IMG/VR virus record: IMGVR_UViG_3300037042_004723
Span: 1 to 64,000 of that record
Strand: one strand, 5' to 3'
Length of the DNA: 64,000 nt
From: a virus
Shown: one piece after another, positions 1-64,000 of the stretch
Position numbering within the stretch: the first letter of the stretch is position 1
How the letters are laid out: every line of letters starts with the position of its first letter
The notes under the pieces: generated by a model
Told to the model about the DNA's origin: nothing
What the model saw: only the letters and a program-made list of their open reading frames with translations
The model's database searches: none
Translations under genes and position numbers: made by a program

Positions 1-258
1 TGATGATGATGTTCATTGTTCCTGTTCGACGTGCCGCAGGGGCAGGTTCTGACAGTAACTACAATCGAGACCCGAGAAACTTTCAGTCTTTCTTGTCTGG
101 CTTGGCGTCGGGGTTCACCTTGACGGTGACGGCAGTCCGCACGACCTCCGGATGGACATCGCAGTACCCGTCATGGTCGAGGTCGCGCTCGCAGCACTGG
201 GTCTTCTTCTCGGGCTCGGTCATGGCCCCAGGTGACAACGCGCAGGCCGTATTGTCAA

Positions 259-801
259 CTACTTGGGCGCCATCGTCATGCTCATCGCCTTGCCCTCGTA
301 GCGGGGCATGCTGATTAGCTTGGCGATATCCATGAGTTCTTTGGCTACCCTGTCCAGGACGATCTTGCCGACCTCAGGGTGAGCGTTCTCGCGGCCCTTG
401 AATCGGACCTCGAACTGAACCTTGTGACCCTCTTCGATGAACTCGCGCGAGTTCTTAATCTTGAAGGCCATGTCGTGCTCGTCGGTCTTTGGGCGGAAGC
501 GGATTTGCTTCAGCTCGGACTGGAACGAGTTCTTCTTCTGCTCGTTCGCCTTCTTGGCGGCCTCGTACTTGAATTTACCGTAATCGCAGATTTTGCATAC
601 CGGCGGCTGCGCAGTAGGCGAAATCTCAATAAGGTCAAGTCCAAGGTCCTGCGCCTTGGCCAAAGCTTCATGGGACGACATGACTCCTAGCTGGGACCCA
701 TCATCCATGACCACTCTGATTTCCAGCACCCGGATTTGGTGATTTATCCTGGGTCCATTACTGCGTGGCCTGCTGCGATCCGTCGATTGAAACGGTGGCA
801 A
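259..801 (-). CDS. infC: Translation initiation factor IF-3 (full length, stand-alone)
   Basis: PRINHQIR, LDLIEISPTAQPPVCKICDYGKFKYE, KQIRFRPKTDEHD, GHKVQFEVRFKGRE are IF3 N- and C-domain signatures; no thrS/rpmI/rplT neighbours. Confidence 0.95.
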   Translation of the reverse strand: MPPFQSTDRSRPRSNGPRINHQIRVLEIRVVMDDGSQLGVMSSHEALAKAQDLGLDLIEISPTAQPPVCKICDYGKFKYEAAKKANEQKKNSFQSELKQIRFRPKTDEHDMAFKIKNSREFIEEGHKVQFEVRFKGRENAHPEVGKIVLDRVAKELMDIAKLISMPRYEGKAMSMTMAPK

Positions 802-803
802 TT

Positions 804-986
804 CTAATTCTCCTTTGATGGGCTGTAGTCGAAGGCTCTATCCAAGCATATGTCTCTGAGGTCGTCAAAGTCTTTGGTAAATTCTTCGTCCCGGCCCTCG
901 AATGGAATCTGCCTGGCGCGGAGGCTCTCGATCAATTTCCACATGAGCCAATACTGTTTTTTATTCAGCTGTTTCTTGTTGCTCAT
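804..986 (-). CDS. Hypothetical protein (60 aa)
   Basis: ORF track; packed between infC and the helicase. Confidence 0.6.
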   Translation of the reverse strand: MSNKKQLNKKQYWLMWKLIESLRARQIPFEGRDEEFTKDFDDLRDICLDRAFDYSPSKEN

Positions 987-3804
987 CTGATTTCGGCCTC
1001 AGCTGGATGATGTTCGAGAGATTCGACGGCTCGGTGATTTCGAGACCGCGCTGTCTAAGAAATGACTCGGCAAGCCGTTTGACGTCGGGCGCGCTGGCCT
1101 GGGCGGTTTCGATGAGGTCTGCGTTGGGGTCGCGGATACCCTGGCTCTGGGACTTCTTGACGCCGAGAACGTCCAGCATCACGGGGTCGCTGCCGTAGTC
1201 GGATAGGAGGAAGTAGGCCATCACTGGATCTGTCTGGCCATCACGGTGGACTCGTCCAATACATTGTTCGTGAACGCCGGGAGACCAGTCCAGCTCACCG
1301 AAAACGACGGTCCTGCACTTGAATTGGAGCCCGTCGAGGCCGGCGCCGGCTCGGAGGGACATCATCAAGATCTTCGACTCGCCGCTCAGGAACTTCTCCT
1401 TAGCGAGCTGCTTCTGGTTGTCGCTCTCGCTGCCGGTGTACATGACCGGTCCCAGGTCGGCCAGCTTGGCGTTGAGGATATCGTAGACCTCGCGATGCCA
1501 GGCGTACAGCAGGACAGGCTCATCGGCCTCGGCAAGCATCCTGACAAAGTCAGCGACGTAGGGGCTGTTGTGCGTGACTGTATAGTCATGCAGAAGAAAC
1601 AACCCGTCGCCGTCCAGAGCGAATCCATGAAAAGTTCCACGACCGACAGATTTGATTTTGATCCCTGACCTGAGTGGGTCTTTAACCTGCCGCCGTGGTG
1701 ATGATTTTTTTCTCACAATACGAAGCGGAAGATTTTCAACTCCATTGCCATAGACGCTAACAAGGAAGGCGGGGAAGCTTTTGCCTGTTTGGTTTTTGGC
1801 TGTGATTTTTTTGACTTTGCTTGCGAGCCCAAGAGACATCGCGAGTTGACAGATCTGATCTGCCAGATGTTCCCATTTGCTGCTGATCGTGTAGCACCCA
1901 GGGCAGTTTAGGTGTCCATCGGTATCTAGTAACCCAGCTAGCAGCAGTTCTCTGTTCCGCCTGGAGTTAATCAGATATTTGTCCGGTATGTGCTTATTTT
2001 GAAATACTTTTAGTTCTTTCAGTAACTGAATCAGTTTATTATGACTAACGAATCCACGGCGACCGACGACTGAATTTCCGGTCCATCCTGGTGATATTCT
2101 GTATGTAGGAGCCGTCCGATCTGGCGCTTTTACTGTGACGAGAAGGCCGTACTGTTTAGCGAAATCACACATGAAATCTGCGATTTCTTCATCGGCAGAA
2201 GTAACAGCAGCAGAATCGCTGGTTCCATCACCTAGCCACAGTCCAAGGAAGTATGGATCTAGCGGTACCGATACCTCAGGGAATTCAATGCCAACCTTAA
2301 ATCCCTTTAGTAAATGATGAAAGTATGGCTTCTTACTTAGGTATTCGTCGACAGATATCTCAATATGGTCACCTTTGATGTATGGTGCGAAGGCGTTTTT
2401 GTTGTTCTTCCTAAGAACGCCAGTTATTTTGAGTGCTAATATGTGATCGCCGTTTACTCTGTATGGTGCAAACAATGGCCTGCGAGAGGTCGATGACACT
2501 TCATGCATCTCGCCACGCCCAGATGACGTAGTGAGAATCTTTCTCGGCTTGCTGTCAGGTCCCATGAGAAGATCGCCGGGCTTTAGATTTTCGACCGCTT
2601 CCGTTGTTCCGTCATACTTTATTACTCGTGTCCCTGGAGCCAAACATTTGGCGATTCCTGTAGCCTGCCTGACGATGTTGGACAGCTCCTCTGCCGCCTG
2701 CATCTTGACGCCCTTTTTGAGGGTGTTTTGAGACAGGATGATTTTCGCAAGCTCGGCAGCCGAATCCTCGATTTTACTGAGGGCTTCGGTGTCGGCTTCG
2801 ACTGCCTGGACGATCTTCGAGAGGGGTTCCAGCTCCCGGCCGACTTCGCTTCGGGTCCGGCGGATCATGAGGCCCTGTTCGCGCATGTAGGATCCGAACG
2901 ACTTGGGGTCCCGAATCTTGGGCCGGTCGGAGTTGTATGAGTCGCACCACTCGCGCGTGAACTCGTCCTTTTGTCCAAGGCAGCCAGGCTCGATCGCGTT
3001 CATGACGCTGAATATCTCGCCGCCGTAGTTGAAGATAGGCGTGGCACTGAGGCCGACTCTCAGTGAGGCGCCCTCCGAGACGTGCATGGCAGCGCTGTAT
3101 TTTTGGGACTCGGCGCGGCGTAGCTCCTGGACCTCGTCGTAGATGACGGTCTTCACAACGCCGGCAAGGGTTTCCGCCCAACCACCGAGCTTGTGGTAGT
3201 TGATGATCAGGACGTCCGGGAACAGCACTTTCTCCCCGCCCTTTCCCTTGCAGACGTCGTAGACGGTGCCTTTTTTGATGACGTGGGTCCTCAGTTTGGG
3301 GAGGAACTTGTCGATCTCTTTGGCCCACTGCTTTGGCAAGTGCGCCAACGTGACCACGAGGGCGGGCAGGTTCGACGGGTCGGTAAGCGTGCAGATGCTT
3401 GTCGCTGTTTTGCCAAGGCCGACATCATCGGCGACCAGGAGCCGGCCGGTTCGCATGGCCAGGTCGGCTGCGATTCTCTGATATTCGCGTGGCTGGAGGG
3501 CCAGCTCGAATTCAGGCGCGGTGTAATCGCCTTCTTGCACCTGATGGACGAGAAGCTCGACATTGCGATGCTCCTCGGTCTTCTCTTCCAGGCTGCGGCG
3601 GTCTGCCTTGGACATCTCCATCGGGTATCTGATCAGGAACCACCCGAGTTCGTGTGAATTCTCGGCCGACGCCGACAGGGACAGCTTGCCGTACTGGTTT
3701 TTGTTGATCTTCTGGAAGACGCGCTTGAGGCGCAGGGCTACCTGCGGCTCGGTCTCAATGATCCAGTACCTGCCATTGAGGGTGACGGTTCCATACGATC
3801 TCAC
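961..3804 (-). CDS. SNF2-family helicase/ATPase containing an intein
   Basis: LVADDVGLGKT (motif I), VIYDEVQ (II), GLSATP (III), SLRAGAGLDGLQ (V), EQCIGRVHRDGQ (VI). Confidence 0.92.
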   Translation of the reverse strand: MRSYGTVTLNGRYWIIETEPQVALRLKRVFQKINKNQYGKLSLSASAENSHELGWFLIRYPMEMSKADRRSLEEKTEEHRNVELLVHQVQEGDYTAPEFELALQPREYQRIAADLAMRTGRLLVADDVGLGKTATSICTLTDPSNLPALVVTLAHLPKQWAKEIDKFLPKLRTHVIKKGTVYDVCKGKGGEKVLFPDVLIINYHKLGGWAETLAGVVKTVIYDEVQELRRAESQKYSAAMHVSEGASLRVGLSATPIFNYGGEIFSVMNAIEPGCLGQKDEFTREWCDSYNSDRPKIRDPKSFGSYMREQGLMIRRTRSEVGRELEPLSKIVQAVEADTEALSKIEDSAAELAKIILSQNTLKKGVKMQAAEELSNIVRQATGIAKCLAPGTRVIKYDGTTEAVENLKPGDLLMGPDSKPRKILTTSSGRGEMHEVSSTSRRPLFAPYRVNGDHILALKITGVLRKNNKNAFAPYIKGDHIEISVDEYLSKKPYFHHLLKGFKVGIEFPEVSVPLDPYFLGLWLGDGTSDSAAVTSADEEIADFMCDFAKQYGLLVTVKAPDRTAPTYRISPGWTGNSVVGRRGFVSHNKLIQLLKELKVFQNKHIPDKYLINSRRNRELLLAGLLDTDGHLNCPGCYTISSKWEHLADQICQLAMSLGLASKVKKITAKNQTGKSFPAFLVSVYGNGVENLPLRIVRKKSSPRRQVKDPLRSGIKIKSVGRGTFHGFALDGDGLFLLHDYTVTHNSPYVADFVRMLAEADEPVLLYAWHREVYDILNAKLADLGPVMYTGSESDNQKQLAKEKFLSGESKILMMSLRAGAGLDGLQFKCRTVVFGELDWSPGVHEQCIGRVHRDGQTDPVMAYFLLSDYGSDPVMLDVLGVKKSQSQGIRDPNADLIETAQASAPDVKRLAESFLRQRGLEITEPSNLSNIIQLRPKSDEQQETAE
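1567..2646 (-). mobile_element. Intein (360 aa) with LAGLIDADG homing endonuclease in the SNF2 helicase
   Basis: GIAK|CLAPGT ... HDYTVTHN|SPYV; LGLWLGDG and LAGLLDTDG motifs; visibly more AT-rich than the exteins. Confidence 0.93.
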
Positions 3805-4202
3805 AGCATGCTTCCGAGGAGGCTATGGCACCTGATGGGCTTGTGATTCATATCTTCTGGGAGATTGGCCAGGCGGGTCTTCGAGGTTACCAGGAGGATG
3901 CCTAGGACTTCGTCGTGTTGGACGTAGCGATGGATCTGGCGGGTAAGCTCGGATAGAGAGTGGTCGATCTTGGCTTCGACTGCGACCTTCTTCTCGGGCC
4001 AATAGAAGTCGACGATGTCATCGTTGGACAGCCGATGCTCCGCAAAGAAGACGCCGTCCAGTGTCCTGAACACCTTGCCGATGCCAGCCTGCAGCTCCTT
4101 TTCGTTGGAGAAGTTGAAGCGGTACTTGCTGAGGACGGAGCTTAGGTGTTCGATCCACTGGATCGCATCAACACGCGGACTGAGAGAAACGATGTCGCTC
4201 AT
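3801..4202 (-). CDS. PD-(D/E)xK nuclease-like protein
   Basis: EKELQ...IVDF...VAVEAK motif pattern; overlaps the helicase start. Confidence 0.6.
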   Translation of the reverse strand: MSDIVSLSPRVDAIQWIEHLSSVLSKYRFNFSNEKELQAGIGKVFRTLDGVFFAEHRLSNDDIVDFYWPEKKVAVEAKIDHSLSELTRQIHRYVQHDEVLGILLVTSKTRLANLPEDMNHKPIRCHSLLGSML

Positions 4203-4471
4203 TCCTGGGCAGCGGTCAGTTCGGCAGGCGACGGCCCCGTTGGCCGTATATTAGTACCGGCCATGGCAAGCACGATGGAAGAGCAAGCCCGTGACGTCAT
4301 GAGTACAGTCGTTGAGAAGTTGCTTGATGCTTCTTCAAGTGCCTGAAGGGAAATGGAATCCCATTGGTTGCTGTGAGCGTTCGTGATGGCGAACTGCACT
4401 CTGGCGAAAGCCGCCAGGACGGCGTCCTGCTTGATCTGGAATTCATCACGTAGTATTTCAATTTTCGACAT
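4199..4471 (-). CDS. Hypothetical protein
   Basis: ORF track; 4-nt overlap with the next gene. Confidence 0.65.
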   Translation of the reverse strand: MSKIEILRDEFQIKQDAVLAAFARVQFAITNAHSNQWDSISLQALEEASSNFSTTVLMTSRACSSIVLAMAGTNIRPTGPSPAELTAAQE

Positions 4472-4568
4472 GCTGTTTCTCTTTCATCTTCTCGACATCG
4501 GTTGATAGCCGCCGCAAGTTCGCTTCTCATTAGCTGATTGTCAAGACAAGGCTTCAGGGGCTAGCCTT

Positions 4569-4937
4569 TCAGGGGAACAGCTCGGCCATGATCTGATCCC
4601 TAAGTAGGGCCAGTTTCAAGTTAACAATGTTTAGCTGTTCTTGTGTCTTGCTGCTTACATCTTCCAGTGTGGTTACGCAGTGCCAATCATCTCCGCATAG
4701 ATATAAGGCGCAGGGGCCGTAGAAACCGTCCTTGATCAGGAACTGGCGTCGACCTAGTCCGCCGAGGCTGACATCGGAAACCATGTGCTTGAAGGGCTCC
4801 CTCTGCTCATGGTTTGCCGAAGCGAATGCCACCAGGTGCTGGAAGATGCGGCCGGCGATCTCCGGTGATATGGGGATCAGCGGCGCCCTGCAATCGTCTG
4901 GAAATGAAATTAGATCAACGCCGAGGATGGAGCCCAT
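4569..4937 (-). CDS. Hypothetical protein
   Basis: ORF track; co-oriented. Confidence 0.6.
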   Translation of the reverse strand: MGSILGVDLISFPDDCRAPLIPISPEIAGRIFQHLVAFASANHEQREPFKHMVSDVSLGGLGRRQFLIKDGFYGPCALYLCGDDWHCVTTLEDVSSKTQEQLNIVNLKLALLRDQIMAELFP

Positions 4938-4946
4938 GCCGACATC

Positions 4947-5120
4947 CTATCTGGTTTCGCATTTCCGGTCTGGCGCCCACGACGGTGTGGACTTCAACGG
5001 CTTCCAGGTCTGCGGATGCTTGCATTTAGCATCTGCCTTGTTCCCCATGAAGATGGCCACGGCCAGGATGAGGCCGAAGGCTGCCTGGAGCGCGAGGATG
5101 CCGAGGAGGGTCTTGATCAT
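4947..5120 (-). CDS. Small membrane protein (57 aa)
   Basis: Manual translation MIKTLLGILALQAAFGLILAVAIFMG...; one hydrophobic helix. Confidence 0.5.
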   Translation of the reverse strand: MIKTLLGILALQAAFGLILAVAIFMGNKADAKCKHPQTWKPLKSTPSWAPDRKCETR

Positions 5121-5470
5121 TGTGGTTTAGGTCCAAAGCCTGAGTAGGGAACCGTGTTCGTGAAGTTCCCGGTCTGCACGGGGAGGTCTCGGTCCCAGTT
5201 CGCAGTGCGGTCTTGTGAGACCTGGTCTTCCAAGTCTTTGCTGAAGTCGTAACACTCGAACGGGTCAAAATTGTCCCCGTTGATGGCCAGGTATCGAACG
5301 AATTCCTGACGTGGACTGCGGCCATCCCCGACGAACAGCGACAGCACCTCGTTGGTCAGGGTGTTTCTCAGGCGGATCATCCACTGAGCGCCGCGCGCTC
5401 GCCCCTCTTGTAACTGCTGCCTGATCTGCGGTTGGAGCTTAGATTTCTCTTCGTTGAAATATTGGCTCAC
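5117..5470 (-). CDS. Hypothetical protein
   Basis: ORF track; overlapping stop/start with neighbour. Confidence 0.65.
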   Translation of the reverse strand: MSQYFNEEKSKLQPQIRQQLQEGRARGAQWMIRLRNTLTNEVLSLFVGDGRSPRQEFVRYLAINGDNFDPFECYDFSKDLEDQVSQDRTANWDRDLPVQTGNFTNTVPYSGFGPKPQ

Positions 5471-5482
5471 CTGTTCAATATA

Positions 5483-6190
5483 TCAGGACGCTGGGGCAGC
5501 GTCATCCTTTGGCGGAGGGCCGCCGAAGTCGAACTCGTCATTGCGGTGGACCGTCATGAGCACGTTACGCTTCATGTAGAAGATCCACTCCACGCCGTTC
5601 TCGTCGGTGACGGTGTAAAGGTCGACGCGCTGGGACCTGTGCTTGTTCTTGCCCGGCTTGGTCCGCTTGGTATAGCTGGTGCCCTGAGCCTTCTTCTGGC
5701 TGCTGTTGTATTGGGCCAGCGGGTACAGCCGTTCGATCATGTTTGCCGCATCGACGACCGAGTCGAAGCCTGCGCGGATTTTAGCCATCTTCAGAGCATG
5801 GGGCGGGATGACGATCTTGTTCCATGGTGTTTTAGGCTCAGGCGGTTGAGGAGGGGTTGCCACCGGCCTGGTTAGCGGGACTCTGCGCCTGGGGTCGTCG
5901 GCCTTGTCGTAGATCTGACCATCAACGTAGATTTTTCCGATCTTACCTTCGACATAGATCTTTCCTCCGGCGCTGTCGCGGATGCGCGCCTGGCACGGCA
6001 GGCACTCCTCGGTGATCACGTGAGTGGCCTCGCTCTCCCAGCGGCGTTCGCTCTCCAGCCGACATGGCAGACCGCACGGAGCTTCGTGGTTGCGAAACCG
6101 CATGCCCTTCTTCTGGCCGTTTTTCATGATCCAGAGACGTCGGATATTCTGCCCACAGCATGGGCATTCTGCAGGTGACAGTTTCGCCAT
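5483..6190 (-). CDS. Hypothetical protein with Cys motifs (CPCC, CLPC)
   Basis: ORF track, 235 aa. Confidence 0.65.
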   Translation of the reverse strand: MAKLSPAECPCCGQNIRRLWIMKNGQKKGMRFRNHEAPCGLPCRLESERRWESEATHVITEECLPCQARIRDSAGGKIYVEGKIGKIYVDGQIYDKADDPRRRVPLTRPVATPPQPPEPKTPWNKIVIPPHALKMAKIRAGFDSVVDAANMIERLYPLAQYNSSQKKAQGTSYTKRTKPGKNKHRSQRVDLYTVTDENGVEWIFYMKRNVLMTVHRNDEFDFGGPPPKDDAAPAS

Positions 6191-6636
6191 CAGTCCACGT
6201 AGTCGCGATCCCAGCGAGCATCTTCTATAGCTTCAGCCCTTGCCTCCATGGCGTATTCGTAGCGCCCCCGGGCGTCCTCTTCGCAGGCTTCGTACATCTC
6301 GTCTTGGATGTATTCCTCTGCCTTGTCCAGAGCAGTCTTGCCGCACCATTTATCCTTGGGGTCATCCTGGAACTGGTGCTGTTCGACGATCCCCTCAAGG
6401 AAGACGGAGAACGGGACGCGCTCCCATGGAGTATTCGGGTCGTTGGTTCGACGGCGCTTGATGTCGCCACTCATCACGTCGGCGGTTCCGCCTTCTGCCG
6501 GGTAACAATCCTCGGGAGGTCCAGAAATCCTTGCTGGTACGTATGGCTCGTAGCTGTCAGCTTCGACCTCGTACTCGTACTCGACGTACTCACCGTTGAT
6601 GATGTGCTCGATGTAGAAGGCTTTAGTGACGGCCAT
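6190..6636 (-). CDS. Acidic hypothetical phage protein
   Basis: ORF track; YEPYVPARISGPPEDCYPAEGG segment; stop overlaps next start. Confidence 0.7.
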   Translation of the reverse strand: MAVTKAFYIEHIINGEYVEYEYEVEADSYEPYVPARISGPPEDCYPAEGGTADVMSGDIKRRRTNDPNTPWERVPFSVFLEGIVEQHQFQDDPKDKWCGKTALDKAEEYIQDEMYEACEEDARGRYEYAMEARAEAIEDARWDRDYVD

Positions 6637-6781
6637 GGTTCACCTTATCGTAGGCGTCTGACGCTTGCTCGTACGTCGTGACGATCTCCTCGCGCGCCTG
6701 GGCGGCGATGATGGTTTCGATCATCAGCTCCCTGCGCAGCTTGGGGTTGGCGAGGATGGCCTTGATGTTCACGCGACGCAT
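6623..6781 (-). CDS. Hypothetical protein (MRRVNIKA..., 52 aa)
   Basis: 3' part of track ORF 6623-7075; start abuts the SWIM gene stop. Confidence 0.55.
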   Translation of the reverse strand: MRRVNIKAILANPKLRRELMIETIIAAQAREEIVTTYEQASDAYDKVNHGRH

Positions 6782-7107
6782 CAGACGGCCACCACGACTG
6801 GCACGGCCGGTCCCTTGCACTTCGGACAGACGTGACCTCCGTCTTGCGCAAGCGCTTGCGCCGTAGGTTCCAGTTCGGCGTTCCACCCACAGCGCTGCGC
6901 CTTTACGGCCAGGATGTGCTTGCAGTATTTTCCCTTGCCGAACTGGTACGCCTGGCAAGAGCACATCCAGTCGTACTGGACTAAGTGAGACGGGAGCATT
7001 GGGCCAAAGCTGACCTTGTGCATGACCCCATTGGACCCAGGCCACTCGGTTTGCCATGCCTTGTTGGATGAGCAAATCCAGGTCGTCACGTTGTGAAAGT
7101 CAGGCAT
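6781..7107 (-). CDS. SWIM zinc-finger protein
   Basis: WMCSCQAYQFGKGKYCKHILAV (CxCxnCxH); class-1 promoter 6 nt before ATG. Confidence 0.8.
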   Translation of the reverse strand: MPDFHNVTTWICSSNKAWQTEWPGSNGVMHKVSFGPMLPSHLVQYDWMCSCQAYQFGKGKYCKHILAVKAQRCGWNAELEPTAQALAQDGGHVCPKCKGPAVPVVVAV

Positions 7108-7163
7108 ATCCTAACTACAATTCAGGTCGCTGTTTCTTTCAGTAAATCAGCAGGCAGGTACAT

Positions 7164-7484
7164 CTACTTGCCGATCATGCTGCTGAGGGCAGCGCCAGCA
7201 TTGCGCCGCCAATCCTCGCGGTCAGAGGTCATCTTGTGAACCAGTGCAGGGCTGATGGCCAGGGCGAGATTCATGATCCGCTGCGCTGCCTTGGCGCCGA
7301 TGATGGACCCCGTATCGAGGTCGGCTACGTCCAACAAGCAGCGAATCATCAGTTCATCCGCCTTGGCGTCCCAGTGCGACATGGGCTTGCCGTTGAAGTG
7401 GCCCTTGCCGTCCACAGGGAAGCCGGGCATCGCTGGCTCGGCGGGCTTGCGCTTCTTGGACCTATCATTGATCGTCTTGCTCAT
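7164..7484 (-). CDS. Hypothetical protein
   Basis: ACGAAA-17-TGTAGA-6-ATG. Confidence 0.7.
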   Translation of the reverse strand: MSKTINDRSKKRKPAEPAMPGFPVDGKGHFNGKPMSHWDAKADELMIRCLLDVADLDTGSIIGAKAAQRIMNLALAISPALVHKMTSDREDWRRNAGAALSSMIGK

Positions 7485-7545
7485 GACCTATCTACAATCG
7501 AGCCATGAGAAAATTTCGTCTCAAATACGCCCATTGTCTAGACGG

Positions 7546-7863
7546 CTACGGGTACCGGACTTTGCTATCGGCTTTTCGCTTCTTGCGGTAGTCCGCCTGA
7601 TAGTCCCTGCATGCTTCGCAGATTTTTAGGTCTTCGAACGGCGGTTTCTTGCGGCACTGCGTGCATAGCTGGGCTGGCCTCGATTCGGTCCTTGCCGAAT
7701 AGAAGATGACGGCGGTGGCCTCGCCGCCGATCAGCTCATTGATCGGCGGCATCAACGTCACCGACTCGATGCGGGTCGGCCCTGCATCTTCGAGGAAGTT
7801 GTTTAGGCTTGCCTCGAAGGCGTCGGGCTCGCGTGGATTAAAACGCAGGACCCTTGCTCGCAT
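7546..7863 (-). CDS. Hypothetical protein with C-terminal CxxC...CxxC
   Basis: LCTQC...ICEAC followed by a basic tail. Confidence 0.65.
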   Translation of the reverse strand: MRARVLRFNPREPDAFEASLNNFLEDAGPTRIESVTLMPPINELIGGEATAVIFYSARTESRPAQLCTQCRKKPPFEDLKICEACRDYQADYRKKRKADSKVRYP

Positions 7864-8179
7864 CTTTTTGCTCCCGCATCTTGCGGCGCGTCCACTCGAT
7901 CATCGAGTCCGACTTGATGGTCCATGCGGTGCCGCCGATCGGCGCCAGCATGTCCACCTTGAAGTCCTCGTAGTACTGGAGTGCCTTCTGGTCATCGCGG
8001 TAGAAATCACACAGCATAGCCAGCGCTAACTGCGCTGCGCCGCTGTTGACAACGCCCCAGTCAAACCCATCCGAAGAGTGATTGCGCAGCTCTTTGCGCG
8101 TCATCAGCTCAACGCCATCGCAGGTGACCAGGCACCCGTTAGCGCCTCGAACTCCTTTGTAGACAACTCCGTGTTTCAT
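7838..8179 (-). CDS. DUF6166-like protein
   Basis: LRNHSSDGFDWG...GAAQLALAML motif, recalled family. Confidence 0.65.
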   Translation of the reverse strand: MKHGVVYKGVRGANGCLVTCDGVELMTRKELRNHSSDGFDWGVVNSGAAQLALAMLCDFYRDDQKALQYYEDFKVDMLAPIGGTAWTIKSDSMIEWTRRKMREQKDASKGPAF

Positions 8180-8252
8180 TTTCTGTTCCTATCATGTTCG
8201 ACGATGCTATGTGGCGTGGACGCCGCCAGAATTATCAGAAGTCCAACGAACG

Positions 8253-8810
8253 TTACTCGTAATACTTTCGCAGCCGGCAGGAGATTGTGGAGATATTGAC
8301 GCCGAATTCCTTGGCCATGTCTGTGTACGTCTTAGTCTTGGCCATCAATAACAATTCGTCGTCCGTTGCGAACAGCTTGCGACAACGCTTATTGCCCCAT
8401 GTTTCGGTTTGCTGGTGACAGTTGGGGCAAAGGAAGCGCAGGTTGTCACAGCTGTTGTTTGAGTCGTTGCCATCGACATGATCGAGATGTAGCGTGAGTG
8501 GCTTGTTTTGCCATATCGGTTGGCTGCCGCATTCGGCACACTCATATTTAATGATGTTATTCTCGATGATTCTTCTTCGAATAGCCTTCGGTGACAAATC
8601 CGCCAGGTCTTTCTTTTCCCTGGGAGCCTTGCGGATATGCCTTCCTGTCCAATGGGTAATATCTATATTTTCTGCAGATATTCTTTCAAGCAGAGCGGCT
8701 CGCCTATGCTGCCTGGAAGATCCAAATAGTTGACGTTCTAAGTGTGTCTTGTTTTTAACTGCAGCCACTATCCTGCGCAGTTCATCGGATGGTACGTCCG
8801 AAATTTTCAT
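8253..8810 (-). CDS. HNH endonuclease (probable free-standing homing endonuclease)
   Basis: CAECG...LTLHLDHVDGNDSNNSCDNLRFLCPNCH; AT-rich; C-terminal HTH-like segment. Confidence 0.85.
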   Translation of the reverse strand: MKISDVPSDELRRIVAAVKNKTHLERQLFGSSRQHRRAALLERISAENIDITHWTGRHIRKAPREKKDLADLSPKAIRRRIIENNIIKYECAECGSQPIWQNKPLTLHLDHVDGNDSNNSCDNLRFLCPNCHQQTETWGNKRCRKLFATDDELLLMAKTKTYTDMAKEFGVNISTISCRLRKYYE

Positions 8811-9018
8811 GAATCCGATGGTACACTAATAATGTCGTATTGAGATACGACGATCTCGTCATCCTTTCAGGTCAGCCGGCTTTAGCCAGCTTCGGTTTCT
8901 CTGCGCAACGTACAACCTCGTCGTCACGGAATTCTACCTCGTGGAGGTTGTAAATCACAGCCATTCCGTTGACGTGGCCTTCCACGAATCCCATGGGTTG
9001 CAAAACCAGATCTGGAGG

Positions 9019-10701
9019 TTATTCGCCATTGCCGGCCAGCTTCCTGCCCCACTGCTCGGCCTTGGCTACCTTGTCTGGAGGTCCCATGAATCTCAGCTTG
9101 CCACCACCGTAGACGTGCCCGATGACCAACATGCCCTTGTCGACAAACGTCTGCGCCATCCTGATAACGTCTGCTCGGGCGAAGGCTCCAGGGACGACCT
9201 CATAGGCCTGCACTTCTTCCTGGTCCGTGAACTCTGTCTTGCCGTTGGTTGGCCCGAAGACGACGCCTAGCTTGTCTGGTCGATCCATGGCAGTGCCCAT
9301 GCCGTACTGGTACAGGCAGTAGAACCCGCGACAGTGGCCAGGCCTGGTGTCGTAGATGGAGCATCCGCGCTCATTGAGGCTCGGGCAGGTTCCCCAGGCA
9401 GGCTTGTTGATTTCCTCGACGCCGAAGACCGTGCAGCAGACCGTACAGTTATGGACGGCGGCCCCTTCTGCGACATAGGATTCATCGTCTTCTACGGATA
9501 GGTTGAACACTTCAATCTGATCGCTTTTTTCAGCGACAGCCTGTACCGGCGTACACCAATAGCCATCCCAGAAAAAGCTTTGCGTTGACGACCAGGCTGT
9601 TTCGATTGGCCGAACTTTGACGGAGTATGAAGCCAGGACGTTGGCATAAGAGGCTGGGATAACTATGTACCATCTGGCGATTCCGAACGTGTACCCGTTG
9701 GACAAACCGGCAAACGAGATGGATGCAGGAATTCCGAGCGAATGGCATAACGCCTGAGCGTCGAGAGCCAACCCACGGTTCACGGTTGTTATCCTGATTT
9801 TGTTCTTGTCGTCACAACTACCGTCCGTGTCTATATATCCGCCTAGGAGATGGAGTCTTTCTTCTCTTGACCAGCCGAAGACGTCTTCATTAAGTTGTTT
9901 GCCGCGTGATCCTTGCCCGCCTTGGCTTACAAGCCAGGCTGCCATTTCTTGGTCGTATGTGTAAATTCTGATCGCTTCTTGATCTTCGCTCATGTTGTAT
10001 ATTTTTGGGACGTTCGCAAGATCTGCTTCGGCGAGAGTGTCTAGCAGCCGGTCGATGTGTGACTCTTCATTGGTACCAGCTGCCAATCCGAATCCTGCCA
10101 GGACATATTCACCTTGGCGCTTCAAACGTTCCTTGATGATATGTCCGTCACCGATATAATATCCGAGAATGCGTGCGCGTTGAGGCCCTGGTCCATTTTT
10201 TGACTGGTGCGTGATTGGTATTGGCGACAGCAGGTAGTCGCCTACTCTGATCTCTTCGGCCGTTGTCCATTGCGTTTGCCAGTCGATTGTTTTGTTACAC
10301 CTGGAACATGTTTTGGCATCGCTCGACGGCCTGTGACCGATACGCTTGCCATTTACCGTTCCGTGGCACGAGCGGACGCTGTTTCGGCGCAGGATCAGGA
10401 ATGGGTGTTCGTTGGTGGCTGTAATTTCCGGTAGGCCTGATGCCTTAATTGACAACGCCCCGTCATCGCTTATCAGTCTCATGGTTGCAGTTACCATTTT
10501 CAAGTTGCCGCGATGAGTTCTGACGAGGTCTCCTATGGCCAGCTCATCGATCGGCCTGTAACCATTCGCCGTTCTAACAAGCGTTCCAGCCACGAAACAG
10601 CCATCGCATGGTCTGACGGCCTGGACGACAGGCAGTGACCGGCGGGGCTTCGCCTGCACCGCCTTCTTGGCCTTGCGCCGTTCTCTATTATTCCGGCCCA
10701 T
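9019..10701 (-). CDS. YkgJ/CxxCxxCC-type cysteine-cluster protein containing an intein
   Basis: Spliced extein reads RPCDG-CTVCC...TCPSLNERGCSIYDTRPGHCRGFYC; start at MGRNNRERRK preferred over the track start 10779. Confidence 0.8.
   Translation of the reverse strand: MGRNNRERRKAKKAVQAKPRRSLPVVQAVRPCDGCFVAGTLVRTANGYRPIDELAIGDLVRTHRGNLKMVTATMRLISDDGALSIKASGLPEITATNEHPFLILRRNSVRSCHGTVNGKRIGHRPSSDAKTCSRCNKTIDWQTQWTTAEEIRVGDYLLSPIPITHQSKNGPGPQRARILGYYIGDGHIIKERLKRQGEYVLAGFGLAAGTNEESHIDRLLDTLAEADLANVPKIYNMSEDQEAIRIYTYDQEMAAWLVSQGGQGSRGKQLNEDVFGWSREERLHLLGGYIDTDGSCDDKNKIRITTVNRGLALDAQALCHSLGIPASISFAGLSNGYTFGIARWYIVIPASYANVLASYSVKVRPIETAWSSTQSFFWDGYWCTPVQAVAEKSDQIEVFNLSVEDDESYVAEGAAVHNCTVCCTVFGVEEINKPAWGTCPSLNERGCSIYDTRPGHCRGFYCLYQYGMGTAMDRPDKLGVVFGPTNGKTEFTDQEEVQAYEVVPGAFARADVIRMAQTFVDKGMLVIGHVYGGGKLRFMGPPDKVAKAEQWGRKLAGNGE
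9448..10599 (-). mobile_element. Intein (384 aa) with LAGLIDADG endonuclease
   Basis: PCDG|CFVAGTLV ... SYVAEGAAVHN|CTVCC; ITATNEHPF block B; LGYYIGDG and LGGYIDTDG. Confidence 0.93.
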
Positions 10702-10921
10702 ATAGTCCGATCCGGAGTTCCATCTTGAGAATGGCTGCGATTTTGGCGAGCGTCTGAATGGTGAGATTTGCCCTCCCATTCAAAATCTGAGAGACGCGAG
10801 CCTCGGTGACGTTCAGATGCGCAGCCAGGTCGCGCTGGGTCATGCCGCTCGCCTCGATCGCTGCCGCCAGCATGCTCGCAACGGCCGAGATGGATTTCTG
10901 ACTATGGCTATTCCTGCCCAT
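10688..10921 (-). CDS. XRE-family HTH protein
   Basis: GMTQRDLAAHLNVTEARVSQILNGRANLTIQTL. Confidence 0.85.
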   Translation of the reverse strand: MGRNSHSQKSISAVASMLAAAIEASGMTQRDLAAHLNVTEARVSQILNGRANLTIQTLAKIAAILKMELRIGLYGPE

Positions 10922-12687
10922 TAATATCCCGTGGTGAACCAGTTGGTGGCCGATATAGGCGCGATTGCCTCTCCTGAGGTATCGAACAGCTTCTGTACTT
11001 CGGGGCTGCGGTACCTTGCCCCCCCAGTGAAGACTTCAATCTGGTCGTTGATTTTACTGTACCCGACTCCATGCGTGTTCTGAGTGATGCACGTTTTCCC
11101 GCCGCGTCTAACCAGGAGCGTACCGTTTTCTACGGAAGCACACCAAACAGGTCCGACGTATTTATCAACTTCCACATTGCTCAATGAAAGGCGCGTTTTG
11201 TGACGGGCGTTGATGGTCAAAAGAAAGCCGGATGCGCCGCGATTTATCTTAGTACTGCGACGACCTGAAACTGCAGCCAGCTCTTGCAAGAGATCAATTT
11301 CTGCTTCCTTGGAAGAAGAAATTTTAATCCCGTTGAAAGACGATCGCCATCCGTCCGTATGCTGATACTCCTCCAGCAGGATTGACGCCTGCCTGGGACT
11401 CAGATCTCTGAACGCTATTGGTAACGTCTTGTTTTTGGCATCAAAAAGAGATGGAATGATCGAAGATTGATTTGAAATACCGATCTTGACAGTTCCGACA
11501 GCCTGCTCATGAGATGAAAACGGGATATTCATTCTTTCCAAGAGAGCGCGCAGTCGATCTATTTTTCTCTGCTTTAGCAGGTGGAATCGTACTTGTTGAT
11601 GTTCGAATCCTCCGTCGGCTGCAACCCAGATGGCCAGCCGGATTTCGTCGTCAGTGATGGTAAGATCGTCTCGCTGGACTGTCCCGGCACATTTGAACAC
11701 CTTTTCGCCTTCTGTCCATTCAGAAGCTTTGAACAGCTCTGGAGCGCCTGTGTATCGGTTAAATCCTACAAGGCCATGTTCTGGCGTGACCAGAAGATCG
11801 ATGTTTCTCGAACTAATGCGATGCATCGGTCCGTCCCATTGATGATCGGCGAACGCTTGAATTTCATTATATTCAAGCGCCCCAGATTGTAGATTCAGTG
11901 TAGCTACCTCATCGCCGACCGTTAGGTTTTTACGGCTTGTCCAGCCGCGTCGAGTGAGCAGTTCTGTTTCATAGTCAAAGCAGTGGCCGCACAGGACGGT
12001 CACCTTCTTGCCTGGATGCTTGGCGACTTCCTCGATGATGACATCGCCGACGGATTTGCAGGAGAACCAGGGCAGCCACTCGTCGTTGCTGAGAGCGCCA
12101 TCATGCCACGTGGCTTCCTTCCAGGGAGGGACGTGAGTCATTAACAGGATATTGTCAAAGCTTGGCAGGGCCTCAGCTAGTGCAGCACGGATCGTGTCGG
12201 CGGATGATCTGCCTAGCTTTCCTAGCAGATCGATTCTGGAGGATAAGCTGTACATAGCCTGAACGCGCGAGAACTCTTCGATTAAGTCCCAGTCGTTTAG
12301 CAGGACGCTGGATTTGGCAGGCAGGCCAAGCTGGCCATCGCCCCAGCCATCGACGCCAATCAGGCAGGCGCTATCTCCAAGGTCTACGACCCCGGCAGCT
12401 TCGATCCAATTCAGTCGGATCTTCCGTTCGGTTATGCTCTTGGCCCACCGTCGCATTTTGCTAATTGAGCTGCCGTAGTAATCGTGGTTGCCAAGGTTGA
12501 AATAAATCGGAATGTCGATTCTTCCCTGCAGCTCTTTGAGCAGGCGCTCGATCAGCTTTGAATTTGAGACATCGCCCGTGAGCACGAGAATGTCAGCATT
12601 CTCCTTGACGATGGTTTGCGCAAAAATAGAGCGCGCCAGGTTGTCGGCGGACTCCAAATGCGTGTCGGTGGCCCAAACGATACGCAT
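10921..12687 (-). CDS. Calcineurin-like metallophosphoesterase containing an intein
   Basis: TDTH, TGD, GNHD, THVPP, GH|TH motifs. Confidence 0.88.
   Translation of the reverse strand: MRIVWATDTHLESADNLARSIFAQTIVKENADILVLTGDVSNSKLIERLLKELQGRIDIPIYFNLGNHDYYGSSISKMRRWAKSITERKIRLNWIEAAGVVDLGDSACLIGVDGWGDGQLGLPAKSSVLLNDWDLIEEFSRVQAMYSLSSRIDLLGKLGRSSADTIRAALAEALPSFDNILLMTHVPPWKEATWHDGALSNDEWLPWFSCKSVGDVIIEEVAKHPGKKVTVLCGHCFDYETELLTRRGWTSRKNLTVGDEVATLNLQSGALEYNEIQAFADHQWDGPMHRISSRNIDLLVTPEHGLVGFNRYTGAPELFKASEWTEGEKVFKCAGTVQRDDLTITDDEIRLAIWVAADGGFEHQQVRFHLLKQRKIDRLRALLERMNIPFSSHEQAVGTVKIGISNQSSIIPSLFDAKNKTLPIAFRDLSPRQASILLEEYQHTDGWRSSFNGIKISSSKEAEIDLLQELAAVSGRRSTKINRGASGFLLTINARHKTRLSLSNVEVDKYVGPVWCASVENGTLLVRRGGKTCITQNTHGVGYSKINDQIEVFTGGARYRSPEVQKLFDTSGEAIAPISATNWFTTGY
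11077..11982 (-). mobile_element. Intein (302 aa) with LAGLIDADG-like endonuclease, Gln-Asn C-terminus
   Basis: LCGH|CFDYETELLT ... GKTCITQN|THG; LLVTPEH block B; WVAADG motif. Confidence 0.88.
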
Positions 12688-12893
12688 CAGAAGGGAACCT
12701 CGAAGGTGGTTTCCTGCTGGACTACGCAGTGGACCGAGAACACGCCGTAGTGGTCCCGATTGATGGCGGGGTACGCCTGGCGAGCCACCTCCGCATCCTC
12801 GTAGGTGTAGTAGATGCGGTGTTCGCAGGTCTTGGCCATGGAAGGCAGGCCCTGCCGCTGGCGCGTCGCGATGATGTAGATCAGATCACTCAT
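12687..12893 (-). CDS. Hypothetical protein
   Basis: ORF track; translationally coupled. Confidence 0.6.
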   Translation of the reverse strand: MSDLIYIIATRQRQGLPSMAKTCEHRIYYTYEDAEVARQAYPAINRDHYGVFSVHCVVQQETTFEVPF

Positions 12894-13308
12894 GGAGATG
12901 CGCCATCACGTTAGCAGTCCAGTACGACTTCTTGCCGATGCGCGACTTGTCCACGCCAGGGAGTGCCGTCCAGGCCGCAGACCTGGCCTTGGAGGCGGCG
13001 ACATCGAACCCAGCGTAGTCGCTGCCAACCATCATCCACTTGTGGTGGTAAACCCATGGGTCCGGCAGCGCCTTCATCATCTTCACCGAGTTGTCTGAGC
13101 CAACCAGGATTGCGTCGCCCATGGTCGGCTCGTGGGCGGTGCCGAAGTCGGCGCACTGGATAAACGTGACGGCCCCGGTGACGCTGTTCATCTTGACCAG
13201 CACGTAGTCGAAACCGACCGGCAACAGGGCCGCCTGGCGCGCGACGTCCACCTCAACGTAATCACGGTGGACGTACACGCAGCCGCCAATGCGCTTGCCG
13301 GCACGCAT
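12886..13308 (-). CDS. Protein resembling the non-MTase domain of the Dnd-associated putative methyltransferase family (TIGR04096-like)
   Basis: GKRIGGCVYVH, DF.TAHEP, YHHKWMMV..DY, RIGKKSYW match the recalled family pattern. Confidence 0.55.
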   Translation of the reverse strand: MRAGKRIGGCVYVHRDYVEVDVARQAALLPVGFDYVLVKMNSVTGAVTFIQCADFGTAHEPTMGDAILVGSDNSVKMMKALPDPWVYHHKWMMVGSDYAGFDVAASKARSAAWTALPGVDKSRIGKKSYWTANVMAHLHE

Positions 13309-13596
13309 TTAAGCGGTTGCCTTGTGCCAGTCGTCAGACGGACGGAGCAAGTGCCAGACGAACGGGCCGGTCATGAAGCTGGTCAGGTGACACCACTTCT
13401 TGGTGTCGAACTCCTGCCCTGTTGCGACAAGAAGGAAAGTCCATGCTTCCTCTGGCTTGCCCGGTACCACCAGCGCCCACAGGCACGGAGAGTTGTTTCC
13501 GTCGACTCCGGCGTGTACGACCTCACAGAACCCGTTGATTTTAATCTCGACGGGCTCTCCGGCCTGGGGGATGGGATACTTGTAGATAAATGCCAT
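13309..13596 (-). CDS. Conserved phage protein (DUF7352-like)
   Basis: IYKYP...LWALV...TG...FVWHL; class-1 promoter 6 nt before ATG. Confidence 0.6.
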   Translation of the reverse strand: MAFIYKYPIPQAGEPVEIKINGFCEVVHAGVDGNNSPCLWALVVPGKPEEAWTFLLVATGQEFDTKKWCHLTSFMTGPFVWHLLRPSDDWHKATA

Positions 13597-13603
13597 GCTC
13601 TAT

Positions 13604-13870
13604 CTACAGTCGAGCGCCGCTAACCTTTCGCTTAGTCGGCTCTTTTTCGGCTCCGGATTGCCACCCATTGGAGTAGGAAACGAAGTTCTTTTCCGGGATT
13701 CCCCTCAGGGTAGATGCACGACCTGTGGCCGCATCAAGATAGCCAACCACGAAGGCGATGCTGTCTTGGCCTCCCTTGGCGGAGTTCTTGACGAAGGTTT
13801 TAACCAGCTTCGTGAAGTCCTTGGTGATCTGATTCGATAGCTTCTGGATTGTCTTGTCGGTCTTGGCCAT
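13604..13870 (-). CDS. Hypothetical protein
   Basis: ORF track; start MAKTDK. Confidence 0.6.
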   Translation of the reverse strand: MAKTDKTIQKLSNQITKDFTKLVKTFVKNSAKGGQDSIAFVVGYLDAATGRASTLRGIPEKNFVSYSNGWQSGAEKEPTKRKVSGARL

Positions 13871-13900
13871 GTCGGGTCTCCTGCGCAAGCGCTTGCGTGG

Positions 13901-14146
13901 CTACTTCGCGGTTCTGACTTGACCACTGGCGTTGACCCGGACGTCCTCTGACGACTCGGCGGGGGTATCTACGCCCTCGATGAGGCCGCAGATGGTGGGG
14001 ACGTCCGCCTTGAGCTGGACTGTCTTGATCGTCCATAGCGTGTCAGGGAACTCGCGGAGGCGGTTCTTCATGATCGTCATGGAGCCGCAGGCCAGCTTCT
14101 TGGCATCGGCATCGGCCTTCTCTACGGCCACGTAAATTTTCGGCAT
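13901..14146 (-). CDS. Hypothetical protein
   Basis: ORF track. Confidence 0.6.
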   Translation of the reverse strand: MPKIYVAVEKADADAKKLACGSMTIMKNRLREFPDTLWTIKTVQLKADVPTICGLIEGVDTPAESSEDVRVNASGQVRTAK

Positions 14147-14251
14147 CGCAGTACCCTCTCATGTAAGCCATTAAAATGGCGTGGAAGGGCGCGATTATAT
14201 GCATCTACGGCCAATTGGAAAGGGGCTTTTGCCCCTGTTGAGATCTTAGGG

Positions 14252-14554
14252 TCAGTCTATTTCGTCGTCGAGGGTGTTCACGGTCGGGACTCGTTCTATC
14301 CCTGCCTTGGTGAGCGCGACGCCGATGGGGTCGTCCGGGCTGGTCGGGTCGACAAGGGAGTGCATGATGGCGATGGCAGCCTGGAGGAGGCGGATTTCCA
14401 CCATGGCCTCCTTGTAAAGCCCGTTCCAGTCGACGGCCGTACAGGTCCAGCCTGCCAGCTCCCAGATGACCTCTCCGTCGTCGCCGATGCCGTCGTTGTA
14501 GTGCTCTTCTTCGAACTCGACGCGCTTGTCGCAGCGTTTACAGAGAGTGCTCAC
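14252..14554 (-). CDS. Hypothetical protein
   Basis: ORF track. Confidence 0.6.
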   Translation of the reverse strand: MSTLCKRCDKRVEFEEEHYNDGIGDDGEVIWELAGWTCTAVDWNGLYKEAMVEIRLLQAAIAIMHSLVDPTSPDDPIGVALTKAGIERVPTVNTLDDEID

Positions 14555-14686
14555 TGGATTTCGTCCTCATGGTTCCGATCTAGATAACATCTTGCGTAGA
14601 GCACGCTGGTCGTATTGGTCCATGAACTGCGGGCTGCTGCCGTTGTATCAGAAGCTGGGGCATGGGCCGATATATGTCCACGACGA

Positions 14687-14899
14687 CTACACGTACTCCG
14701 GCCAGACGAAGATGTCCTCGGGGAATCCGCCCTTGAACTGCGGGCGGATGGGGCCGTGCATCTCCACCACCCAGGCGTACTGCCGGTCCGTCTCGGTGAC
14801 CTGCCGCATGGCGGCGGTTGCTTCGACCTGAGACTTGAAGGGGCCGCATTTTGCGATACCGCCGCCCCTGGCGAACCACTGAATTTTCTTCTTTGCCAT
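14687..14899 (-). CDS. Hypothetical protein
   Basis: ACGAAA-17-TGTAGT-6-ATG. Confidence 0.7.
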   Translation of the reverse strand: MAKKKIQWFARGGGIAKCGPFKSQVEATAAMRQVTETDRQYAWVVEMHGPIRPQFKGGFPEDIFVWPEYV

Positions 14900-14924
14900 G
14901 CCCTAACTACAACGGGGCTGGCGA

Positions 14925-15251
14925 TTATTTTCGTGCTTTGTTCAGGCTTTTGAGCACAGTTTCGGCCTGGGCGATGATGTCCTTGAGGTGGTCAGCGACA
15001 GCGGCGGCCTCCTCCTTGGGGCCAATGAGCTTGGCGACATTCTTCCAGTCGGAGCCATCGCCGGACATGTCCCATTCGATGTCCTTGAGGGCCTTGGAGA
15101 CCTGGAACAGGAGCTTGGCGAATGCTACGCCCTGAGCGCCAAAGGTCGCGGGGCCTTCGTCGGGATGACCGGCGCGGCTGTAGTTGGCGGAGATCTTCAT
15201 CGCCGCTTCTTCGACGCGGCTGTAGAGGTAATCGAGAGATCCGCCGCTCAT
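14925..15251 (-). CDS. Hypothetical phage protein (MSGGSLDYLY...)
   Basis: ORF track. Confidence 0.7.
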   Translation of the reverse strand: MSGGSLDYLYSRVEEAAMKISANYSRAGHPDEGPATFGAQGVAFAKLLFQVSKALKDIEWDMSGDGSDWKNVAKLIGPKEEAAAVADHLKDIIAQAETVLKSLNKARK

Positions 15252-15548
15252 CTATGGCTCCACTTCGCGAAGGAGTGAGACGACGTCACAGGAATCATTT
15301 ACCTTGTCGTCGTAGCCAATAAACGTCAGCTGATTGCCGGCGTATTCTCCCTTGCCATTCCAGACCAGGATGGCCTTCTGGCCGGTTGCGTACTCGTAGC
15401 AGTACTTGGTTCTGATATACAGGTCGGTGCCGTCGATCTTGTACAAGTTAGAGTCCTTGCGCGTGACCGACACCTTGTAGTAATCCGCCGCGTAGCAAAC
15501 GTCTGACATGATCACAGTCAGCAAGACGGCGACGATTAAATTATTCAT
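15252..15548 (-). CDS. Putative exported protein
   Basis: N-terminal hydrophobic signal peptide (LIVAVLLTVIMSDVCYA). Confidence 0.65.
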   Translation of the reverse strand: MNNLIVAVLLTVIMSDVCYAADYYKVSVTRKDSNLYKIDGTDLYIRTKYCYEYATGQKAILVWNGKGEYAGNQLTFIGYDDKVNDSCDVVSLLREVEP

Positions 15549-15847
15549 TTGATCAGTTCCTTCGGCTTCAGAATGGTGGAGAGCTTTGCATCCGGGAACG
15601 CATCCATGACCAGCTTAAGGGCGGCTGCTTGCTTCAGGAAGTCCTCGGGGGTTAGCTCGACTCGGTCTTTGCCCGTGCAGGTAGGGACTAGCCAGAAGAA
15701 TTCGTTCTTCCTGATGAACATGCAGATCTCGACCTTGAGGTCCTTCCAGGACTGGATCATCTCAGGTGTCACGTACTCCATGTCGTCGTTGCAGATGTCG
15801 GCCTGCACGCCGTCGATTGTTACCTGCGACTTGTCATCGTCAACCAT
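15545..15847 (-). CDS. Hypothetical protein
   Basis: GTGAAA-17-TGTAGA-6-ATG. Confidence 0.7.
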   Translation of the reverse strand: MVDDDKSQVTIDGVQADICNDDMEYVTPEMIQSWKDLKVEICMFIRKNEFFWLVPTCTGKDRVELTPEDFLKQAAALKLVMDAFPDAKLSTILKPKELIK

Positions 15848-16063
15848 GGCTTATCTACAATTGAGAGCATCGAATCTTTCACCAAAATGTTCTAACGGCG
15901 ACCGATGAGCATGCGGCCGGAGGACAGAGGCTCGCGATGGGAGACCAGGCCATACAAAAAGTGCCCGTCGGGCCCGGAAGGAAAGGTGATTGGGAAATCG
16001 TTCTCCTTCCGGGACCAACGAGCGAGAAGCCTGTCCTTTCTGATAATCGTCACTGTATCGAGA

Positions 16064-16531
16064 TCACTGAATGTAGATCCAGTCGCGCACCATGCTGGCG
16101 AACTTGACCTTCTTGATCTCGTTGTTGTCGGTGCGCTTAATCTTGACGAAGACGGACTTGCTGTCACCAGAGACGCAGGTATAGGAAACCTTGCCGTCGC
16201 GGCGAGCCCATTTACCTAGACGCCGCCCAAGCAGTTCGTCGAACTGCTTCGCTTTGGCTATGGGCTTGGGGCCGATGATTTTCACCTTGGGCGGGCCCAG
16301 GTCCACGCCTGGCTTGCGCAGGACCGGGATGGCGACGCTGAGCTTCTCCGGGCGGCCCTTCCACGACAATGAGCCTACGACCGTCTGCTTGGGCAGTTCA
16401 GCCCGCATGGCCTCGGCAGCCAGCTTCCAGGCGAGCGCCGTAGCCTCGACGGTGAACAGGTCCATGAGGATGGCGATGCGGGCGGAGAAGACTCGCATCA
16501 GGTCGTCAACTTCTTGAATGGCGTTGCTCAT
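16064..16531 (-). CDS. Hypothetical protein
   Basis: ORF track. Confidence 0.65.
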   Translation of the reverse strand: MSNAIQEVDDLMRVFSARIAILMDLFTVEATALAWKLAAEAMRAELPKQTVVGSLSWKGRPEKLSVAIPVLRKPGVDLGPPKVKIIGPKPIAKAKQFDELLGRRLGKWARRDGKVSYTCVSGDSKSVFVKIKRTDNNEIKKVKFASMVRDWIYIQ

Positions 16532-16557
16532 AGGGTAACCTTGATAGGGGTTTCAAC

Positions 16558-16917
16558 TCAGTCATCCAGCGCCCGTGACTTGGCCTTGGCCGAGACAACC
16601 TTCGGCGGGTCATTCTCGCCACGGGCGACCCTGATGGCCCGCTCATGGCCCGCCAGCGCATCCCTCTTGGAGGCGTGCCGCTCCTGATAGCCGTCGCGAG
16701 CCCCGTTGAAGATCATCGTCTCCCACAGCACCGGAGGGCCTTCTCCGGTGAAATTATGGTCGATGCCGAGAAAGACGGTGGAGACGTAGATCTTGCTCGT
16801 GATGTCATCGACGGCGATGACCCTGTCGTAAGTCTCGAACCACGCGGCCCACTTCATGGTGTCGGTGACAGCCTTCGGCTTGCCGTGCTTGTCCAGGATG
16901 TAGAGCTTCTTGCTCAT
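16558..16917 (-). CDS. Conserved phage hypothetical protein
   Basis: VSTVFLGIDH...PVLWETMIF...GH motif, recalled as common in phages. Confidence 0.7.
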   Translation of the reverse strand: MSKKLYILDKHGKPKAVTDTMKWAAWFETYDRVIAVDDITSKIYVSTVFLGIDHNFTGEGPPVLWETMIFNGARDGYQERHASKRDALAGHERAIRVARGENDPPKVVSAKAKSRALDD

Positions 16918-17321
16918 GGTCGCGCATCATAAATCATACGCAGCTTAGCTATTGTCAAGATGTGGCGCGCAAGCGCTTGCGCCGGTATTAATCCAGGTAC
17001 GTGACTCGGTCGGGGTGTTTATCCAATAGGTTGATCATCTGCATAATAATTCCATCCCCCGGCCCCTTGTTACCGCAGTCGTGCTTGCTGCCCCAGGAAT
17101 CGTCGTTCAACTCAACCCCGAAGATGGTGACGTTGCCGCTACAGGCCTCGCATGGTCACCTGCGCATCAGTTCATCGTCGATGGTTCGTTTGTCGTCGAT
17201 CGTACTGCGGTCTGATTCCGGTTAAGTAGTGCTCCTGTCTTCCAGGAGATGCGTGTCTTAACCGTCCAGACATGAAGCTCTAGTAGCTTAAGAATTATTG
17301 TGTGCCGCAGCCGCATCTCGC

Positions 17322-17597
17322 TCATCCCTGCCTCTCGATATCGTTGAGGGCTACGGCCACGCCATGCAGGGCCTCTGCCTTGGCAAGCAGCTCGCGGATG
17401 TCCGCAGAGGCGTCCATCACACCGTGCATGTCATTTAGCCGCAGACGAACGTCCATGTACCGCCGCATCTCCGCTATGCAGCCATGGAGTTCGTCAATCT
17501 TCCCGAGTATCTCGCTGCGCAGTGAGCTGGATGTTCGGGCCTCAAACACGAGCGTCATGGGGCATCGCTGCGGTTCGCGTTCTGTCTGGTGGTTCAC
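17322..17597 (-). CDS. Hypothetical protein
   Basis: ORF track. Confidence 0.5.
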   Translation of the reverse strand: MNHQTEREPQRCPMTLVFEARTSSSLRSEILGKIDELHGCIAEMRRYMDVRLRLNDMHGVMDASADIRELLAKAEALHGVAVALNDIERQG

Positions 17598-17817
17598 CCC
17601 TGCATGTTTCCACTATTTAATAACAATTGTGAACAGCGGACTGCTCATGGTGCGCTGGCAGCCTTTCGTTTTTCTTGGCAGTACTGACAGAGGAACATGT
17701 TCCGCCAGCCGGCGCGCTCACCCAGGAACACCCGGAAAGGTTGTAATGGCAGATACTTCGTCTCGGGACCGTGGCAGCCTTCGCATAGGTTGCCCTCGCC
17801 TGGCTCGCTGTGCTGTC

Positions 17818-18036
17818 TCATGTTCTGGTGGCCTTCATTCTTGCTCGATGCGCCTTGGCCTGGCGATTCCGTTTACGTCGGTTCCGGCGTTGCCAGTCGG
17901 CCTGGCGCTTCGAGCAGGCGTCGCAGTATACTCGTGGGTGACCTGGCGGCAGCAAGTCGGAGCAGCCTACGCAACGTTTGATCCGTTTTCTTAGCTGGTA
18001 ATAGGCGCGGCGGATGTCATTGGGGATGGGCCCCAT
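17818..18036 (-). CDS. Small basic CxxC...CxxC protein
   Basis: CVGC...YCDAC, Arg-rich tail. Confidence 0.6.
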   Translation of the reverse strand: MGPIPNDIRRAYYQLRKRIKRCVGCSDLLPPGHPRVYCDACSKRQADWQRRNRRKRNRQAKAHRARMKATRT

Positions 18037-18042
18037 AAATAT

Positions 18043-18264
18043 CTACCTCTTCAGCCTCCAGCGGCCTCGGTCATCGTAGTTGAAGTAGGTGGCGTAGGGC
18101 CCTGGCGTCCAGGCGCGGCGGACCAGCTTCCGAAGGGTGATGCTGGTTCTGGTGAACCCTTGGCGGGTGACCCTCCTGAGCGAGAGGACTTTCCGCTCGA
18201 TCCCAGAGCGAACCTCAACGATGACGTCCCCCTTCTTGAGGGCTAGCCACTCCTCAGGCGTCAT
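18043..18264 (-). CDS. Hypothetical protein
   Basis: ORF track. Confidence 0.6.
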   Translation of the reverse strand: MTPEEWLALKKGDVIVEVRSGIERKVLSLRRVTRQGFTRTSITLRKLVRRAWTPGPYATYFNYDDRGRWRLKR

Positions 18265-18318
18265 CGCCCTTCTTGACCTCGTGCGCGTAGCAAATCCATT
18301 TTCCCGTCATCGGCGCGC

Positions 18319-18591
18319 TCATCGCTCCCACCCCGGCGCGGGCCTGCCCATCCCGGGCCACCACTTGCCGCCGCCGTCGGGGTCGTCGATGCCGGTGTGG
18401 GCCGCCCACAGCGCCCCGGCCACGGCGAGGTTCGCGGCGAGGGTCTCGCGCCACGCGGTCGCGGCGATGAGCGTGGCCGCGTCCATCACTAGCCCGTCGA
18501 AGGCGGTGTGCGCGAGCACGGTGGCGGACCCGACGAAGGTCAGGGTGCGCTCGGCGTCGGTGATGGCCAGGTTGATCTCGCGGTCGGTCAT
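18319..18591 (-). CDS. Hypothetical protein (high-GC island)
   Basis: Start MTDREIN; coupled to upstream gene. Confidence 0.55.
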   Translation of the reverse strand: MTDREINLAITDAERTLTFVGSATVLAHTAFDGLVMDAATLIAATAWRETLAANLAVAGALWAAHTGIDDPDGGGKWWPGMGRPAPGWER

Positions 18592-19100
18592 ACAAGCTCC
18601 TTGGAAACGGGTTGAGGTGCGACGCTGCGGGCCAGCCGCAGCCCGTGGACGGCCTCCAGCAGATCCTGCTCGGTGCCGTGGTAGTCCGCGCCCGCGTCGC
18701 GCAGGCGCTCGTGGTGCTGGGCCCACGCCTCGGCCGCGACGATGAGGGGCTGGCACGCCTGCGCCGCACGTGCGCAGCCGGCCGCGTCGAGCAGGGCCAC
18801 CCGATAGTGGTCCCGCTCGGCGGTCAGGCCCTCGACCTCGGCGAGCCGGTCAGACTCGGCCCGCTCCGCGCGCTGGATGGCGGCGTCACGCTCCAGGGCG
18901 GTGGTCGATGCGTCGATGGTCATGTCCACCAGCGACTCGGTCATCTCGTCGCAGAACGAGCGGTGCTCGTCGACCTGCGCGCGTAGGTCATCCCGCTCCC
19001 GCTCGCACTCGGCGAGGCGGGTGCGGAGTTCGTGCATCTCGTCCGTGTCAAACAGCGGGCGGTCGCAGGCACCACAGCACGGCTCGTTGGGATCACTCAC
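18588..19100 (-). CDS. Coiled-coil hypothetical protein (high-GC island)
   Basis: GTG start; ERDAAIQRAERAE-type heptads. Confidence 0.6.
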   Translation of the reverse strand: MSDPNEPCCGACDRPLFDTDEMHELRTRLAECERERDDLRAQVDEHRSFCDEMTESLVDMTIDASTTALERDAAIQRAERAESDRLAEVEGLTAERDHYRVALLDAAGCARAAQACQPLIVAAEAWAQHHERLRDAGADYHGTEQDLLEAVHGLRLARSVAPQPVSKELV

Positions 19101-19842
19101 CGGCGACCTCCTTGCGGATGCGCGAGATAGCACCTTCCTCGTTGGCGCTATCGCAGGCGTACGAGCACGCCTCCTCCACCAGCCCCCGCAGCCGCGCCAC
19201 CTCGGCCCGCTCGGCGTCAAGCTGGCGCTCGAAGTCGCTGTTGGCGTACGAGTCGCGGTCAGCGGTGAGCCACGCCACCTCGACCACCAGCCGCGCGTGG
19301 TCGGCGAGGAGCGCGGGGAGGGCGTTCATGACCTCCGCCGCATCGCCGACGCTCACGTCGTCGAGTGCCGCGAGGCGGGCCAGGTTGTCGAGGTCAGGCG
19401 CATCGCACGTCGCGTGGTGCGCGTCGCGCTCGGCGTCCCGCTCCTCGACGAGCAGCCGCACCGCCTCGATCAGGTCGCCGTTGCTCGCGGGCTCGCACGC
19501 CATCGCAGCAGCGACTTGTGCAAGCACGTGGCGGGCTTCGCGGGCGTGGTGCCGGGCCAAGTCGCGCTCTTTGATCGCCACGTCGTGGAAAGCCTCGGCC
19601 ATGCGCTGCATGGTCTGGGCGAGGTCGCGCGCACGCTCAGCCTGCGCCAGCACGACCTCGCCCTCGACCAGGCGCTTGATGGTCGCGAGGTGGTCGCGGG
19701 CCTCGGTTTCCGCGAGGCGCTGCCACTCGTCGGCGCGGGCGTTGGTGGGGCAGAGGACGAACTCGTCCACGTCGCAGTGAACGCGCGTGGGGTCCGGGTT
19801 GGCGACGGTCAGGCGGATGCCGGTGTCAAAAGGAGTCTTCAC
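19093..19842 (-). CDS. Coiled-coil hypothetical protein (high-GC island)
   Basis: ORF track, 249 aa, E/R/A-rich. Confidence 0.65.
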   Translation of the reverse strand: MKTPFDTGIRLTVANPDPTRVHCDVDEFVLCPTNARADEWQRLAETEARDHLATIKRLVEGEVVLAQAERARDLAQTMQRMAEAFHDVAIKERDLARHHAREARHVLAQVAAAMACEPASNGDLIEAVRLLVEERDAERDAHHATCDAPDLDNLARLAALDDVSVGDAAEVMNALPALLADHARLVVEVAWLTADRDSYANSDFERQLDAERAEVARLRGLVEEACSYACDSANEEGAISRIRKEVAGE

Positions 19843-19948
19843 GGCAGCCCTCCATTGGTGCGAGCGGGCCAGCCCTGCTCGACGGCGTCGTATGGGTCTT
19901 TATTGGCCATGGTCTACCTACAACTCAGGTCGTGGTTTCTTCCGCCAT

Positions 19949-20344
19949 TTACTGCTCTGTGACGGGCGGACGTACGACTTTGGCGCGGATGTCTCTCGTT
20001 ACTTCTAAAGACCTCCCTAGAGACAGAAACCCAGGCTCCTGAGAGTTGCGCGGAGAACAGAACAAGTACCCGCCTTCTACCTTCTGAACGGCGCACCGCT
20101 TGAACGACTCAGCTTCACCGTTCTCGATGGCGGCAGCTAGCTCGATCATCTCCATGGATGTGACCCCTACACAGGCATCGGAGATCTTCCCGGAGTGCAT
20201 CAGCATGCTCCCATACGCCATAGGCTTCATCCAGCGCTCGTTTGGATGATCAACCCGCTCGATGGTCCACCAATCTTTCACGTGCTCTGAGCGCACGACA
20301 ACAGCCCTCACGGCATCCCCAGGCTTGGTCACGTACTCGTTCAT
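19949..20344 (-). CDS. Hypothetical protein
   Basis: ORF track; start MNEYVTK chosen. Confidence 0.55.
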   Translation of the reverse strand: MNEYVTKPGDAVRAVVVRSEHVKDWWTIERVDHPNERWMKPMAYGSMLMHSGKISDACVGVTSMEMIELAAAIENGEAESFKRCAVQKVEGGYLFCSPRNSQEPGFLSLGRSLEVTRDIRAKVVRPPVTEQ

Positions 20345-20794
20345 GCAGGGCATCTCATCACCCAACAAATCTATTGTCAATTTTCTAACCAGGCGCATCT
20401 CCAACACCCTTCCACGCAAGCGTTTGCGCGGGTCCACCAACAATACATAAATCGATCAGGTAAAGAGGCGCATTGTCCAATCAGGGCGATCACTTCCGGA
20501 CCATCTTACATAGATCGGTCATCCCCGAATTGTCCATCAACACTTACACAGGGCAAAATCGGCGGGGTAAATACTTTCACGTTAGTCAACCTCACAACTA
20601 CACTATTAGGAGAACCTCAGGAAAGCAGAACCCTAAGGAAGACTGAAGGGAGAACCTAAGAGATAACCCTCGCAGACTCGGGAGATTGCGGACTCGTTCT
20701 GCGAGGTTGCACAGGGGTAGAGAAAACTCATGAGTTTTCCAGAGGCAAATGGGCCTAGGACGAAGAGGGGAAGACACCCTGGAAAAGGGGAGTT

Positions 20795-20870
20795 GGGCTC
20801 CAAGAATAGGGGGGAGAATAGGAGAGTCGGGCTCCAAGAATAGGGGAGGGAAGGGCTCCAAGAATAGGGG
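20795..20870. repeat. Three 18-bp direct repeats GGGCTCCAAGAATAGGGG (iteron-like)
   Basis: Copies at 20795, 20829 and 20853 in a ~0.9-kb non-coding block. Confidence 0.85.
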
Positions 20871-21277
20871 AGTTGGGCTTGTCCGCGCGCCTCCCGCTGG
20901 GAGAAAAACACTTCCAAATGATCACGACGCAAGCGGCCTAGGTGACGGAAAACTCATGAGTTTTCCGGGTCGCCGCCTGAATTCTCCCGGGAGGGGTGAT
21001 CATGCAAGCGGCCACCCGCTGTACCAGGGGGGTGAGTTTTCCCAGTTCTACAGCTCCTGTGGTGGTGGAAAACTCAGGCCCCTATGGGAGTTTTCCGAAG
21101 CACCCCAGGGTGGAGTTTTCCACCTGGGGGCCCTATAGTGCGTGGGTCGAGTCGCCAAGATCTACACATTGACAATGAAGATCCAAAACAATCGCAGAAT
21201 AGCAGGTGATCTCCTGGTCGGTGCAAAATCGATCGGCGTTTTTGGACTTCTTTTTGCTGTGGTAGGACTTCTTGGCG

Positions 21278-21306
21278 TTGACAATCGTCACGCCACCACG
21301 TAATCG
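21278..21306 (+). promoter_or_regulatory. sigma70-like promoter of the RHH gene (leadered)
   Basis: TTGACA-17-TAATCG, then GAGGG before ATG 21329. Confidence 0.55.
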
Positions 21307-21328
21307 TTTTGAGGGAATCTAAATAGTT

Positions 21329-21793
21329 ATGGCAAGTAAGAAGACGCGAAGGAGCATCAGCATCACGGGGGGTGCGTACTGGGCGCTCAAGGAGCGTTGT
21401 GACAGGGATGGGGTGAGCATGAGCGGGGTAACGGAGAAGCTGGTGCGCGAGTTCCTGGGGCGGCCAGATCGTGATGAGGTTGCGGCTGCGGCTGCGGTGG
21501 CTCCCAAGGCTCCGCCCATGGATCCGCCCCGCCAGCATGTGAAGATGGTGCCGGTGAGGATCGTCGTCGCGCGGCCTCCGAAGTCAACGAAGCCCGCCAA
21601 GCCTGCCCACGCTCCTCCGGTCGTCGCGGCCAAGCCGGTGCTGCGTACCAAGCCGGTGCTGCGTGAGCCGGCTGACCGAGCGGAGCAGATCAGAGCCGCT
21701 GCCGCCCGCATCGCTGCCCGCAAGGCCGATGAGCCGGTCAAGAAGACCGGGGTGCCTGTGGCCGACCTGGCCTCGAAGATCTTCACGTTCTAG
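21329..21793 (+). CDS. Ribbon-helix-helix (CopG-like) DNA-binding protein with Pro/Ala/Lys-rich tail
   Basis: RRSISITGGAYWALKERCDRDGVSMSGVTEKLVREFL. Confidence 0.65.
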   Translation: MASKKTRRSISITGGAYWALKERCDRDGVSMSGVTEKLVREFLGRPDRDEVAAAAAVAPKAPPMDPPRQHVKMVPVRIVVARPPKSTKPAKPAHAPPVVAAKPVLRTKPVLREPADRAEQIRAAAARIAARKADEPVKKTGVPVADLASKIFTF

Positions 21794-22389
21794 AGCAGGT
21801 CGATGGCGGCGTTGATGCGGTCCTCCTTGAAGCTGAGGTACTGCGAGGTGGAGGTGATCCACTTGTGACCCAGCGCCCCCTGAAGCTGCTTGAGGTCACC
21901 GCCCAAGAGGTCGTACATCCGCTCGGCGTAGGTCTTCCTCATGCAGTGGGTGCCAAGGGTTCCCGTCAGCCCGATGGCGGCGAAGGCCGTATCGAACATC
22001 CGCCATACCTGGATGCGGCTGATGCGCTTTCGTGCGCGGCTACAGAACAAGGGGGTGTCGTCCTGGCATCCCCATACCTGGAGCGCCGACAGCCACGCCG
22101 ACACGGCAGCCTTGGCCTTGGCGTTGAGGCGGACGATTCTACCTTCGCCCTTGCCCTTCATGGCGCAGCGGCGAACGGCTACCGAGTCGACAATGGCCCC
22201 GTGCTGGAGTACGTCGCCCACCGTGAGGGACAGGAGTTCGGACACCCGGAAGCCGGTGTTGAGGCCGAGGGTGAAGAAGGTGGCGTTGCGGAGGCCGAGG
22301 CCCTGGCAGCTACGCTGGTCTTCGTCACTGGTAAGGTGCGCGAGGACTCGTTCTGTTTCAGACTTCGTGAGCGGCCGGCATCCCTTCAT
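21790..22389 (-). CDS. Tyrosine recombinase (catalytic domain only)
   Basis: TGFRVSELL (R), KGKG (K), THCMRK (HxxR), LGH, YL; CTGAAA-17-TGTAGG-6-ATG. Confidence 0.92.
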   Translation of the reverse strand: MKGCRPLTKSETERVLAHLTSDEDQRSCQGLGLRNATFFTLGLNTGFRVSELLSLTVGDVLQHGAIVDSVAVRRCAMKGKGEGRIVRLNAKAKAAVSAWLSALQVWGCQDDTPLFCSRARKRISRIQVWRMFDTAFAAIGLTGTLGTHCMRKTYAERMYDLLGGDLKQLQGALGHKWITSTSQYLSFKEDRINAAIDLL

Positions 22390-22430
22390 GCTCTACCTAC
22401 AACTGAGCGGCCGAGATTTTTCAGGGCATT

Positions 22431-22772
22431 TTGGGGTATGTATTCGGAATGATCTTCGCCGCCATCATTGAGGAGTGCCGGTCCATCGTTGAGTCTGGCG
22501 ATTATGGTTCGCTGGCTAAAGCGGCCAGCCGTGCATCGCAAGATGCGTACGACACGTCCCATGAGGCCAAGCGGAAGTCTAAGGACGTCCGCTCCCAGGC
22601 GGTGGCTCAGAGGGCGCATGAGTTTGCGAGCAGGGCGCACCGGACTGCCAGGGAGGCGCTGCCCACGAGGGACCCAGGCCATGATCATCATAGGTCCCTT
22701 GAGAAGGACCATGACAATCACTACACGTACCACCGCGATGCGTATCACGCGATCATGCGGGACTTACCCTAG
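22431..22772 (+). CDS. Hypothetical His-rich protein
   Basis: ORF track; start uncertain. Confidence 0.45.
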   Translation: MGYVFGMIFAAIIEECRSIVESGDYGSLAKAASRASQDAYDTSHEAKRKSKDVRSQAVAQRAHEFASRAHRTAREALPTRDPGHDHHRSLEKDHDNHYTYHRDAYHAIMRDLP

Positions 22773-22814
22773 GTAACGTTCTGCCCTATTGTTGACTATG
22801 CAGCCCAACGTCTA

Positions 22815-23336
22815 TTAACGGCGTTTCCTCATTGCGACGTGTGGGCATTGACCGCAGATGCTTTTGCCTCGGTTGCAGTTCCAGCAGAGAAGCTGGAAGC
22901 GGTCCTTTGGGAAGTTGTTTTTCTTGAGCCATTCATACAGCCGGCCCGTTCCGCCGATGGCTTTGCGGTGCTCACTGCCGTCTTCATGGATGTGATCAAC
23001 GGCGAGGAATTCCGGGATGGTTTCCCCGCAGCACGCGCAAGCTCCGCCGTATGCGGCTAGCACTTCTGCCCTGCGACTGGCCCCCTTCACCTTTTGCCTG
23101 GCGAGGTAGTTCACATACCAATCGGCACGGTTGTCGATTGCTCTCTTTACGCGCACCCTGGTTGATTCCCGAAGCGCTTCCGGTGGTCGCTTCGCCTGGC
23201 TGGCCATGGTCGCTTTTTTGTCGCATCCCTTGCAGTAGGAGTGCGGTCCCCCGCTCGGTCTACTCTTGGATGGCTTGTAGACGTAAAAGTCGGATAATGG
23301 CAATTCCTGCTTGCACTTGGCGCACGCCTTGGTCAT
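22815..23336 (-). CDS. HNH endonuclease
   Basis: YGGACACCGE...FLAVDHI...LLCWNCN; TTGATC-17-TACAGT-6-ATG. Confidence 0.85.
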   Translation of the reverse strand: MTKACAKCKQELPLSDFYVYKPSKSRPSGGPHSYCKGCDKKATMASQAKRPPEALRESTRVRVKRAIDNRADWYVNYLARQKVKGASRRAEVLAAYGGACACCGETIPEFLAVDHIHEDGSEHRKAIGGTGRLYEWLKKNNFPKDRFQLLCWNCNRGKSICGQCPHVAMRKRR

Positions 23337-23667
23337 GCGTCTACTGTACGGTAAAGATCTTTACTGATCAATAGACAGATCTCTGTACCCCGGTAGACGC
23401 CGACTACCATCCGCGTGACGAGGTATGTCATGGCGTGGAGGGAAACGGAAAACTCATGAGTTTTCCGTTTCTGAATCTGAATTCAAACCGAACCGCCTCA
23501 AGGTGTGATGCGGTTAGGCTCGGCCGTCTGGTGAGCGGCTGACGTGGTGGGGGCCGGTAGTGCCCCGCCCGTACCGTGCCGGGTACCCAGAGTTTTCCCT
23601 CGGAGCCCCTGCCCCGCCTGACGCAACGCGCCGTGAAAATCCGGGCGGGCTCAGTTGTAGTAAGGGC

Positions 23668-23901
23668 ATGGCAAGCAAATACGAGTGGGACCGAAACATC
23701 TGGACCGGCAATAGCATTGCCAGGGTGACGGAAAGCATCCGGCTGATCCGCGTGGGCGACGCCGAGGGGTTTCTCTACAGCGCGGAGGATTGGGGCGACC
23801 ATTCCACGGGGTATCCGGTCAAGGGGCCGTGGGAGAGCACCCCGACGAAAGCCATCCGCGAACTGAAAAAGGAAGCCCTCTCAGTTGTAGTGGTGCCATG
23901 A
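23668..23901 (+). CDS. Hypothetical protein (MASKYEW...)
   Basis: GTGAAA-17-TGTAGT-6-ATG; its 3' end contains the next promoter. Confidence 0.75.
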   Translation: MASKYEWDRNIWTGNSIARVTESIRLIRVGDAEGFLYSAEDWGDHSTGYPVKGPWESTPTKAIRELKKEALSVVVVP

Positions 23902-24146
23902 GCAAAGTCACTCCCCGTAAGGCCAACCTCCGCACCCTGCACGCCGCTGGCACCTACTCCAACACCGAGGATTCTTGCGCCCGCCGGCTGGCCCGCGCAA
24001 TCCACGCTGCTGAGTCCACCTGCTGTTCCACGTCGTGGTCCGCGCAGGAGCGCGCCGAGACGTTTTTTAATGCCAACGGGCTGGCCCGTTCCCTCGATGC
24101 GTGCGCCCGGCTGGAAGCATTGCGGTTGCCCGATGCGGATAACTGA
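23898..24146 (+). CDS. Hypothetical protein (MSKVTPRK...)
   Basis: CTGAAA-17-TGTAGT-6-ATG. Confidence 0.75.
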   Translation: MSKVTPRKANLRTLHAAGTYSNTEDSCARRLARAIHAAESTCCSTSWSAQERAETFFNANGLARSLDACARLEALRLPDADN

Positions 24147-24177
24147 AAATCCCGGCAACCCCAGTTGTAGTAAGTCC
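24143..24177 (+). promoter_or_regulatory. Representative class-1 leaderless promoter (about 70 copies in the window)
   Basis: CTGAAA (24143) - 17 nt - TGTAGT (24166) - 6 nt - ATG (24178); same geometry at 25501, 25761, 26045, 26348, 27265, 28279, 31024, 32763, 42709, 43207, 47142, 49098 and minus-strand copies. Confidence 0.85.
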
Positions 24178-25446
24178 ATGAAGCTTCCCCTGACCATCGG
24201 CACCGCCCCGGACGGCGCGCTCGTCCAGCTTCCCATCGCGGCCATGCGCCGTCACATGCTGGCGCTTGGTGCGTCGGGCTCGGGTAAGACCGTGCTCTGC
24301 AAGGTCATCGTCGAGGAGTGCATCCGCAAGGGTCTTCCCGTCATCGCCATTGACCCGCAGGGCGACCTTGCCTCCCTGGCTATCGAGGAGGATTCGGCCA
24401 CGCTCGTTCGCATGGGCGTTGACCCTGGCATCGCGCGTGAGTTCCGCGCCAGGGTTGACGTGAAAATCTGGACGCCCGGTGCTACGCTCGGAATTCCCCT
24501 CTCGTTCACGCCCGCGATGAACGTGCCTACGGGCATCCGCGCCGAGGACCGTATCCGCGCGTTCGGTAGCGTGGCGACCTCGCTTGCCGCCATGGTCGGG
24601 GCCACCGACGAAACCACGTCCGTTGCATTTTCGATGATTCTTGAGTACGCCGACGCCAACAACCTGGCGTGCGAAAACATCAATGATTTCATCAACTTCC
24701 TTGCCGACCCGCCGGACCCGCTGGCGCGCAAGCTTGAGTCCGTCTACGACGCGAAGGCCCGCGCGAAGTCGCACAAGTCGTTTCTTCTCAAGACCTTGGG
24801 AGCTAACCGGCTGCTGTTCGATCTCGGCTGTCCCATCGATGTCAACGAGCTTTTCGGCCTGTACGTCGGCGGGCCGACGGACAACGGCAAGGCTCGGCTT
24901 TCCGTCATCTATCTTAACACCCTGACTTCGCAGGAGGATAAGGAGATTTTCATCGCGCTGCTCTGTTCGGCCATGTACCAGTGGATGCTGACGCTGGATT
25001 CTCAACTCTGGGGCTGTCTGCTGATCGATGAAATAGCTCAATACCTTCCGCCAGTTAGGAACCCTGCCAGCAAGAAAGGGCTCATGCTCTTACTTCGCCA
25101 GGCCCGCAAGTACGGGCTTTGCTGTCTGCTCGGAACCCAAAGCCCTGGTGATATCGACTACAAAGCATTGGGCCAGATCGGTACGGTTGCCATTGGCCGC
25201 ATTCTTGGCGAGCGCGCCTTGGGTAAGGTTGAGTCGCTGATCCGCGCCGCGCCCGGTACCAATGCTGATGAGATCATGGCTAGACTGCCTGCCCTGAAGC
25301 GTGGTGAGTTCGTGCTGATCAATCCCGACGAGTACGATGGGCCGATGGACACGCAGGTCCGTTGGCTCAGTACCAAGCATCGGGTCGTTTCCGCCGACGA
25401 ATTGCCTGGGATGGTTTCCAGGGAAGATCGTGAAAAGTTCGGCTAG
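24178..25446 (+). CDS. HerA/DUF87-like P-loop ATPase (422 aa)
   Basis: HMLALGASGSGKT, IAIDPQGD, LLIDE, RQARKYGL, TQSPGDID. Confidence 0.85.
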   Translation: MKLPLTIGTAPDGALVQLPIAAMRRHMLALGASGSGKTVLCKVIVEECIRKGLPVIAIDPQGDLASLAIEEDSATLVRMGVDPGIAREFRARVDVKIWTPGATLGIPLSFTPAMNVPTGIRAEDRIRAFGSVATSLAAMVGATDETTSVAFSMILEYADANNLACENINDFINFLADPPDPLARKLESVYDAKARAKSHKSFLLKTLGANRLLFDLGCPIDVNELFGLYVGGPTDNGKARLSVIYLNTLTSQEDKEIFIALLCSAMYQWMLTLDSQLWGCLLIDEIAQYLPPVRNPASKKGLMLLLRQARKYGLCCLLGTQSPGDIDYKALGQIGTVAIGRILGERALGKVESLIRAAPGTNADEIMARLPALKRGEFVLINPDEYDGPMDTQVRWLSTKHRVVSADELPGMVSREDREKFG

Positions 25447-25500
25447 GCCAAAGGTCTTATCAAGGTTGAAAATCTTTGTTAGCTCAGTTGTAGTAAGCCC

Positions 25501-25695
25501 ATGAGCATCACAACGGTTGACGGAAAGAAGTGGGCCGAGGAGGAAACGGATGCGGCGACCCTGGCGTTTCTGATCTGGAAGCGGTGGGGCTGCGACATGG
25601 CCGGGGCGGCGGTGGCCTGGCGGCGGCTGCATCAGAATTCCTGCCCTGATGCGGAGTTCGAGAAGCTGGTGCAGCGGGCGGTGGCCCGGCGCTAG
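25501..25695 (+). CDS. Hypothetical protein
   Basis: Class-1 promoter 6 nt before ATG. Confidence 0.75.
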   Translation: MSITTVDGKKWAEEETDAATLAFLIWKRWGCDMAGAAVAWRRLHQNSCPDAEFEKLVQRAVARR

Positions 25696-25760
25696 CCGTG
25701 GCCGGAGAGTTTTCCTGTGCGGTCGGTGAAAATTCAGGTCAGCTCAGTTGTAGTAGGGAC

Positions 25761-25982
25761 ATGAACAAGAACTACAAAGTCGACTACAAAGTCGGGTCGG
25801 TCATCGAGTACAGCCCGTTCGGCGGCGGTTGCCGGCGGGTGGTCGTCGAGGAGAAGGAGGACGATATCAAGAACGGTCGGCCTGGCTTCTCGGGGCATCA
25901 GGTCGGCGCTGGTCCTGGTGGCGGGCTGGGCGGCGGGGTGTGGGGCTACGATGATCAGATCATCCGGGTCGTCAGCAAGTAG
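25761..25982 (+). CDS. Hypothetical protein
   Basis: Class-1 promoter 6 nt before ATG. Confidence 0.75.
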   Translation: MNKNYKVDYKVGSVIEYSPFGGGCRRVVVEEKEDDIKNGRPGFSGHQVGAGPGGGLGGGVWGYDDQIIRVVSK

Positions 25983-26044
25983 ACCCGCGCAAGCCCTTGC
26001 GCCGGTTCCCTGAAAATCCCGGCGTCCACAGTTGTAGTAGGACC

Positions 26045-26266
26045 ATGGACAATCCCAAGAATCGGCTCACGTTCTACCGCAAGTCGATCATCGAGTTGAT
26101 CAACTGCTCCCTCGAAGAAGCCCGGCTCGTCGAAGACCTCATGCGGTCCGAGAACGGCGGGGTACTAAGCCACCTGACCCGCGCCAAGTTCAAGCGGGAG
26201 GCGCTCAAGGCGCTGCGCCAGGTGCCGGCGATGCGCGCCGAGTTCCCTGCCTGGGATCCGTGGTGA
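26045..26266 (+). CDS. Hypothetical protein
   Basis: Class-1 promoter 6 nt before ATG. Confidence 0.75.
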   Translation: MDNPKNRLTFYRKSIIELINCSLEEARLVEDLMRSENGGVLSHLTRAKFKREALKALRQVPAMRAEFPAWDPW

Positions 26267-26347
26267 CACCCGGGCCGTCCCGGCCGTCAGGAGAGTTTTC
26301 TGCCACGGTCACCTGAAAATCCAGCCACCCTCAGTTGTAGTACCACC

Positions 26348-26539
26348 ATGAAAGCAACCTGTCCCGCGAACAAGAAGCACAATCAGTTCACGACCGTAGC
26401 TCACGTCATGGAGGAGTGGCTGGTCGACGACGCTGGCAACTTCATCAAAGTCAGTGCGTCGCTTCAGACGACCCACGGCCCTGATGCTGAAAATATCTGG
26501 ACCTGCGCCGTGTGCGGCGCAGAAGCGGAGGTCAAGTAG
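26348..26539 (+). CDS. Small Zn-ribbon-like protein, paralog A
   Basis: CP...H...WTCAVCG; near-identical to 28539-28730. Confidence 0.8.
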   Translation: MKATCPANKKHNQFTTVAHVMEEWLVDDAGNFIKVSASLQTTHGPDAENIWTCAVCGAEAEVK

Positions 26540-26541
26540 TC

Positions 26542-26784
26542 ATGAGCAAAGCAAGCGTCGTCGATATCGAAGCGTGCATGGCGAAGGTCAAGGCCCTCAC
26601 CCCCGAGCAGACCGACGAGGGCCTGCTCGATGAGGCCGTTCACCATGTCGCTTCGCAAGAGGCGAGAGAGGCCAACAACGGCGGGTTTCAGGCCCAGGTC
26701 ATCTTTCTTCTGGAGAAGGGGCTGACCGTCGAGGACGTGTTATTTCTGTTCGATGATTCCCCCACTCCTGAAAATACTCACTAG
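26542..26784 (+). CDS. Hypothetical protein, paralog B
   Basis: Near-identical to 28733-28981. Confidence 0.8.
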   Translation: MSKASVVDIEACMAKVKALTPEQTDEGLLDEAVHHVASQEAREANNGGFQAQVIFLLEKGLTVEDVLFLFDDSPTPENTH

Positions 26785-26828
26785 TCCAGTTGTAGTCACA
26801 TCAGAACCCAAACGAAAGAAGACGCACC

Positions 26829-27233
26829 GTGGCCAACAATTACCTTCAGTTCTCGTTCCTCGTTCCGCTCAAGACCAAGAAGGAGCGGACGTGGTTGACC
26901 AAGTTCCTGACGGATCGCCCGGAGGGTTTCTGGACCGCCAATCAGATCGACGACTGTGAAGATGTCGAGGACCGAGAGGTCGGGTTCCAGCATGAGTTCA
27001 GTGACGAGGGGGTGCTCATCTACGGGGAGGAGAATGGCGACACCGAGCAGGTGATCCAGATTCTCAAGCAGTTCCTCAAGGCGTCCGGCACCAAGCTGAC
27101 CAAGCTCGGGTTCTGCTACGCGCTGCCCTCGCTGCGCCCTGACGAGTTCGGTGGCGGGGCCATCCTGGTCAAGAAGACCGGCAAGGTCGAGTACATCGAC
27201 GCCAACGAGTGGCTCGCCGGCAAGCTGGCCTGA
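26829..27233 (+). CDS. Hypothetical phage protein (MANNYLQFS...)
   Basis: GTG start after a short leader from a class-1 promoter; DEFGGGA motif. Confidence 0.75.
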   Translation: MANNYLQFSFLVPLKTKKERTWLTKFLTDRPEGFWTANQIDDCEDVEDREVGFQHEFSDEGVLIYGEENGDTEQVIQILKQFLKASGTKLTKLGFCYALPSLRPDEFGGGAILVKKTGKVEYIDANEWLAGKLA

Positions 27234-27264
27234 AAATAACCCCTAGCTCAGGTGTAGTGAACAT

Positions 27265-27756
27265 ATGAGAATCACCGACGTGAAGAAGCTGGGCAAGGGC
27301 GATCAAGTCTACTGGAACGACCCCGCCGGCCCCGAGGGGTGCTCGCGCATCTACAACATCAACACCATCACGGTCTACCCAGGCGGCGTCGTCCACATCT
27401 GCGATGACCTGGGCGAGGTCGAGTGCTACGCCCGTGAGCTTCTGCCAGGGCTGCCCGACAAGCGCCCGACGCTCTGGGACAACAACGAAATCCAGTTCGC
27501 GCGGCTCCTCTGTGAGCTGGTCGCCAACTGCGACGACCTGAAGCTCCTTGAAGTCGCAGAGTCTATGGACCTCGACATGATCGACATTCGTCAGTTGTTC
27601 GACCGCGCCCACGATGTTTGGGAGGCGTCGAAGGCCAAGCACTGTCCGCCGCCAGAGCAGGCTGAGAACACCCGAAAGACGAAGCTTGCGAAGCGCATCG
27701 AGGCTGAAGCGAAGGCGGGTAATCCCCTGTTCGTCAGCTCGAATGGTCGCCGATGA
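27265..27756 (+). CDS. Hypothetical protein
   Basis: Class-1 promoter 6 nt before ATG. Confidence 0.75.
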   Translation: MRITDVKKLGKGDQVYWNDPAGPEGCSRIYNINTITVYPGGVVHICDDLGEVECYARELLPGLPDKRPTLWDNNEIQFARLLCELVANCDDLKLLEVAESMDLDMIDIRQLFDRAHDVWEASKAKHCPPPEQAENTRKTKLAKRIEAEAKAGNPLFVSSNGRR

Positions 27757-27953
27757 CCTTCAAAATCAACCGCGACGACAAGGAGAAGTGCCTCGGGTTC
27801 TTCTACCTCCGCCCAACCTACTGGGAATGGGGCGAGGTGAAGTGCAACGTGTGGTGGGGCCCCCGCCTTGGTATCATCGTCTGGAACGGCGTGGACTGGC
27901 ACCCCTACGAAGACTTCCAGCCCCACACTCTTATCGAGGTGCCGGGCAAGTAG
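27753..27953 (+). CDS. Hypothetical Trp-rich protein
   Basis: ATGA-coupled to upstream gene. Confidence 0.65.
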   Translation: MTFKINRDDKEKCLGFFYLRPTYWEWGEVKCNVWWGPRLGIIVWNGVDWHPYEDFQPHTLIEVPGK

Positions 27954-28024
27954 TCCTCGTGGCAGGAGTTTTCCGCCCGGGTAGAAAATTCGAAAGATTC
28001 CAAGGCCTCAGTTGTAGTTAGGTC

Positions 28025-28246
28025 GTGAACACCAACCAAGGAATTCCGATGACAGATGCCGAGAAGATCAAGACCCTAGAGTCCCGCGTCAAAAACACAG
28101 AGAACAGTCTCCGAGCTGTGGGAGGACGTCTAGAGCGCCTAGAGGAGGAGATGGCGCTCTGCCTCAAGTTCATGCGCGTCCAGGCCGAGAAGATGGCCAA
28201 GGAGAAGGATCCGGACTTCAAGGTCCACCCCAGCTACGAAGCCTAG
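28025..28246 (+). CDS. Hypothetical coiled-coil protein
   Basis: Class-1 promoter 6 nt before GTG. Confidence 0.7.
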   Translation: MNTNQGIPMTDAEKIKTLESRVKNTENSLRAVGGRLERLEEEMALCLKFMRVQAEKMAKEKDPDFKVHPSYEA

Positions 28247-28278
28247 AAAAAACCAGCTAGCCCAGTTGTAGTAGAACC

Positions 28279-28542
28279 ATGGACAAAACAAAGAACCTCT
28301 GGCTGTACCGAGTTCTGGAAACCGATGACGATGGCGATCCGCTCGATCATGGCGCTGCTCGTGCCGACACGCACGATGAGCTAATCGGGTACCTGTCGAA
28401 GCACCTCACCGAGATCGTCGGCGAAGGTGTGGAGCTGACCGTTCGCGTCTACCCCACCTATGACGTGAAGTCCGGCGTCATGCGGTCGGTCAATATGTAC
28501 GATACAAAAATCGGGACCAGCTCAGTTGTAGTGAACCCATGA
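28279..28542 (+). CDS. Hypothetical protein, paralog C
   Basis: Near-identical to 29032-29277. Confidence 0.8.
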   Translation: MDKTKNLWLYRVLETDDDGDPLDHGAARADTHDELIGYLSKHLTEIVGEGVELTVRVYPTYDVKSGVMRSVNMYDTKIGTSSVVVNP

Positions 28543-28730
28543 AGTCAATCTGTCCCACGAGCAAGTCTCACAAGCGGTTCACGACGGTGGCTCACGTCAT
28601 GGAGGAATGGCTGGTCGACGAGACTGGCAACTTCATCAAAGTCAGTGCGTCGCTTCAGACGACCCACGGCCCTGATGCTGAAAATATCTGGACCTGCGCC
28701 GTGTGCGGCGCAGAAGCGGAGGTCAAGTAG
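28539..28730 (+). CDS. Small Zn-ribbon-like protein, paralog A'
   Basis: Duplicate of 26348-26539. Confidence 0.8.
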   Translation: MKSICPTSKSHKRFTTVAHVMEEWLVDETGNFIKVSASLQTTHGPDAENIWTCAVCGAEAEVK

Positions 28731-28732
28731 TC

Positions 28733-28981
28733 ATGAGCAAAGCAAACGTTGTCGATATCGAGAAGTGCATGGACAAGATCAAAACCTTCACCCCTGAGCA
28801 AACCGCCGATGGCTTGCTCGATGAGGCCGTCCATCACGTCGCTTCGCAAGATGCGACCGAGGCCAACAATGGCGGGTTCCAGGCGCAGGTCACCTACCTC
28901 CTGGAGCGCGGCTGCACCGTCGAGGACGTGCTGATGCTCCTCGATAGTTCCATCGATCTGGAGATGGTTCTCGGCGACTGA
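28733..28981 (+). CDS. Hypothetical protein, paralog B'
   Basis: Duplicate of 26542-26784. Confidence 0.8.
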   Translation: MSKANVVDIEKCMDKIKTFTPEQTADGLLDEAVHHVASQDATEANNGGFQAQVTYLLERGCTVEDVLMLLDSSIDLEMVLGD

Positions 28982-29031
28982 AACAATCCACTAGCTCAGG
29001 TGTAGTGAAACCATAGCGTTGTAGTAGAACC

Positions 29032-29277
29032 ATGGACAAAACAAAACCACTCTGGCTGTACCGAGTTCTGGAAACCGATGACGATGGCGACCCGCTCGAT
29101 CATGGCGCTGCTCGTGCCGACACGCACGATGAGCTAATCGGGTACCTGTCGAAGCACCTCACCGATCTCGTCGGCGAGGGGATCGAGCTGACCGTTCGCG
29201 TCTACCCAACGTACGACGCGGAGTCCGGTGTCATGCGGTCGATCAATATGTATGAGACGAAAATCGGGACCCGCTGA
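29032..29277 (+). CDS. Hypothetical protein, paralog C'
   Basis: Duplicate of 28279-28542. Confidence 0.8.
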   Translation: MDKTKPLWLYRVLETDDDGDPLDHGAARADTHDELIGYLSKHLTDLVGEGIELTVRVYPTYDAESGVMRSINMYETKIGTR

Positions 29278-29291
29278 GTTGTAGTAGAACC

Positions 29292-29810
29292 ATGCAGACC
29301 ATTACTTCCGCCGCGACGAGCGTCAACACCCTGGGCAAGGTCTTCAAGGCCCATAACTTCGAGCACGGCGGCATCAACCTGGACATGGGCGGCGGTCGGT
29401 TCGGGACGGCTACCGAGTACCTGCGGGGACTGGGCGTTCGGAACCTCGTGTGGGATCCGTACAACCGCACCCCCGAGCACAACATCCGGGTCCTGGCTGA
29501 GTGGGGTGAGTGCGTCAAGCAGGCTGACATCCCGCGCACCATCACCATCAGCAACGTGCTGAACGTGATCAAGGAGAAGGCTGCCCGCCGCCACCTCCTG
29601 GAGATGGCGGCGGCTGGTGTCGTCGACCGTTGGACCCCGGTCTACATCGGCGTGTACGAGGGGGACAAGAGCGGCGTGGGGCGTGAGACGTCCAAGGGCT
29701 ATCAGCTCAACCGGAAGATGGCGGCGTACCTGCCGGAGATCAAGAAGTTCTTCGGCTACGCGGAGGTGCGCTGCGGCATCATCGTGGCGAGCGACAGCCT
29801 GTGCTGCTAG
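29292..29810 (+). CDS. Class I SAM-dependent methyltransferase-like protein
   Basis: NLDMGGG (motif I), WDPYN, SNVLNVIKE, VYEGD, GYQ. Confidence 0.75.
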   Translation: MQTITSAATSVNTLGKVFKAHNFEHGGINLDMGGGRFGTATEYLRGLGVRNLVWDPYNRTPEHNIRVLAEWGECVKQADIPRTITISNVLNVIKEKAARRHLLEMAAAGVVDRWTPVYIGVYEGDKSGVGRETSKGYQLNRKMAAYLPEIKKFFGYAEVRCGIIVASDSLCC

Positions 29811-29873
29811 CAGTGGAGGAGGGCGAAGACGGTCGCCGTTGAGGCGGCGAAGATGATCAGCAACGCCAAGTCA

Positions 29874-29902
29874 CTGAGCCTGCGAGGGCTCAGTTTCTTT
29901 TT
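29874..29902 (+). terminator. Intrinsic terminator
   Basis: CTGAGCC/GGCTCAG stem followed by TTTCTTTTT. Confidence 0.65.
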
Positions 29903-30038
29903 GTTTGGCAGCTTGTAGGCCACGTTGCCCATCAGCTCTTTCTTCAGACGAGGATCATCCACGGAGATCTATCATCTCAATTTGCGCGGTGATTGTCCAG
30001 TGCGTGAAAATCCTAACCCTCTCAGTTGTAGTGAATCC

Positions 30039-30221
30039 ATGTGGAAGCCAACCGATGAGATGAGCGTCGACGAGTGCGAGAACGAGATGCATCACCTGGA
30101 GGATTACTTCCAGATGTGCGTCGAGGGCCAGCACGGGATCTCCACCAAGGAGGTCGTCAGGTATCGTAGGTGCGTCGAGCGCGTGCGCGCTGCCGGTCGG
30201 CACACCTGCCCGGTCATGTGA
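30039..30221 (+). CDS. Hypothetical protein
   Basis: Class-1 promoter 6 nt before ATG. Confidence 0.7.
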   Translation: MWKPTDEMSVDECENEMHHLEDYFQMCVEGQHGISTKEVVRYRRCVERVRAAGRHTCPVM

Positions 30222-30255
30222 AAATCCAACCACCCTCAGCTGTAGTAAGGACACC

Positions 30256-30573
30256 ATGATTCTTTTTCTTTGCTACTTCTGTCCGCCGCTCGCCGTGCTC
30301 TGCATGGGCAGGCCTTTCAGCGCAGTCATGAACTGCTTCTTTACGATGCTCCTCTGGGCTCCAGGCGTCGGCCATGCCTTGGTCCACTACGCAGACTACC
30401 GGGGCGGCAAGCACGTCAAGACCCTCACGCGCGCCATCAACAACCCCGCACACACCCGTCAGCCCCGAGCGTCGTCTCCACGTATCAAGAAGGAGGTCGT
30501 CGCGGTGGCCCCGGTTTACGATAGCCCGCACGTGGGCAAGAACGGCACGCGGTTTCGCGCCAAGAGTAACTAG
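30256..30573 (+). CDS. YqaE/Pmp3-like small membrane protein with basic tail
   Basis: LCYFCPPLAVL...N..FTMLLWAPGVGHAL. Confidence 0.7.
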   Translation: MILFLCYFCPPLAVLCMGRPFSAVMNCFFTMLLWAPGVGHALVHYADYRGGKHVKTLTRAINNPAHTRQPRASSPRIKKEVVAVAPVYDSPHVGKNGTRFRAKSN

Positions 30574-30714
30574 TTCCGGGAGGCCGTGCCCAAGAACGGC
30601 CGGTAAGTGGTGGCAAGACATTAGACGTAGCTGGGAACGTCAAGCCATCCGCCTTCCTCTTTTCGGAAACGGAAAACTCAGGAGTTTTCCTGATTCACGC
30701 AAGCGCTTGCGCCG

Positions 30715-30827
30715 GTCGAGCTGGTCCATGCTCACGCCCCTGGCCCTGGACGCACCACCGCCCGTGCTGCTACCGCCGCATTGTGTACAGCGGTGTGGCG
30801 CAGTGCGTTAGACCGTTTTCGGTCCAA
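30715..30827 (-). ncRNA. Putative structured ncRNA from a class-1 promoter
   Basis: GTGAAA-17-TGTAGT (30834-39); GACCG/CGGUC hairpin, then nested ACGCACU/GGUGCGU, CGCC/GGCG and ACCGCUG/CGGCGGU; 3' end approximate. Confidence 0.5.
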
Positions 30828-31023
30828 GACCTTACTACAACTGAGCCGGCCGATTTTTTCACCCCATAGGAGTTTTCCGCCACGCAGGATGCAGCGGTCC
30901 CGGGCGACTGTCACCCCCCCCCACCCACCTACTGCAACTGAGCCTCCGCAGACTTTCAGGACGGGCTTACGAAAAATCGACAAGCCTTTCGAAAATCGGA
31001 GCTAGCTGGATTGTAGTTAGGTC

Positions 31024-32463
31024 ATGAACGCGAACAACTCGAACAACAAGGTGAACACCATGGATGACTCCGCCGCCCGCTTCTCGCTCCTCGAACTTGA
31101 CAACGGTACGGTCGCCCCGGCGGCTACCCTGGCCCCGGTCCTGACCGTGGTCCCCGCCCCCCGCGTGGAGGGTGGCGTGTGTGCCGAGGGCAAGGCCCGC
31201 GCTCAGGCTGATCAGGCCGACGCCGAGGCGGCTGGCTGGTCCCTCAAGCCCCCGGTCTATGCCATCGGCAGTCGGGTCAACTCCACGGGCGTGGCGAACT
31301 TCCGCGCCAGTCGCCAGGACCACGATGACAAGGCCAGCGTCGGCCAGGCGTGCGAGAGGCTCATCGACATCGTGAAGGCCGAGGACCGCCGGGATATCGT
31401 CATCCAGGTCCCCACGCTCTCGATGTTCCCCGACGGGCGCATCACCCGTGGCGGTGGCCCCCTCGCTGTCTCGGAGCGCGCCTTCAACGGCGTGGGCACG
31501 CACATCACCCCGGGCGGGGCTGGCTACCTCCGCTCGTGTCCGCCGGAGCTTCGCGCCGTGAATTTCAACCATTGGGCGAAGGAGGGTTTCCGCGAGGACG
31601 GCCGGGCCACGTCCAAGGCAATCGAGGCGTGGGAGGAGGGTGGCGAGGTCGGCTCCCAGCCCGGCCCCGTCATGAAGGCGAAGGAGGTCACCCTCCGGAC
31701 CCGCCTGAACCACGCCAGCGGCAAGCGTGAGGCGTGGAGCTTCGTCGGCCCGAAGTACGGGGCGCACGATGTCGATGCCATCGCCGAGCAGGTGATGCGC
31801 TCCGAGGCCATCCCGGCGGACGCCAAGTGCGACATCGTGTACGACGGCTACCGTGCGCGTATCGACGTGCTGTTCCACACGAACATCCAGCCGGAGAAGG
31901 CTGTCGCTGGCGAGATTTTCAAGGCTGGCATCATGCTCAAGACTTCCGACGACGGCTCGGGGAGCATCCAGGTCAGCGCGCAGGTGTTCCGCAACCTCTG
32001 CCTGAACCTCATCATCATCGACCATGCCAAGGATATGGTCACCCGCCGCAAGCACATCGGCACGGGCATCGAGGCGGCTGTCGCCGACGGTATCGCCACG
32101 GCCATGGGCAAGGTCAAGGTGTTCGCGGACAAGTGGTCCGAGGCGTCCCTGGAGAACGTGCTGGAGAAGTACGGTGCCCACGACATCGAGGCCGTGATGC
32201 GCGGTCTGGTGTTCAACAAGGTGGTTCACGTCTCGGGTGTCCGTCCCGACGACATGTTCGAGCGGTTGATGCGCGCCTACCAGGCCGAGCCTGGCTATGG
32301 CAAGACCGCCATCGTCAACGCGGTCACCCGCGCAGCCCACAGCGAGACGTGGGGCTCATGGGCGGACGTGGAGGACCTGGAGCGCAAGGGTGGGGAGCTT
32401 CTCTTCGCCAAGCAGTGGTCTGTTTCTATCCCCGACGACGAGCGCGAGGGGCTGTCGTACTAG
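31024..32463 (+). CDS. DUF932-family protein
   Basis: TSDDGSGSIQV...FRNLCLN signature; leaderless class-1 start. Confidence 0.7.
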   Translation: MNANNSNNKVNTMDDSAARFSLLELDNGTVAPAATLAPVLTVVPAPRVEGGVCAEGKARAQADQADAEAAGWSLKPPVYAIGSRVNSTGVANFRASRQDHDDKASVGQACERLIDIVKAEDRRDIVIQVPTLSMFPDGRITRGGGPLAVSERAFNGVGTHITPGGAGYLRSCPPELRAVNFNHWAKEGFREDGRATSKAIEAWEEGGEVGSQPGPVMKAKEVTLRTRLNHASGKREAWSFVGPKYGAHDVDAIAEQVMRSEAIPADAKCDIVYDGYRARIDVLFHTNIQPEKAVAGEIFKAGIMLKTSDDGSGSIQVSAQVFRNLCLNLIIIDHAKDMVTRRKHIGTGIEAAVADGIATAMGKVKVFADKWSEASLENVLEKYGAHDIEAVMRGLVFNKVVHVSGVRPDDMFERLMRAYQAEPGYGKTAIVNAVTRAAHSETWGSWADVEDLERKGGELLFAKQWSVSIPDDEREGLSY

Positions 32464-32520
32464 GCCCGAGGGGCGGGGCGGTTTCCTGAAAAAAGGAGCC
32501 GCCTCAGTTGTAGTGTCTTT

Positions 32521-32680
32521 GTGACCGGAGGGCGTCGATACCGAACTGGCTGGAGTGATCCCGGTGTCAGGCCGGAGGGTAGGCTGGAGTTCTAGACCCA
32601 GCTGATCTCCGGGGCAGAGGGGCCACGCTGTCACCCGTGCATGGGTGCGAAGGCCAGGGCGAGGAGCCCTCCGGTTGCTT
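32521..32680 (+). ncRNA. Putative structured ncRNA (~160 nt)
   Basis: Class-1 promoter predicts +1 at 32521; 5' GUGACCGGAGGGC pairs fully with GCCCUCCGGUUGC (32666-78); internal hairpins; no ATG at +1. Confidence 0.7.
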
Positions 32681-32762
32681 TCGTATATAGAGTTTTCTTC
32701 GGTATGGAGTTTTCTTCGCTGCGGGCGCTGAAAATTAAGGCGAGCCCAGTTGTAGTAGAGCC

Positions 32763-33047
32763 ATGAGAGACGCCAAGCCCTACTGGACCAAGCACCCCGC
32801 CTACCTGGAGCACTGGCCGTTCGCCACCATGGCGCACGACTCGGGCGACTGGGAGGCATTCGTCGTGGACTACAAGCGAACCCAGGACTACAGCGGCGGG
32901 AAGTTCATCGAGTTCTTCTGGGACGGGGATTTTCAGGAGGCGATCAGCTACACGCCGACCTCGAACCCGGCTGAGTGCCTCGCCCAGTTCGCCGTGTTCT
33001 GGCTGGAAACGGAGTACGACTGGGGCAACGCTGAAAAATCCAGCTAG
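32763..33047 (+). CDS. Hypothetical aromatic-rich protein
   Basis: Class-1 promoter 6 nt before ATG. Confidence 0.75.
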   Translation: MRDAKPYWTKHPAYLEHWPFATMAHDSGDWEAFVVDYKRTQDYSGGKFIEFFWDGDFQEAISYTPTSNPAECLAQFAVFWLETEYDWGNAEKSS

Positions 33048-33065
33048 CTCAGTTGTAGTAAGAGC

Positions 33066-33185
33066 ATGGACCCAACAATTGATCGATGGCCAGACAACGA
33101 CGGTGGCTACAGGCCAGGGAACGTTCGTTGGGCTACTCGGAAACAACAGTATCAAAACAGGAGAAAACGTCGTGGATCCAAATAG
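33066..33185 (+). pseudogene. 39-aa HNH endonuclease C-terminal fragment with its own promoter
   Basis: MDPTIDRWPDNDGGYRPGNVRWATRKQQYQNRR; missed by the ORF track. Confidence 0.65.
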
Positions 33186-33357
33186 TGACCTCAAGAAGAT
33201 GCTGAAGCTGGCAGCTAAGATGCTGCGCGACCACGAGGACGAGGACCTTGAAGGCATTGATCGGGACGATGCGAATCGCCTGGCCGAGATGGTCGAAGCC
33301 CTGGATGGATGGCTGAGCAAGGGCGGATTTCTGCCCGGAAAGTGGGAGCGCAAGTGA
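33172..33357 (+). CDS. Hypothetical protein (MDPNSDLKK...)
   Basis: GTG start; 3' part of track ORF 33079-33357. Confidence 0.6.
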   Translation: MDPNSDLKKMLKLAAKMLRDHEDEDLEGIDRDDANRLAEMVEALDGWLSKGGFLPGKWERK

Positions 33358-33623
33358 GCAAGTCAAAGAAGCAGGTCGTTCACGTTTGCCTGTACAGCCA
33401 CAGGCACTGGATCGACGTTTGCGTCTACAAGACAGCCAAGGCGATGGAGGCCGGAGTCCTCAACGTGATGCACCTCCGGGTCGACGAGTGGGACGACGGC
33501 GACGTGGCCAAGTTCCGCAAGCTGCGCAGCTTCGACAAGAAGCTGGCCCTGTTCCACGATGTCGAGATGGGCATCAGCTACGGCGAGACGCTGGAGATGT
33601 TCGAGAGGACGGTGGAGGGGTAA
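33354..33623 (+). CDS. Hypothetical protein
   Basis: GTGA-coupled. Confidence 0.65.
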   Translation: MSKSKKQVVHVCLYSHRHWIDVCVYKTAKAMEAGVLNVMHLRVDEWDDGDVAKFRKLRSFDKKLALFHDVEMGISYGETLEMFERTVEG

Positions 33624-33693
33624 GGTCAGCGCGGCTGAGCCGCCATTCAGTCGGAGAAAACTCTAAGAGTTTTCTATGCGTATACGACGAGAG

Positions 33694-33722
33694 GACCTAA
33701 GGTAAAAGTTTTACCTTAGGTC
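33694..33722. repeat. Perfect 14-1-14 palindrome GACCTAAGGTAAAA-G-TTTTACCTTAGGTC
   Basis: Read directly; lies between convergent genes. Confidence 0.8.
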
Positions 33723-33739
33723 TGAGCCCCCTCTGGTTT

Positions 33740-34150
33740 CTAGAACTCCTGCTCGGTGGCGGGTGCCGGCACGGCGGTCAGGGTGGGCTTGACCTTGGCC
33801 GGCTTGGCGGGCTCCGTGTCCTTGACCAGCCGACGGAGGCGGTCCAGGGCGTTCTTCGTCAGCCGGTACTTGCCGTCACCAACCTCGCTCTCGTGGGTGA
33901 CCCACTGGCTACGAACCAGGCGGCGGAGGGTGTTGCGGACCCGTGAGCATCCGCGCGCCCGTCCGCCCTGAATCTTGTGCCAGTTCAGGTCATCCATGAT
34001 CTCCTGAATGGTCCGCACAGGGCGACCCTCGGTTGCCAGCGAGGTGACCAGGAGCTGCTCGTTCTTGGTTAGCTCGTTGAAGGTTAGCTGAAGTGCGCCA
34101 GCGCGCTGTCCTTGCGAGGACGTGAATTCTGTCTTGGTTTGGGTGCTCAT
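33740..34150 (-). CDS. Winged-helix DNA-binding protein
   Basis: RVRNTLRRLVRSQWV...GDGKYRLT; paralogous to the N-terminal half of 35289-35990. Confidence 0.7.
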   Translation of the reverse strand: MSTQTKTEFTSSQGQRAGALQLTFNELTKNEQLLVTSLATEGRPVRTIQEIMDDLNWHKIQGGRARGCSRVRNTLRRLVRSQWVTHESEVGDGKYRLTKNALDRLRRLVKDTEPAKPAKVKPTLTAVPAPATEQEF

Positions 34151-34266
34151 GCCATTACTACAACTGGCTGTGGATAAACTTTCGCGGAAAAAGGGCGCTC
34201 TTGCCTGGGGGCTAACTTTGATCGTCCGATCGTGAAAATCCCAACAGGCTCAGTTGTAGTAGCTAC

Positions 34267-34695
34267 ATGATGACTGCAACCACTGAGAAGCAAAGATCAA
34301 ACATGTTCTTTTCGTGCGGTCCGAACGAGGAGGACCGGCAGGTTGTGTCCTCCAAGTTCTACCGGGAGGATGAGTGCGGTCACTACTACAAGCTAACGGC
34401 CCCGCTGTTCGTGAACCTCAAGGACGGGGATGGCAAGCGGAAGCTGACGCAGGTGACCGGCCCCGTCGTGTTCACGGCGGATGGCTGTGATTTCTGGGGC
34501 GGGGAGAAGGCCAAGGGCTTTCGCTCCAAGGTGATCGAGAACCCGACCTACCGCTCGCTCATGGGCGCGGCGAAGTCATCGCAGGCGAAGACCAAGGACT
34601 ACCACCACTCGTTCATCGAGGGTGCCTACTTCAAGGGCTACGAGGAGATCGACGGCCGCCAGGTGATGATCCTCCAGATGGCGTTAGGTAGCTGA
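34267..34695 (+). CDS. Hypothetical protein
   Basis: Class-1 promoter 6 nt before ATG. Confidence 0.75.
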   Translation: MMTATTEKQRSNMFFSCGPNEEDRQVVSSKFYREDECGHYYKLTAPLFVNLKDGDGKRKLTQVTGPVVFTADGCDFWGGEKAKGFRSKVIENPTYRSLMGAAKSSQAKTKDYHHSFIEGAYFKGYEEIDGRQVMILQMALGS

Positions 34696-34793
34696 AAAAG
34701 CACCCTGGCCCAGTTGTAGTAGAGACATGAACCTCCAGGAAATTGTCCAAGCTCTTGCGCCGCTGGTTGATCACAAGAATCACGATGTGTGCG

Positions 34794-34991
34794 TCATGCC
34801 GCCCCGATCAGATCGGTGACGCGACACCCGAGCGCCCTTGCGATCGACCGCAGGCTGCGGAGCGTCGGCTCGTGCGTCCCGTGGATCCACCCGTGAACTG
34901 TGCTGCGCGGACAGCCGCAGCGTCGTGCAATCTCCGCGTCTATGATGCCGGCGCGATCACGCGCTCGGACGATGCGTTGCGAGGTCGTCAT
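34794..34991 (-). CDS. XRE-family HTH repressor-like protein (65 aa)
   Basis: AEIARRCGCPRSTVHGWIHGTHEPTLRSLRSIARALGC. Confidence 0.85.
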   Translation of the reverse strand: MTTSQRIVRARDRAGIIDAEIARRCGCPRSTVHGWIHGTHEPTLRSLRSIARALGCRVTDLIGAA

Positions 34992-35107
34992 GTGGTTACC
35001 GTTCGCACAAAACGAACAGAATAACAAGAAGTAATATCGACGGGTTGGGCGGCGATTCCACCGGGGGCGTAATTGTCCTCCGGTGTTGTTGTCTTTTGAA
35101 AAGCCTA

Positions 35108-35177
35108 ATGGATAAGGCTGCGTGCCAACGTTATCCACAGGGATCTGTTAACCACACGATTCCACAGGAAATTCACA
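35108..35177. promoter_or_regulatory. DnaA-box-like cluster
   Basis: TTATCCACA 35131, TTAACCACA 35148, GATTCCACA 35158, partial inverse ATGGATAA 35108; another perfect box TGTGGATAA at 34169. Confidence 0.5.
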
Positions 35178-35288
35178 GGGTGATTTTCTTGACCACCCTG
35201 ATTATCGCGTAGTACGAGCGTTGTCCGCGAAGTAAATGAAAAAAACGAGCTGCCCTGGTTGTAGTAGGGGTGCGGAAGGAGCCTTGAT

Positions 35289-35990
35289 ATGGATGAATCT
35301 ATGATGGCAGGCAAGGATGACACGCTCTCGTTCGAGGATATGAAGCCGGAGGAGCGTGCGATCCTCCAGGCGCTGCAAGCTGCTCATGATGCTGGGCAAA
35401 ACGTCCTGCGGATCGCTGAGATCATGTCGGCGAACGGCTGGGATGACGTGGACGACCACGAGTGTCCCGATGGCAACTGCTCGGTGTGCAGTGCTGCGTT
35501 GCGTCTTGGAAACAGCAAGGTTCGCAACAACTTGCGCCGCCTCATGCGGTGCGGACTGATCCACCGCCCGCTCGATGGCTCCTACGCCCTGACGCCTGAG
35601 CCCCGCCGAACCGCTCCACAGGCTGAGGCGGTTCCCAAGCTGTTGCGAATCAAGCGGAACCCCAGAGAACTGAATGTTTCCGAGGTCCGCATCCTGCGGG
35701 GCGTGGAGTACGGATCGCTCAATGTCAAGATGGTCGAGTCGGTCAAGAAGACGGACTGCACCATCTACAACGCCTGCTTGTCCCAGGCGATCTCCGGCAA
35801 GTGGGCGGGCTTCTCCTGCGCCGATTGCACGGCCTACGATGCGCCTACCCAGTTCCAGAGGGAGTGCGATGTGCTCGCCCTGCGTGCGCTCGATACCGCC
35901 GCAGAGATGGTCGAGGAGCACGGCAAGGTCAACCGCATCCGTGGCGTGAAGCCGGGCGCGGATGCCAAGCGGACCGAGGCCGGCGAGTAG
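35289..35990 (+). CDS. Winged-helix protein with Cys-rich C-terminal domain
   Basis: SKVRNNLRRLMRCGLI...DGSYALT; C...C...CADC; SD AAGGAG. Confidence 0.7.
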   Translation: MDESMMAGKDDTLSFEDMKPEERAILQALQAAHDAGQNVLRIAEIMSANGWDDVDDHECPDGNCSVCSAALRLGNSKVRNNLRRLMRCGLIHRPLDGSYALTPEPRRTAPQAEAVPKLLRIKRNPRELNVSEVRILRGVEYGSLNVKMVESVKKTDCTIYNACLSQAISGKWAGFSCADCTAYDAPTQFQRECDVLALRALDTAAEMVEEHGKVNRIRGVKPGADAKRTEAGE

Positions 35991-36047
35991 GGGACGCGGC
36001 GCGCAAGCGCTTGCGCGGCTCGGAAAACTCTTAGAGTTTTCCGCTTC

Positions 36048-36126
36048 ACCTAAAGAAAAAAGCCCCGCCGACCAGGGTTATGCTGAACACACGACGGAAT
36101 TGCCGCTATTCACCCTGGCCGGCGGG
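36048..36126 (-). terminator. 15-bp stem, 33-nt loop, U-tract (terminator or 3' sRNA)
   Basis: CCCGCCGGCCAGGGU/ACCCUGGUCGGCGGG then GCUUUUUUCUUU on the minus strand. Confidence 0.7.
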
Positions 36127-36135
36127 AGAAACAGT

Positions 36136-36543
36136 CTACCTGCAATCGATGGGCGTGAACATCCCTGATGCGTATCGGCCGCTCTGATACTCAACCGACC
36201 GCCTGGGGACGACGACGAGGCGCTCCTCGCCGAACTCGCCGTTCATGGTCCCGATATCGATGCAGTAGTCGTAGTCGTATGCCTTGGGTGCGCGGGTGCG
36301 CAGGAGGGAGAACCGGTCGGTCACATCCTCGATGAGATGCGGCGGGTCGCCCACGAGGGAGCGCAGGCACTGCTCGGCGATGAAGAATTGCTTGCTCGTC
36401 GTGGACATGGGCACGGACACGTAGGCCCCATCGACCTTCGCCACGTTGGCCTTCTCGTGGAACCGGAGGGTAGCGTCCGGGCGGTCCTCGATCAGCTGCT
36501 CGTACTGCTCGGCGGGAATCTTGACTTGGATGATTCTGAACAT
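36136..36543 (-). CDS. Hypothetical protein
   Basis: Class-1 promoter 6 nt before ATG. Confidence 0.75.
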   Translation of the reverse strand: MFRIIQVKIPAEQYEQLIEDRPDATLRFHEKANVAKVDGAYVSVPMSTTSKQFFIAEQCLRSLVGDPPHLIEDVTDRFSLLRTRAPKAYDYDYCIDIGTMNGEFGEERLVVVPRRSVEYQSGRYASGMFTPIDCR

Positions 36544-36611
36544 GCCCTAACTACAACTGAGCCAACCGAAACTTTCTCGAAAAAATCAGCTTGCTCAGGT
36601 GTAGTATAGGT

Positions 36612-36992
36612 ATGACAAAGACAATCAATCAGCCAGAAGAGCACGTTCCGGCGGCTCAGATGTTCCGCAGGGCGCTCGAAAAGACGCTGGAGGCGCTCCA
36701 GGCCATGAAGGACGCGCACCACGCAACGATCAAGGCGCACGGGTTCAGCGCGAGTACGGAGGGCACGCTGTTCGATAGCGTGGTGCCCGTGGTCGATGTG
36801 ATCTCCACGATGCTCGCCAGGAACGTTGCCTTCGTTGAGGAGCAAGATAAGAAGTGGTTGGCGGCCCGTCGCATCGTTTCGCAGTTGGACGAGGACGCTC
36901 CGGCCGTGCCGCCGGGGCTGATCCTTCGCGATGGGGTGGAGTATGGATGTCACAATGATGCATGTCGAGATTGCTATGAGGGGGGAAGTTAA
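36612..36992 (+). CDS. Hypothetical protein
   Basis: Divergent class-1 promoter 6 nt before ATG. Confidence 0.7.
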   Translation: MTKTINQPEEHVPAAQMFRRALEKTLEALQAMKDAHHATIKAHGFSASTEGTLFDSVVPVVDVISTMLARNVAFVEEQDKKWLAARRIVSQLDEDAPAVPPGLILRDGVEYGCHNDACRDCYEGGS

Positions 36993-37099
36993 GTAGTCGG
37001 CGGGCTTCGGCCCAGTCCGAAGAGAGAAAACTCTTAGAGTTTTCCGGCCTGTCGGCGGGCTTCGGGCCGGCAGCGCGGGCGGGTGCTAGCGGGCGACCC

Positions 37100-37339
37100 T
37101 CACGCGGCCACCTTGCGCTCGATCAGCAGCGCCCACCTGATCGCTGTGACCTTCACCACGTCGTGCCCGTCGAGCGCGGCGCGGATGGCGGTGCGCTGGC
37201 GCGCGGCCTCCTCGGTGGTGCGCGCCGACACGATCCCCTCCGGGATCAGCAGCGTGATCGGCGCATCGGCAAGATCACCCGTCCAGGTCAGGCCGGTGTA
37301 GTCGCCGCCGACGACCGTGACCGTGACCGGCAGGCTCAC
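37100..37339 (-). CDS. Hypothetical protein (high-GC)
   Basis: GTG start coupled to upstream gene. Confidence 0.55.
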   Translation of the reverse strand: MSLPVTVTVVGGDYTGLTWTGDLADAPITLLIPEGIVSARTTEEAARQRTAIRAALDGHDVVKVTAIRWALLIERKVAA

Positions 37340-38142
37340 GACGCCACCTCGACCAGCAGCGCGCGGCCGAGCGCGCTGGTCGCGGGGTCGTCGCCGTAGT
37401 CGTCCTCGATCCTGCCAGCCTCGACGAGGGCGTCGATCACGCCCCGGAGGTCGCCGTCCTCGTAGGCCACGACGGCGCGCTCCAGCGCCTCGACGCACCC
37501 GCGCGCGGCATCGAGGGCCGTCCTCGCGTACTCCACGGCCGACTCGTAGGCGGCGCGCTCCTCGTCCGACGCGCCGGCCGGGCACTCGGCGGCGACGATT
37601 TCCGCGTCGCGGAGGCCGTCTAGCTGCTCGATCGTACAGACGGGGTGAGTGACCTCTCCCTGGTCGCGCCCGTCCTCGCTGTACCAGCCGGCCGAGTAGC
37701 CGAGTCCGTCGTACCAGTCCTCCACGTCCTCGTGGTCCGTGGAGGCGTCCGGCCGGAGGACGACCAGCCGGTCCTGGTACTCCACGCTCACGCGGCGGAC
37801 CAGCGGTGCCGCGTACCGGATCGAGTGGGTGCCCGTGGCCGTGAGATCGATCTGGGACGACCAGTCCACCGACCAGCCCTCCGGGATCTCCGCCTCGACA
37901 GTCTCGGCGTCCTGCGCCCCGTAGACGACGCGCGGGCCGTTCGGGCCGTCGAGGGTGATCTGGATCTCGGTTGGCTCGATTGGCTCGGGTTCGTCGTTCT
38001 CGTCGTCCTCGCTGGAGTGGAGGTAGAGAACCTCGTTACGCTCGTCCGCCATCCGCTGCGCGATCCGGTGCGCGAGGTGGTCCACGAGTCCCGTGGTAAT
38101 CTGGTTGCCGTGGCCGTCGTCGATTGAGTAGGTCGTGTACAT
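37336..38142 (-). CDS. Acidic hypothetical protein (high-GC)
   Basis: 268 aa; class-1 promoter 6 nt before ATG. Confidence 0.75.
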   Translation of the reverse strand: MYTTYSIDDGHGNQITTGLVDHLAHRIAQRMADERNEVLYLHSSEDDENDEPEPIEPTEIQITLDGPNGPRVVYGAQDAETVEAEIPEGWSVDWSSQIDLTATGTHSIRYAAPLVRRVSVEYQDRLVVLRPDASTDHEDVEDWYDGLGYSAGWYSEDGRDQGEVTHPVCTIEQLDGLRDAEIVAAECPAGASDEERAAYESAVEYARTALDAARGCVEALERAVVAYEDGDLRGVIDALVEAGRIEDDYGDDPATSALGRALLVEVAS

Positions 38143-38210
38143 GTTCTCACTACAACTAGGGTTGGTGGTTTTTTCGCGAAAAAGTGAGCCCCCACAGTTG
38201 TAGTGAAACC

Positions 38211-38465
38211 ATGAGCAAGACCATCAAGGAACTGGCGCAGGAAGCCCTGGACGTTCAGAATGCCTGCAACCTGACGGCGGTTATCCAGTCTTTCGCCCGC
38301 GCGATGATTGACCTGGGCGAGCACGTCAAGGGCACCGATGCCCGCAACTCTCACCCCGTCACGGTCCTCTGGGCGGACAAGGTGGCCCACCTAACGGGCA
38401 TCCAGGATATCGGCAACGACGCCACCATGAAGGCATACAACGCGGTCTACGCCTTGGCCGCCTGA
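38211..38465 (+). CDS. Hypothetical protein
   Basis: Class-1 promoter 6 nt before ATG. Confidence 0.75.
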   Translation: MSKTIKELAQEALDVQNACNLTAVIQSFARAMIDLGEHVKGTDARNSHPVTVLWADKVAHLTGIQDIGNDATMKAYNAVYALAA

Positions 38466-38593
38466 CAGCTTCGACGAGCTAGCCCGAGGCGCAAGCACGC
38501 TGCCAGCACGGGGCCGAGGGATAATGCAGCTGCTCGTCACCATGGTTCAGAAAACTCTAAGAGTTTTCCGACACACGGCTTACGCCGGGCTGG

Positions 38594-39238
38594 CTAGATG
38601 CTCACACCGTCGCCGCAGGTCTTGCAGTCCGGGTTGATGCCGCCATCCATCCCGCAGTCGTCGCACCCGTGGGTCTGGTCCCATAGCTCGTTGACTTCAT
38701 CCTCGACGTACTGAACCGCGCCATCCAGGTCCTTGGCCTCGCACGGCAGGTAGACCGGAGATGCGGTTACCTCCGCGTCAGTGCCCTCGACGATGCTCCC
38801 CATGAGAAACATCCCGTTGTGCGGCTCCATGATGGGCACGTCCACCGTATCGGTCAGCTCGAAGCTGGAACGCCCCTTGGCTTCCAGGGTGAGGAACTCC
38901 TGCATCCCGTTGTCCGTGACCGGCGGGACGATGGAGTCGAACGGGGGCCAAAAGTACTCCAGCACCGCACGGGGCACCTTGCTGTCGATCACCCGGTCAC
39001 CATTGAACGAGAACATCCCACGCTCCCAGATGCCGTCCACCTTGCGGAAGTAGCAGGTCCACGTCTCCTGACGCTTGCCGACCTGACGCAGACCGGGCGT
39101 GGTAATGCTCGCCCACGCTCCGCAGTCCGTATCCTTGTAGAGCCGGCGGCTCAGGCGCGCGTTGCTGTGCTCCAGGTTGTCGGGCTCAAAGTCCGCGTCG
39201 AAGTGCGCGAACAGATCCTCAATGGTCTTGATGCTCAT
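38594..39238 (-). CDS. Hypothetical protein with C-terminal Cys motifs
   Basis: YKDTDCGAW; GCDDC...CKTC; class-1 promoter. Confidence 0.75.
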   Translation of the reverse strand: MSIKTIEDLFAHFDADFEPDNLEHSNARLSRRLYKDTDCGAWASITTPGLRQVGKRQETWTCYFRKVDGIWERGMFSFNGDRVIDSKVPRAVLEYFWPPFDSIVPPVTDNGMQEFLTLEAKGRSSFELTDTVDVPIMEPHNGMFLMGSIVEGTDAEVTASPVYLPCEAKDLDGAVQYVEDEVNELWDQTHGCDDCGMDGGINPDCKTCGDGVSI

Positions 39239-39269
39239 GACTTTACTACACCTGCGAGGGTTGGAATTT

Positions 39270-39410
39270 TCACGAAGTGGAAATGACCACACTCATCGCA
39301 TCGCATGAATCTTCACCGGAGTACCCGCAGAGCGACGGCACCTCGATGACGGTTCCGACCACGGCGGCGTAGTCGGCTCGGGCTTTCTCGATGGCTTCTT
39401 CCAGGGTCAT
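39270..39410 (-). CDS. Small hypothetical protein (46 aa)
   Basis: Class-1 promoter 6 nt before ATG. Confidence 0.5.
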   Translation of the reverse strand: MTLEEAIEKARADYAAVVGTVIEVPSLCGYSGEDSCDAMSVVISTS

Positions 39411-39530
39411 GGTCCTACTACAACTGAGGTCGCCGGTTTTTTCTCGGACCATGGTGCAGGTACGGCCCGGAAAACTCTAAGAGTTTTCTCAACCGCCTCA
39501 CAGGCTGAAGCGGTTTCCCGCCTCAGCCTC

Positions 39531-39704
39531 TCAGAAGGTTGGGGTGTGAACGATGTCGGCGCGCATGACGGTCACCTCGTAGGTCTTTTTGGCCTTGAGG
39601 ATTGCGGCGGCGAGCTGCTGCGCCTCATACGAGGTCACCGCGAAGACCTCGCAGCGCTTGCCCCGGTACAGCCCGACGAATGGATGCTTGGTGGTTTCGC
39701 TCAT
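39531..39704 (-). CDS. Small hypothetical protein (57 aa, MSETTKHPF...)
   Basis: Manual translation; class-1 promoter 6 nt before ATG. Confidence 0.7.
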   Translation of the reverse strand: MSETTKHPFVGLYRGKRCEVFAVTSYEAQQLAAAILKAKKTYEVTVMRADIVHTPTF

Positions 39705-39951
39705 GGCCTTACTACAACTGAGCTAGGCCAACTTTTCAGCGAAGTTCTCGGCCAGCCGCTCACGCTTGCGAGCCGCCCAGCCCTCAGCGATGGAGCACGA
39801 CTCGGCACACGCCGCAATTCCCCGAGTGGTTTCCTTTTTGCCCTGAGAAAACTCTTAGAGTTTTCCGAATCCGCCGTCAGTCGATGCCCTCCCAGGCGTC
39901 CGTTGCTCTGGCGGGCAAGATCGCCCGTGGTGCGCTGCGAGGTCGCGTATT

Positions 39952-40566
39952 TCAGCCGACCACGCGACCGACGACCGCGCGCGGCTCGTAGGGCTTCGCG
40001 CTCTCGATGTGGTAGGTCGCCAACGTCTTGCCCTCGTCGCCGATATGGCGCTTGGCGAGGGCGTAGGCGTCAGCCTCGGTTTCCGCCTCAATAATGAGGC
40101 GGCTCTGAGGGTTGTAGTTGGTTGGGATGCGCGAGTAGAGCACGCACCACGTCGGCAGTGCGGGCGGAGTGACGATCACCTGAGGCTCCTTCGCGTATTT
40201 CAGCTTGAGAAGGTTGTCGATAAGCTTCATCACGATGCGCGGGTTCGCCTGGTCAGAGAACTTTTCCGCCGCGTCGTCGCTTGCCTCGTCGCTTGCGGCG
40301 GCCTTCGCGCAGGCGCGCAGGTTCAACAGGTCCAACTCGGTAAGCGTGTCCCCTACCGAGCCGTAGCGGTCGTCAACGTCATCGAGGACAGCTTCCAGTG
40401 ACTCGAACTCGTTGCCGTCGATCCGGTAGACCCACCTGTTGGGGAGGTCATCGACCGTGATCGTTTGCCCCCGGTACTCAACGCTGAGGTCGCCCTCATC
40501 GACGCGGAGGGCAACGAGGTCTCGCTCGCTCGCTGTCATTTTCTTTTTCTTTTTTGCGATGCTCAT
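39952..40566 (-). CDS. Hypothetical protein (MSIAKKKKK...)
   Basis: Class-1 promoter defines the start at 40566. Confidence 0.7.
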   Translation of the reverse strand: MSIAKKKKKMTASERDLVALRVDEGDLSVEYRGQTITVDDLPNRWVYRIDGNEFESLEAVLDDVDDRYGSVGDTLTELDLLNLRACAKAAASDEASDDAAEKFSDQANPRIVMKLIDNLLKLKYAKEPQVIVTPPALPTWCVLYSRIPTNYNPQSRLIIEAETEADAYALAKRHIGDEGKTLATYHIESAKPYEPRAVVGRVVG

Positions 40567-40597
40567 GTTCTCACTACAACTGGGGTTGGATGTTTTT

Positions 40598-40870
40598 TCA
40601 GCTGAAGATGCCGGAGCGCGTATCCACCTGGCACTGCTTACCAGGGTTGGCGACGAGGAAGGCGCACGCCTCTCGGGCCGAACGGAAGTACGGCAACGGC
40701 TGGCCGTCCTCGGTGAGCCCACAGCGGGCGTCGTAGGCGTCACGGGTGTAGACCCGATCCGGACCGTTCCCGCCGTTGTAGCCCAGCGTGCGGACGTTGT
40801 TGAGGTCGCCGTCCGGACTCCAGACAATCCAGACCGATTCCGTTCTCTGCTTGAGCTGTGCGTTTGCCAT
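40598..40870 (-). CDS. Hypothetical protein
   Basis: Class-1 promoter 6 nt before ATG. Confidence 0.75.
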   Translation of the reverse strand: MANAQLKQRTESVWIVWSPDGDLNNVRTLGYNGGNGPDRVYTRDAYDARCGLTEDGQPLPYFRSAREACAFLVANPGKQCQVDTRSGIFS

Positions 40871-40939
40871 GCCCTTACTACAACTGAGCTAGCTAGCATT
40901 TTCGTTGAAAATTCAGGCTGGCTCAGTTGTAGTTACGTT

Positions 40940-41046
40940 GCTTGCTTGGCGCGTACGTGGACAGCCCTCAAGCCCGAAGTAGTCGTAGGCTGGCGACGAA
41001 AGGGTGAGAGCCACGTATGGGGGTTCGATTCCCCCTGGCATTACTA
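40940..41046 (+). ncRNA. Putative ncRNA with a tRNA-like T-arm
   Basis: TTGAAA-17-TGTAGT (40928), no ATG; UACGUGG/CCACGUA helix then GGGGG-UUCGAUU-CCCCC. Confidence 0.65.
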
Positions 41047-41205
41047 TTTGAAAATTGAAGTAGCGGTTCAGTCCGTCATAAAAGGCACCCTCCCCAGCCG
41101 GTACTCAGGCCATGTCATGGGAGCTACTGACCTTCAATTTTCTGTTTCAAGTGGAAAACTCTAAGAGTTTTCTCCCCGTCACCTGGCCCGAAGGCCGGGG
41201 CTGCA

Positions 41206-41736
41206 CTAGCCCAGCAGCTGGGCCAGTGCAGCCTTCGCCCGGCTGGCCATGGCCACGGTCACGCCCACCTCACGGGCCGCATCGGTCCACGACTGGCTAC
41301 GCATGAACGCTTCAACAACGGCACGGTGAACCGGCTTGAGCGACGCAACGGCTGCGCGAACCCCCGCAATCTCCTGGCCCCTCACCATGTCGAGGTGCGG
41401 ATCACTGTCGGCGGGCAACGCCTCAGCCACGGGGATGCTGCGCCCGTCGTCGCTCACGACCTGGGGCATCTGAGACTCGAACCTGTGATGAGCCAAGCGC
41501 AGCCAGTTGTGTGCGCGGTACTTCGCAAAGCACGTGAAGTGTGACCGGGCCGAACCCTTGCCCGCATCGAAGGTACGCACGCCGTAGTCGAGCGCCTCGA
41601 CCATGACGCGGCTCATGCACTCGTCGAGGTCGCTCTCGGTGGAGTAGCGCGACCGGCGCAGCACGTTAGCCACGGTGGCGCGCATGGCGGGAAGGACGGT
41701 TAGAATCTCGGAGTGAATCGCTTTGGTGTTCAGCAT
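41206..41736 (-). CDS. ECF-like sigma-70 factor, paralog 1
   Basis: FDAGKGSARSHF...AHNWLR (region 2) and C-terminal HTH; TTGACA-17-TATGAT-7-ATG places the start at MLNTK. Confidence 0.75.
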   Translation of the reverse strand: MLNTKAIHSEILTVLPAMRATVANVLRRSRYSTESDLDECMSRVMVEALDYGVRTFDAGKGSARSHFTCFAKYRAHNWLRLAHHRFESQMPQVVSDDGRSIPVAEALPADSDPHLDMVRGQEIAGVRAAVASLKPVHRAVVEAFMRSQSWTDAAREVGVTVAMASRAKAALAQLLG

Positions 41737-41857
41737 GGTAAGAATCATATACTAAGGGATTGTCAATGTCAACACCTAAGATGGCCATACTGAAGATCTT
41801 TTTGAGAAAACTCAATCAAAGCAATGCAAGAGCGGGCAACCCTTGCGTTACTTCTGA

Positions 41858-42640
41858 TCAGCCGCCCGGCGTGGCCGAAGCTTCGAGCTTCGATCCGCAG
41901 CACGGGCAGAGCCCCGAGCGATCGGACTGGACGTGCAGCTTGCCCGCCTCCCACGACTCGCCCTTGTCCTGCTCCGTGCGATCGTACGCCTCTAATTGCG
42001 TCTTAGCGCCGAAGCCAGCCGCGCCATCACGATACCAATTGTTCGCGTTGTCGGTGTCCCAGCATGCGCCGCAAGCGTCACGATCGCCCGTGCAGTAGAT
42101 GGAAGCCCGAGCATTATCGAAAATGCTCATTTCCTCGCCGCTCACCTCGAACACGCGGGGCCGCGTGTAGCCGCCCCGGACATCCGCTCCGCCGTGGATT
42201 GAGAGCACCACGTATGCCTGGAAATCCAGAACGAAATAAGTGAACTGAATAACCTGGGAAAGGAGATCTTCCCCGTTGTACGTGTTGACGGTCACGGGAT
42301 TCTCATCATTGTAGATGCCACGGGGCCGGTTCTCGCCCTTGCCGAGGTACTCAAGCCAGAGCCCGACGAGCGCGAAACACGACTCGTCCTTGTGCTCCGC
42401 CCTCGCACAGAAGCGGCGGAACTTCTGATCCATGGACTTGGACAGCGTGAGGCGGTCCGCGAGCCAGTGGTACACGTTGAGCGTGACTTCGATCCCGTAC
42501 TTGAAATCGAGGGTAGCCAGTGGTTCCGCATCGAACTTGCGACCCTGGTTACGCTGCCACGCGCGACCGTTCGTGCCGCCGCTGTCGAGGAAGTGGGTGC
42601 CCGTGTTCTCCGTCAGCATATTTGCGATGGTGTTGTTCAT
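41858..42640 (-). CDS. Conserved phage hypothetical protein (260 aa)
   Basis: ENTGTHFLDSGG...R.WQRN, HGGADVRGGYT; class-1 promoter. Confidence 0.8.
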   Translation of the reverse strand: MNNTIANMLTENTGTHFLDSGGTNGRAWQRNQGRKFDAEPLATLDFKYGIEVTLNVYHWLADRLTLSKSMDQKFRRFCARAEHKDESCFALVGLWLEYLGKGENRPRGIYNDENPVTVNTYNGEDLLSQVIQFTYFVLDFQAYVVLSIHGGADVRGGYTRPRVFEVSGEEMSIFDNARASIYCTGDRDACGACWDTDNANNWYRDGAAGFGAKTQLEAYDRTEQDKGESWEAGKLHVQSDRSGLCPCCGSKLEASATPGG

Positions 42641-42708
42641 GTCTCTACTACAACTGGACTAGCTGAGATTTTCGCGAAATTGCATGGGCCCTCAGTTGTA
42701 GTCTATGC

Positions 42709-42918
42709 ATGAGGAAACAAATATCAGTCCACACGGCAACACCTGGGGATCTCGTTCGTCTCGCGCGTGAGAATGGATACGAGATTCTCCCCGGCAGGGG
42801 AAAGGGATCACACATCGTCCTAACCAAAGCAGGTTCACCAAATGTCACAATCCCAGGCGGAAAGCATGTCGGCCGCAACGTGGTCCGCCGCATGATAAAG
42901 GTAATCATGGCAGCATGA
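42709..42918 (+). CDS. hicA: HicA-family toxin-like protein (no HicB seen)
   Basis: GY....RGKGSHIVLTK.G...VTIP...VGRNVVRRMIK; class-1 promoter 6 nt before ATG. Confidence 0.75.
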   Translation: MRKQISVHTATPGDLVRLARENGYEILPGRGKGSHIVLTKAGSPNVTIPGGKHVGRNVVRRMIKVIMAA

Positions 42919-42989
42919 AGCAAGGCAAGGGGGGCTCGGCATCCCCCGAGCCACACACTCGGAAAACTCTAAGAGTTTTCTCTCCTGCC

Positions 42990-43136
42990 TCACGGCACCT
43001 TCACCGAAGTGGCTGCCGCCTGGGCGAACGAGGTTGTTTCGCCCGGTCGGGTCATGTTCATCTGGGCCATGCGAGACTTCATCCAGCGCCAGAACTCCTT
43101 GGCGCACCATGGACACTGTGGGCTGCAATTCTTCAT
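42990..43136 (-). CDS. Small hypothetical protein (48 aa, MKNCSPQCPWC...)
   Basis: Manual translation; class-1 promoter 6 nt before ATG. Confidence 0.6.
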   Translation of the reverse strand: MKNCSPQCPWCAKEFWRWMKSRMAQMNMTRPGETTSFAQAAATSVKVP

Positions 43137-43206
43137 GCAAAGACTACAACTGAGCTAGCTCAGATTTTCAGGTGAAAAAACCAGCTAGCTGAATTGTAGT
43201 AAGGGC

Positions 43207-43575
43207 ATGACCAAGAATACACTGACCGTTATCGTCTGCCGCGTGGGCCAGTTGGCCGTGGTTGAGCAGATGGCCCCTGGGCTCAAGCCCATGCAGGACA
43301 TCGTGGGCGGGCACATCGAGTGCGTCGGCCTGGAAGGCACGCCCTTTGAGCACGGTATCGACCTGTGGTGCGATGAAGAGTTCCTCCTCAAGGACTACAA
43401 GCCAAACCGAACGATCGGCCCCCGGCTTGTCATCCACGGTGATTTCTTCATCGCCGCTCATGACGGGGAGGGCGAAACCCTTGGGCTCACCGATGCAGAG
43501 GTCGCCCGCCTCTTGCCCAAGGTGAAGTCGTGGCCGGTCTTCCTTGGTGCCGGGCTCACGGTTCAGGAGGTCTAA
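43207..43575 (+). CDS. DUF3846-like protein
   Basis: L..MQDIVGGHIECV...LWCDEE......PNR...I.GDFFI. Confidence 0.75.
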   Translation: MTKNTLTVIVCRVGQLAVVEQMAPGLKPMQDIVGGHIECVGLEGTPFEHGIDLWCDEEFLLKDYKPNRTIGPRLVIHGDFFIAAHDGEGETLGLTDAEVARLLPKVKSWPVFLGAGLTVQEV

Positions 43576-43647
43576 CCGGTCGGGCTACGGCCTTGGCCCG
43601 GTAAAACTCTAGACGCCCGGAGGGCGCAAGCGCCGACGCCAGCCGGC

Positions 43648-43941
43648 CTAGCCGAGCACCGCGAACTCGTGGCGACCGCCGCCCAGCTTGCTCCCGCAGC
43701 ACCCGCACGAGCGCCACGAGAACTCATCACAGCCCTTGCCCGCCTCGCTGTCGAAGTTCGGCACGAGATTAGGGCCGAGCGACGCCAGCCCGGCGTTCAC
43801 CTCAGCGATGCGCGCGTCACGCTTGGCCTCAGCCTCAGCGCCCCGCCCGTTCATCTGGTAGTCGAAGATGGAGTAGTCGCCGTTGACGGCGACCGTGGTG
43901 CAGTCGTCGCAGAGTAGGATTCCGTCCCTGATGATTTCCAT
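43648..43941 (-). CDS. Cys-containing hypothetical protein
   Basis: LCDDC...FSWRSCGCCG; class-1 promoter. Confidence 0.75.
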   Translation of the reverse strand: MEIIRDGILLCDDCTTVAVNGDYSIFDYQMNGRGAEAEAKRDARIAEVNAGLASLGPNLVPNFDSEAGKGCDEFSWRSCGCCGSKLGGGRHEFAVLG

Positions 43942-44011
43942 GTAGCAACTACAACTGAGCTAGCTCAGGTTTTCAGGTGAAAATACCGGCGCTCTCAGTT
44001 GTAGTAGCTAC

Positions 44012-44221
44012 ATGAAGAACAACATCACCGAGTACAGCGACGAGGAACTGAGCCTCACCGTCATGAACGACTACCAGCTCTACAAGATGCGCCGCCTACC
44101 GCTGCGCCACCTGCGCGCGACGCTGGAGGAGATTTTCATCTTCACCACCGATCAGTGGGTCGATCTGGTCGAGACCATCGAGGCCGACCTGGCCGAGGGC
44201 GACGAGGCGACGAGCAACTAA
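44012..44221 (+). CDS. Hypothetical protein
   Basis: Class-1 promoter 6 nt before ATG. Confidence 0.75.
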   Translation: MKNNITEYSDEELSLTVMNDYQLYKMRRLPLRHLRATLEEIFIFTTDQWVDLVETIEADLAEGDEATSN

Positions 44222-44311
44222 GGCTCGGGGCTACGGCCCACTGGAAGAAAACTCTAAGAGTTTTCTGAACCACCTCACAGGCTGAGGCGGTTGCCTGTCA
44301 GATTCCGACGG

Positions 44312-44512
44312 CTAGTGCGTCTTCTTCCCGTAGCTGATGCGGAACCACACCCCGCCGTGCATCGCGGCGTCACTCTTGCCCACGAAGCATTTGAAGTCGG
44401 CGTGCTTCAGGTCGGCGGGCATGTTGCGTACGCCAAGCCTCATCGCCCCTGCGCGGGTCATGGGCTTGTCGAACGTGTGTAGACCGCATTTCACGAACAG
44501 CTTTTCGTCCAT
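44312..44512 (-). CDS. Hypothetical protein
   Basis: Class-1-like promoter before ATG. Confidence 0.7.
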   Translation of the reverse strand: MDEKLFVKCGLHTFDKPMTRAGAMRLGVRNMPADLKHADFKCFVGKSDAAMHGGVWFRISYGKKTH

Positions 44513-44653
44513 ATCCCTACTACAATTCAGCCCTTAGAAAGTTTCGTGCGATGGAGCGAAAATTCAGTGTCAGCCAGTTGTAGTAAGACCACGAGAGCGA
44601 AATCAACCGGCCCCGATTCCCGGACGCCCCCCGATTCGCAAAGGATGATTCAG

Positions 44654-44995
44654 ATGAGCACCGCGACCAAGACCGTCCACGCCACCCTTCCCGTGTTCGT
44701 TGCCAAGCAGGAGGGCACCGTCGAGGTGACCCTCGATGAGGCGCTCGCCAACATCAAGGCGCTGCGCGCCCAGATGGCCCCGCTGGAGAAGGCCGAGAAG
44801 CAGCTTATCGAGCTGACCAAGGCCATGATGAAGGCCAAGGGCGTGGAGACGTACACCGCCCCCAGCGGTGACCGCGCGCTCTGGTCGGAGAGCCAGCGCA
44901 GCGAGTTCGACAAGGAGCTTGCCAAGGAGTTGCTCAAGGAGGATTGGGCGCGGGTCCACTCCTTCAAGACCGTCAAGAGCTTCACGGTCAAGTAG
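44654..44995 (+). CDS. Hypothetical Lys-rich helical protein
   Basis: Leadered transcript from a class-1 promoter; AAGGA before ATG. Confidence 0.7.
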   Translation: MSTATKTVHATLPVFVAKQEGTVEVTLDEALANIKALRAQMAPLEKAEKQLIELTKAMMKAKGVETYTAPSGDRALWSESQRSEFDKELAKELLKEDWARVHSFKTVKSFTVK

Positions 44996-44999
44996 GGTT

Positions 45000-45152
45000 C
45001 GTCCCCCGGGAGATAAAACCGGGCTCTGTGACCGCCAGCGCAGCACAACGCTGGACTACTGGCGGCGTCGGTTCAGCGACGTAAACATCTGTGGGAGGCT
45101 GCACACGCCCACGGCGCTCGCTCCCTGGCGGTCAGGGGGCACTTTTCTTTTC
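45000..45152 (+). ncRNA. Putative structured 3'-UTR RNA
   Basis: UGACCGCCAG (45029)/CUGGCGGUCA (45125) closes three hairpins; U-rich tail. Confidence 0.5.
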
Positions 45153-45202
45153 GGCTCAAGAAAACTCTAAGAGTTTTCCGGTTGAGGGCCGAAGCCCAGC
45201 GG

Positions 45203-45664
45203 CTAGCCCCACGAGATGTGGCGGTTGCCAGCCTTCTCGCAGATGCGGAGCATTTGCTCCGTACGCATCCGCAGGTAGCCAGGCATGCGGTCGCCCACGA
45301 TCACGCGCGGGTTCCCCGCAACGCCCATGGCAGCCGCACGGTCCTCGCCCGAGAGGGCGGGGTCGTGGTTGCGCGATTCGTCCCACAGGCGACGACGGCA
45401 ACGTGCGGCCAGTTCGGGCGCAGGAATATCCCCACCGTAATCGGCGCGGATGCTAATCCACTCCATGAATTCCAGCGCGTTGCCGTTGCCCATGTTGACT
45501 TCGGTGTCTGTGCAGTCGGAGCACGAGAACATTTCGGGCGTCTTCTGATCATTTGCCCACGCGGCATCGCACGCATCGCACCAGCGTTGCGAGCAATCGC
45601 AACGGTAGGCCCTGACCATCTGGCCAGCCGCGTTCACTTCCGTGATGTAGAACGTGATGCTCAT
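45203..45664 (-). CDS. Cys-rich hypothetical protein
   Basis: CDCS..WCDAC...CSDC; class-1 promoter. Confidence 0.75.
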   Translation of the reverse strand: MSITFYITEVNAAGQMVRAYRCDCSQRWCDACDAAWANDQKTPEMFSCSDCTDTEVNMGNGNALEFMEWISIRADYGGDIPAPELAARCRRRLWDESRNHDPALSGEDRAAAMGVAGNPRVIVGDRMPGYLRMRTEQMLRICEKAGNRHISWG

Positions 45665-46179
45665 GGTTCTACTACAACTGAGGCAGCCTGGATTTTCATG
45701 GATTCGACGGCAAGGTCTTCGCTCTGATACACGTCCTTCCCATCGATCATGATGATGCGCGTGCGGATGGGCACCCACACGCCGTCACGGAGAGCCCTTG
45801 CCTCGCTCCACGTGGTCCGGTCGGCGAGCACGTAGCCCCTGCCAACCTTCTGAACCCACCCGATGATCGTCCCTGGGAACCTGTCTGTGTCGTACCAGAT
45901 CGGCGCGGTGACGTTGGCGTAGACGGTATCGCCCTCGATCCCGCCCTTGTCCTTGAAGTCACCCACGATGACGTAGGGGACCGTCGCGCCCTTGCCCATC
46001 ACGTTGTGCGCGTTGCGCTCGGTGTTGGCCTCGGTCAGCTTGTAGCCGTTGTAGCCGTAATCGCCCTTCCACATCGACGAGTGGCGGTAGGCGTACGAGT
46101 AGAGGTGAGCCGAGACCTTCGCCCCGTTCACGGCCAGCTGGACCGTCCTGCTGCGTAGCGAGTAGATGTAGATTCCCAT
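45661..46179 (-). CDS. Hypothetical protein
   Basis: Class-1 promoter; 3' end contains the next promoter. Confidence 0.75.
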   Translation of the reverse strand: MGIYIYSLRSRTVQLAVNGAKVSAHLYSYAYRHSSMWKGDYGYNGYKLTEANTERNAHNVMGKGATVPYVIVGDFKDKGGIEGDTVYANVTAPIWYDTDRFPGTIIGWVQKVGRGYVLADRTTWSEARALRDGVWVPIRTRIIMIDGKDVYQSEDLAVESMKIQAASVVVEP

Positions 46180-46247
46180 GACCTAACTACAACTGGGCTC
46201 CCTGGTATTTTCATGAAAAAACCAGCCCGCCTAGTTGTAGTAAGACC

Positions 46248-46412
46248 ACAGGAACAAACAAGCCAACCGGCCAAAAAATAAACACCCCAAACCACAGGAA
46301 TCAATCAATGCTCATATAAGTGACGGTCAATCCCCTCTTGCTCTACCGTAAGCGTGGGGGTCCGAGAATATCTAAGGTAGCCGAGGGGGCTGATCTCCCC
46401 TCGGAGGAATCG
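46248..46412 (+). ncRNA. Putative A/C-rich ncRNA with GGA motifs
   Basis: Class-1 promoter predicts +1 at 46248; no ORF beyond MLI*; ACAGGAA twice; 3' hairpin CCGAGGGG/CCCCUCGG. Confidence 0.4.
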
Positions 46413-46483
46413 CGTCGAGAGTTTTCCGAACGACACTGCATCGATTGCCTGAAAATCCCAGGTGGCCCAGTTGTAGTAGAACC

Positions 46484-46705
46484 ATGAGCAAGTTCAGCAT
46501 CAACGACACGGTCCGGGCGCTACACGACATCATCGACGGCGACGACGTGGTGTGCGCCCGCAAGGGCGACGAGGGCATCATCATCGACATCATCGAGGAC
46601 GAGCCGGACTGCCCGGCGGGCGCGGCCTTCGATGTGCTCTGGCCGCACATGATTACCATCACGAGCGCAAGCGAGATGGAACCGCTGGGCACGCTGCTCA
46701 ACTGA
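46484..46705 (+). CDS. Small beta-rich (SH3-like) hypothetical protein
   Basis: KFSINDTVRA...KGDEGIIID; class-1 promoter. Confidence 0.7.
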   Translation: MSKFSINDTVRALHDIIDGDDVVCARKGDEGIIIDIIEDEPDCPAGAAFDVLWPHMITITSASEMEPLGTLLN

Positions 46706-46812
46706 GCGGCTGGCCTTCGGGCTCGCAGGCGTTGGAAAACTCCTATGGTTATTCGGCCTAGAGTTTTCCGCCCTGGGCGGCCGGGGTCGGGCCCGGCCGC
46801 CTCCTGTGGGGG

Positions 46813-47061
46813 CTAGGCCGCCACCTCCACGAACCCGTGGGAGACGAGCAGCGCCTCGAACTGGGCCAGCAGCTTGTCGGGCTTGCCCGAGAGCCCGAAC
46901 TCCTTACGGAGGATCGTGCTGCACTTGGGGGCCTTGGCGGTGAGCCGCATCCCTGGGTACTTGATCTCGAACTTGAGCCCGCTGAGGATCATCCGGAGTC
47001 GGATGCCGCCCATGGCGTAGGTCTTGTGATGCTCGATCTGCTCGGTCGCCTTGGTGTTCAT
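46813..47061 (-). CDS. Hypothetical protein
   Basis: Class-1 promoter 6 nt before ATG. Confidence 0.75.
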   Translation of the reverse strand: MNTKATEQIEHHKTYAMGGIRLRMILSGLKFEIKYPGMRLTAKAPKCSTILRKEFGLSGKPDKLLAQFEALLVSHGFVEVAA

Positions 47062-47141
47062 GTACCTACTACAACTGAGCTAGCTGGTATTTTCACAGCA
47101 CATCAAATGAAAATCCGGGGCACCCCAGTTGTAGTAGGTAC

Positions 47142-47345
47142 ATGAAGAAGCTGACCACCAAGAAGCTGGACGCGCACATCTCCTCGGTCTACTACCGCGT
47201 GGCCGATGGCAAGGCTATCAACATCATGGACATCGGCAAGGTGTTCAAGGCCGCGCGTGATGCCTATCAGGCCATGCCGGATCTCGCCGTCGTCGAAGCG
47301 GCCATCATCGGCGCGGTCGCCAAGTACTGCAGGGCGGTGAACTAA
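47142..47345 (+). CDS. Hypothetical protein
   Basis: Class-1 promoter 6 nt before ATG. Confidence 0.75.
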   Translation: MKKLTTKKLDAHISSVYYRVADGKAINIMDIGKVFKAARDAYQAMPDLAVVEAAIIGAVAKYCRAVN

Positions 47346-47581
47346 TGGACACCACCAAGAAGCAAACCGTCACCTGCATCGTCCGCGACAATCACCGTCA
47401 TGGCTACCCGGATCCCCTGATCTATGTGGTCGACGTGTCCGATCCACAGGACGAGGTCGAGGTACTCAAGGCTGTCACCGAGTCTCGCCGTGCGGACCTC
47501 GGTGGCGACGACAAGCTCGATCTAACCATCCTGTTGGTCTTTTCCGGCACCCTCAACACAATTTCAGATTGGCGCGAGTGA
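47345..47581 (+). CDS. Hypothetical protein
   Basis: TAATG-coupled. Confidence 0.7.
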   Translation: MDTTKKQTVTCIVRDNHRHGYPDPLIYVVDVSDPQDEVEVLKAVTESRRADLGGDDKLDLTILLVFSGTLNTISDWRE

Positions 47582-47585
47582 ACTA

Positions 47586-47783
47586 ATGCCCCATTTCACA
47601 TTCACCGTCACCCGCGAGACCACCGAGAGCGTGACCGTCACCGTCGAGGCTGACTCCATCAAGGAGGCACATCGCAAAGCGCTGGCCACCCAGTACGGGA
47701 TTCGAGGGTGGGCATATGACGAAGGGAATCACCCTCGCGAGGCATACATCCCCGACGAGGACGATTACAAGGAGGAGGTCTAG
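47586..47783 (+). CDS. Hypothetical protein
   Basis: In operon; V.VEADS.KEA motif. Confidence 0.7.
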   Translation: MPHFTFTVTRETTESVTVTVEADSIKEAHRKALATQYGIRGWAYDEGNHPREAYIPDEDDYKEEV

Positions 47784-47785
47784 CC

Positions 47786-47995
47786 ATGCGCGAATGGCGC
47801 GGATACTGTGAACGCTGCGGCGATAAGTCGTTCAGCTACACGATGTCGCGGTTCAACACTCAGTTGATCTGCGGCCCCTGCAAAAAGAAAGAACGCGAGC
47901 ACCCTGATTACCAGCGCGCGGCGGATGCCGAGCTGGCGTCGTTGAAGCGTGGTGAGCGCAACTTTCCGGGCATCGGGAAGCCGAAGGACCTCTAA
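47786..47995 (+). CDS. Small Zn-finger-like protein
   Basis: CERC...MSRFNT.LIC..C..KE..HPDY. Confidence 0.75.
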   Translation: MREWRGYCERCGDKSFSYTMSRFNTQLICGPCKKKEREHPDYQRAADAELASLKRGERNFPGIGKPKDL

Positions 47996-48077
47996 CCAAG
48001 AAGGAGGAGGGGGCGCGCAAGCGCTTGCGTCGATAGAAAACTCTTAGAGTTTTCCGTTAAGGGCCTTAGCCCGAGGG

Positions 48078-48299
48078 CTACCAGCGCCCCTCGCCATACC
48101 CGTAATCGGGTTCGATGGGCTCGTCGACGTCGGCCTGCGAGTACCCCGTGAGGATCTCCGGGCGGTAGCGACTGAGCTTCGCCGCCCGACACTCGTCGCA
48201 CACCCGGCAGAGCGGGATGCCCTGCGCGTCGTGCTCCCACCACGAGCCGTCGGACTTAGTGTGCGGGTGCCGCTTCAGATGCTCGCTCGGTTGCTTCAT
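48078..48299 (-). CDS. Small CxxC protein
   Basis: WWEHDAQGIPLCRVCDEC; class-1 promoter. Confidence 0.75.
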   Translation of the reverse strand: MKQPSEHLKRHPHTKSDGSWWEHDAQGIPLCRVCDECRAAKLSRYRPEILTGYSQADVDEPIEPDYGYGEGRW

Positions 48300-48368
48300 G
48301 TAGCTACTACAATTCAGCTCGCCCCAATTTTCACTGAAAATACCAGCTAGCCCAGTTGTAGTAGGTAC

Positions 48369-48566
48369 ATGAAGACGATGACCATCAAGGTTCCCCAGTC
48401 CACCCGCCGCTCGGGCGCTGCCATCGCGGCGATGCACCGCAATCCCGTCATCATGCGCCACCGGCTACAGCCTCGGGGCGGGGCGCGCAACGTCCAGGCG
48501 TCCTACTTCGACGAGATCATCGTCGAGGATGAGTCGCACTGGTTCGACGAGGACCGGGACGGCTGA
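48369..48566 (+). CDS. Hypothetical protein
   Basis: Class-1 promoter 6 nt before ATG. Confidence 0.7.
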   Translation: MKTMTIKVPQSTRRSGAAIAAMHRNPVIMRHRLQPRGGARNVQASYFDEIIVEDESHWFDEDRDG

Positions 48567-48574
48567 TCAGTCCT

Positions 48575-48642
48575 GGCACTGACCGGGACGGTTCCCGGCG
48601 GATGATAGCCTGAAAGGCGGTTCGACCCCGCCCAGTGCCACC
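48575..48642 (+). tRNA. tRNA-like element with a shrunken anticodon arm (possible Ile-GAU relic)
   Basis: Acceptor GGCACUG/CAGUGCC-A-CC; D-arm CGGG/CCCG; T-arm GGCGG-UUCGACC-CCGCC; 66 nt to the discriminator. Confidence 0.65.
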
Positions 48643-48721
48643 GCAGCGGAAAACTCTAAGAGTTTTCTAAGCCGCGCTGGGCTTGGTAGCCCGTCACCCT
48701 TGGTAGGGCTTGCGCTGTCGC

Positions 48722-49027
48722 TCACGCCGGGCGGGAGACGTGGCCCTCCGTTCCGTCGTCGAAGGTGATCGGATCGTGCTCCCCGCAGAGCTTGGCGACC
48801 GTGAGCCCATCGGGCAGGTTGGGCACGCTGAACAGGAGCGAGCCACGGTCGAACACCCAGGGCTCGAAGGTGATCGGCGTGTCGAGCGGAATGTCGATGG
48901 CAACGCTCATCGCATCGAAGGTCAGCACGTCACCCTTGACGGTGAGTCTGCGAACCAGCCTGCCCGAGTAGAGGCAGCGAATTTCCGCACCATGGTGCCC
49001 GTTCATCAAGTCAGCGAAAGTCTTCAT
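48722..49027 (-). CDS. Hypothetical protein
   Basis: Class-1 promoter 6 nt before ATG. Confidence 0.7.
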   Translation of the reverse strand: MKTFADLMNGHHGAEIRCLYSGRLVRRLTVKGDVLTFDAMSVAIDIPLDTPITFEPWVFDRGSLLFSVPNLPDGLTVAKLCGEHDPITFDDGTEGHVSRPA

Positions 49028-49097
49028 GGTTCTACTACAACTGGGCCAACCGAAACTTTCACCTGAAAACCTGAGCTAGCTCAGTTGTAGTTAGACC

Positions 49098-49679
49098 ATG
49101 AGCATCATCGTTAAAATCATCCAGGACGACAACGCAGAGTCGCCCCGCACCTTCGACAACGTTGGCGTCATGGCGTGTTGGCACCGACGCTACAACCTTG
49201 GTGACGTGCAGCCTAAGGGCGAGGATCCGGCCGAGTGGCTCAAGGAGAATGCCCCCAAGGGCTCAGTGGCGCTTCCCCTGTATCTGTACGATCACAGCGG
49301 GATCACCATGAGCACGGGCTCCTTTGGTGACGTGTGGGATTCCGGCCAGGTCGGCTGGATTGTCGCCACGCCCGACGCAATCCGTAAGAACTTCATGGTC
49401 AAGCGCATCACGGCCAAGATGCGCGCAACCGTTGAGGAAATCCTCAAGTCCGAAGTGAAGATTTACGACCACTACCTCACGGGCAACGTGTGGGGCTACA
49501 CCATCGAATCCGTCAAGGATTGCGATTCGTGCGGCCACGAAACCAAGGGGGACGAGGACGTGGACGATTCGTGTTGGGGGTTCTTCGGCGATGATCTGGC
49601 CTTCACCGGGATCAAGGATCACGTGGACGCGAAGTATCACGAAGCTCTCGAAGCAGCGTGGGACATGCGGTTCCGGTAG
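49098..49679 (+). CDS. Conserved phage hypothetical protein
   Basis: LPLYLYDHSGITM...WDSGQVGWI...YL.GNVWGY...SCWGFFG. Confidence 0.8.
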   Translation: MSIIVKIIQDDNAESPRTFDNVGVMACWHRRYNLGDVQPKGEDPAEWLKENAPKGSVALPLYLYDHSGITMSTGSFGDVWDSGQVGWIVATPDAIRKNFMVKRITAKMRATVEEILKSEVKIYDHYLTGNVWGYTIESVKDCDSCGHETKGDEDVDDSCWGFFGDDLAFTGIKDHVDAKYHEALEAAWDMRFR

Positions 49680-49796
49680 GCGGACCGGCGGGGTTCGTTG
49701 CCTCGCAGGCTTGGAAAACTCTGGCCCATAGGGAGTTTTCTTGGCCGCGCCCGCCGGGCGGCCAAGGCTACGGCTTGTCCTTTACCTCGGCCACGG

Positions 49797-50204
49797 TTAC
49801 GTTGAACGGGCCGCTTCGATTTGGTGAGCGCGCCACTCTTGGTAGCCGAGCCGCGTGTCGCCGTTGGCTACCTCGTGCTGCCAATCTTCCTCGGGGTACG
49901 CCCACGTCAGCAGCACCCAGACCTGGGATTCGCCGCCTTCGTAGTCATCCGGGATGACATCAAGCCGGTTGCCATGCTCGTCGAATGGGCGGAGGTCAAC
50001 GCCCTCCAGCGCGCCACGGACTGCGTGAGCAATTTCATCCTGATCAATGTGATCGGGCACGTTGACATCATTGAGCATGTCGTCGAAGGCGCTCTCGATG
50101 GTTCCGCCAAGGTATGCGCCGACCAGGCATTCACCGGGACGGTTGTGATGGTCCTGTAGGTAGTCCGAGAAGCACGTGTCGATGTAGCGAGCGTTGATGG
50201 TCAT
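49797..50204 (-). CDS. Acidic hypothetical protein
   Basis: EVANGDTRLGY.EW motif; class-1 promoter. Confidence 0.75.
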   Translation of the reverse strand: MTINARYIDTCFSDYLQDHHNRPGECLVGAYLGGTIESAFDDMLNDVNVPDHIDQDEIAHAVRGALEGVDLRPFDEHGNRLDVIPDDYEGGESQVWVLLTWAYPEEDWQHEVANGDTRLGYQEWRAHQIEAARST

Positions 50205-50273
50205 GGTCCTACTACAATTCAGTTCATCGGGATTTTCACTGAAAATTATAGGATACTCGGTTGTAGTAAGGTC

Positions 50274-50486
50274 ATGGAGTTCTTCAGCGAGAAGGTTCGG
50301 CGCATCGCGTATCTGCGCATGTATGGCAGAACGGTTGAGGAGATTCTCAAGCAGGTTGAGGCCACCGAGACTGAGCTGAGGCTGCTCGTGGCGTGCGCAG
50401 ATCTGTTCATCGACTACTCGCCGTTCGATCCGCCCAAGCGGACGGAGCCCATCTCGCCGGTCAGCGGGGAGTTCACGGCCCGCTAG
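50274..50486 (+). CDS. Hypothetical protein
   Basis: Class-1 promoter 6 nt before ATG. Confidence 0.7.
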   Translation: MEFFSEKVRRIAYLRMYGRTVEEILKQVEATETELRLLVACADLFIDYSPFDPPKRTEPISPVSGEFTAR

Positions 50487-50551
50487 GGCTTTGCGTGTAG
50501 AAGAAAACTCTTAGAGTTTTCTTAACCGCACCCGCTTGCGCGGGCTCGGGC

Positions 50552-50719
50552 CTAGTAGCCCCGGTCATCCCCTTCCTTAGCACGATCTTTCCAGGCATCC
50601 CAGTCGAACCCGGAGTCATCACCCTGGGCCATCATGCGGGCCACGGCGGCCCACGAGCACGCCGGGGGCTCGACGGTGGACGGGGCGGGTTTCTCGGTCT
50701 GCTTCTTCGTGTTGCTCAT
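50552..50719 (-). CDS. Small hypothetical protein (55 aa)
   Basis: Manual translation MSNTKKQTEK...; class-1 promoter. Confidence 0.65.
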   Translation of the reverse strand: MSNTKKQTEKPAPSTVEPPACSWAAVARMMAQGDDSGFDWDAWKDRAKEGDDRGY

Positions 50720-50752
50720 GTAGCTACTACAACTGAGCCCGCCCGGATTTTC

Positions 50753-51001
50753 TCAAGAGCCGAACTTTTTATCAGAGCCTGCGTCCCGCCAGGTGTACGA
50801 CTTCGTTGTCGGCTTCTCTGGCACTTGTTGCGGGTCGATTCTTCCGAGGGACGCACTCGGATCGCCGGCCTTGTATTTCTTACTGGTCATGCCGAGATCG
50901 CGCAGCCGCTTCTCAATCTCCTTTAGAGTTTTCTCGGATGGCTTGTTGAGCCATGGCGTTACGATGGCTTCGCGGATGGACTCGATCAGCGACTTGAGCA
51001 T
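50753..51001 (-). CDS. Hypothetical protein
   Basis: ORF track. Confidence 0.6.
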   Translation of the reverse strand: MLKSLIESIREAIVTPWLNKPSEKTLKEIEKRLRDLGMTSKKYKAGDPSASLGRIDPQQVPEKPTTKSYTWRDAGSDKKFGS

Positions 51002-51013
51002 TCCCTGGGTATA

Positions 51014-51460
51014 TCAGAGAGCCGCGACAAGCGCGATTGCCTTGCCGAAGTTGGCGACATCAGGCAAGGCGAAGCTGTGCGCCGCCACCGTGCGGGCGAA
51101 CTCCACGACCTGGGCAACGGTGACGTAGGGGAGCACGTCGTCACCGCTGAAGCGCGGGTCAGGGTTGAACCACTTACGCTTTGTTCCCCAGTCCTCGCCA
51201 CAGACCACCCACGGCTCATCAAACGCCTCGGGATACCACGCAGCCGCCTCGAAGGTCGGCTCGTCGCCCGGCTTCCAGTAGCCACGGCCGACGTTGCTGT
51301 ACGCGCCAGAGTGCCACTGAACGCTCAGGGTCATCCCATTCTCGAAGGTGACGAGCAGCCCCGTCTGTGGGCCACCGTCGCGCTCGAAGCACGGCTCAAC
51401 CTCCTGCACGGGGAGGTTGGCGGAACCGAGGGAGTCAGCGAGGGTCAGGTGGTTCATCAT
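51014..51460 (-). CDS. Hypothetical phage protein
   Basis: FENGMTLSVQWH.G.Y motif; class-1 promoter; starts MMNHLT. Confidence 0.75.
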   Translation of the reverse strand: MMNHLTLADSLGSANLPVQEVEPCFERDGGPQTGLLVTFENGMTLSVQWHSGAYSNVGRGYWKPGDEPTFEAAAWYPEAFDEPWVVCGEDWGTKRKWFNPDPRFSGDDVLPYVTVAQVVEFARTVAAHSFALPDVANFGKAIALVAAL

Positions 51461-51596
51461 GGCGTAACTACAACTGAGCTTATCTGGATTTTCATGTAAT
51501 CGACAGACGCCCGCGCCGCTTGATGCGTGACGGCCCTGAACATAGAAAACTCTTAGAGTTTTCCGATGCCATCACGGCGCGGTGCGCCTTGGGCCC

Positions 51597-51821
51597 TTAG
51601 TAGCCTCCACCTTCTGCGCGGTCAGCGCACGGGTCACACTGGTATCCCCTGGCGCGGTCAGCCGGCGTGAGCCTGTTTGGCTTGCGACACGTGGGGCAAG
51701 GCAGGTTGCGAGGGTTGCTCGCGGTTGCGGCGCGAAGGGCAGAGTTCCCGCCGGGGTCGGCGAAGTCGCAACCGTCGTGATCCGACCAGTCGTCGCCGAT
51801 TTCGTTGTAGTAGTTGGACAT
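51597..51821 (-). CDS. Small Zn-finger-like protein
   Basis: PCPTC...GYQCDPCAD; class-1 promoter. Confidence 0.75.
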   Translation of the reverse strand: MSNYYNEIGDDWSDHDGCDFADPGGNSALRAATASNPRNLPCPTCRKPNRLTPADRARGYQCDPCADRAEGGGY

Positions 51822-51856
51822 GAAGCTACTACAACTCAGCCCGGCCGAATTTTCAC

Positions 51857-52120
51857 TCAATTCGCGCTGATTGCCGGCCATTGCTGGGCCTTGATCAGGC
51901 CGGACATGGACGGGTCATCCGACGGCTCCCATCCTTCCGCAAGGAGCGCATCGCACGCCTGGCGGAGCTGTTGACAGGCACCTCGCAGATGCGACGAGTC
52001 GCCACCACGCGCAGCTCGGTTAGCGCGCACCATCGCAAGCTTGGCCGACCAGAAGTCAGCGAGTAGCTCAGTCCACAGGTCGAGCTTGCCGTATCTCATC
52101 GCGATTTCCCTGGTGTTCAT
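51857..52120 (-). CDS. Hypothetical protein
   Basis: Class-1 promoter before MNTREIA. Confidence 0.6.
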   Translation of the reverse strand: MNTREIAMRYGKLDLWTELLADFWSAKLAMVRANRAARGGDSSHLRGACQQLRQACDALLAEGWEPSDDPSMSGLIKAQQWPAISAN

Positions 52121-52289
52121 TTTGCTACTACACCTGGGCTTGCTCAGATTTTCAGGCAATCGACAGACGCCTGATCAGCGCACTTCTGACAGAGAAAACT
52201 CTAAGAGTTTTCCGACGCACGGCAGTAACGGGGAGCCCGCCGCCCCCCCCCTTCCCGGCCGCACTCGCCGGGTGGGCTAGCCGTTATTT

Positions 52290-52499
52290 TCACTCCGCGT
52301 AGAGCACGTGGCCTTCCTGGCGCACCTTGCCAGCCCGCACCAAGATCCCCACGATGCTCTGGAACTGACCCAGCGTGCAGCCCTGGCCCATGAGCACGGC
52401 ATACAGCGGACCCTCGGGGGCACCGTCCGGACCCATCTCCTTGATGGTATCGAACACGGCAGCGATGACAGCGATGACGGCCTTTTGTTGGTTGCTCAT
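52290..52499 (-). CDS. Small winged-helix-like protein
   Basis: PEGPLYAVLM...FQSIVGILVRAGKV; class-1 promoter. Confidence 0.7.
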   Translation of the reverse strand: MSNQQKAVIAVIAAVFDTIKEMGPDGAPEGPLYAVLMGQGCTLGQFQSIVGILVRAGKVRQEGHVLYAE

Positions 52500-52637
52500 G
52501 TACCTACTACAACTGGGCTAGCCTGGATTTTCAGGCAATCGACCGAGCGTATTTCTGACACTCGGGACGCCCACGGCCAGAGAAAACTCTAAGAGTTTTC
52601 TTAACCCCGAAGGGCGGCGAGCCCGGCCCGGCCCCGT

Positions 52638-53159
52638 CTAGCGGAGCGCCTTCAGCTTGGCGGCGATTTCCCGGCGGCGGCGGGTGGCCGTGGCCGGCGA
52701 CCATCCCACCAGTGCGCCCGCCTCGGTCTGGGTCATGCCCCGGTTGATTGCCAGGATGAACGCGCGCTCGCCCTCGGGGAGCGTGGCAAGCGCCATGGCA
52801 AGCCACTGGCCTTCCTCGGTGCGCAGGGCATCCGCCCGACCGTCAGAGCCCGGAAGGCCGTCCACAATCCGGTCCATCCCTTCCGCCCGGTCTGAATCGC
52901 CGTCCGACTTCTTGGTCACCACGTCGTGGGTGCGGTAGCCCTCCGACTTGACGTGGTTGCGGGCAACGTTGCCCGCGAGCTTGGCGCAGAACGTCGCCAC
53001 CTTGCCACGGGTGGGGTCGAAAACCTCGCCCTTTTCCAGGCACTCAACAACGGAATTATTAAGGATATCCTCCTCGTCGCCGCGCTTGCCCACGGCGCGC
53101 AGGATGGCGACGGTCATAGCGGTGAGAACTTCGGTGGTCATGTCGTTGCGGTTGAGCAT
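52638..53159 (-). CDS. ECF-like sigma-70 factor, paralog 2
   Basis: FDPTRGKVATF...ARNHVK; LPEGER...MTQTEAGALVGWSPAT. Confidence 0.8.
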   Translation of the reverse strand: MLNRNDMTTEVLTAMTVAILRAVGKRGDEEDILNNSVVECLEKGEVFDPTRGKVATFCAKLAGNVARNHVKSEGYRTHDVVTKKSDGDSDRAEGMDRIVDGLPGSDGRADALRTEEGQWLAMALATLPEGERAFILAINRGMTQTEAGALVGWSPATATRRRREIAAKLKALR

Positions 53160-53371
53160 TCATCAGTTGTAGCCTATCATGAGCCGATAGTCAAGGTATC
53201 TTTTGTCATGGTATGCAGATACTTGGCACGATCATTGACAATGCATTGGTATGACCGGAAAACTCTACGGCGCAAGCGTAAGAGTTTTCCTGGTGCGCCA
53301 AGCGGCGCGGTGCGCCAAGCGGGGCCAGAACGCGCCACGCCAACCCCCGTGGGGGCCGCGCCGGGCGTGGC

Positions 53372-53662
53372 CTAGTCGTCGATGCTCGCCACCATCTCGC
53401 GGAACTTCGCCATGATGGCGGCCATCTCCCCCTCGGTCGGGCTCAGTTCGTAGTCGACCAACCCGGCGGCATCGCGGATGTCCTCCTCGGTGTAGGGCAC
53501 GCGACGGGCGGAGCAGTCCGCGAGGACGGTGACCTCCGCTGTGGTGTACCGGCGCGCGGGTCGCCAGCCGGGCGGCAGCTTGCCGCCGGTCAGAACCCAC
53601 GTGTCCGTGATGTTCTCGTAGATGGAGATAGCGGCCTCTTCGATTGCGGTGTGATTCATCAT
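53372..53662 (-). CDS. Hypothetical protein (MMNHT...)
   Basis: Class-1 motif 8 nt before the first ATG. Confidence 0.7.
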   Translation of the reverse strand: MMNHTAIEEAAISIYENITDTWVLTGGKLPPGWRPARRYTTAEVTVLADCSARRVPYTEEDIRDAAGLVDYELSPTEGEMAAIMAKFREMVASIDD

Positions 53663-53802
53663 CTGTATCCACTACAACTGTGCTTTCCGGGATTTTCGTA
53701 CAATCGACATCGCGCCCCGGCAGCTCGAAATCTGACAGGCGACCGAGAAAACTCTTAGAGTTTTCCTGGCCCGGCAAGAGCCGGGGCCCCCGGCCCCGCC
53801 TC

Positions 53803-54306
53803 CTAGCGGAGCGCCGCCAGCTTCTCGGCGATTGCCTTGCGGCGGCGGGTGGAGGTGGCCGGGGACCATCCGACCAGCGCGCCCGCCTCGGTCTGGCCCA
53901 TGCCCTGATTGATTGCCCGGATGAAGGCCCGTTCCTCGTCGGTGAGCGTGGCGAGCGCCATGGCAAGCCACTGGCCTTCCTCGGTGCGCAGGGCATCGGC
54001 CCGGCCATCGTCGCCCGGAAGGCCATCCACGATGCGCGTGGGCTCGCCTTCCTCGCCCTTGGTCACCACGTCATGCGAGCGGTATCCCTCAGCCTTGACG
54101 TGGTTACGGGCCACGTTGCCCGCGAGCTTGGCGCAGAACGTCGCCACCTTGCCCCGGGCGGCATCGAACGCCTCGCCCTTCTCCAGGCACTCCACCACGG
54201 AATCGTTGAGGATATCCTCAAGGTCGGCACGCTTGCCGACAGCGCGGACAATGGCGACGGTCATGGCGGTGAGGACTGCGGAGGTCATGTCGGTGTGGTT
54301 CAGCAT
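53803..54306 (-). CDS. ECF-like sigma-70 factor, paralog 3
   Basis: Closely similar to paralog 2; TTGCAT-17-TAAGGT-7-ATG. Confidence 0.8.
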   Translation of the reverse strand: MLNHTDMTSAVLTAMTVAIVRAVGKRADLEDILNDSVVECLEKGEAFDAARGKVATFCAKLAGNVARNHVKAEGYRSHDVVTKGEEGEPTRIVDGLPGDDGRADALRTEEGQWLAMALATLTDEERAFIRAINQGMGQTEAGALVGWSPATSTRRRKAIAEKLAALR

Positions 54307-54466
54307 GGGATTGACCTTAAGCTATATCTTATCTCAATGCAACAACAATCGACAGGGATCTGCACTTATTTTTCCGGGCCAGCTTCCGGTGGCTTACGGA
54401 AAACTCTAAACGTCTGACAGTGCATGGAGTTTTCCGGTTGCCCGGTGGCGCGGTGCGCCCGGTGGC

Positions 54467-54700
54467 TCACATCGCGGCGATCTCGGCGAGGAGAGCCGCC
54501 GTCTCGGACGCGGGGATCGGCCCGTGGTCGCAGACCCGGTCGTCAAGGTCTGCGATCAGGTCGCCGAGGTTGATCACCTCGTCCAGTAGGATTGCGGCAT
54601 CCTCGTTGCTCGCATCGATGGAGCGACGCTCCGTCTCAAGCTGATCCGCGACGAGGATGGCGCGGACCGTGGTGCAGTGGTGGCACTTGTTGTTCTTCAT
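54467..54700 (-). CDS. Hypothetical protein
   Basis: Class-1 motif upstream. Confidence 0.7.
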   Translation of the reverse strand: MKNNKCHHCTTVRAILVADQLETERRSIDASNEDAAILLDEVINLGDLIADLDDRVCDHGPIPASETAALLAEIAAM

Positions 54701-54753
54701 CTGTATCCACTACAACTGTGCTCGGCGGGATTTTCAGGCAATCGACATCGCGT

Positions 54754-54794
54754 TCAGGCCCGTGAGCTGGTCAGGCCCGTGAGCTGGTCAGGCC
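54754..54794. repeat. 17-bp tandem duplication TCAGGCCCGTGAGCTGG x2.4
   Basis: Read directly. Confidence 0.8.
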
Positions 54795-54871
54795 GGAAAA
54801 CTCTAATTAGGTTAGAGCTATTAGAGTTTTCTTGACCACAACGGTCGGCGCGGACCGTCGTGGTCTTGCGC

Positions 54872-55093
54872 CTAGGACATCGCCAGAAGGTTGCGCGCTT
54901 CCTGATCAGTCAAGATCATGTCAGTCCCGCAATCCAGATAGGCGTGCCGTCCCGTCGTCGGCTGCCAGCAATAGAGCAACCGCGCGCCGGTCCGCGTGGT
55001 GAACGGTACCTCGGTACCGTTGCAGGCTGCGACCCACATCCCTTGCTCTGCTTTCGCCTCACGCTCTGTGATGGTTTCAATAATTGTCTTCAT
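54872..55093 (-). CDS. Hypothetical protein
   Basis: ORF track; GTEVPF..R.G..LLYCW. Confidence 0.7.
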   Translation of the reverse strand: MKTIIETITEREAKAEQGMWVAACNGTEVPFTTRTGARLLYCWQPTTGRHAYLDCGTDMILTDQEARNLLAMS

Positions 55094-55123
55094 GTCTTTT
55101 TCAGCCTTTCGAAGGTTCGAAGG

Positions 55124-55315
55124 TTAGCGGACCTGCTTCGCGAGTTGCTCAGTGCTCGCCAGGAAGATATCGCTACCGCCGCACTTGGGGCACCCGTCGC
55201 ACCCGTAGGTAGCCTTTTCGGCCTGCTTCAAGGTGAGTAGCTTGCCGCACTCCTGGCAAGCCCAGTCCTTGATCGTGCGAGTCTTAACCTTCGTCGTCGT
55301 GGTGTTGTTCAGCAT
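55124..55315 (-). CDS. Small Zn-ribbon protein (MLNNT...)
   Basis: CQECG...GCPKCGGSD; TTGACA-17-TACTGT-6-ATG. Confidence 0.75.
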   Translation of the reverse strand: MLNNTTTTKVKTRTIKDWACQECGKLLTLKQAEKATYGCDGCPKCGGSDIFLASTEQLAKQVR

Positions 55316-55490
55316 TGATAGACAGTACACCTATTGACGTGCATTGTCAAGGTATCTTTTGCCTATCAATGTCGAATGTCTCGCAATGGGCGATAGAAAA
55401 CTCTAATGGGCTTTAGGCTCCCAATGATTACAGAGTTTTCTATTGGACAGTTGGCGGGCTCGGTGTCCCGCTGTCCTTTAGAACTGTCCC

Positions 55491-55844
55491 TTAGGCGACG
55501 CCGAGGGCCTGCGCCACGTCAACAACCCAGTTGACCGGCTCGGGGTAGCGATGCACGCGGCCGTTATCGACCCGGCCCTGACGCATGGTGATGTTCGAGT
55601 AGCGCACCAGGGTGAAGCGCCACGTCTTCGTGGTCGGCTCCCAGCGGAAGCCACGCGCCTTGAGAGCGTTACGGGCCTGGTAGGCATTGCCGACCACGAT
55701 CTCCGTCTCGGTGTACTTGATCGAGATCTTCGCCTCCACGGCCTCCCACAGCGCGGCGCGCTTGAAGGTCTCGGCCATCATGGCGGCCATCTCGGCCATC
55801 TCGGGTTGCGTCTCGGCGGTGTCCGTCTCGGTGTGATTCAGCAT
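55491..55844 (-). CDS. Hypothetical protein (MLNHT...)
   Basis: LKARGFRWEPTTKTW motif. Confidence 0.75.
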   Translation of the reverse strand: MLNHTETDTAETQPEMAEMAAMMAETFKRAALWEAVEAKISIKYTETEIVVGNAYQARNALKARGFRWEPTTKTWRFTLVRYSNITMRQGRVDNGRVHRYPEPVNWVVDVAQALGVA

Positions 55845-55993
55845 TCCCCTTTATCGCACGGACCGAGGTGCATTGTCAAGCATGTAATGCCATGCAATGC
55901 AGATAGTTGTACGGAAAACTCTAAGCTCTGACAGTGGGGTGGAGTTTTCTGATGCGCTTGCGGCGCGCGGTCTGCGGCCTGCCCGGCGGGGCC

Positions 55994-56278
55994 TTACTCG
56001 CCCGGATCTCCGTAGGAGGATTCAATCTCGGCACCGCAGTGATCGCAGGGCATCGGCGGACCCTCCCAGTAAACATCAGCACCGATCAGCCGCCACTGCT
56101 TATCGGTGTCCGGGGCCTCGGACGCCTCGCTTCCGTTGTCGCCGTTGGCGCAGGCGGGGCACAGACACCCTCCGTCGGCCACGTAGTAGACCAGCGTGTA
56201 GCAGCCGATCGAGGTGAAGGAGTACAAACGACCATTGCCCATACGCGGGAGGGCGGCGGAAGCGGTGTTGTTCAGCAT
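55994..56278 (-). CDS. Cys-rich hypothetical protein (MLNNT...)
   Basis: DGGCLCPAC...CDHCG.EIESSYG; TTGACA-17-TAAGGT-6-ATG. Confidence 0.8.
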   Translation of the reverse strand: MLNNTASAALPRMGNGRLYSFTSIGCYTLVYYVADGGCLCPACANGDNGSEASEAPDTDKQWRLIGADVYWEGPPMPCDHCGAEIESSYGDPGE

Positions 56279-56419
56279 GTACAGACCTTAGCAGGTCTTG
56301 CGTGTATTGTCAATCGCATAATGCCATTCAATGCAGATAGTTAGGCGGAAAACTCTAACCTATAAGCTGTTAAAGGGAGTTTTCTTAGCGTGCGTCGGCC
56401 GGGCGAACCCGGCGGGCTG

Positions 56420-56641
56420 CTAAGCGCCGGTCGGGATGTACTTCGACCCCTTGATGAACGGGCCCCAGACGGTGAGACCACCCGAGGTGATCTCGATGGC
56501 TTCGTCCTCGCGGAGCGTGCGGTACATGTCGATCGCCAGGTTCCTGACGTCATCGAACGCGCGGCCCTGCTGCGCAGGGTGCGAGGAGATGGTCTCGAAG
56601 CGGGCGGCGGGCTTGGCAACTGCGATGTGGTAGTTCAGCAT
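56420..56641 (-). CDS. Hypothetical protein (MLNYH...)
   Basis: TTGACA-17-TAAGGT-6-ATG. Confidence 0.7.
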   Translation of the reverse strand: MLNYHIAVAKPAARFETISSHPAQQGRAFDDVRNLAIDMYRTLREDEAIEITSGGLTVWGPFIKGSKYIPTGA

Positions 56642-56843
56642 TTAATGACCTTAGCAGGTGATGGTTGCATTGTCAATGCATTGAATGCGTGACAATGATG
56701 AATTGCTTCGAGTGGCGGCGTATCCTGCCCCTACTACAATTGTGCTCGCCTGAATTTTCATCATATCAATGCAGGGGAAAACTCTAAGGTCTGACAGCAG
56801 GTAGAGTTTTCTTAACGCCTGACCGGGCGAACCCGGCGGGGCC

Positions 56844-57149
56844 CTAGAACATCCACTGAACCGGCGGGGCGTTCTCGCTCCACGCGGCGACCAGCATGTC
56901 TCGGTCGTCGTCGAACACAACAGGCTCGAACGACACCACGCACTCGCTCTCGGCCTGCGTCAGCTTGCGGTACTGACGGAGCGCGGCCTTACGCTCTTGC
57001 TTGGCCCAGTCCAGCCACCCGCAGTCGGCGCAGCAGGGGTCCCACACCTGGCACTGCCAGTCGATGAACGCTGCCAGGGCTTCCTCGATAGCCAGGTCGT
57101 TCTCGTGGTCTGCCAGCCCTTCGGCTAGCGCGGCTTGTCTGTTCAGCAT
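56844..57149 (-). CDS. Hypothetical protein (MLNRQ...)
   Basis: ORF track; CCADC. Confidence 0.7.
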   Translation of the reverse strand: MLNRQAALAEGLADHENDLAIEEALAAFIDWQCQVWDPCCADCGWLDWAKQERKAALRQYRKLTQAESECVVSFEPVVFDDDRDMLVAAWSENAPPVQWMF

Positions 57150-57199
57150 CTGTCCTCCTAGTGGTGATGACGTGGCGGGGCGCGCGAATCTGACGGGGG

Positions 57200-57337
57200 C
57201 TAGCCCATGACTCGCTGGAACGGGTCAGCGATGGCGATGGCTTGCGCCATGGTCATCTGCCCGATGGCTCGGCTACCATTGCGACCGAGGAGGGTCAGGG
57301 CGCGGCAGGAAACGACCTTCACGATGATTTGCTTCAC
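57200..57337 (-). CDS. Small hypothetical protein (45 aa)
   Basis: Class-1 promoter 6 nt before GTG. Confidence 0.55.
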   Translation of the reverse strand: MKQIIVKVVSCRALTLLGRNGSRAIGQMTMAQAIAIADPFQRVMG

Positions 57338-57465
57338 GCTATCACTACAACTGTGCTCGGTCGGATTTTCAGGTGATTTTATCGAAGACCAGGCCGGGCT
57401 AGACCAGGCCGGAAAACTCTTAGAGTTTTCTTGATGCAGCATCGGCGCGGTGCGCCGGGCCCCGC

Positions 57466-57852
57466 CTAGATGAGCGACAGGAGGGCCGCTCCGTCCGGCG
57501 TGGCCGGGGCCACGTTCCAGTGGGGGCCGAACGAGATCCCGACCACATCGGGCGTCTCATCCTGGCGCGCGTCGCCCATCACCGTGCCGATGATGTAGCT
57601 GCCATCGCGGGCCACCAGGGCCACGTTGCAGCCCAGGGAAGCGGCCACGGTGGCCTGCTTCGCGAAGATTAGCCGATCGGGGCCGATGAGGGCCTCGATC
57701 TCGGCCAGTCGCTCGGCGATGAACTCGGCCTCATCGTCGCCGCCACCGCAGCACCAGTCGCAACCCACCAGGGTGTCGCTCATGACCGCGCGACGCGCGC
57801 GGAGGGTGATGCGCTCGGAGAGGAGGAGGGCGACCGTGGAGTGGTTCAGCAT
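57466..57852 (-). CDS. Hypothetical protein (MLNHS...)
   Basis: GCDWCCGGGD; class-2 promoter. Confidence 0.75.
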   Translation of the reverse strand: MLNHSTVALLLSERITLRARRAVMSDTLVGCDWCCGGGDDEAEFIAERLAEIEALIGPDRLIFAKQATVAASLGCNVALVARDGSYIIGTVMGDARQDETPDVVGISFGPHWNVAPATPDGAALLSLI

Positions 57853-58030
57853 TCATCAGTTGTAGCATGGTTACCTTGACAATGCAACAACTATCTACTA
57901 ACAATCGACTGTCAAGATCTGCGGATCCTGTTAGGAAAACTCGGGTTGGCGCAACGCAGTGCGTGGCCATATGAGAGTTTTCCAAACCCACGGGCGAGAT
58001 CGGGCGGGGTGCCCGGTCGCCCCGGTCGGG

Positions 58031-58588
58031 CTACTCGTCGCCGTCCTCGTCGCCGTCCTCGCCGGACACAGCGGCCTTGAGCGCGGCGAGGAGCGCGGCC
58101 CGCTTGCGCGTGGCCTTGACGGCGTTCCAGCCGAACGCCTTGCCAGCGTCCCCGATGGACTCGCCCCGGATGAGGGCCCGGACGAAGGCCCGGTCGGTCT
58201 CGTCCTGGATCTCGGAGATCGCCAGGGCCAGATCTTGAGCCTCCATCGAACGGGCCACCTCGACCCGCCCATCGGCACCGGGCAGGGACTCGACGATCAT
58301 CTCGCCGCCATTCTCGCCCTCATCGTCGCTCGCCGTCACCACGTCATGCGAGCGGTAGCCCTCGGCCTTCATGTGGTTGCGGGCCGTGTTCCCGGCGATC
58401 TTGCAGCAGAAGTTGCTGAAGTTGCCACGGGCCGCGTCGAAGCTCTCGATCTGCTCCATGACGCGCACGCACGAATCGTTCAGGATGTCGTTCAGGTCGG
58501 CATTCTTGCCAACGGCGCGGACGATCGCGCCCGTCATGGATCCGATGGTGGTGGTGGTGATGATGGTCGGGACCGTGTGATTCAGCAT
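58031..58588 (-). CDS. ECF-like sigma-70 factor, paralog 4
   Basis: FDAARGNFSNF...ARNHMK; HTH IGDAGKAFGWNAVKATR. Confidence 0.8.
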   Translation of the reverse strand: MLNHTVPTIITTTTIGSMTGAIVRAVGKNADLNDILNDSCVRVMEQIESFDAARGNFSNFCCKIAGNTARNHMKAEGYRSHDVVTASDDEGENGGEMIVESLPGADGRVEVARSMEAQDLALAISEIQDETDRAFVRALIRGESIGDAGKAFGWNAVKATRKRAALLAALKAAVSGEDGDEDGDE

Positions 58589-58732
58589 TCATCAGTTGTA
58601 GCCTATCAAGAGCCGATAGTCAAGGTATCTTTTGCCATGCAATGCAGATAGTTTGCACTGTCCTTAACAATGCATTAACCTGACCGGAAAACTCTAAACC
58701 ACCATTGAGGGCACATGGCCTTTAGAGTTTTC
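58589..58732 (-). repeat. ~140-bp class-2 promoter cassette; near-identical copies before 53159, 59089, 59613, 60169 and 62532
   Basis: Shared gatagtcaaggtatcttttgccatgcaatgcagatag...caatgca...gaccggaaaactc. Confidence 0.85.
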
Positions 58733-58777
58733 TCCATGGCGGAAAAATCTGACGCGGTGCGCCAGCCCGCCGGGCTG

Positions 58778-59089
58778 CTACTCGGTGTAGCAGCCGGGGC
58801 AGGTGGTCACCCCGAGCGCGTCACAGTGGCCGCCCTCGTCGAGACGGTGGCCGACCGTGAGCCCGGCCCGGGTGGCGTCTTCGAGGGTAGCGCCCACGTT
58901 GACAGCGTTCGCGGCTTCGATCTCAGCGTCGCAGACGTCGCACGTCTCGACGGCGAACATTCTGATCATGCCAGGGTAAACGCTGGCAGTCGCATTCGAG
59001 AAACCCCAGTTCTTCGCCAGCGAACGGAGTGCCATAACGGCGAGGGGGAGGTGGCGGGTGGAACCAAAGAACTTCGTGTGATTCAGCAT
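58778..59089 (-). CDS. Cys-containing hypothetical protein (MLNHT...)
   Basis: TCDVC...HC...TCPGC. Confidence 0.7.
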   Translation of the reverse strand: MLNHTKFFGSTRHLPLAVMALRSLAKNWGFSNATASVYPGMIRMFAVETCDVCDAEIEAANAVNVGATLEDATRAGLTVGHRLDEGGHCDALGVTTCPGCYTE

Positions 59090-59268
59090 TCATCAGTTGT
59101 AGCCTATCAAGAGCCGATAGTCAATGTATCTTTTGCCTTGCTATGCAGATAGTTGGCACGATCCTTGACAATGCACTGGTCAGACCGGAAAACTCTGTTT
59201 AACCATTAAGGCACATGGCCTTTAGAGTTTTCTCCCAGCACTGGCGGCCCCGGCGGCGGGCCGGGGGG

Positions 59269-59613
59269 CTAGCGGTCCAGCGGGTGGCAGGTGTTGATCA
59301 CCTGTCCCATGTAGTCCATTGCGGCCAGGAAGTCCCCAGCGGGGCGGATCAGCAAGGCGCACAGGTCGCCCGGCAGCATGGCCAGGGCATCCGCGCAGAA
59401 GGCGTCCCACACGTGACCCGGCTGGAAGATGAACGGGGCCAGGTCCGCCAGGTCGATCATCCCGTCCTCCCACTGGTCACGGCGCTCGGCGTCCGTGGTG
59501 GCCAGGAGGGTGCCGAAGGACGGCAGGGCGGCCACGGTGGCCTGGTAGGCGACCCATGCCTCCATGGTGGCAACGGTGGCGGGGGAGGTGGCGGGAGCGG
59601 TGTTCTTGAGCAT
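59269..59613 (-). CDS. Hypothetical protein (MLKNT...)
   Basis: Class-2 promoter 6 nt before ATG. Confidence 0.7.
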   Translation of the reverse strand: MLKNTAPATSPATVATMEAWVAYQATVAALPSFGTLLATTDAERRDQWEDGMIDLADLAPFIFQPGHVWDAFCADALAMLPGDLCALLIRPAGDFLAAMDYMGQVINTCHPLDR

Positions 59614-59791
59614 CCATCAGTTGTAGCCTATCAAGAGCCGATAGTCAAGGTATCTTTTGCCATGCAATACAGATAGTTGGCACACATCTTGACAATGCAT
59701 TGGTCAGACCGGAAAACTCTATTTAGTCATTAAGCATTAGCTTAAGTGGAGTTTTCCTGTCTGGAGTCGGCGCGGTGCGCCGGCCCGGATC

Positions 59792-60169
59792 TCAGAGCGA
59801 AGCGCCGGCCAGATAGGCGGCGATCACGAGCCGATCTGCCTGAGCGCGGAGGATGGCATCGGCCTGATCGTCCTCCTGCGCGAGCTGGCGATACCAGTTC
59901 TCCTCGCGTCGCCAGCTCGCCAGCTCGGCGAAGTAATCGAAATAACGCTCCTCGTCGCTCGTCATGTGGTACTCGTCCCACATGTCAGCGTCCATGATTG
60001 CGCACTCGGCGCAATCACAGCCCCGGAGCGGACAGGCCGTCCAGAACGGGGCCACGTCCAGATCCAGGCCGTTGTCGGCCAGAGTCATCGCCTTGCGTCG
60101 GGCAAGGTTCGCGAGGTGGAGCTTGTGCCCCTGGTAGCGGTGCATCGTGTGGCCGGTGGTGTTCGACAT
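59792..60169 (-). CDS. Hypothetical protein (MSNTT...)
   Basis: CPLRGCDCAEC; class-2 cassette upstream. Confidence 0.65.
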   Translation of the reverse strand: MSNTTGHTMHRYQGHKLHLANLARRKAMTLADNGLDLDVAPFWTACPLRGCDCAECAIMDADMWDEYHMTSDEERYFDYFAELASWRREENWYRQLAQEDDQADAILRAQADRLVIAAYLAGASL

Positions 60170-60347
60170 CTGAGAACCATCATGGACTATCATCGCCCGA
60201 TTGTCAAGGTATCTTTTGCCATGCAATGCAGATAGTTTGCGCGTACCTGACAATGCATTTACTTTAACCGGAAAACTCCATTAATGGCCTGGTAATGGAG
60301 TTTTCTTGACAGGCCTAGTCGGCGCCGGAGGGCGCCCGGCCCTGAGG

Positions 60348-60923
60348 CTAGATCTTGTCGGCCAGAGCGGCCGTGATCGAGCGGTAGCGGCGCGTCGTGG
60401 TCGCGGGTGACCAGCCCAAGAGGGCGCCGGCCTCGCACTGGCCCATGCCCCCGGCCATCGCATCCAGGAACGTCTGCGAGTCAGCGTCAAGCGCGAGCAT
60501 GGCATCGGCCAGAGCCTTGCGCTCGAAGTAGCGCACCATGTCAGCGGCGCCATCCACGCCCACGAGCGTATCGACGAGCGCGACCTCGGAGTCATCGTCG
60601 CCGAGGTTCGTCTCGGAGTCGTGGTTACGGTTCGCGTGAGCCTTGCGCCAGTTGCGCGCAGCGTTCGCAGCGATGCGGCACGCCCACGAGACGATCGACC
60701 CCTTCGACCAGTCGAACGACTCGGCGTGCTCCATCATGCTCACGAGCGCATCCTGCACAACGTCAGACGTTGCGCTCGTCTCGCCGATGGTACGCTCGAC
60801 GGTGCGCGCCATGGTCTTGAACAGGTCGGGGTTGCCGATCTGGCTCATGACGTCCAAGCGAGTCTCGCTCGACGCGCCCGTGGAAGTGAAACCGTTGTGA
60901 CCGATGTTCGTGTGATTCACCAT
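60348..60923 (-). CDS. ECF-like sigma-70 factor, paralog 5
   Basis: DVVQDALV...FDWSKGSIVSWACRIAANAARNWRK; MGQCEAGALLGWSPATTTRR. Confidence 0.85.
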   Translation of the reverse strand: MVNHTNIGHNGFTSTGASSETRLDVMSQIGNPDLFKTMARTVERTIGETSATSDVVQDALVSMMEHAESFDWSKGSIVSWACRIAANAARNWRKAHANRNHDSETNLGDDDSEVALVDTLVGVDGAADMVRYFERKALADAMLALDADSQTFLDAMAGGMGQCEAGALLGWSPATTTRRYRSITAALADKI

Positions 60924-61169
60924 ACATAGCATGGCTATCTTTACAATGATACATCAATCGACTAACAAATCACTGTCAAGATCTGTGGATCCTGTTAGGA
61001 AAACTCTATGGTGCGAGGCCATATGGAGTTTTCCGCTTAAGCCAGTTGGCCCGGCGGGGCCGGTCGGGCTACTTCTTGAAGGTGGCCGTAGCCAGATCGA
61101 GCGTGATGCACTCGCCGGTCGCCGGATCTACGAAGTAGACCGGGGCCGTGGGGCGCTTGGCCCGCTTCA

Positions 61170-61481
61170 CTAGCGGCCCCTCCGGCCGCGCACGTAGTTG
61201 AGTTCCTCCATGGCGGCATCGGCTCCGACCCCGGCCGCGAACGCCGCGCCGAAAACCTCGGCATCCTCCTCGGCGTAGGACTCGGACGAGCGGACCGTGC
61301 GGCCCGTGGTCAGGCGACCCGAGCGGGCCAGGGGGCGGCCGTCCGGGGCCACCTCGGCGAGCTTGCGCAGGGTCTTGAGGGAGACGGCGTTACCCTCGGA
61401 GGGGGCGCACGTGGTGACCTTCCCGCCCTTCGCGAGGAAGGCGGCGAGGGCGGCGGCGGCGGACTCGGTCTTGTTCAGCAT
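61170..61481 (-). CDS. Hypothetical protein (MLNKT...)
   Basis: AFLAKGGKVTTC motif; class-2 promoter. Confidence 0.75.
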   Translation of the reverse strand: MLNKTESAAAALAAFLAKGGKVTTCAPSEGNAVSLKTLRKLAEVAPDGRPLARSGRLTTGRTVRSSESYAEEDAEVFGAAFAAGVGADAAMEELNYVRGRRGR

Positions 61482-61657
61482 TCACCATACATAGCATGGC
61501 TATCTTGACAATGCAACAACTATCTAACAACAATCGACTGTCAAGATCTGTGGATCCTGTTAGTGATAAGCGGAAAACTCGCTTTAGCTTTTAAGCGGGG
61601 CTTAGGCGGAGTTTTCCCGATGCCCCGGTGGCGGGATCCGCCCCCCGACCCGGTCGC

Positions 61658-61930
61658 CTACCGGAAGGCGGCGGGGTGCGGGTAGGTCTGGCGGAACCCG
61701 TACTCGACCTCCCGGAGGTCATCCTCGGCGACCTCGAAGGCCGCAAAGGCCGCGTCCATGGCATCGGACGCCTCACCCTCGCCGTCCGTCCCGTTCGCCT
61801 TGCGCATGGCCTTGCAGGCCGCTTCGAGCGCACGGGCCGCGCCGTCCCGCAGGTCCAGGAAGCGGGCAACCGTGGCCGGGTCGGCCACGAACATCTCAAC
61901 CGCGCGCTGGGCATTCCGTTTGTTCAGCAT
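61658..61930 (-). CDS. Hypothetical helical protein (MLNKR...)
   Basis: TTGACT-17-TAAGGT-5-ATG. Confidence 0.7.
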   Translation of the reverse strand: MLNKRNAQRAVEMFVADPATVARFLDLRDGAARALEAACKAMRKANGTDGEGEASDAMDAAFAAFEVAEDDLREVEYGFRQTYPHPAAFR

Positions 61931-62118
61931 GCCTAACCTTAACCCAGGACTTAAGCTAAGTCAATCACCGAATGCGACGCAATGACGATTTATTTAGGTG
62001 GCCTTTAACAAGAAAACTCCCGCGCAAGCGCTTGCGTTGGAGTTTTCCTGATGTGCTAGCGGCCCCGGCGGGGGCGGGGCGCTTTTCCGGGCTAGCGGCC
62101 CCGGCGGGGGCGAGGGAG

Positions 62119-62532
62119 CTAGCGATCCCAGCGACCGCCGATCCGGGGGCCGTCGTCGCCGGACTGCCACGGGAGCGCGCGGGGCGGGAGCGATGCCGCT
62201 CGGACCCGCTCGGCCTCAATCTCGCGCCACTGGCGCGCCTCGCGCGCTTCGTCCGTCTCGCCCGTGTCCCACCACTCCTTCTCCGGCGGGGCAGCCGCTA
62301 GGGCTGCTGCCTTAGCAGCTTCGCGCGCGTCCCGCTCGGCGGAGAGCCGCACGTCGATCGCGTCCCGCTCGGCGCGGATCGCGGCGAGCTTGCGCTCCTT
62401 GATCGTCATGGGAGGCGCCTCCACAGTGAAGCTCGCCGGAGCCTCCGGCTCCAACGCGAGCGGGGCCACGGGCCCCACGGGGGCCGGGGAGAGGGAAGCG
62501 AGCGCTGCAAAGGACTTGAAGGTCTTGCTCAT
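62119..62532 (-). CDS. Hypothetical Ala/Arg/Glu-rich protein ending GPRIGGRWDR
   Basis: TTGACA-17-TACATT-7-ATG. Confidence 0.7.
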   Translation of the reverse strand: MSKTFKSFAALASLSPAPVGPVAPLALEPEAPASFTVEAPPMTIKERKLAAIRAERDAIDVRLSAERDAREAAKAAALAAAPPEKEWWDTGETDEAREARQWREIEAERVRAASLPPRALPWQSGDDGPRIGGRWDR

Positions 62533-62728
62533 GTCAATGAATGTAGCCTATCAAGAGCCCATTGTCAAGGTATCCTTTGCCATGCAATGCAGATAGTTTG
62601 CGCGTACCTGACAATGCATTAACCTGACCGGAAAACTCTATTTAACCATTAAGCATTAGCTTAAAAGGAGTTTTCCTGTCTGGGGTCGGCGTGGCCGACT
62701 AGCGCTAGTCGGCCACGCTGCCGGGGCG

Positions 62729-63055
62729 CTACACCCGGTAGAAGCCCCGGCACCCAACCACGGCCCCACCCTCGTCGCGCACGAGCGCGCCGGGGGTCAG
62801 CAGGTCCGCAGTGGACCGGCCCGCCTCGCGCGCGGCGCTCGCCGCGAGCGCGCTCACGACGAGCCAAACCCCGCTCTGGGGCGCGGGGAGACCGACCGGC
62901 TCCCCGCGCGTGACGCGCGACGTCGGGACGCCACAGACGTCCTCCGTGGTCTCGGTTGTCTCGGTGGCACGGGCGACCCCCTCCGAGGGGAGGGTGCGGG
63001 TGGAGCCGTCCGCGAGGACGACCGCGACGATGTGCGGGGTGAGGTTCTTGAGCAT
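62729..63055 (-). CDS. Conserved viral hypothetical protein (NLTPH...VS...VRD..G...GC)
   Basis: Recalled motif pattern; TTGACA-17-TATGGT-6-ATG. Confidence 0.75.
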   Translation of the reverse strand: MLKNLTPHIVAVVLADGSTRTLPSEGVARATETTETTEDVCGVPTSRVTRGEPVGLPAPQSGVWLVVSALAASAAREAGRSTADLLTPGALVRDEGGAVVGCRGFYRV

Positions 63056-63090
63056 GATAAGACCATAGCAGTTCATCACTGCATTGTCAA
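63056..63090 (-). promoter_or_regulatory. Representative class-2 (sigma70-like) leaderless promoter (about 19 copies)
   Basis: TTGACA (63090-85) - 17 - TATGGT (63067-62) - 6 - ATG. Confidence 0.85.
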
Positions 63091-63221
63091 TGTATATTTT
63101 GCCATGCAATGGGGAATATTTAACCGACCTTGACAACTGCCTTAGTGCAACGAGAAAACTCCCTTTAACAGGCCATTAATAGAGTTTTCCGCTTGGCCGG
63201 TTAGCCCGGCGGGCCGGTCGG

Positions 63222-63632
63222 CTACTCGTAGCGGACGGTGAGGCTCGCCGCGTAGGGAGCGGGCGAGAATACGAGGGTGAGCGCGGTAACGTCGCACGTG
63301 GGGACGTCGCGGGGGATCTTGGCGAGCAGTAGCTCGGCAACGTGGCGTGCGAGTCTCTCGCACGAGAGCGCGGTGCCACGCTCGGCGATCCGGTCCATGT
63401 ACAGGCCCACCATGGCCTGGTCGAACAGGAAGCCCCGGTCGTCCAGGCGCGGCGCGCACGTCACGGTCAGGTCCCACCGGACCGGGATCGCCTTGCGGCC
63501 CCCGTCGACGTTCACAAGGGCCCCAGCGGGGCCACAGTGGTTCGGGCCCGAGACAACGAAATTCGAGATCCCCGCGCGCTGCAGCGTGAAGCTGGCGAGC
63601 TTGAGCGCGGGGCGGGCGGTGTGATTCAGCAT
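63222..63632 (-). CDS. Possible QueD/6-PTPS-like T-fold protein (MLNHT...)
   Basis: LTVTC..RLDDRGFLFDQ and SCERLARHV resemble QueD G..vDF and E.lA motifs; His triad not evident. Confidence 0.45.
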   Translation of the reverse strand: MLNHTARPALKLASFTLQRAGISNFVVSGPNHCGPAGALVNVDGGRKAIPVRWDLTVTCAPRLDDRGFLFDQAMVGLYMDRIAERGTALSCERLARHVAELLLAKIPRDVPTCDVTALTLVFSPAPYAASLTVRYE

Positions 63633-63821
63633 TCATCAGTGATAGCACAGCTACCTTGACAATGATACAACAATCGAACAACAATCGACTGTCAAGGTAA
63701 GGCAATCCTGTCAGGAAAACTCTATGGTGCAAGGCCCTTAATGGAGTTTTCCGGTTAGGCCAGTGGCCCGGCGGGGCCGGGGGCTAGCGGTTGGCCGGTC
63801 GGGCCGCTTACCCGGCGGGGG

Positions 63822-64000
63822 CTAGCGGTCCCAGCGACCCGCGATTCTGGGGCCGTGACCCTCGTCGGGAGCGGTCGCGCGGGCCCGTGCGGCGCGTACC
63901 TTTTCCTCTTCGACGGCGAGCCGCGCCGCCGTCTCCTCCGCCGACTCGGCGGCCCTTGCCGCCTCCCAGGCAGCGCGCCCCGCGCGATACATCTCCCTGA
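63822..64000 (-). CDS. Partial CDS (5'-truncated by window edge), paralog of 62119-62532
   Basis: Ends GPRIAGRWDR*. Confidence 0.65.
   Translation of the reverse strand, partial: REMYRAGRAAWEAARAAESAEETAARLAVEEEKVRAARARATAPDEGHGPRIAGRWDR

Follow-up and report, generated by a model that had tools for sequence, protein, structure and literature searches.

Invariant palindromic sites at the 3' ends of small transcription units in one region of a phage genome

The DNA analysed here (the window) comprises bases 1-64000 of a 197,279-bp IMG/VR phage record. The phage encodes the T4-type proteins gp20, gp21 and gp23. An exact scan for arm A followed by arm B, GAAAACTC-N(2-32)-GAGTTTTC, found 43 pairs in the window, spanning 20722 to 63751. 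This is the number counted by hand in an earlier, sequence-only reading; 100 dinucleotide-preserving shuffles of the window held no exact pair. The scan also returned the spacer classes of that reading, i.e. 2 nt (four sites), 3 nt (18), 11-12 nt (two), 16 nt (one), 18 nt (one), 19-21 nt (ten) and 28-32 nt (seven), and the dominance of short spacers up to 53.8 kb and of long ones at 53-64 kb. All 18 of the 3-nt spacers in the window are TAA or TTA. The full sites are listed without strand, as located by the exact pair scan, with junction types taken from the gene calls:

20722..20739, spacer 2 (AT), left boundary cluster
20948..20965, spacer 2 (AT), left boundary cluster
21068..21095, spacer 12, left boundary cluster
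23448..23465, spacer 2 (AT)
30672..30689, spacer 2 (AG), tandem plus-strand junction
33656..33674, spacer 3, convergent junction
36023..36041, spacer 3, convergent junction
37026..37044, spacer 3, convergent junction
38550..38568, spacer 3, convergent junction
39470..39488, spacer 3, tandem minus junction
39847..39865, spacer 3, tandem minus junction
41154..41172, spacer 3, tandem minus junction
42962..42980, spacer 3, convergent junction
44247..44265, spacer 3, convergent junction
45160..45178, spacer 3, convergent junction
46735..46768, spacer 18, convergent junction
48036..48054, spacer 3, convergent junction
48649..48667, spacer 3, tandem minus junction
49714..49740, spacer 11, convergent junction
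50503..50521, spacer 3, convergent junction
51545..51563, spacer 3, tandem minus junction
52194..52212, spacer 3, tandem minus junction
52582..52600, spacer 3, tandem minus junction
53258..53289, spacer 16, tandem minus junction
53747..53765, spacer 3, tandem minus junction
54399..54434, spacer 20, tandem minus junction
54796..54831, spacer 20, tandem minus junction
55396..55440, spacer 29, tandem minus junction
55914..55949, spacer 20, tandem minus junction
56348..56384, spacer 21, tandem minus junction
56777..56811, spacer 19, tandem minus junction
57412..57430, spacer 3, tandem minus junction
57935..57982, spacer 32, tandem minus junction
58687..58732, spacer 30, tandem minus junction
59188..59232, spacer 29, tandem minus junction
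59712..59756, spacer 29, tandem minus junction
60271..60305, spacer 19, tandem minus junction
60999..61033, spacer 19, tandem minus junction
61573..61616, spacer 28, tandem minus junction
62012..62047, spacer 20, holding a CGCAAGCGCTTGCG palindrome (also folding)
62631..62675, spacer 29, tandem minus junction
63154..63189, spacer 20, tandem minus junction
63715..63751, spacer 21, tandem minus junction

The full record contains 44 exact pairs, the additional one at 64181-64225, and a further pair with a single mismatch lies beyond the window at 65109-65153. All 45 copies of GAAAACTC and 56 copies of GAGTTTTC in the record fall within 20,722-65,153, and neither 8-mer was found in the remaining ~152 kb. 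The first arm of the record starts at 20,722, in line with the claimed absence of complete copies from the first 20 kb. None of the one-mismatch variants of the 8-mers was enriched in the region, except the class-1 -35-like GAAAATTC. Among the matches listed in a scan of prokaryotic genome contigs, there were only scattered single ones, and within this set the motif is not a host-genome repeat. A single base with constrained identity adjoins each arm (R-GAAAACTC...GAGTTTTC-Y, 88 of 88 in this genome). The flanking R and Y are kept per arm (75/77 and 77/77) and show no mutual complementarity (32 observed vs 40.9 expected).

Besides the 43 full pairs, the window holds 12 solitary arms. Solitary and degenerate arms from the arm scan, with additional sources in brackets, are:

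21034..21041, plus strand, lone GAGTTTTC arm, boundary cluster
21113..21120, plus strand, lone GAGTTTTC arm, boundary cluster
23590..23597, plus strand, lone arm, class-1 promoter downstream
25707..25714, plus strand, lone sense arm, stop codon on one side and class-1 promoter on the other
26293..26300, plus strand, lone sense arm, stop codon on one side and class-1 promoter on the other
27966..27973, plus strand, lone sense arm, stop codon on one side and class-1 promoter on the other
30870..30877, plus strand, lone arm, orientation ambiguous because of minus-strand promoters nearby
32690..32714, plus strand, two direct GAGTTTTC arms with a 9 nt gap, class-1 promoter downstream (also arm-order count)
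41806..41813, minus strand, lone arm reading GAGTTTTC in the sense (minus) direction, flanked by two minus genes
43602..43609, minus strand, degenerate arm GAGTTTTA, at the only convergent junction without an exact site (variant scan and unit-end count)
46419..46426, plus strand, lone arm, class-1 promoter downstream

About 21 of 28 solitary arms have their T-tract downstream in the sense direction, and 12 of 20 are preceded by a hairpin whose end lies 0-6 nt 5' of the T-tract. In some relatives a solitary GAAAACTC in the sense direction directly follows a canonical terminator, which counts against a boundary or terminator role.

The left edge of the region and one example of an intergenic module are organised as follows:

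20399..21328, no strand, non-coding left boundary with 3 full sites, 2 solitary arms and three GGGCTCCAAGAATAGGGGAG copies (arm scan and relatives)
21329..21793, plus strand, putative ribbon-helix-helix (RHH) protein gene directly 3' of the boundary cluster (weak fold match)
21790..22389, minus strand, 199-aa Xer-like tyrosine recombinase, catalytic domain only (profile match below every curated cut-off)
59090..59268, minus strand, module of stop codon, GC hairpin, site, TTGACT-N17 promoter and leaderless ATG (module alignment)

The arms of the left boundary cluster stand in B-B, B-A and A-A order and no coding unit ends there, which likewise speaks against a boundary or terminator role. Two relatives, G002 and G003, carry a comparable arm cluster at the equivalent place, and one CCAAGAATAGGGGAG copy is kept in G003. 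An orthologue of the RHH gene occupies the equivalent place in all three phages. The fold match is not significant and the beta-strand is diverged in G002; the putative RHH protein is one candidate reader of the arms. The Xer-like gene lies 12 kb from the sites in G002 and was not found in the G003 contig (80% complete); neither a serine recombinase nor a Y1/RAYT transposase is present. The Xer-like recombinase is an accessory gene, not tied to the sites.

Site placement was judged against our own ORF and codon-bias calls. The claimed intergenic position holds for all sites with respect to confident gene calls; those at 20948 and 21068 fall within a call of low score (20749-21138), probably no real gene. 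Eleven sites lie at convergent junctions, 29 at tandem junctions and four in the non-coding left boundary or in divergent regions. In three diverged phages, a sense-oriented GAGTTTTC follows 54/69, 29/35 and 26/29 non-operonic unit ends; about 80-90% of the transcription units have a site at their 3' end, and the layout is equal in three further metagenome relatives. Each site is preceded by the gene's private GC hairpin (median -19 kcal/mol) and, in tandem arrays, is followed next by a conserved leaderless promoter, with the downstream start codon 59 to 98 nt from the site. Sites never overlap promoters, and none was found in the 68-72-bp divergent promoter regions. The promoters here are leaderless, without a Shine-Dalgarno sequence, and form two classes. 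Phage ECF-like sigma factors probably act on one of these; class-1 promoters, like the motif, are restricted to the same 45 kb. The sites do bound gene modules, as had been proposed, and these modules are reshuffled among relatives.

The arms are invariant and the spacers vary, as first noted from the window: across the lineage, 104 short-spacer sites are perfect, one is mismatched and none is a compensatory variant. Identical arms occur in three diverged relatives (about 70% nucleotide identity) and in about 29 metagenome fragments. The phages that share them can be aligned over no more than 14-27% of their length, with about 70% identity, and differ in their class-1 promoters. In the lineage, 102 of 148 sites are 18-19-bp palindromes and a third have arms 4-34 nt apart. 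At orthologous junctions, one phage has a short site where another has a long site or single arm, and the spacer halves look mosaic among paralogous sites. Most of the region's gene content is private to one phage, and inversions are present (G003 has the segment 41172-42962 inverted). Of the homology break points, 23% lie at most 25 nt from an arm (10% at random) and 29% at promoter cores (8% at random); one clear indel is flanked by two promoter modules, not by sites.

Among 158 neighbouring arm pairs, 150 are A-then-B and three B-then-A. Every site has the constant order of A-tract, short GC stem, loop, GC stem and T-tract. Short sites fold weakly (-4.0 to -6.4 kcal/mol) and fail the usual rules for intrinsic terminators, since a 3-bp stem and four U are left if the U-tract is unpaired. 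Long-spacer versions fold at -10 to -20 kcal/mol, and the long spacers show mild self-complementarity (mean z -0.8, n=30). Canonical terminators of a hairpin and a T-run show no enrichment there (16 vs 14.6 expected for the region).

The spacer lengths had also been read as quantised in steps of about 9 nt, suggestive of phased binding sites. Once the 30 long spacers are collapsed into 15 sequence families, their lengths show no significant clustering (p=0.30) and no period stands out, and the gaps are occupied by spacers of 4, 6, 9, 24 and 25 nt elsewhere in the lineage. Furthermore, steps of ~9 nt would each go out of phase on B-DNA by about 50 degrees, and the type of site (short, long or half) changes between orthologous junctions. 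A phased protein array is not supported, because the classes are sequence families, the gaps are filled in relatives and the phase on B-DNA is not kept. A likeness to integron attC sites is not supported either: the sole tyrosine recombinase is the Xer-like catalytic domain described above, below curated cut-offs and not found in the G003 contig, serine recombinases and Y1/RAYT transposases are absent, and the cassettes have their own promoters on both strands. The position data are best fitted by the terminator option of the sequence-only reading.

The region is best read as the hyperplastic early/middle array of an uncultured giant phage with a T4-type head. With a probability only slightly better than even (about 0.55), the palindromes are the PeSL-type boundary/terminator core of its cassettes, their arms being read as sequence by a conserved trans-acting factor. 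Each small gene or gene pair would form its own unit of leaderless promoter, ORF, GC-rich 3' hairpin and R-GAAAACTC-(loop)-GAGTTTTC-Y. Because the sites have the layout of two-way terminators, their likely job would be to stop or insulate transcription from either side; position and layout together suggest termination. Each 9-nt arm may be read singly, as sequence, by the putative factor, since the arms are invariant, lack covariation, also work singly and follow a purine/pyrimidine rule per arm, features that hairpin stability alone does not explain. The factor would most likely be a phage DNA-binding protein that blocks RNA polymerase or aids its release. As a side effect, the identical elements and the equally conserved promoters would mark points of cassette exchange, inversion, gain and loss.

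Plain intrinsic two-way terminators, i.e. an RNA hairpin and U4 acting on the host RNA polymerase with arms identical by descent and repeated cassette copying, would account for the prevailing arm order, the location at unit ends and the folding of long-spacer sites, and known PeSL stem-loops likewise have a lineage-specific consensus. Such terminators need no fixed sequence, yet perfect arms outnumber mismatched ones 104 to 1, with no compensation, in lineages about 30% diverged; in addition, the ninth position obeys a rule per arm and not of pairing, the short sites are far too weak and solitary arms are exactly conserved, which makes this account improbable. It is also unlikely that the sites are operators at which a global DNA-binding protein of the phage silences the entire early region or sets its timing, with control of expression and not termination as its main job; stoperators, KorB OB sites and the phiC31 conserved inverted repeats would be comparable. 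The invariant sequence, the ordinary operator size of the 18-19-bp palindromes, the existence of half sites, the confinement of motif and class-1 promoters to the same 45 kb and the arm clusters that, in all three phages, lie at the left edge upstream of the putative RHH gene argue for operators. However, the sites lie at 3' ends without promoter overlap, at a variable distance from the start codon and outside the divergent promoter regions; 11 stand between convergent genes, where there is no promoter, and arm separation and spacer class are variable, even at orthologous sites.

It is very unlikely that the palindromes serve a dedicated recombinase or nuclease that mobilises cassettes by excision, insertion and inversion at them, as in a phage 'integron' or shufflon. 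Conservative site-specific exchange would be expected to preserve exact repeats, entire segments with sites at their ends differ in orientation or place among relatives (e.g. 41172-42962), and both the mosaic spacer halves and the excess of break points near arms agree with it. Nonetheless, break points are at least as frequent at promoter cores, the clear indel is bounded by promoter modules, no recombinase is common to all three phages, a 2-3-nt centre is too short as a crossover region for a tyrosine recombinase, and promoters lie inside the cassettes, with both strands in use. Hardly probable at all is an RNA signal other than termination, in which an RNA-binding protein or nuclease binds or cuts the 3' hairpin or the GAGUUUUCY word and thereby sets mRNA stability or processing. 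The motif does occur in the 3' untranslated part of most units, mostly in sense orientation and behind a stable GC hairpin, but arms also stand in several orientations in the non-coding boundary cluster, sense-oriented GAAAACTC singles exist and the word is buried in the stem of full sites.

Among known systems, integron attC sites resemble those described here in being inverted repeats, imperfect or variable, whose outer parts are conserved and whose centre varies; each cassette has one, 3' of the ORF. In contrast, IntI, attI and a common promoter are absent here, the arms do not match RYYYAAC/GTTRRRY, the cassettes carry their own promoters on both strands and minimal sites measure 18-19 bp. 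Inverted Neisseria DNA-uptake sequences and REP elements are repeat families that double as terminators; they are host-chromosome repeats with a second use (DNA uptake and RAYT transposition, respectively). These families and two-way intrinsic terminators share with our sites an exact short word in inverted pairs 3' of genes and the succession of A-tract, stem and T-tract, whereas the word studied here is not a repeat among the matches listed for prokaryotic genomes and a RAYT gene is absent.

The stoperators of the Cluster A mycobacteriophages L5 and Bxb1 block elongating RNA polymerase (PMC9283540, PMC6550527). Both systems have dozens of short, nearly identical sites between closely spaced genes, which are read as an asymmetric unit and show a biased orientation relative to transcription. 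Stoperators, however, are 13-bp single sites distributed genome-wide and recognised by a temperate phage's immunity repressor, whereas here 9-nt units, mostly in head-to-head pairs, are restricted to one region and placed at unit ends, and a homologue of the repressor was not identified.

PeSLs are modules of a stem-loop terminator and an early promoter that flank ORFans in the hyperplastic regions of T4-like phages, and one PeSL stem-loop terminated transcription in vivo (PMC2839356). The comparison covered the T4-like pairs RB49/phi1, T4/PST and KVP40/nt-1 (Arbiol et al. 2010, PMC2839356; Comeau et al. 2014, PMC4122927). Unlike PeSLs, the arms described here show strict invariance (104:1) in phages that differ by about 30%, also occur singly and, at 11 convergent junctions, stand without a promoter; the loops, 2-34 nt long, are unrelated in sequence, there are two classes of promoter, both leaderless, each gene keeps a second, private GC hairpin, and termination is deduced from position and layout. 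In both systems a composite intergenic stem-loop followed by a conserved promoter flanks small orphan genes in a hyperplastic region, and the phage has head genes of T4 type. The stem-loop consensus is lineage-specific in both, and that of nt-1/KVP40, A3-4G3-loop-C3T3-4 (PMC4122927), has in nt-1 the same layout as GAAAA-CTC-loop-GAG-TTTTC here. Relatives differ, in either case, by the gain, loss and swapping of cassettes beside the modules.

The exact pattern GAAAACTC-N(2-32)-GAGTTTTC, an inverted repeat of a left arm (A) and a right arm (B), occurs 43 times in the window versus none across 100 shuffles; the scan matched, spacer class by spacer class, the hand count of 43 pairs made in a sequence-only reading of this DNA. 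Beyond the window, the same 197,279-bp IMG/VR phage record (IMGVR_UViG_3300037042_004723) has a further exact site (64181) and an imperfect one with a single mismatch (65109). All copies of both arms (45/45 of GAAAACTC and 56/56 of GAGTTTTC) fall within 20,722-65,153 of the record, which bears out the earlier observation that the first 20 kb lacks a complete copy, and the remaining 152 kb contains zero copies of either arm. Arm variants with one mismatch were found at background level only in a scan of the record. A purine (R) before GAAAACTC and a pyrimidine (Y) after GAGTTTTC, present in 88/88 arms of this genome, extend the true arm length to 9 nt.

Exact-pattern scans led to three IMG/VR records, two of which represent one phage: G001 and G003 are 99.998% identical, and comparison of this close pair yielded no indels. 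The two diverged relatives, G002 (199.6 kb, 50.8% GC) and G003 (175 kb, 56.6% GC), align to only 14-27% of the length of this genome with ~69-71% identity. Both carry 16-17 full sites each with arms identical to those of this phage, in a single 22-25-kb region at the same relative position and at 83-90% of its unit ends. About 29 metagenome fragments added 71 sites, and the same gene and site layout was present in three of them. Fragments from Ga0307379, Ga0315283 and Ga0210406 demonstrate the existence of close relatives. Over all sequences, the short-spacer sites comprise 104 perfect copies, one copy with a single mismatch and no compensatory change. Further IMG/VR contigs that share this core were rejected as an unrelated repeat family: their GC content is ~40%, and a perfect palindrome of roughly 60 nt surrounds the core. 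Contigs L058-L104 (records IMGVR_UViG_3300042907_002604, 3300042937_001586 and 3300042937_001620) contain many copies of that palindrome, with the centre GAAAACTC-NNN-GAGTTTTC and the flanks TTAAATTTAAG and CTTAAATTTAA. A provirus of 72.8% GC (L094, IMGVR_UViG_3300041964_000181) has two copies of CCCCAC-GAAAACTC-NNN-GAGTTTTC-GTGGGG 4.2 kb apart; it shares the core only, in a longer GC-clamped hairpin and a very different genome.

Based on gene calls from a simple ORF and codon-bias script, all sites lie outside confident genes; the boundary-cluster sites 20948 and 21068 are within a low-scoring call that is probably no gene. Convergent junctions carry 11 sites, tandem junctions 29 (28/29 within the minus-strand array, 39-64 kb) and the non-coding left edge or divergent regions four, in agreement with the proposal that the sites are intergenic and bound the gene modules. 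In the sense direction, a tandem junction consists of a stop codon, a private GC-rich hairpin, a linker of 0-12 nt, the site, a conserved promoter and the ATG, an order visible on the minus strand at 53-64 kb and elsewhere. The private hairpins have a median of -19 kcal/mol and a mean z of -1.9 versus shuffles, and the position of the promoter predicts an mRNA start at the ATG or a few bases off. Of the 69 non-operonic unit ends in the region, 54 are followed by GAGTTTTC in sense orientation; consensus hairpin plus T-run terminators are not enriched there (16 observed vs 14.6 expected).

Two promoter classes were recognized in the region. Class 1 reads TGAAAATC-N13-CAGTTGTAGTA, and class 2 consists of TTGACA/T-N17 and a -10 box immediately upstream of the ATG. 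The class-1 core AGTTGTAG (62 copies) is restricted to 20-65 kb like the arms, and the class-1 -35 box varies among phages (TGAAAATC, TGAAATTC, TGAAAAA) while the arms are constant. The 9-mers CAGTTGTAG, directly upstream of class-1 starts, and CTACAACTG, directly upstream of many class-2 starts, are exact reverse complements of each other. The cassette array also includes five paralogous small ECF-type sigma-factor genes, one unit each, with matches below or near the family cut-offs. These and other elements of the stretch are as follows.

259-681 (-), homologue of translation initiation factor IF3 by cluster match with IF3_N + IF3_C; the early genes of this genome are leaderless; uninformative for host assignment
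961-3804 (-), SNF2-type helicase split by an intein that carries a homing-endonuclease domain (Hint + LAGLIDADG)
9019-10701 (-), second protein with Hint, intein-splicing and LAGLIDADG domains
20399..21328, non-coding left boundary cluster of arms
20560-20900, left-edge non-coding stretch with three GGGCTCCAAGAATAGGGGAG copies and purine-rich GAGAACCT-like repeats; parts conserved in G003 (CCAAGAATAGGGGAGG, GTAAATACTTTCAC); may represent an origin or encode a non-coding RNA
21329..21793 (+), putative ribbon-helix-helix protein (RHH candidate)
21790-22389, Xer-like tyrosine recombinase
36000-36020, 48013-48030, 30697-30712 and 62021-62036, plus intergenic places beyond the window, second repeated palindrome GCGCAAGCGCTTGCGC, beside or inside sites; also in G002 and G003; elsewhere in the genome its halves rank among the commonest intergenic 8-mers (7 regions)
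36048-36126, hairpin in the untranslated stretch 3' of gene 36136-36543, conserved among the three phages (orthologous places at ~65.9 kb in G002 and ~44.7 kb in G003)
40900-41100, intergenic, tRNA-like T-arm (GGAATCGAACCCCC, opposite strand); ARAGORN made zero tRNA calls across the window
41206-41748, 52638-53159, 53803-54306, 58031-58588 and 60348-60923, all (-), ECF-type sigma-factor genes
52507-52530 and 59096-59115, examples of CAGTTGTAG/CTACAACTG at class-1 and class-2 promoters

The loop of the 36048-36126 hairpin is nearly identical among the phages (GGCAATTCCGTCGTGTGTTCAGCA) and its stem sequences differ; unlike the other private hairpins, it looks from this comparison like a selected RNA element.

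The spacer classes described in the sequence-only reading are real within the window, but they do not reflect a physical quantisation: the 148 pooled sites form a dominant 2-3-nt class (102 sites) and a broad tail reaching 34 nt, and spacers of 4, 6, 9, 24 and 25 nt occur in other members of the lineage. The 30 long spacers belong to 15 sequence families and, once these are collapsed, length clustering is not significant (p=0.30) and no period is favoured. Phased binding sites for a dimeric or bridging protein, proposed from the step of about 9 nt between classes, are thus not supported, and a 9-nt step itself loses helical phase, as centre-to-centre distances of ~10.5, 19.5, 28 and 37.5 bp leave a single face of B-DNA. 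A protein filament extending over weak arm-like boxes in the spacers was likewise rejected (mean best match 4.13 of 8 vs 4.63 in shuffles). Long spacers are mildly self-complementary (mean z -0.8), and the short loops are A/T-rich with TAA/TTA or ATA/TAT predominating. On the 3' side of orthologous genes, a 2-3-nt site in one phage corresponds to a site of 19-34 nt or to a lone arm in another.

Invariance without covariation, the purine or pyrimidine of each arm, exact solitary arms and boundary clusters of mixed order all favour a reading of each arm by its sequence over mere pairing with its partner. The flanking purine (75/77) and pyrimidine (77/77) are conserved arm by arm and are not mutually complementary, with 32 complementary pairs vs 40.9 expected and A opposite C at 21 sites. 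About 30 exact arms are solitary (half sites, without a partner); the pyrimidine is kept by 31/31 solitary GAGTTTTC and the purine by 7/9 solitary GAAAACTC. The left-boundary clusters of the three phages contain B-B, B-A and A-A orders. A polarity within full sites derived from the flanking base was discarded as inconsistent among phages.

Adjacent arms follow the order A-then-B 150 times and B-then-A three times, so that a transcript from either side would comprise an A-tract, stem, loop, stem and U-tract; judged from its sequence, the site has the layout of a two-way terminator. A hairpin is located directly 5' of the T-tract in 12/20 solitary arms. Several long-spacer sites satisfy the canonical rule for intrinsic terminators (a GC-rich stem of at least 5 bp, then a U-rich tract), and the short sites fail it: their predicted folding is weak (-4.0 to -6.4 kcal/mol), and the stem of the 66 short sites in the three phages reaches 8 bp only by pairing of the four U with the A-tract and is 3 bp long without it. 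Since the short sites are too weak for the usual rules and the arms are invariant, we infer a helper or roadblock factor at the sites. Tentatively, and with a probability of only about 0.3, the 9-nt arm would be the word recognized by a dedicated factor that is shared throughout the lineage, and the ends of nearly all early units would be programmed, factor-dependent stops or insulators. Such a factor, acting either as a roadblock or as a termination factor that assists the hairpin, would read R-GAAAACTC arm by arm, and the arm word could be a handle for cassette exchange too. We know of no described phage-wide, sequence-addressed terminator system of this kind.

As an arm reader, the RHH candidate is a lead only. 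All three phages encode, just downstream of the boundary cluster, this small protein with an N-terminal strand-helix-helix, and its strand residues diverge in G002. The predicted model (pLDDT 70.5) gave a Foldseek list topped by RHH proteins (NikR, ParG, CopG and Arc), all with E>2. Genes conserved in all three phages include 21329 (the RHH candidate), 24178, 28049, 30256, 31024, 33354, 33740, 35289, 36136, 44654 and 49098. Of ten proteins searched against PHROGs, six had no hits, including the RHH candidate and the products of 33740, 35289 and 36136, and the hits of the other four contained nothing suggestive of nucleic-acid binding. Pfam gave no hits for the RHH candidate, 33740 and 36136 and only a sub-threshold Rio2_N match for 35289, and a PDB sequence search of the candidate readers returned no significant match. 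A Psu-like match of 33740-34150 (E=0.34) is not evidence.

Several other functions of the arms were weighed. A host repeat of the DNA-uptake, Chi or REP type was not indicated: in a scan of one genome per species from 185,579 prokaryote species, the matches listed (at least 120 stretches) were scattered at about chance level with no enriched genome among them. A role as -35 boxes of the ECF type, for promoters that face inward or outward, was rejected: apart from the R/Y position no fixed-distance conservation was found, and the class-1 -35 box changes between phages while the arms stay. A T4-like late promoter word was likewise rejected, as none of the arms lies in any late-gene region; the T4 late box TATAAATA itself is absent except for one reverse-strand copy.

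The likeness to integron attC sites, suggested earlier for hairpins with a variable loop, is not supported. Integron cassettes are promoterless, share one orientation and depend on a common promoter, whereas the units here have a promoter each and lie on both strands; the attC core (RYYYAAC ... GTTRRRY) is missing, the arms being GAAAACTC / GAGTTTTC, and no IntI-type integrase is present. The sole tyrosine recombinase (199 aa) has an Xer-like catalytic domain below every curated cut-off and scores 28 bits with integron-integrase models against a cut-off of 265; in G002 its gene is 12 kb away from the array, and a search of the G003 contig (estimated 80% complete) did not find it. Neither a serine recombinase nor a Y1/RAYT transposase is present, PF01797 being absent from 3/3 phage records, and the sites thereby differ from REP/RAYT systems, with which a Y1 transposase gene is associated. 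Stoperators are asymmetric, oriented with transcription and act singly. Here, the solitary arms are biased in orientation (a T-tract sense-downstream in about 21 vs 7 antisense), yet most arms are paired, and no counterpart of the phage immunity repressor that binds stoperators was identified in this phage.

The best reading of the sites, on the comparisons made here, is a unit-boundary element (terminator or insulator) of the PeSL type with an unusually strict arm-wise sequence requirement, and this strictness points to a specific factor that would read the arms. PeSLs (promoter-early stem-loops) are modules of a stem-loop terminator and an early promoter around orphan genes in hyperplastic regions of T4-like phages, and mediate cassette shuffling and the formation of mini-circles (PMC2839356). 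The present phage has T4-type head genes (Pfam Gp23, 2e-69; T4 portal; prohead protease) and, similarly, a hyperplastic, orphan-rich region, in which most genes are without orthologue in the two relatives while the rest of the genome is collinear. A stem-loop with a conserved promoter module occurs at the 29 tandem junctions; in contrast to PeSLs, the 11 convergent sites are a stem-loop only. The layout of the sites is that of the nt-1/KVP40 stem-loops, with the consensus A3-4G3-loop-C3T3-4 (PMC4122927).

Homology ended within 25 nt of an arm in 23% of cases vs 10% at random and within 25 nt of a promoter core in 29% vs 8% (a small sample of 35 non-independent ends, from fragments 78-91% identical); break points are therefore at least as enriched at promoter cores as at arms. 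An indel at 36.6-38.2 kb, present here and missing from G003 and the fragments L229, L234 and L237, is bordered by two homologous divergent-promoter modules and not by sites. From these promoter-near break points and this promoter-bounded indel, exchange appears to draw on the whole of the conserved intergenic sequence, in line with the proposal made for PeSLs; a dedicated site is not indicated.

In large phages, cassettes of the PeSL type are regarded as drivers of accessory-gene turnover, and they have stem-loops of fixed sequence. The present lineage is the most extreme case of a fixed word that we found, with one 9-nt word in well over 100 perfect copies among phages diverged by ~30%. The arms are kept even where the phages changed their promoters, and an invariant word without covariation and with half sites points to a specific reader, a proposal that is directly testable. 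Should the signal prove active in a laboratory host, the modules, each with a leaderless promoter, an ORF, a private hairpin and the universal stop, would provide naturally occurring insulated expression parts. Elements of the PeSL kind are already described; what sets the present variant apart as new is its strict arm word, together with its half sites and leaderless units.

Follow-up and report, generated by a model that had tools for sequence, protein, structure and literature searches.

In Bacillus subtilis, ECF promoters combine tGAAAC and CGTA across spacers of 14-17 bp (PMC5758882). Bacterial leaderless genes have been recognized by a TANNNT box at about −12 (PMC3160421), and in Caulobacter, non-AUG starts make up 4.4% of leaderless vs 27% of leadered mRNAs (bioRxiv 10.1101/2020.05.06.081141). 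Here, we describe a repeated motif of an uncultured 197-kb phage that consists of a −35 element tGAAAA(t), a 16-nt spacer, and a −10 element (cagT)TGTAG(T/G/A). From the sequence, we infer that TGAAAA, 16 bases, TGTAGT, 6 bases, and ATG define a phage promoter class serving ~60 small genes.

The motif and its geometry can be read directly from the DNA. The window (the whole 64,000-nt stretch analyzed) contains 87 copies of TGTAGT, compared with 10.6 expected copies and 18 in the highest shuffle. Using a PWM of the model tGAAAAt-N9-CtCAGT-TGTAGT, spanning −34 to −7 and cut at 12 bits, we found 76 sites in the genome (197,279 bp) and one in the reversed-sequence control. Seventy-two of the 76 are inside the window and 65 within 23600-57350 (36 on the + strand and 29 on the − strand), in agreement with the "about 70" promoters of fixed geometry in the original prediction; the 17-nt spacing given there is the same as our 16 nt, counted from nTGAAA instead of TGAAAA. 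The outlying genes that it listed are real, i.e., 7107, 7484, 14899, 15847, and 22389 pass the PWM and 13596 has a TGTAGA variant, and the additional small ORFs at 33066, 39704, 43136, and 50719 are present (39, 57, 48, and 55 aa). As ATG-conditioned sites had served to train the PWM, we also counted without this condition: GAAAA and TGTAGT are separated by 16 nt in 58/64 cases, and the first ATG after GAAA-N17-TGTAGN lies at distance 6 in 57/73, giving the spacing histogram the sharp peak at 6 nt that had been proposed. Among the 76 PWM sites, the codon 6 nt past TGTAGT is ATG in 60, GTG in four, and TTG in one, and 58 of these start codons open ORFs of 45-479 aa. Within the core (23634..57371), 55/65 sites are followed by a start codon at a distance of exactly 6 nt, while 10/65 are not (Table 1).

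Table 1. Putative promoters with their predicted starts, sigma factor genes, and palindromes in the window
Feature	Coordinates	Strand	Details
Single	7105..7141	-	ATG 7107, 108 aa; 30.6 bits
Single, TGTAGA variant	7482..7518	-	ATG 7484, 106 aa; 13.7 bits
Single	14897..14933	-	ATG 14899, 70 aa; 28.2 bits
Single, TGTAGA variant	15845..15881	-	ATG 15847, 100 aa; 20.4 bits
Single, TGTAGG variant	22387..22423	-	ATG 22389, 199-aa tyrosine-recombinase-like ORF
Single	23634..23670	+	ATG 23668, 77 aa; 40.8 bits
Single	23864..23900	+	ATG 23898, 82 aa; within 3′ end of preceding ORF
Single	24144..24180	+	ATG 24178, 422-aa HerA-like ATPase; corrects ORF-list start 24070
Single	25467..25503	+	ATG 25501, 64 aa
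Single	25727..25763	+	ATG 25761, 73 aa
Single	26011..26047	+	ATG 26045, 73 aa
Single	26314..26350	+	ATG 26348, 63 aa
Single	27231..27267	+	ATG 27265, 163 aa
Single	27991..28027	+	GTG 28025, 73 aa
Single	28245..28281	+	ATG 28279, 87 aa
Single	28505..28541	+	ATG 28539, 63 aa
Single	29258..29294	+	ATG 29292, 172 aa
Single	30005..30041	+	ATG 30039, 60 aa
Single	30825..30861	-	TTG 30827, 31 aa only; doubtful gene
Single	30990..31026	+	ATG 31024, 479 aa; sub-threshold DUF932 match (21.2 bits, cut-off 23)
Single	32487..32523	+	GTG 32521, putative ORF of 24 aa only
Single	32729..32765	+	ATG 32763, 94 aa
Single	33032..33068	+	ATG 33066, 39 aa; 43.2 bits
Single	34148..34184	-	ATG 34150, 136 aa
Single	34233..34269	+	ATG 34267, 142 aa
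Single	34693..34729	+	ATG 34727, 30 aa
Single	39236..39272	-	ATG 39238, 214 aa
Single	39408..39444	-	ATG 39410, 46 aa
Single	39702..39738	-	ATG 39704, 57 aa
Single	40564..40600	-	ATG 40566, 204 aa; ORF list, 315 aa from 40899
Single	45662..45698	-	ATG 45664, 153 aa; within 3′ end of preceding ORF
Single	46450..46486	+	ATG 46484, 73 aa
Single	50717..50753	-	ATG 50719, 55 aa
Single	51458..51494	-	ATG 51460, 148 aa
Single	51819..51855	-	ATG 51821, 74 aa
Single	52118..52154	-	ATG 52120, 87 aa
Single	52497..52533	-	ATG 52499, 69 aa
Single	57335..57371	-	GTG 57337, 45 aa
Divergent pair	36541..36614		ATG 36543(-) 135 aa / ATG 36612(+) 126 aa; 69 bp
Divergent pair	38140..38213		ATG 38142(-) 268 aa / ATG 38211(+) 84 aa; 69 bp
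Divergent pair	40868..40942		ATG 40870(-) 90 aa / + promoter without ORF
Divergent pair	42638..42711		ATG 42640(-) 260 aa / ATG 42709(+) 69 aa; 69 bp
Divergent pair	43134..43209		ATG 43136(-) 48 aa / ATG 43207(+) 122 aa, DUF3846; 71 bp
Divergent pair	43939..44014		ATG 43941(-) 97 aa / ATG 44012(+) 69 aa; 71 bp
Divergent pair	44510..44593		ATG 44512(-) 66 aa / + promoter, 54-63-nt leader to ATG 44645/44654; 79 bp
Divergent pair	46177..46250		ATG 46179(-) 172 aa / + promoter without abutting start; 69 bp
Divergent pair	47059..47144		ATG 47061(-) 82 aa / ATG 47142(+) 67 aa; 81 bp
Divergent pair	48297..48371		ATG 48299(-) 73 aa / ATG 48369(+) 65 aa; 70 bp
Divergent pair	49025..49100		ATG 49027(-) 101 aa / ATG 49098(+) 193 aa; 71 bp
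Divergent pair	50202..50276		ATG 50204(-) 135 aa / ATG 50274(+) 70 aa; 70 bp
Non-abutting	26769..26805	+	26-nt leader to GTG 26829, 134 aa
Tandem pair	28979..29034	+	First TGTAGT without start; second, 19 nt on, ATG 29032 at +6, 81 aa
ATG at 9 nt	30219..30258	+	ATG 30256, 105 aa
Leadered exception, weak promoter	35238..35291	+	17-nt leader with SD GGAAGGAG, ATG 35289, 233 aa
ATG at 8 nt	53660..53698	-	ATG 53662, 96 aa; directly upstream of sigma gene 53159
ATG at 8 nt	54698..54736	-	ATG 54700, 77 aa; directly upstream of sigma gene 54306
85-nt leader	56724..56760	-	Leader holds sigma-70-like promoter for ATG 56641
ECF-like sigma, sixth, divergent	41206..41736	-	176 aa; hhalign 96.8%, E 3e-10; TTGACA-N17-TATGAT-N7-ATG
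ECF-like sigma	52638..53159	-	173 aa; TTGACT-N17-TACAAC-N6-ATG
ECF-like sigma	53803..54306	-	167 aa; TTGCAT-N17-TAAGGT-N7-ATG
ECF-like sigma	58031..58588	-	185 aa; Sigma70_r2 34.6 bits; TTGACT-N17-TACAAC-N6-ATG
ECF-like sigma	60348..60932	-	194 aa; Sigma70_r2 39.4 bits
Sigma-70-like promoter cluster	55313..63090	-	TTGAC(A/T)-N17-TAnnn(T/C)-N5-7-ATG, most then ATGCTGAAC; first bases 55350, 56313, 56676, 58623, 59124, 59648, 61964, 62568, 63090
Palindromes 1-8			AAAACTC starts 20723, 20949, 23449, 30673, 33657, 36024, 37027, 38551
Palindromes 9-15			AAAACTC starts 39471, 39848, 41155, 42963, 44248, 45161, 48037
Palindromes 16-22			AAAACTC starts 48650, 50504, 51546, 52195, 52583, 53748, 57413

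Twelve pairs are divergent, with ATGs 69-81 bp apart and 10/12 at 69-71 bp. The two elements take up the whole gap between these ATGs, leaving no space for other promoters; moreover, generic sigma-70 promoter matches in the region are no more frequent than by chance. Where no ATG abuts the site, a leader carrying an SD-like sequence follows, e.g., at 35272 (GGAAGGAG) and 44591, and the 23-aa ORF at 19910 has GGAGG and then GTG 19842 downstream. The + strand promoter of the 40868..40942 pair probably drives a non-coding RNA of about 40940-41155. Together, these observations favor a promoter over a signal acting in the RNA. The + unit of the 47059..47144 pair includes three further genes at 47345, 47586, and 47786. 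A palindrome, GAAAACTC-N2-3-GAGTTTTC, is present in 22 strict copies (20722..57431) at the 3′ ends of genes and at junctions where genes converge. The original prediction that nearly every accessory gene has its own promoter holds for about 80% of the genes in the region, and "nearly every" was too strong: promoter-first ORFs account for 54-63% of the region, and another 12-15 or so genes occupy the second or third place in a unit or are SD-led.

The same geometry is found in related phage genomes, as had been suggested as a check. A 175-kb relative has 25 motif sites vs 0 in its control, and among its orthologs with 47-76% amino acid identity, ~15/20 retain both the element and its 6-nt distance to the ATG, although the spacers have diverged. 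In four sigma-linked contigs, the ATGs assigned by independent gene callers stand 6 nt past TGTAG(G/T/A), and 34 further metagenome loci contain 210 promoters, of which 170 have an ATG at +6 and 174 a C at −1 (control, 0).

Because the promoter lies exactly 6 bases 5′ of the ATG, the message should begin at the start codon. The 6-nt gap between the −10 element and the ATG is too short for any Shine-Dalgarno sequence, in keeping with the claim that these genes have none; AGG is frequent in the gap, but it stands 1-3 nt before the ATG, which is too near to serve this function. ATG accounts for 60/65 (92%) of the start codons at +6. A C occupies −1 at 54/59 (92%), 33/38, and 52/56 sites in three genome sets, while −2 to −6 are variable. 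RNA polymerase favors a pyrimidine/purine pair for initiation, here C at −1 and A at +1, and the base at −1 would fall outside a leaderless mRNA. Moreover, the first 30 nt from the ATG are nearly unstructured, with a mean folding energy of −1.7 vs −6.7 kcal/mol for internal windows (p = 1e-22). The ATG bias, the C −1/A +1 pair, the unstructured 5′ end, and the SD-like leaders at non-abutting sites support that these mRNAs would be leaderless and point to the A of the ATG as the putative transcription start site. Some metatranscriptome contigs extend beyond the predicted start, e.g., to 16 nt before ATG 42709 and ATG 45664, which could reflect read-through, DNA carry-over, or a genuine leader; these contigs come from roughly 90-95%-identical relatives, and their ends cannot mark transcript starts. 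Leaderless translation needs a host capable of it, and we assume that the host has this ability; the closest relatives of the phage IF3 (40-51% identity) are spread across Myxococcota, Planctomycetota, and Bdellovibrionota.

The phage encodes six ECF-like sigma paralogs, whose best solved relatives are ECF sigmas, with the alignment extending over both domains; for the paralog at 60348..60932, the paralog alignment suggests ATG 60923 as the true start. We suggest that one of the six most likely reads the motif. The sigma family is limited to 35 clusters, each of them from metagenomes, and the motif is present in 4/4 homolog contigs examined; however, sigma and motif co-occurring in a single phage clade does not amount to independent evidence, and the six sigmas compare with only two strong promoter classes. 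The original prediction of a non-sigma70 promoter is better put as a promoter not read by the housekeeping sigma: the architecture is ECF-like, and ECF sigmas are group 4 of the sigma-70 family. We also looked for a phage RNA polymerase and detected none. The second, sigma-70-like promoter class likewise abuts its ATGs at about 6 nt. The location of sigma genes behind such ATG-abutting promoters (TTGACA-N17-TAnnnT) suggests a two-tier early program, in which a host sigma would act first and a phage sigma next.

Altogether, we consider it likely that this is an ECF-type promoter class giving rise to leaderless mRNAs and served by the host core polymerase with a phage ECF-like sigma. According to this model, the host core RNA polymerase with one of the six paralogs, whose genes adjoin the regulon, would read the promoters, and the −10 element would be placed such that initiation occurs on the A of the ATG, with C at −1; each transcript would therefore be leaderless, with no Shine-Dalgarno sequence, and its translation would begin at the 5′-terminal AUG. 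Most units would comprise one gene, the back-to-back pairs would act as bidirectional promoters of 69-71 bp, and the conserved palindrome would lie at the 3′ ends. In comparison with known systems, the first T of the phage −10 element lies at −12 relative to the start codon, i.e., at about the same distance as the TANNNT box of bacterial leaderless genes (PMC3160421). The −35 element and the spacing are similar to those of B. subtilis ECF promoters (PMC5758882); however, the GAAAA and TGTAG cores of the phage are unlike the canonical ECF AAC and CGT cores.

The hexamer TGTAGT occurs 87 times in the window compared with 10.6 expected occurrences. Using a 28-nt model (tGAAAAt-N9-C-t-CAGT-TGTAGT) built from sites with an ATG 6 nt downstream, we found 76 sites scoring at least 12 bits in the whole genome and one in the reversed control; 72 of the 76 are located in the window and four outside it at 68706, 69181, 70640, and 92855. 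The information content is high at both the −35 and the −10 boxes. The original prediction of about 70 promoters in the region 23600-57350 agrees well with the 65 model sites found there (36 on the plus strand and 29 on the minus strand), and the outlying sites and small ORFs that it listed were all recovered. Because the model was trained on sites conditioned on the ATG, the counts were repeated without this conditioning. The spacing between GAAAA and TGTAGT was then exactly 16 nt in 58 of 64 co-occurrences, and the first ATG was located 6 nt downstream in 57 of 73 GAAA-N17-TGTAGN sites, so the predicted peak in the motif-to-ATG distance is also seen in this count. The codon at +6 is ATG in 60 of 65 cases (92%), GTG in four, and TTG in one, and 58 of these start codons open ORFs of 45 to 479 aa. 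The absence of SD sequences from these genes, also proposed originally, follows from the geometry, because the 6-nt gap between the −10 box and the ATG leaves no space for one. Five consecutive TGTAGT promoters at 51460-54736 (minus strand) have an additional common block, GTCGATTG(C/T)(C/A), directly upstream of the −35 box; this block may extend the promoter in the manner of an UP element or may be left over from a recent promoter duplication.

The element is bipartite with a fixed spacer and is always oriented toward the gene. In 12 back-to-back pairs, the divergent ATGs are 69 to 81 bp apart (ten at 69 to 71 bp), and two elements, joined at their −35 boxes as TTTTC-N2-4-GAAAA, take up the whole of each gap. 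Since divergent units require promoters and nothing else fits between them, this arrangement argues that the element is a promoter. Sites without an abutting start codon behave as ordinary leadered promoters (see table). In a scan of 38-57.9 kb, matches to generic sigma-70 promoters and intrinsic terminators were at chance level; the sigma-70-like promoter at 41772 did come up.

In a related phage genome of 175 kb (74% aa identity in the HerA-like ATPase), the geometry is conserved: GAAA-N17-TGTAGT-N6-ATG is matched exactly at 25 sites and nowhere in the control. Homologs of 20 of the 58 motif-started proteins are present in this relative (47-76% identity), and ∼15 of these 20 orthologs begin 6 nt after (T/G/A)GTAG(T/C) with GAAA upstream; the spacers have diverged. 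Four further contigs were found via homologs of the phage sigma factors, their genes having been called independently by the source pipelines; here, TGTAG(G/T/A) is followed by an ATG at 6 nt, with ∼69-70 bp between divergent starts. The divergent-pair pattern was found in 41 stretches on ∼30 contigs from roughly 15 sample prefixes in the JGI/ENA metagenomes, and in IMG/VR in no record beyond the 175-kb relative and its 115-kb duplicate. The 34 loci outside the known relative contain 210 distinct promoters with an ATG at +6 in 170 and C at −1 in 174, compared with 0 in the control. The spacer of our phage is partly palindromic (CTGAGCTAGCTCAG); this palindrome is missing in the relatives, yet the −35 box, the −10 box, and the distances are retained.

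The IMG/VR record has 197,279 bp, of which the window is the first 64 kb, with a CheckV completeness of 100% and a GC content of 57%. The phage DNA is present in sediment and freshwater-sediment metagenomes, and megablast with 32 kb of the window identified no DNA-level relative among 50,697 phage records, the single 89-bp match being noise. Bacterial-type genes in the genome include those for a full-length IF3, sigma factors, and intein-bearing SNF2, DnaB, and RecA. IF3 is encoded at 259-801 (minus strand; IF3_N, 107 bits; IF3_C, 105 bits). In E. coli, IF3 discriminates against leaderless mRNAs. The nearest cellular relatives of the phage IF3 have only 40-51% identity and are spread over three phyla (Myxococcota [Polyangiales], Planctomycetota, and Bdellovibrionota), making host inference from IF3 ambiguous. 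In a sample of 401 Planctomycetota genomes, and likewise in five genomes with the nearest IF3 relatives, the TGTAG-class pattern does not exceed chance level. GCTACAAC, which we take to fit the Caulobacter −10 consensus, had prompted us to consider an alphaproteobacterial host; this was dropped as unsupported. An archaeal virus with TATA-type promoters was rejected on the basis of the bacterial IF3, the sigma factors, and the SD sequences on leadered genes. The genome is also rich in inteins with LAGLIDADG or homing-endonuclease domains, which are present in the SNF2 helicase, a 586-aa protein, DnaB, RecA, and a 649-aa protein.

Six paralogous sigma factors with two domains (sigma-2 and sigma-4) are encoded next to the TGTAG regulon. 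Among proteins of solved structure, they are closest to ECF sigmas (sigma-E, sigma-W, SigH, CnrH, and SigL), several of which match over both domains; the phage family itself forms 35 clusters, all metagenomic, with a fall in score from 166 bits to 52 for the next closest protein. ECF promoters, e.g., tGAAAC with CGTA, have spacers of 14-17 bp and stay close to consensus (PMC5758882). The TGTAG class has the same layout, being bipartite with a 16-nt spacer and high adherence to consensus, but lacks the canonical ECF cores (AAC in the −35 box and CGT in the −10 box), for which it has GAAAA(T/A/C) and TGTAG. Because these cores resemble the canonical ones and yet differ from them, we call the class ECF-like without assigning it to any named ECF group. 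The proposal of a non-sigma70 promoter needs refinement: having G as the second −10 base is evidence against the housekeeping sigma, but the architecture is ECF-like, ECF sigmas being group 4 of the sigma-70 family.

Coordinates of leadered and ORF-less TGTAG-class sites, sigma paralogs, genes behind sigma-70-like promoters (most with a Met-Leu-Asn opening), and intein genes; G000 denotes coordinates on the full phage genome record
Feature	Coordinates	Strand	Remark
Leadered site	35272		GGAAGGAG-N7-ATG downstream
Leadered site	44591		leader of 54-63 nt
Leadered site	19910		23-aa ORF abuts promoter, then GGAGG before GTG 19842
ORF-less site	40940		probable RNA without ORF
Sigma paralog	41206-41736	−	in window
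Sigma paralog	52638-53159	−	in window
Sigma paralog	53803-54306	−	in window
Sigma paralog	58031-58588	−	in window
Sigma paralog	60348-60932	−	in window
Sigma paralog	G000 64278-64799	−	173 aa; just outside window
Sigma-70-like-promoter gene	41736	−	
Sigma-70-like-promoter gene	53159	−	
Sigma-70-like-promoter gene	54306	−	
Sigma-70-like-promoter gene	55315	−	
Sigma-70-like-promoter gene	55844	−	
Sigma-70-like-promoter gene	56278	−	
Sigma-70-like-promoter gene	56641	−	
Sigma-70-like-promoter gene	57149	−	
Sigma-70-like-promoter gene	57852	−	
Sigma-70-like-promoter gene	58588	−	
Sigma-70-like-promoter gene	59089	−	
Sigma-70-like-promoter gene	61481	−	
Sigma-70-like-promoter gene	61930	−	
Sigma-70-like-promoter gene	63632	−	
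Intein gene	961-3804	−	
Intein gene	9019-10779	−	
Intein gene	G000 108039-110645	+	
Intein gene	G000 117354-119471	+	
Intein gene	G000 126344-128293	+	

A second class, TTGAC(A/T)-N17-TAnnn(T/C)-N5-7-ATG, has 14 strict sites genome-wide, mostly at 53-64 kb on the minus strand, and based on its sequence looks like a housekeeping-sigma-type promoter that likewise abuts the ATG. Strict matches to it are located before four of the six sigma genes, and near variants (TTGCAT or other spacing) are located before the two others. Upstream of the paralog just outside the window (G000 64278-64799), the gap between the TTGACA promoter and the ATG is 11 nt, which suggests that this mRNA, unlike those of its siblings, has a short leader. 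The overall layout is that expected of a cascade, with host-type promoters before the sigma genes and the distinct TGTAG class before ∼65 other genes. Pfam searches detected no phage RNA polymerase, with the qualification that the T7-like model matched no control and that diverged jumbo-phage polymerases could escape; k-mer enrichment over 65-197 kb gave no clear third (late) promoter class.

The reader of the leaderless promoters could instead be a host alternative sigma (ECF or other), or the host housekeeping sigma remodeled by the phage as in the case of T4 MotA/AsiA, and the phage paralogs would then serve other, rarer promoters. With six sigmas and two abundant promoter classes, some of the sigmas must have few or unseen targets; moreover, the pairing of sigma and motif is drawn from sequence, and ECF-type architecture is common in bacteria (PMC5758882). 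Nevertheless, we consider a host reader unlikely: the motif is at chance level in the sampled bacterial genomes and present in all four sigma-homolog contigs examined, the G at the second −10 position speaks against the housekeeping version, and a separate TTGACA/TAnnnT class precisely before the sigma genes is the layout expected of a host-then-phage cascade. We favor such a cascade; in the most economical model, the host holoenzyme would generate leaderless sigma mRNAs, and one phage sigma would then fire the TGTAG regulon. A single small gene separates each of the TGTAG promoters at 53664 and 54702 from a downstream sigma gene, making positive feedback via read-through possible.

Most of the genes behind the sigma-70-like promoters open with ATG CTG AAC/T (Met-Leu-Asn, often followed by His-Thr), while the remaining protein is seemingly unrelated; the same opening is present in the related contigs L108-L110. 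Because the opening is shared, the conserved block extends from the promoter into the first 3-5 codons, which suggests a promoter-plus-start module or a 5′-terminal translation signal. The −35 TTGACA of this first tier lies inside a 15-bp palindrome, TGCATTG-A-CAATGCA, at ∼56650-56700, 53200-53260, and 58630-58690 (minus strand) and at other sigma-70-like promoters, and TTGACAAT has 43 occurrences compared with 4.2 expected. This palindrome looks like an operator through which a dimeric repressor could turn off first-tier expression.

A TANNNT box near −12 has been used as the genomic signature of bacterial leaderless genes (PMC3160421), and the first T of the −10 box is located at −12 from the start codon, without an SD, in 57 of 73 sites, in agreement with that computational criterion. 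In Caulobacter, non-AUG starts account for 4.4% of leaderless mRNAs compared with 27% of leadered mRNAs, and leaderless initiation is inhibited by extra 5′ nucleotides and by structure (bioRxiv 10.1101/2020.05.06.081141). Both corresponding hallmarks, AUG preference and low 5′ structure, are present here: the first 30 nt contain 35% A and 49% GC and have a folding energy of −1.7 kcal/mol compared with −6.7 kcal/mol in internal windows (p = 1e-22). Because reduced structure near starts is also observed in leadered genes, the low 5′ folding supports leaderless mRNAs without discriminating.

The base at −1 is C in 54 of 59 sites in this phage; the corresponding figures are 33 of 38 for the 175-kb relative and 52 of 56 for the four further contigs. 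Positions −2 to −6 are variable. Because the −1 base is absent from a leaderless mRNA, the C can be selected at the DNA level only. RNA polymerase prefers start sites with C at −1 and A at +1. If the inferred start site is confirmed, TGTAG-class mRNAs would be leaderless and start on the A of the ATG. RNA and DNA contigs from four runs were compared with 38001-57500; in the single RNA run, a metatranscriptome, the contigs derive from ∼90-95%-identical relatives only, and their ends are uninformative on transcript starts. Alternatively, transcription could start a few nucleotides before or after this A, resulting in very short leaders or in the use of a downstream start codon. We regard this as very improbable. 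The start site is a prediction from sequence, the −10-to-start distance of ECF holoenzymes can differ from that of sigma-70, and the ATG is at 8-9 nt at three sites (53664, 54702, and 30253); however, the near-invariant 6-nt distance together with C at −1 and A at +1 is hard to explain unless the position of the ATG is selected against the polymerase. Furthermore, the addition of a short leader strongly reduces leaderless-type translation in Caulobacter (bioRxiv 10.1101/2020.05.06.081141), and there is no SD to rescue it.

The original prediction held that nearly every accessory gene has its own promoter. This applies to roughly four in five. The first ORFs behind TGTAG promoters cover 54% of 23600-57350 and 63% of 23600-52500, and, based on a codon-usage score, ∼12-15 further likely genes either occupy the second or third place in a unit or are preceded by an SD, e.g., 47345, 47586, and 47786 after 47142. 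A palindrome, GAAAACTC-N2-3-GAGTTTTC, is located at gene 3′ ends and convergent junctions in 22 strict copies (20722-57431), and its half-site word occurs 101 times compared with 3.8 expected. It is kept letter for letter in all relatives, and its hairpin is modest (−8 to −10 kcal/mol). Because the stem lacks covariation, a protein-recognized site is as likely as an intrinsic terminator. The word GAAAA is common to the palindrome and the −35 box.

Promoters and palindromes flank small ORFs, the order of which is scrambled among orthologs in the 175-kb relative. A two-gene module is duplicated (26348-26784 and 28539-28981, plus strand) with an identical 20 nt before the second genes (GTG 26512 and GTG 28703), and the neighboring genes 28279 and 29032 both begin with ATGGACAAAACAAA; these sequences point to recent cassette duplication within the array. 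At its edge, a 199-aa gene of the phage-integrase family (tyrosine recombinase; 21790-22389, minus strand) lies behind a TGTAGG variant promoter. One of the top-scoring TGTAGT promoters (41.3 bits) has no ORF behind it; its ∼215-nt unit (40906-41160, plus strand) has a palindrome at its end and includes a tRNA-like T-arm (GGGGGTTCGATTCCCCC, 41019-41035), which accounts for a sub-threshold match to a tmRNA 3′ end (13.9 bits compared with a gathering score of 47). Neither ARAGORN nor Rfam at gathering score made a call for this unit, leaving sub-threshold noise only, and Rfam gave nothing at gathering score within the window. A contig from an RNA run matches 41056-41136 with unrelated flanks. 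The scrambled order, the duplicated modules with their identical 20-nt contexts, the spacer palindrome of this phage, and the known role of the PeSL cassettes of T4-like phages in shuffling (PMC2839356, PMC4122927) could suggest that the element is primarily a recombination or cassette-mobility site, an operator bound by a repressor, or a signal that guides translation or processing of longer transcripts at the RNA level, but this is extremely unlikely because −35 and −10 boxes with a 16-nt spacer, strict orientation, and an exact ATG distance are needs of a sigma promoter and not of a recombination site, because divergent units require promoters and have nothing else in 69-71 bp, and because boxes and distances persist in relatives that lack the spacer palindrome. 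A shuffling role can be compatible with promoter function, as in PeSLs.

Leaderless-dominated Thermus phage transcriptomes, classical phage sigma cascades, and ECF promoter architecture are already known. What is new is their combination: an ECF-like class of ∼70 members with a near-invariant −35/16/-10/6/ATG geometry, a second host-type tier that is also predicted to be leaderless, and six sigmas. If the start sites are confirmed, this would, to our knowledge, be among the cleanest natural cases of a sigma-specific promoter fused to leaderless translation. In that case, ∼37 bp would suffice to express one gene in either orientation and 70 bp would drive two; leaderless-dominated phage programs, known from Thermus phages and actinophages, would be extended to a clade equipped with ECF-type sigmas of its own; and a defined promoter/sigma pair would become available for orthogonality testing. 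The motif is also useful in annotation because it sets the start codons of dozens of small ORFs misplaced or missed by standard gene callers, both here and in 30 or more related metagenome contigs. We speculate, while considering it rather unlikely that all parts hold together, that early expression in this phage clade is orthogonal and largely self-contained. The host-sigma tier and the phage-ECF-sigma tier would then each yield leaderless mRNAs only, supported by the six-sigma set and the phage IF3. The invariant palindromes (GAAAACTC..GAGTTTTC), which share the −35 word, would insulate the units and would be recognized by a sigma-4-like or other phage protein rather than act by generic hairpin termination, and the ATGCTGAAC (Met-Leu-Asn) opening of the unrelated first-tier genes would belong to the initiation signal.

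As outlined in a preprint that cites earlier work on YS40, transcripts of the Thermus phages phiYS40 and Lalka27a mostly begin at the A/G of the start codon, with mapped 5′ ends and a separate promoter consensus for each temporal class (bioRxiv 10.64898/2026.04.20.719267). On that outline, our phage resembles them as a large phage with distinct classes of start-codon-abutting promoters, here predicted from sequence. The Thermus phages, as described there, have TAnnnT promoters read by the host sigma-A holoenzyme, which phage factors modify for late genes, and infect a host phylum known for leaderless mRNAs. By comparison, the main class here is ECF-like and has G as its second −10 base, six sigmas are encoded by the phage itself, and the 5′ ends are predicted.

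Phage sigma systems include gp36 of phiEco32 and those of Bacillus phage SPO1. In SPO1, host sigma-A acts early, followed by phage sigmas for middle and late genes (PMC13401047). The cascade proposed here is similar in that host-sigma promoters precede the sigma genes and a phage sigma would redirect the host core polymerase to a phage-specific class; it differs in that both tiers abut start codons. In a survey of phage sigmas, 41% of sigma-bearing Firmicutes phages had 2-3 copies, and 95% of sigma-bearing Proteobacteria and Cyanobacteria phages had a single copy (bioRxiv 10.1101/2021.11.12.468384); in contrast to these phages, with mostly one and at most two or three, our phage has six paralogs. 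The promoters resemble those of sigma-W/X/M/V in B. subtilis (PMC5758882), being bipartite and consensus-tight with an A-rich tGAAAC-type −35 box, a short GT-containing −10 box, and a spacer within 14-17 bp, and, as in ECF systems, the candidate cognate sigmas have sigma-2 and sigma-4 domains only. However, GAAAA replaces AAC and TGTAG replaces CGTA/CGTC, the sigma family is a separate, phage-only cluster, and the regulon comprises ∼70 predicted leaderless phage genes rather than a stress response.

The promoters of PeSLs are of the early sigma-70 type and give transcripts with ordinary leaders, and the associated terminators are generic. As in the T4-like PeSL cassettes (PMC2839356, PMC4122927), small unknown ORFs in a hyperplastic region are combined with a conserved promoter and stem-loop, and their order varies between relatives. 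Unlike in PeSLs, the promoters here are ECF-like and predicted to be leaderless, and the 3′ element is a sequence-invariant palindrome with the −35 word GAAAA. Finally, cellular leaderless mRNAs have been described in Caulobacter (bioRxiv 10.1101/2020.05.06.081141), Deinococcus (PMC4007540), and Actinobacteria and other groups (PMC3160421), and the phage genes resemble them in having a −10 box ∼12 nt before the start codon, a strong AUG preference, no SD, and an unstructured 5′ end. However, while cellular leaderless genes are scattered and read by the housekeeping sigma, those predicted here form a dense array on one specialized promoter.
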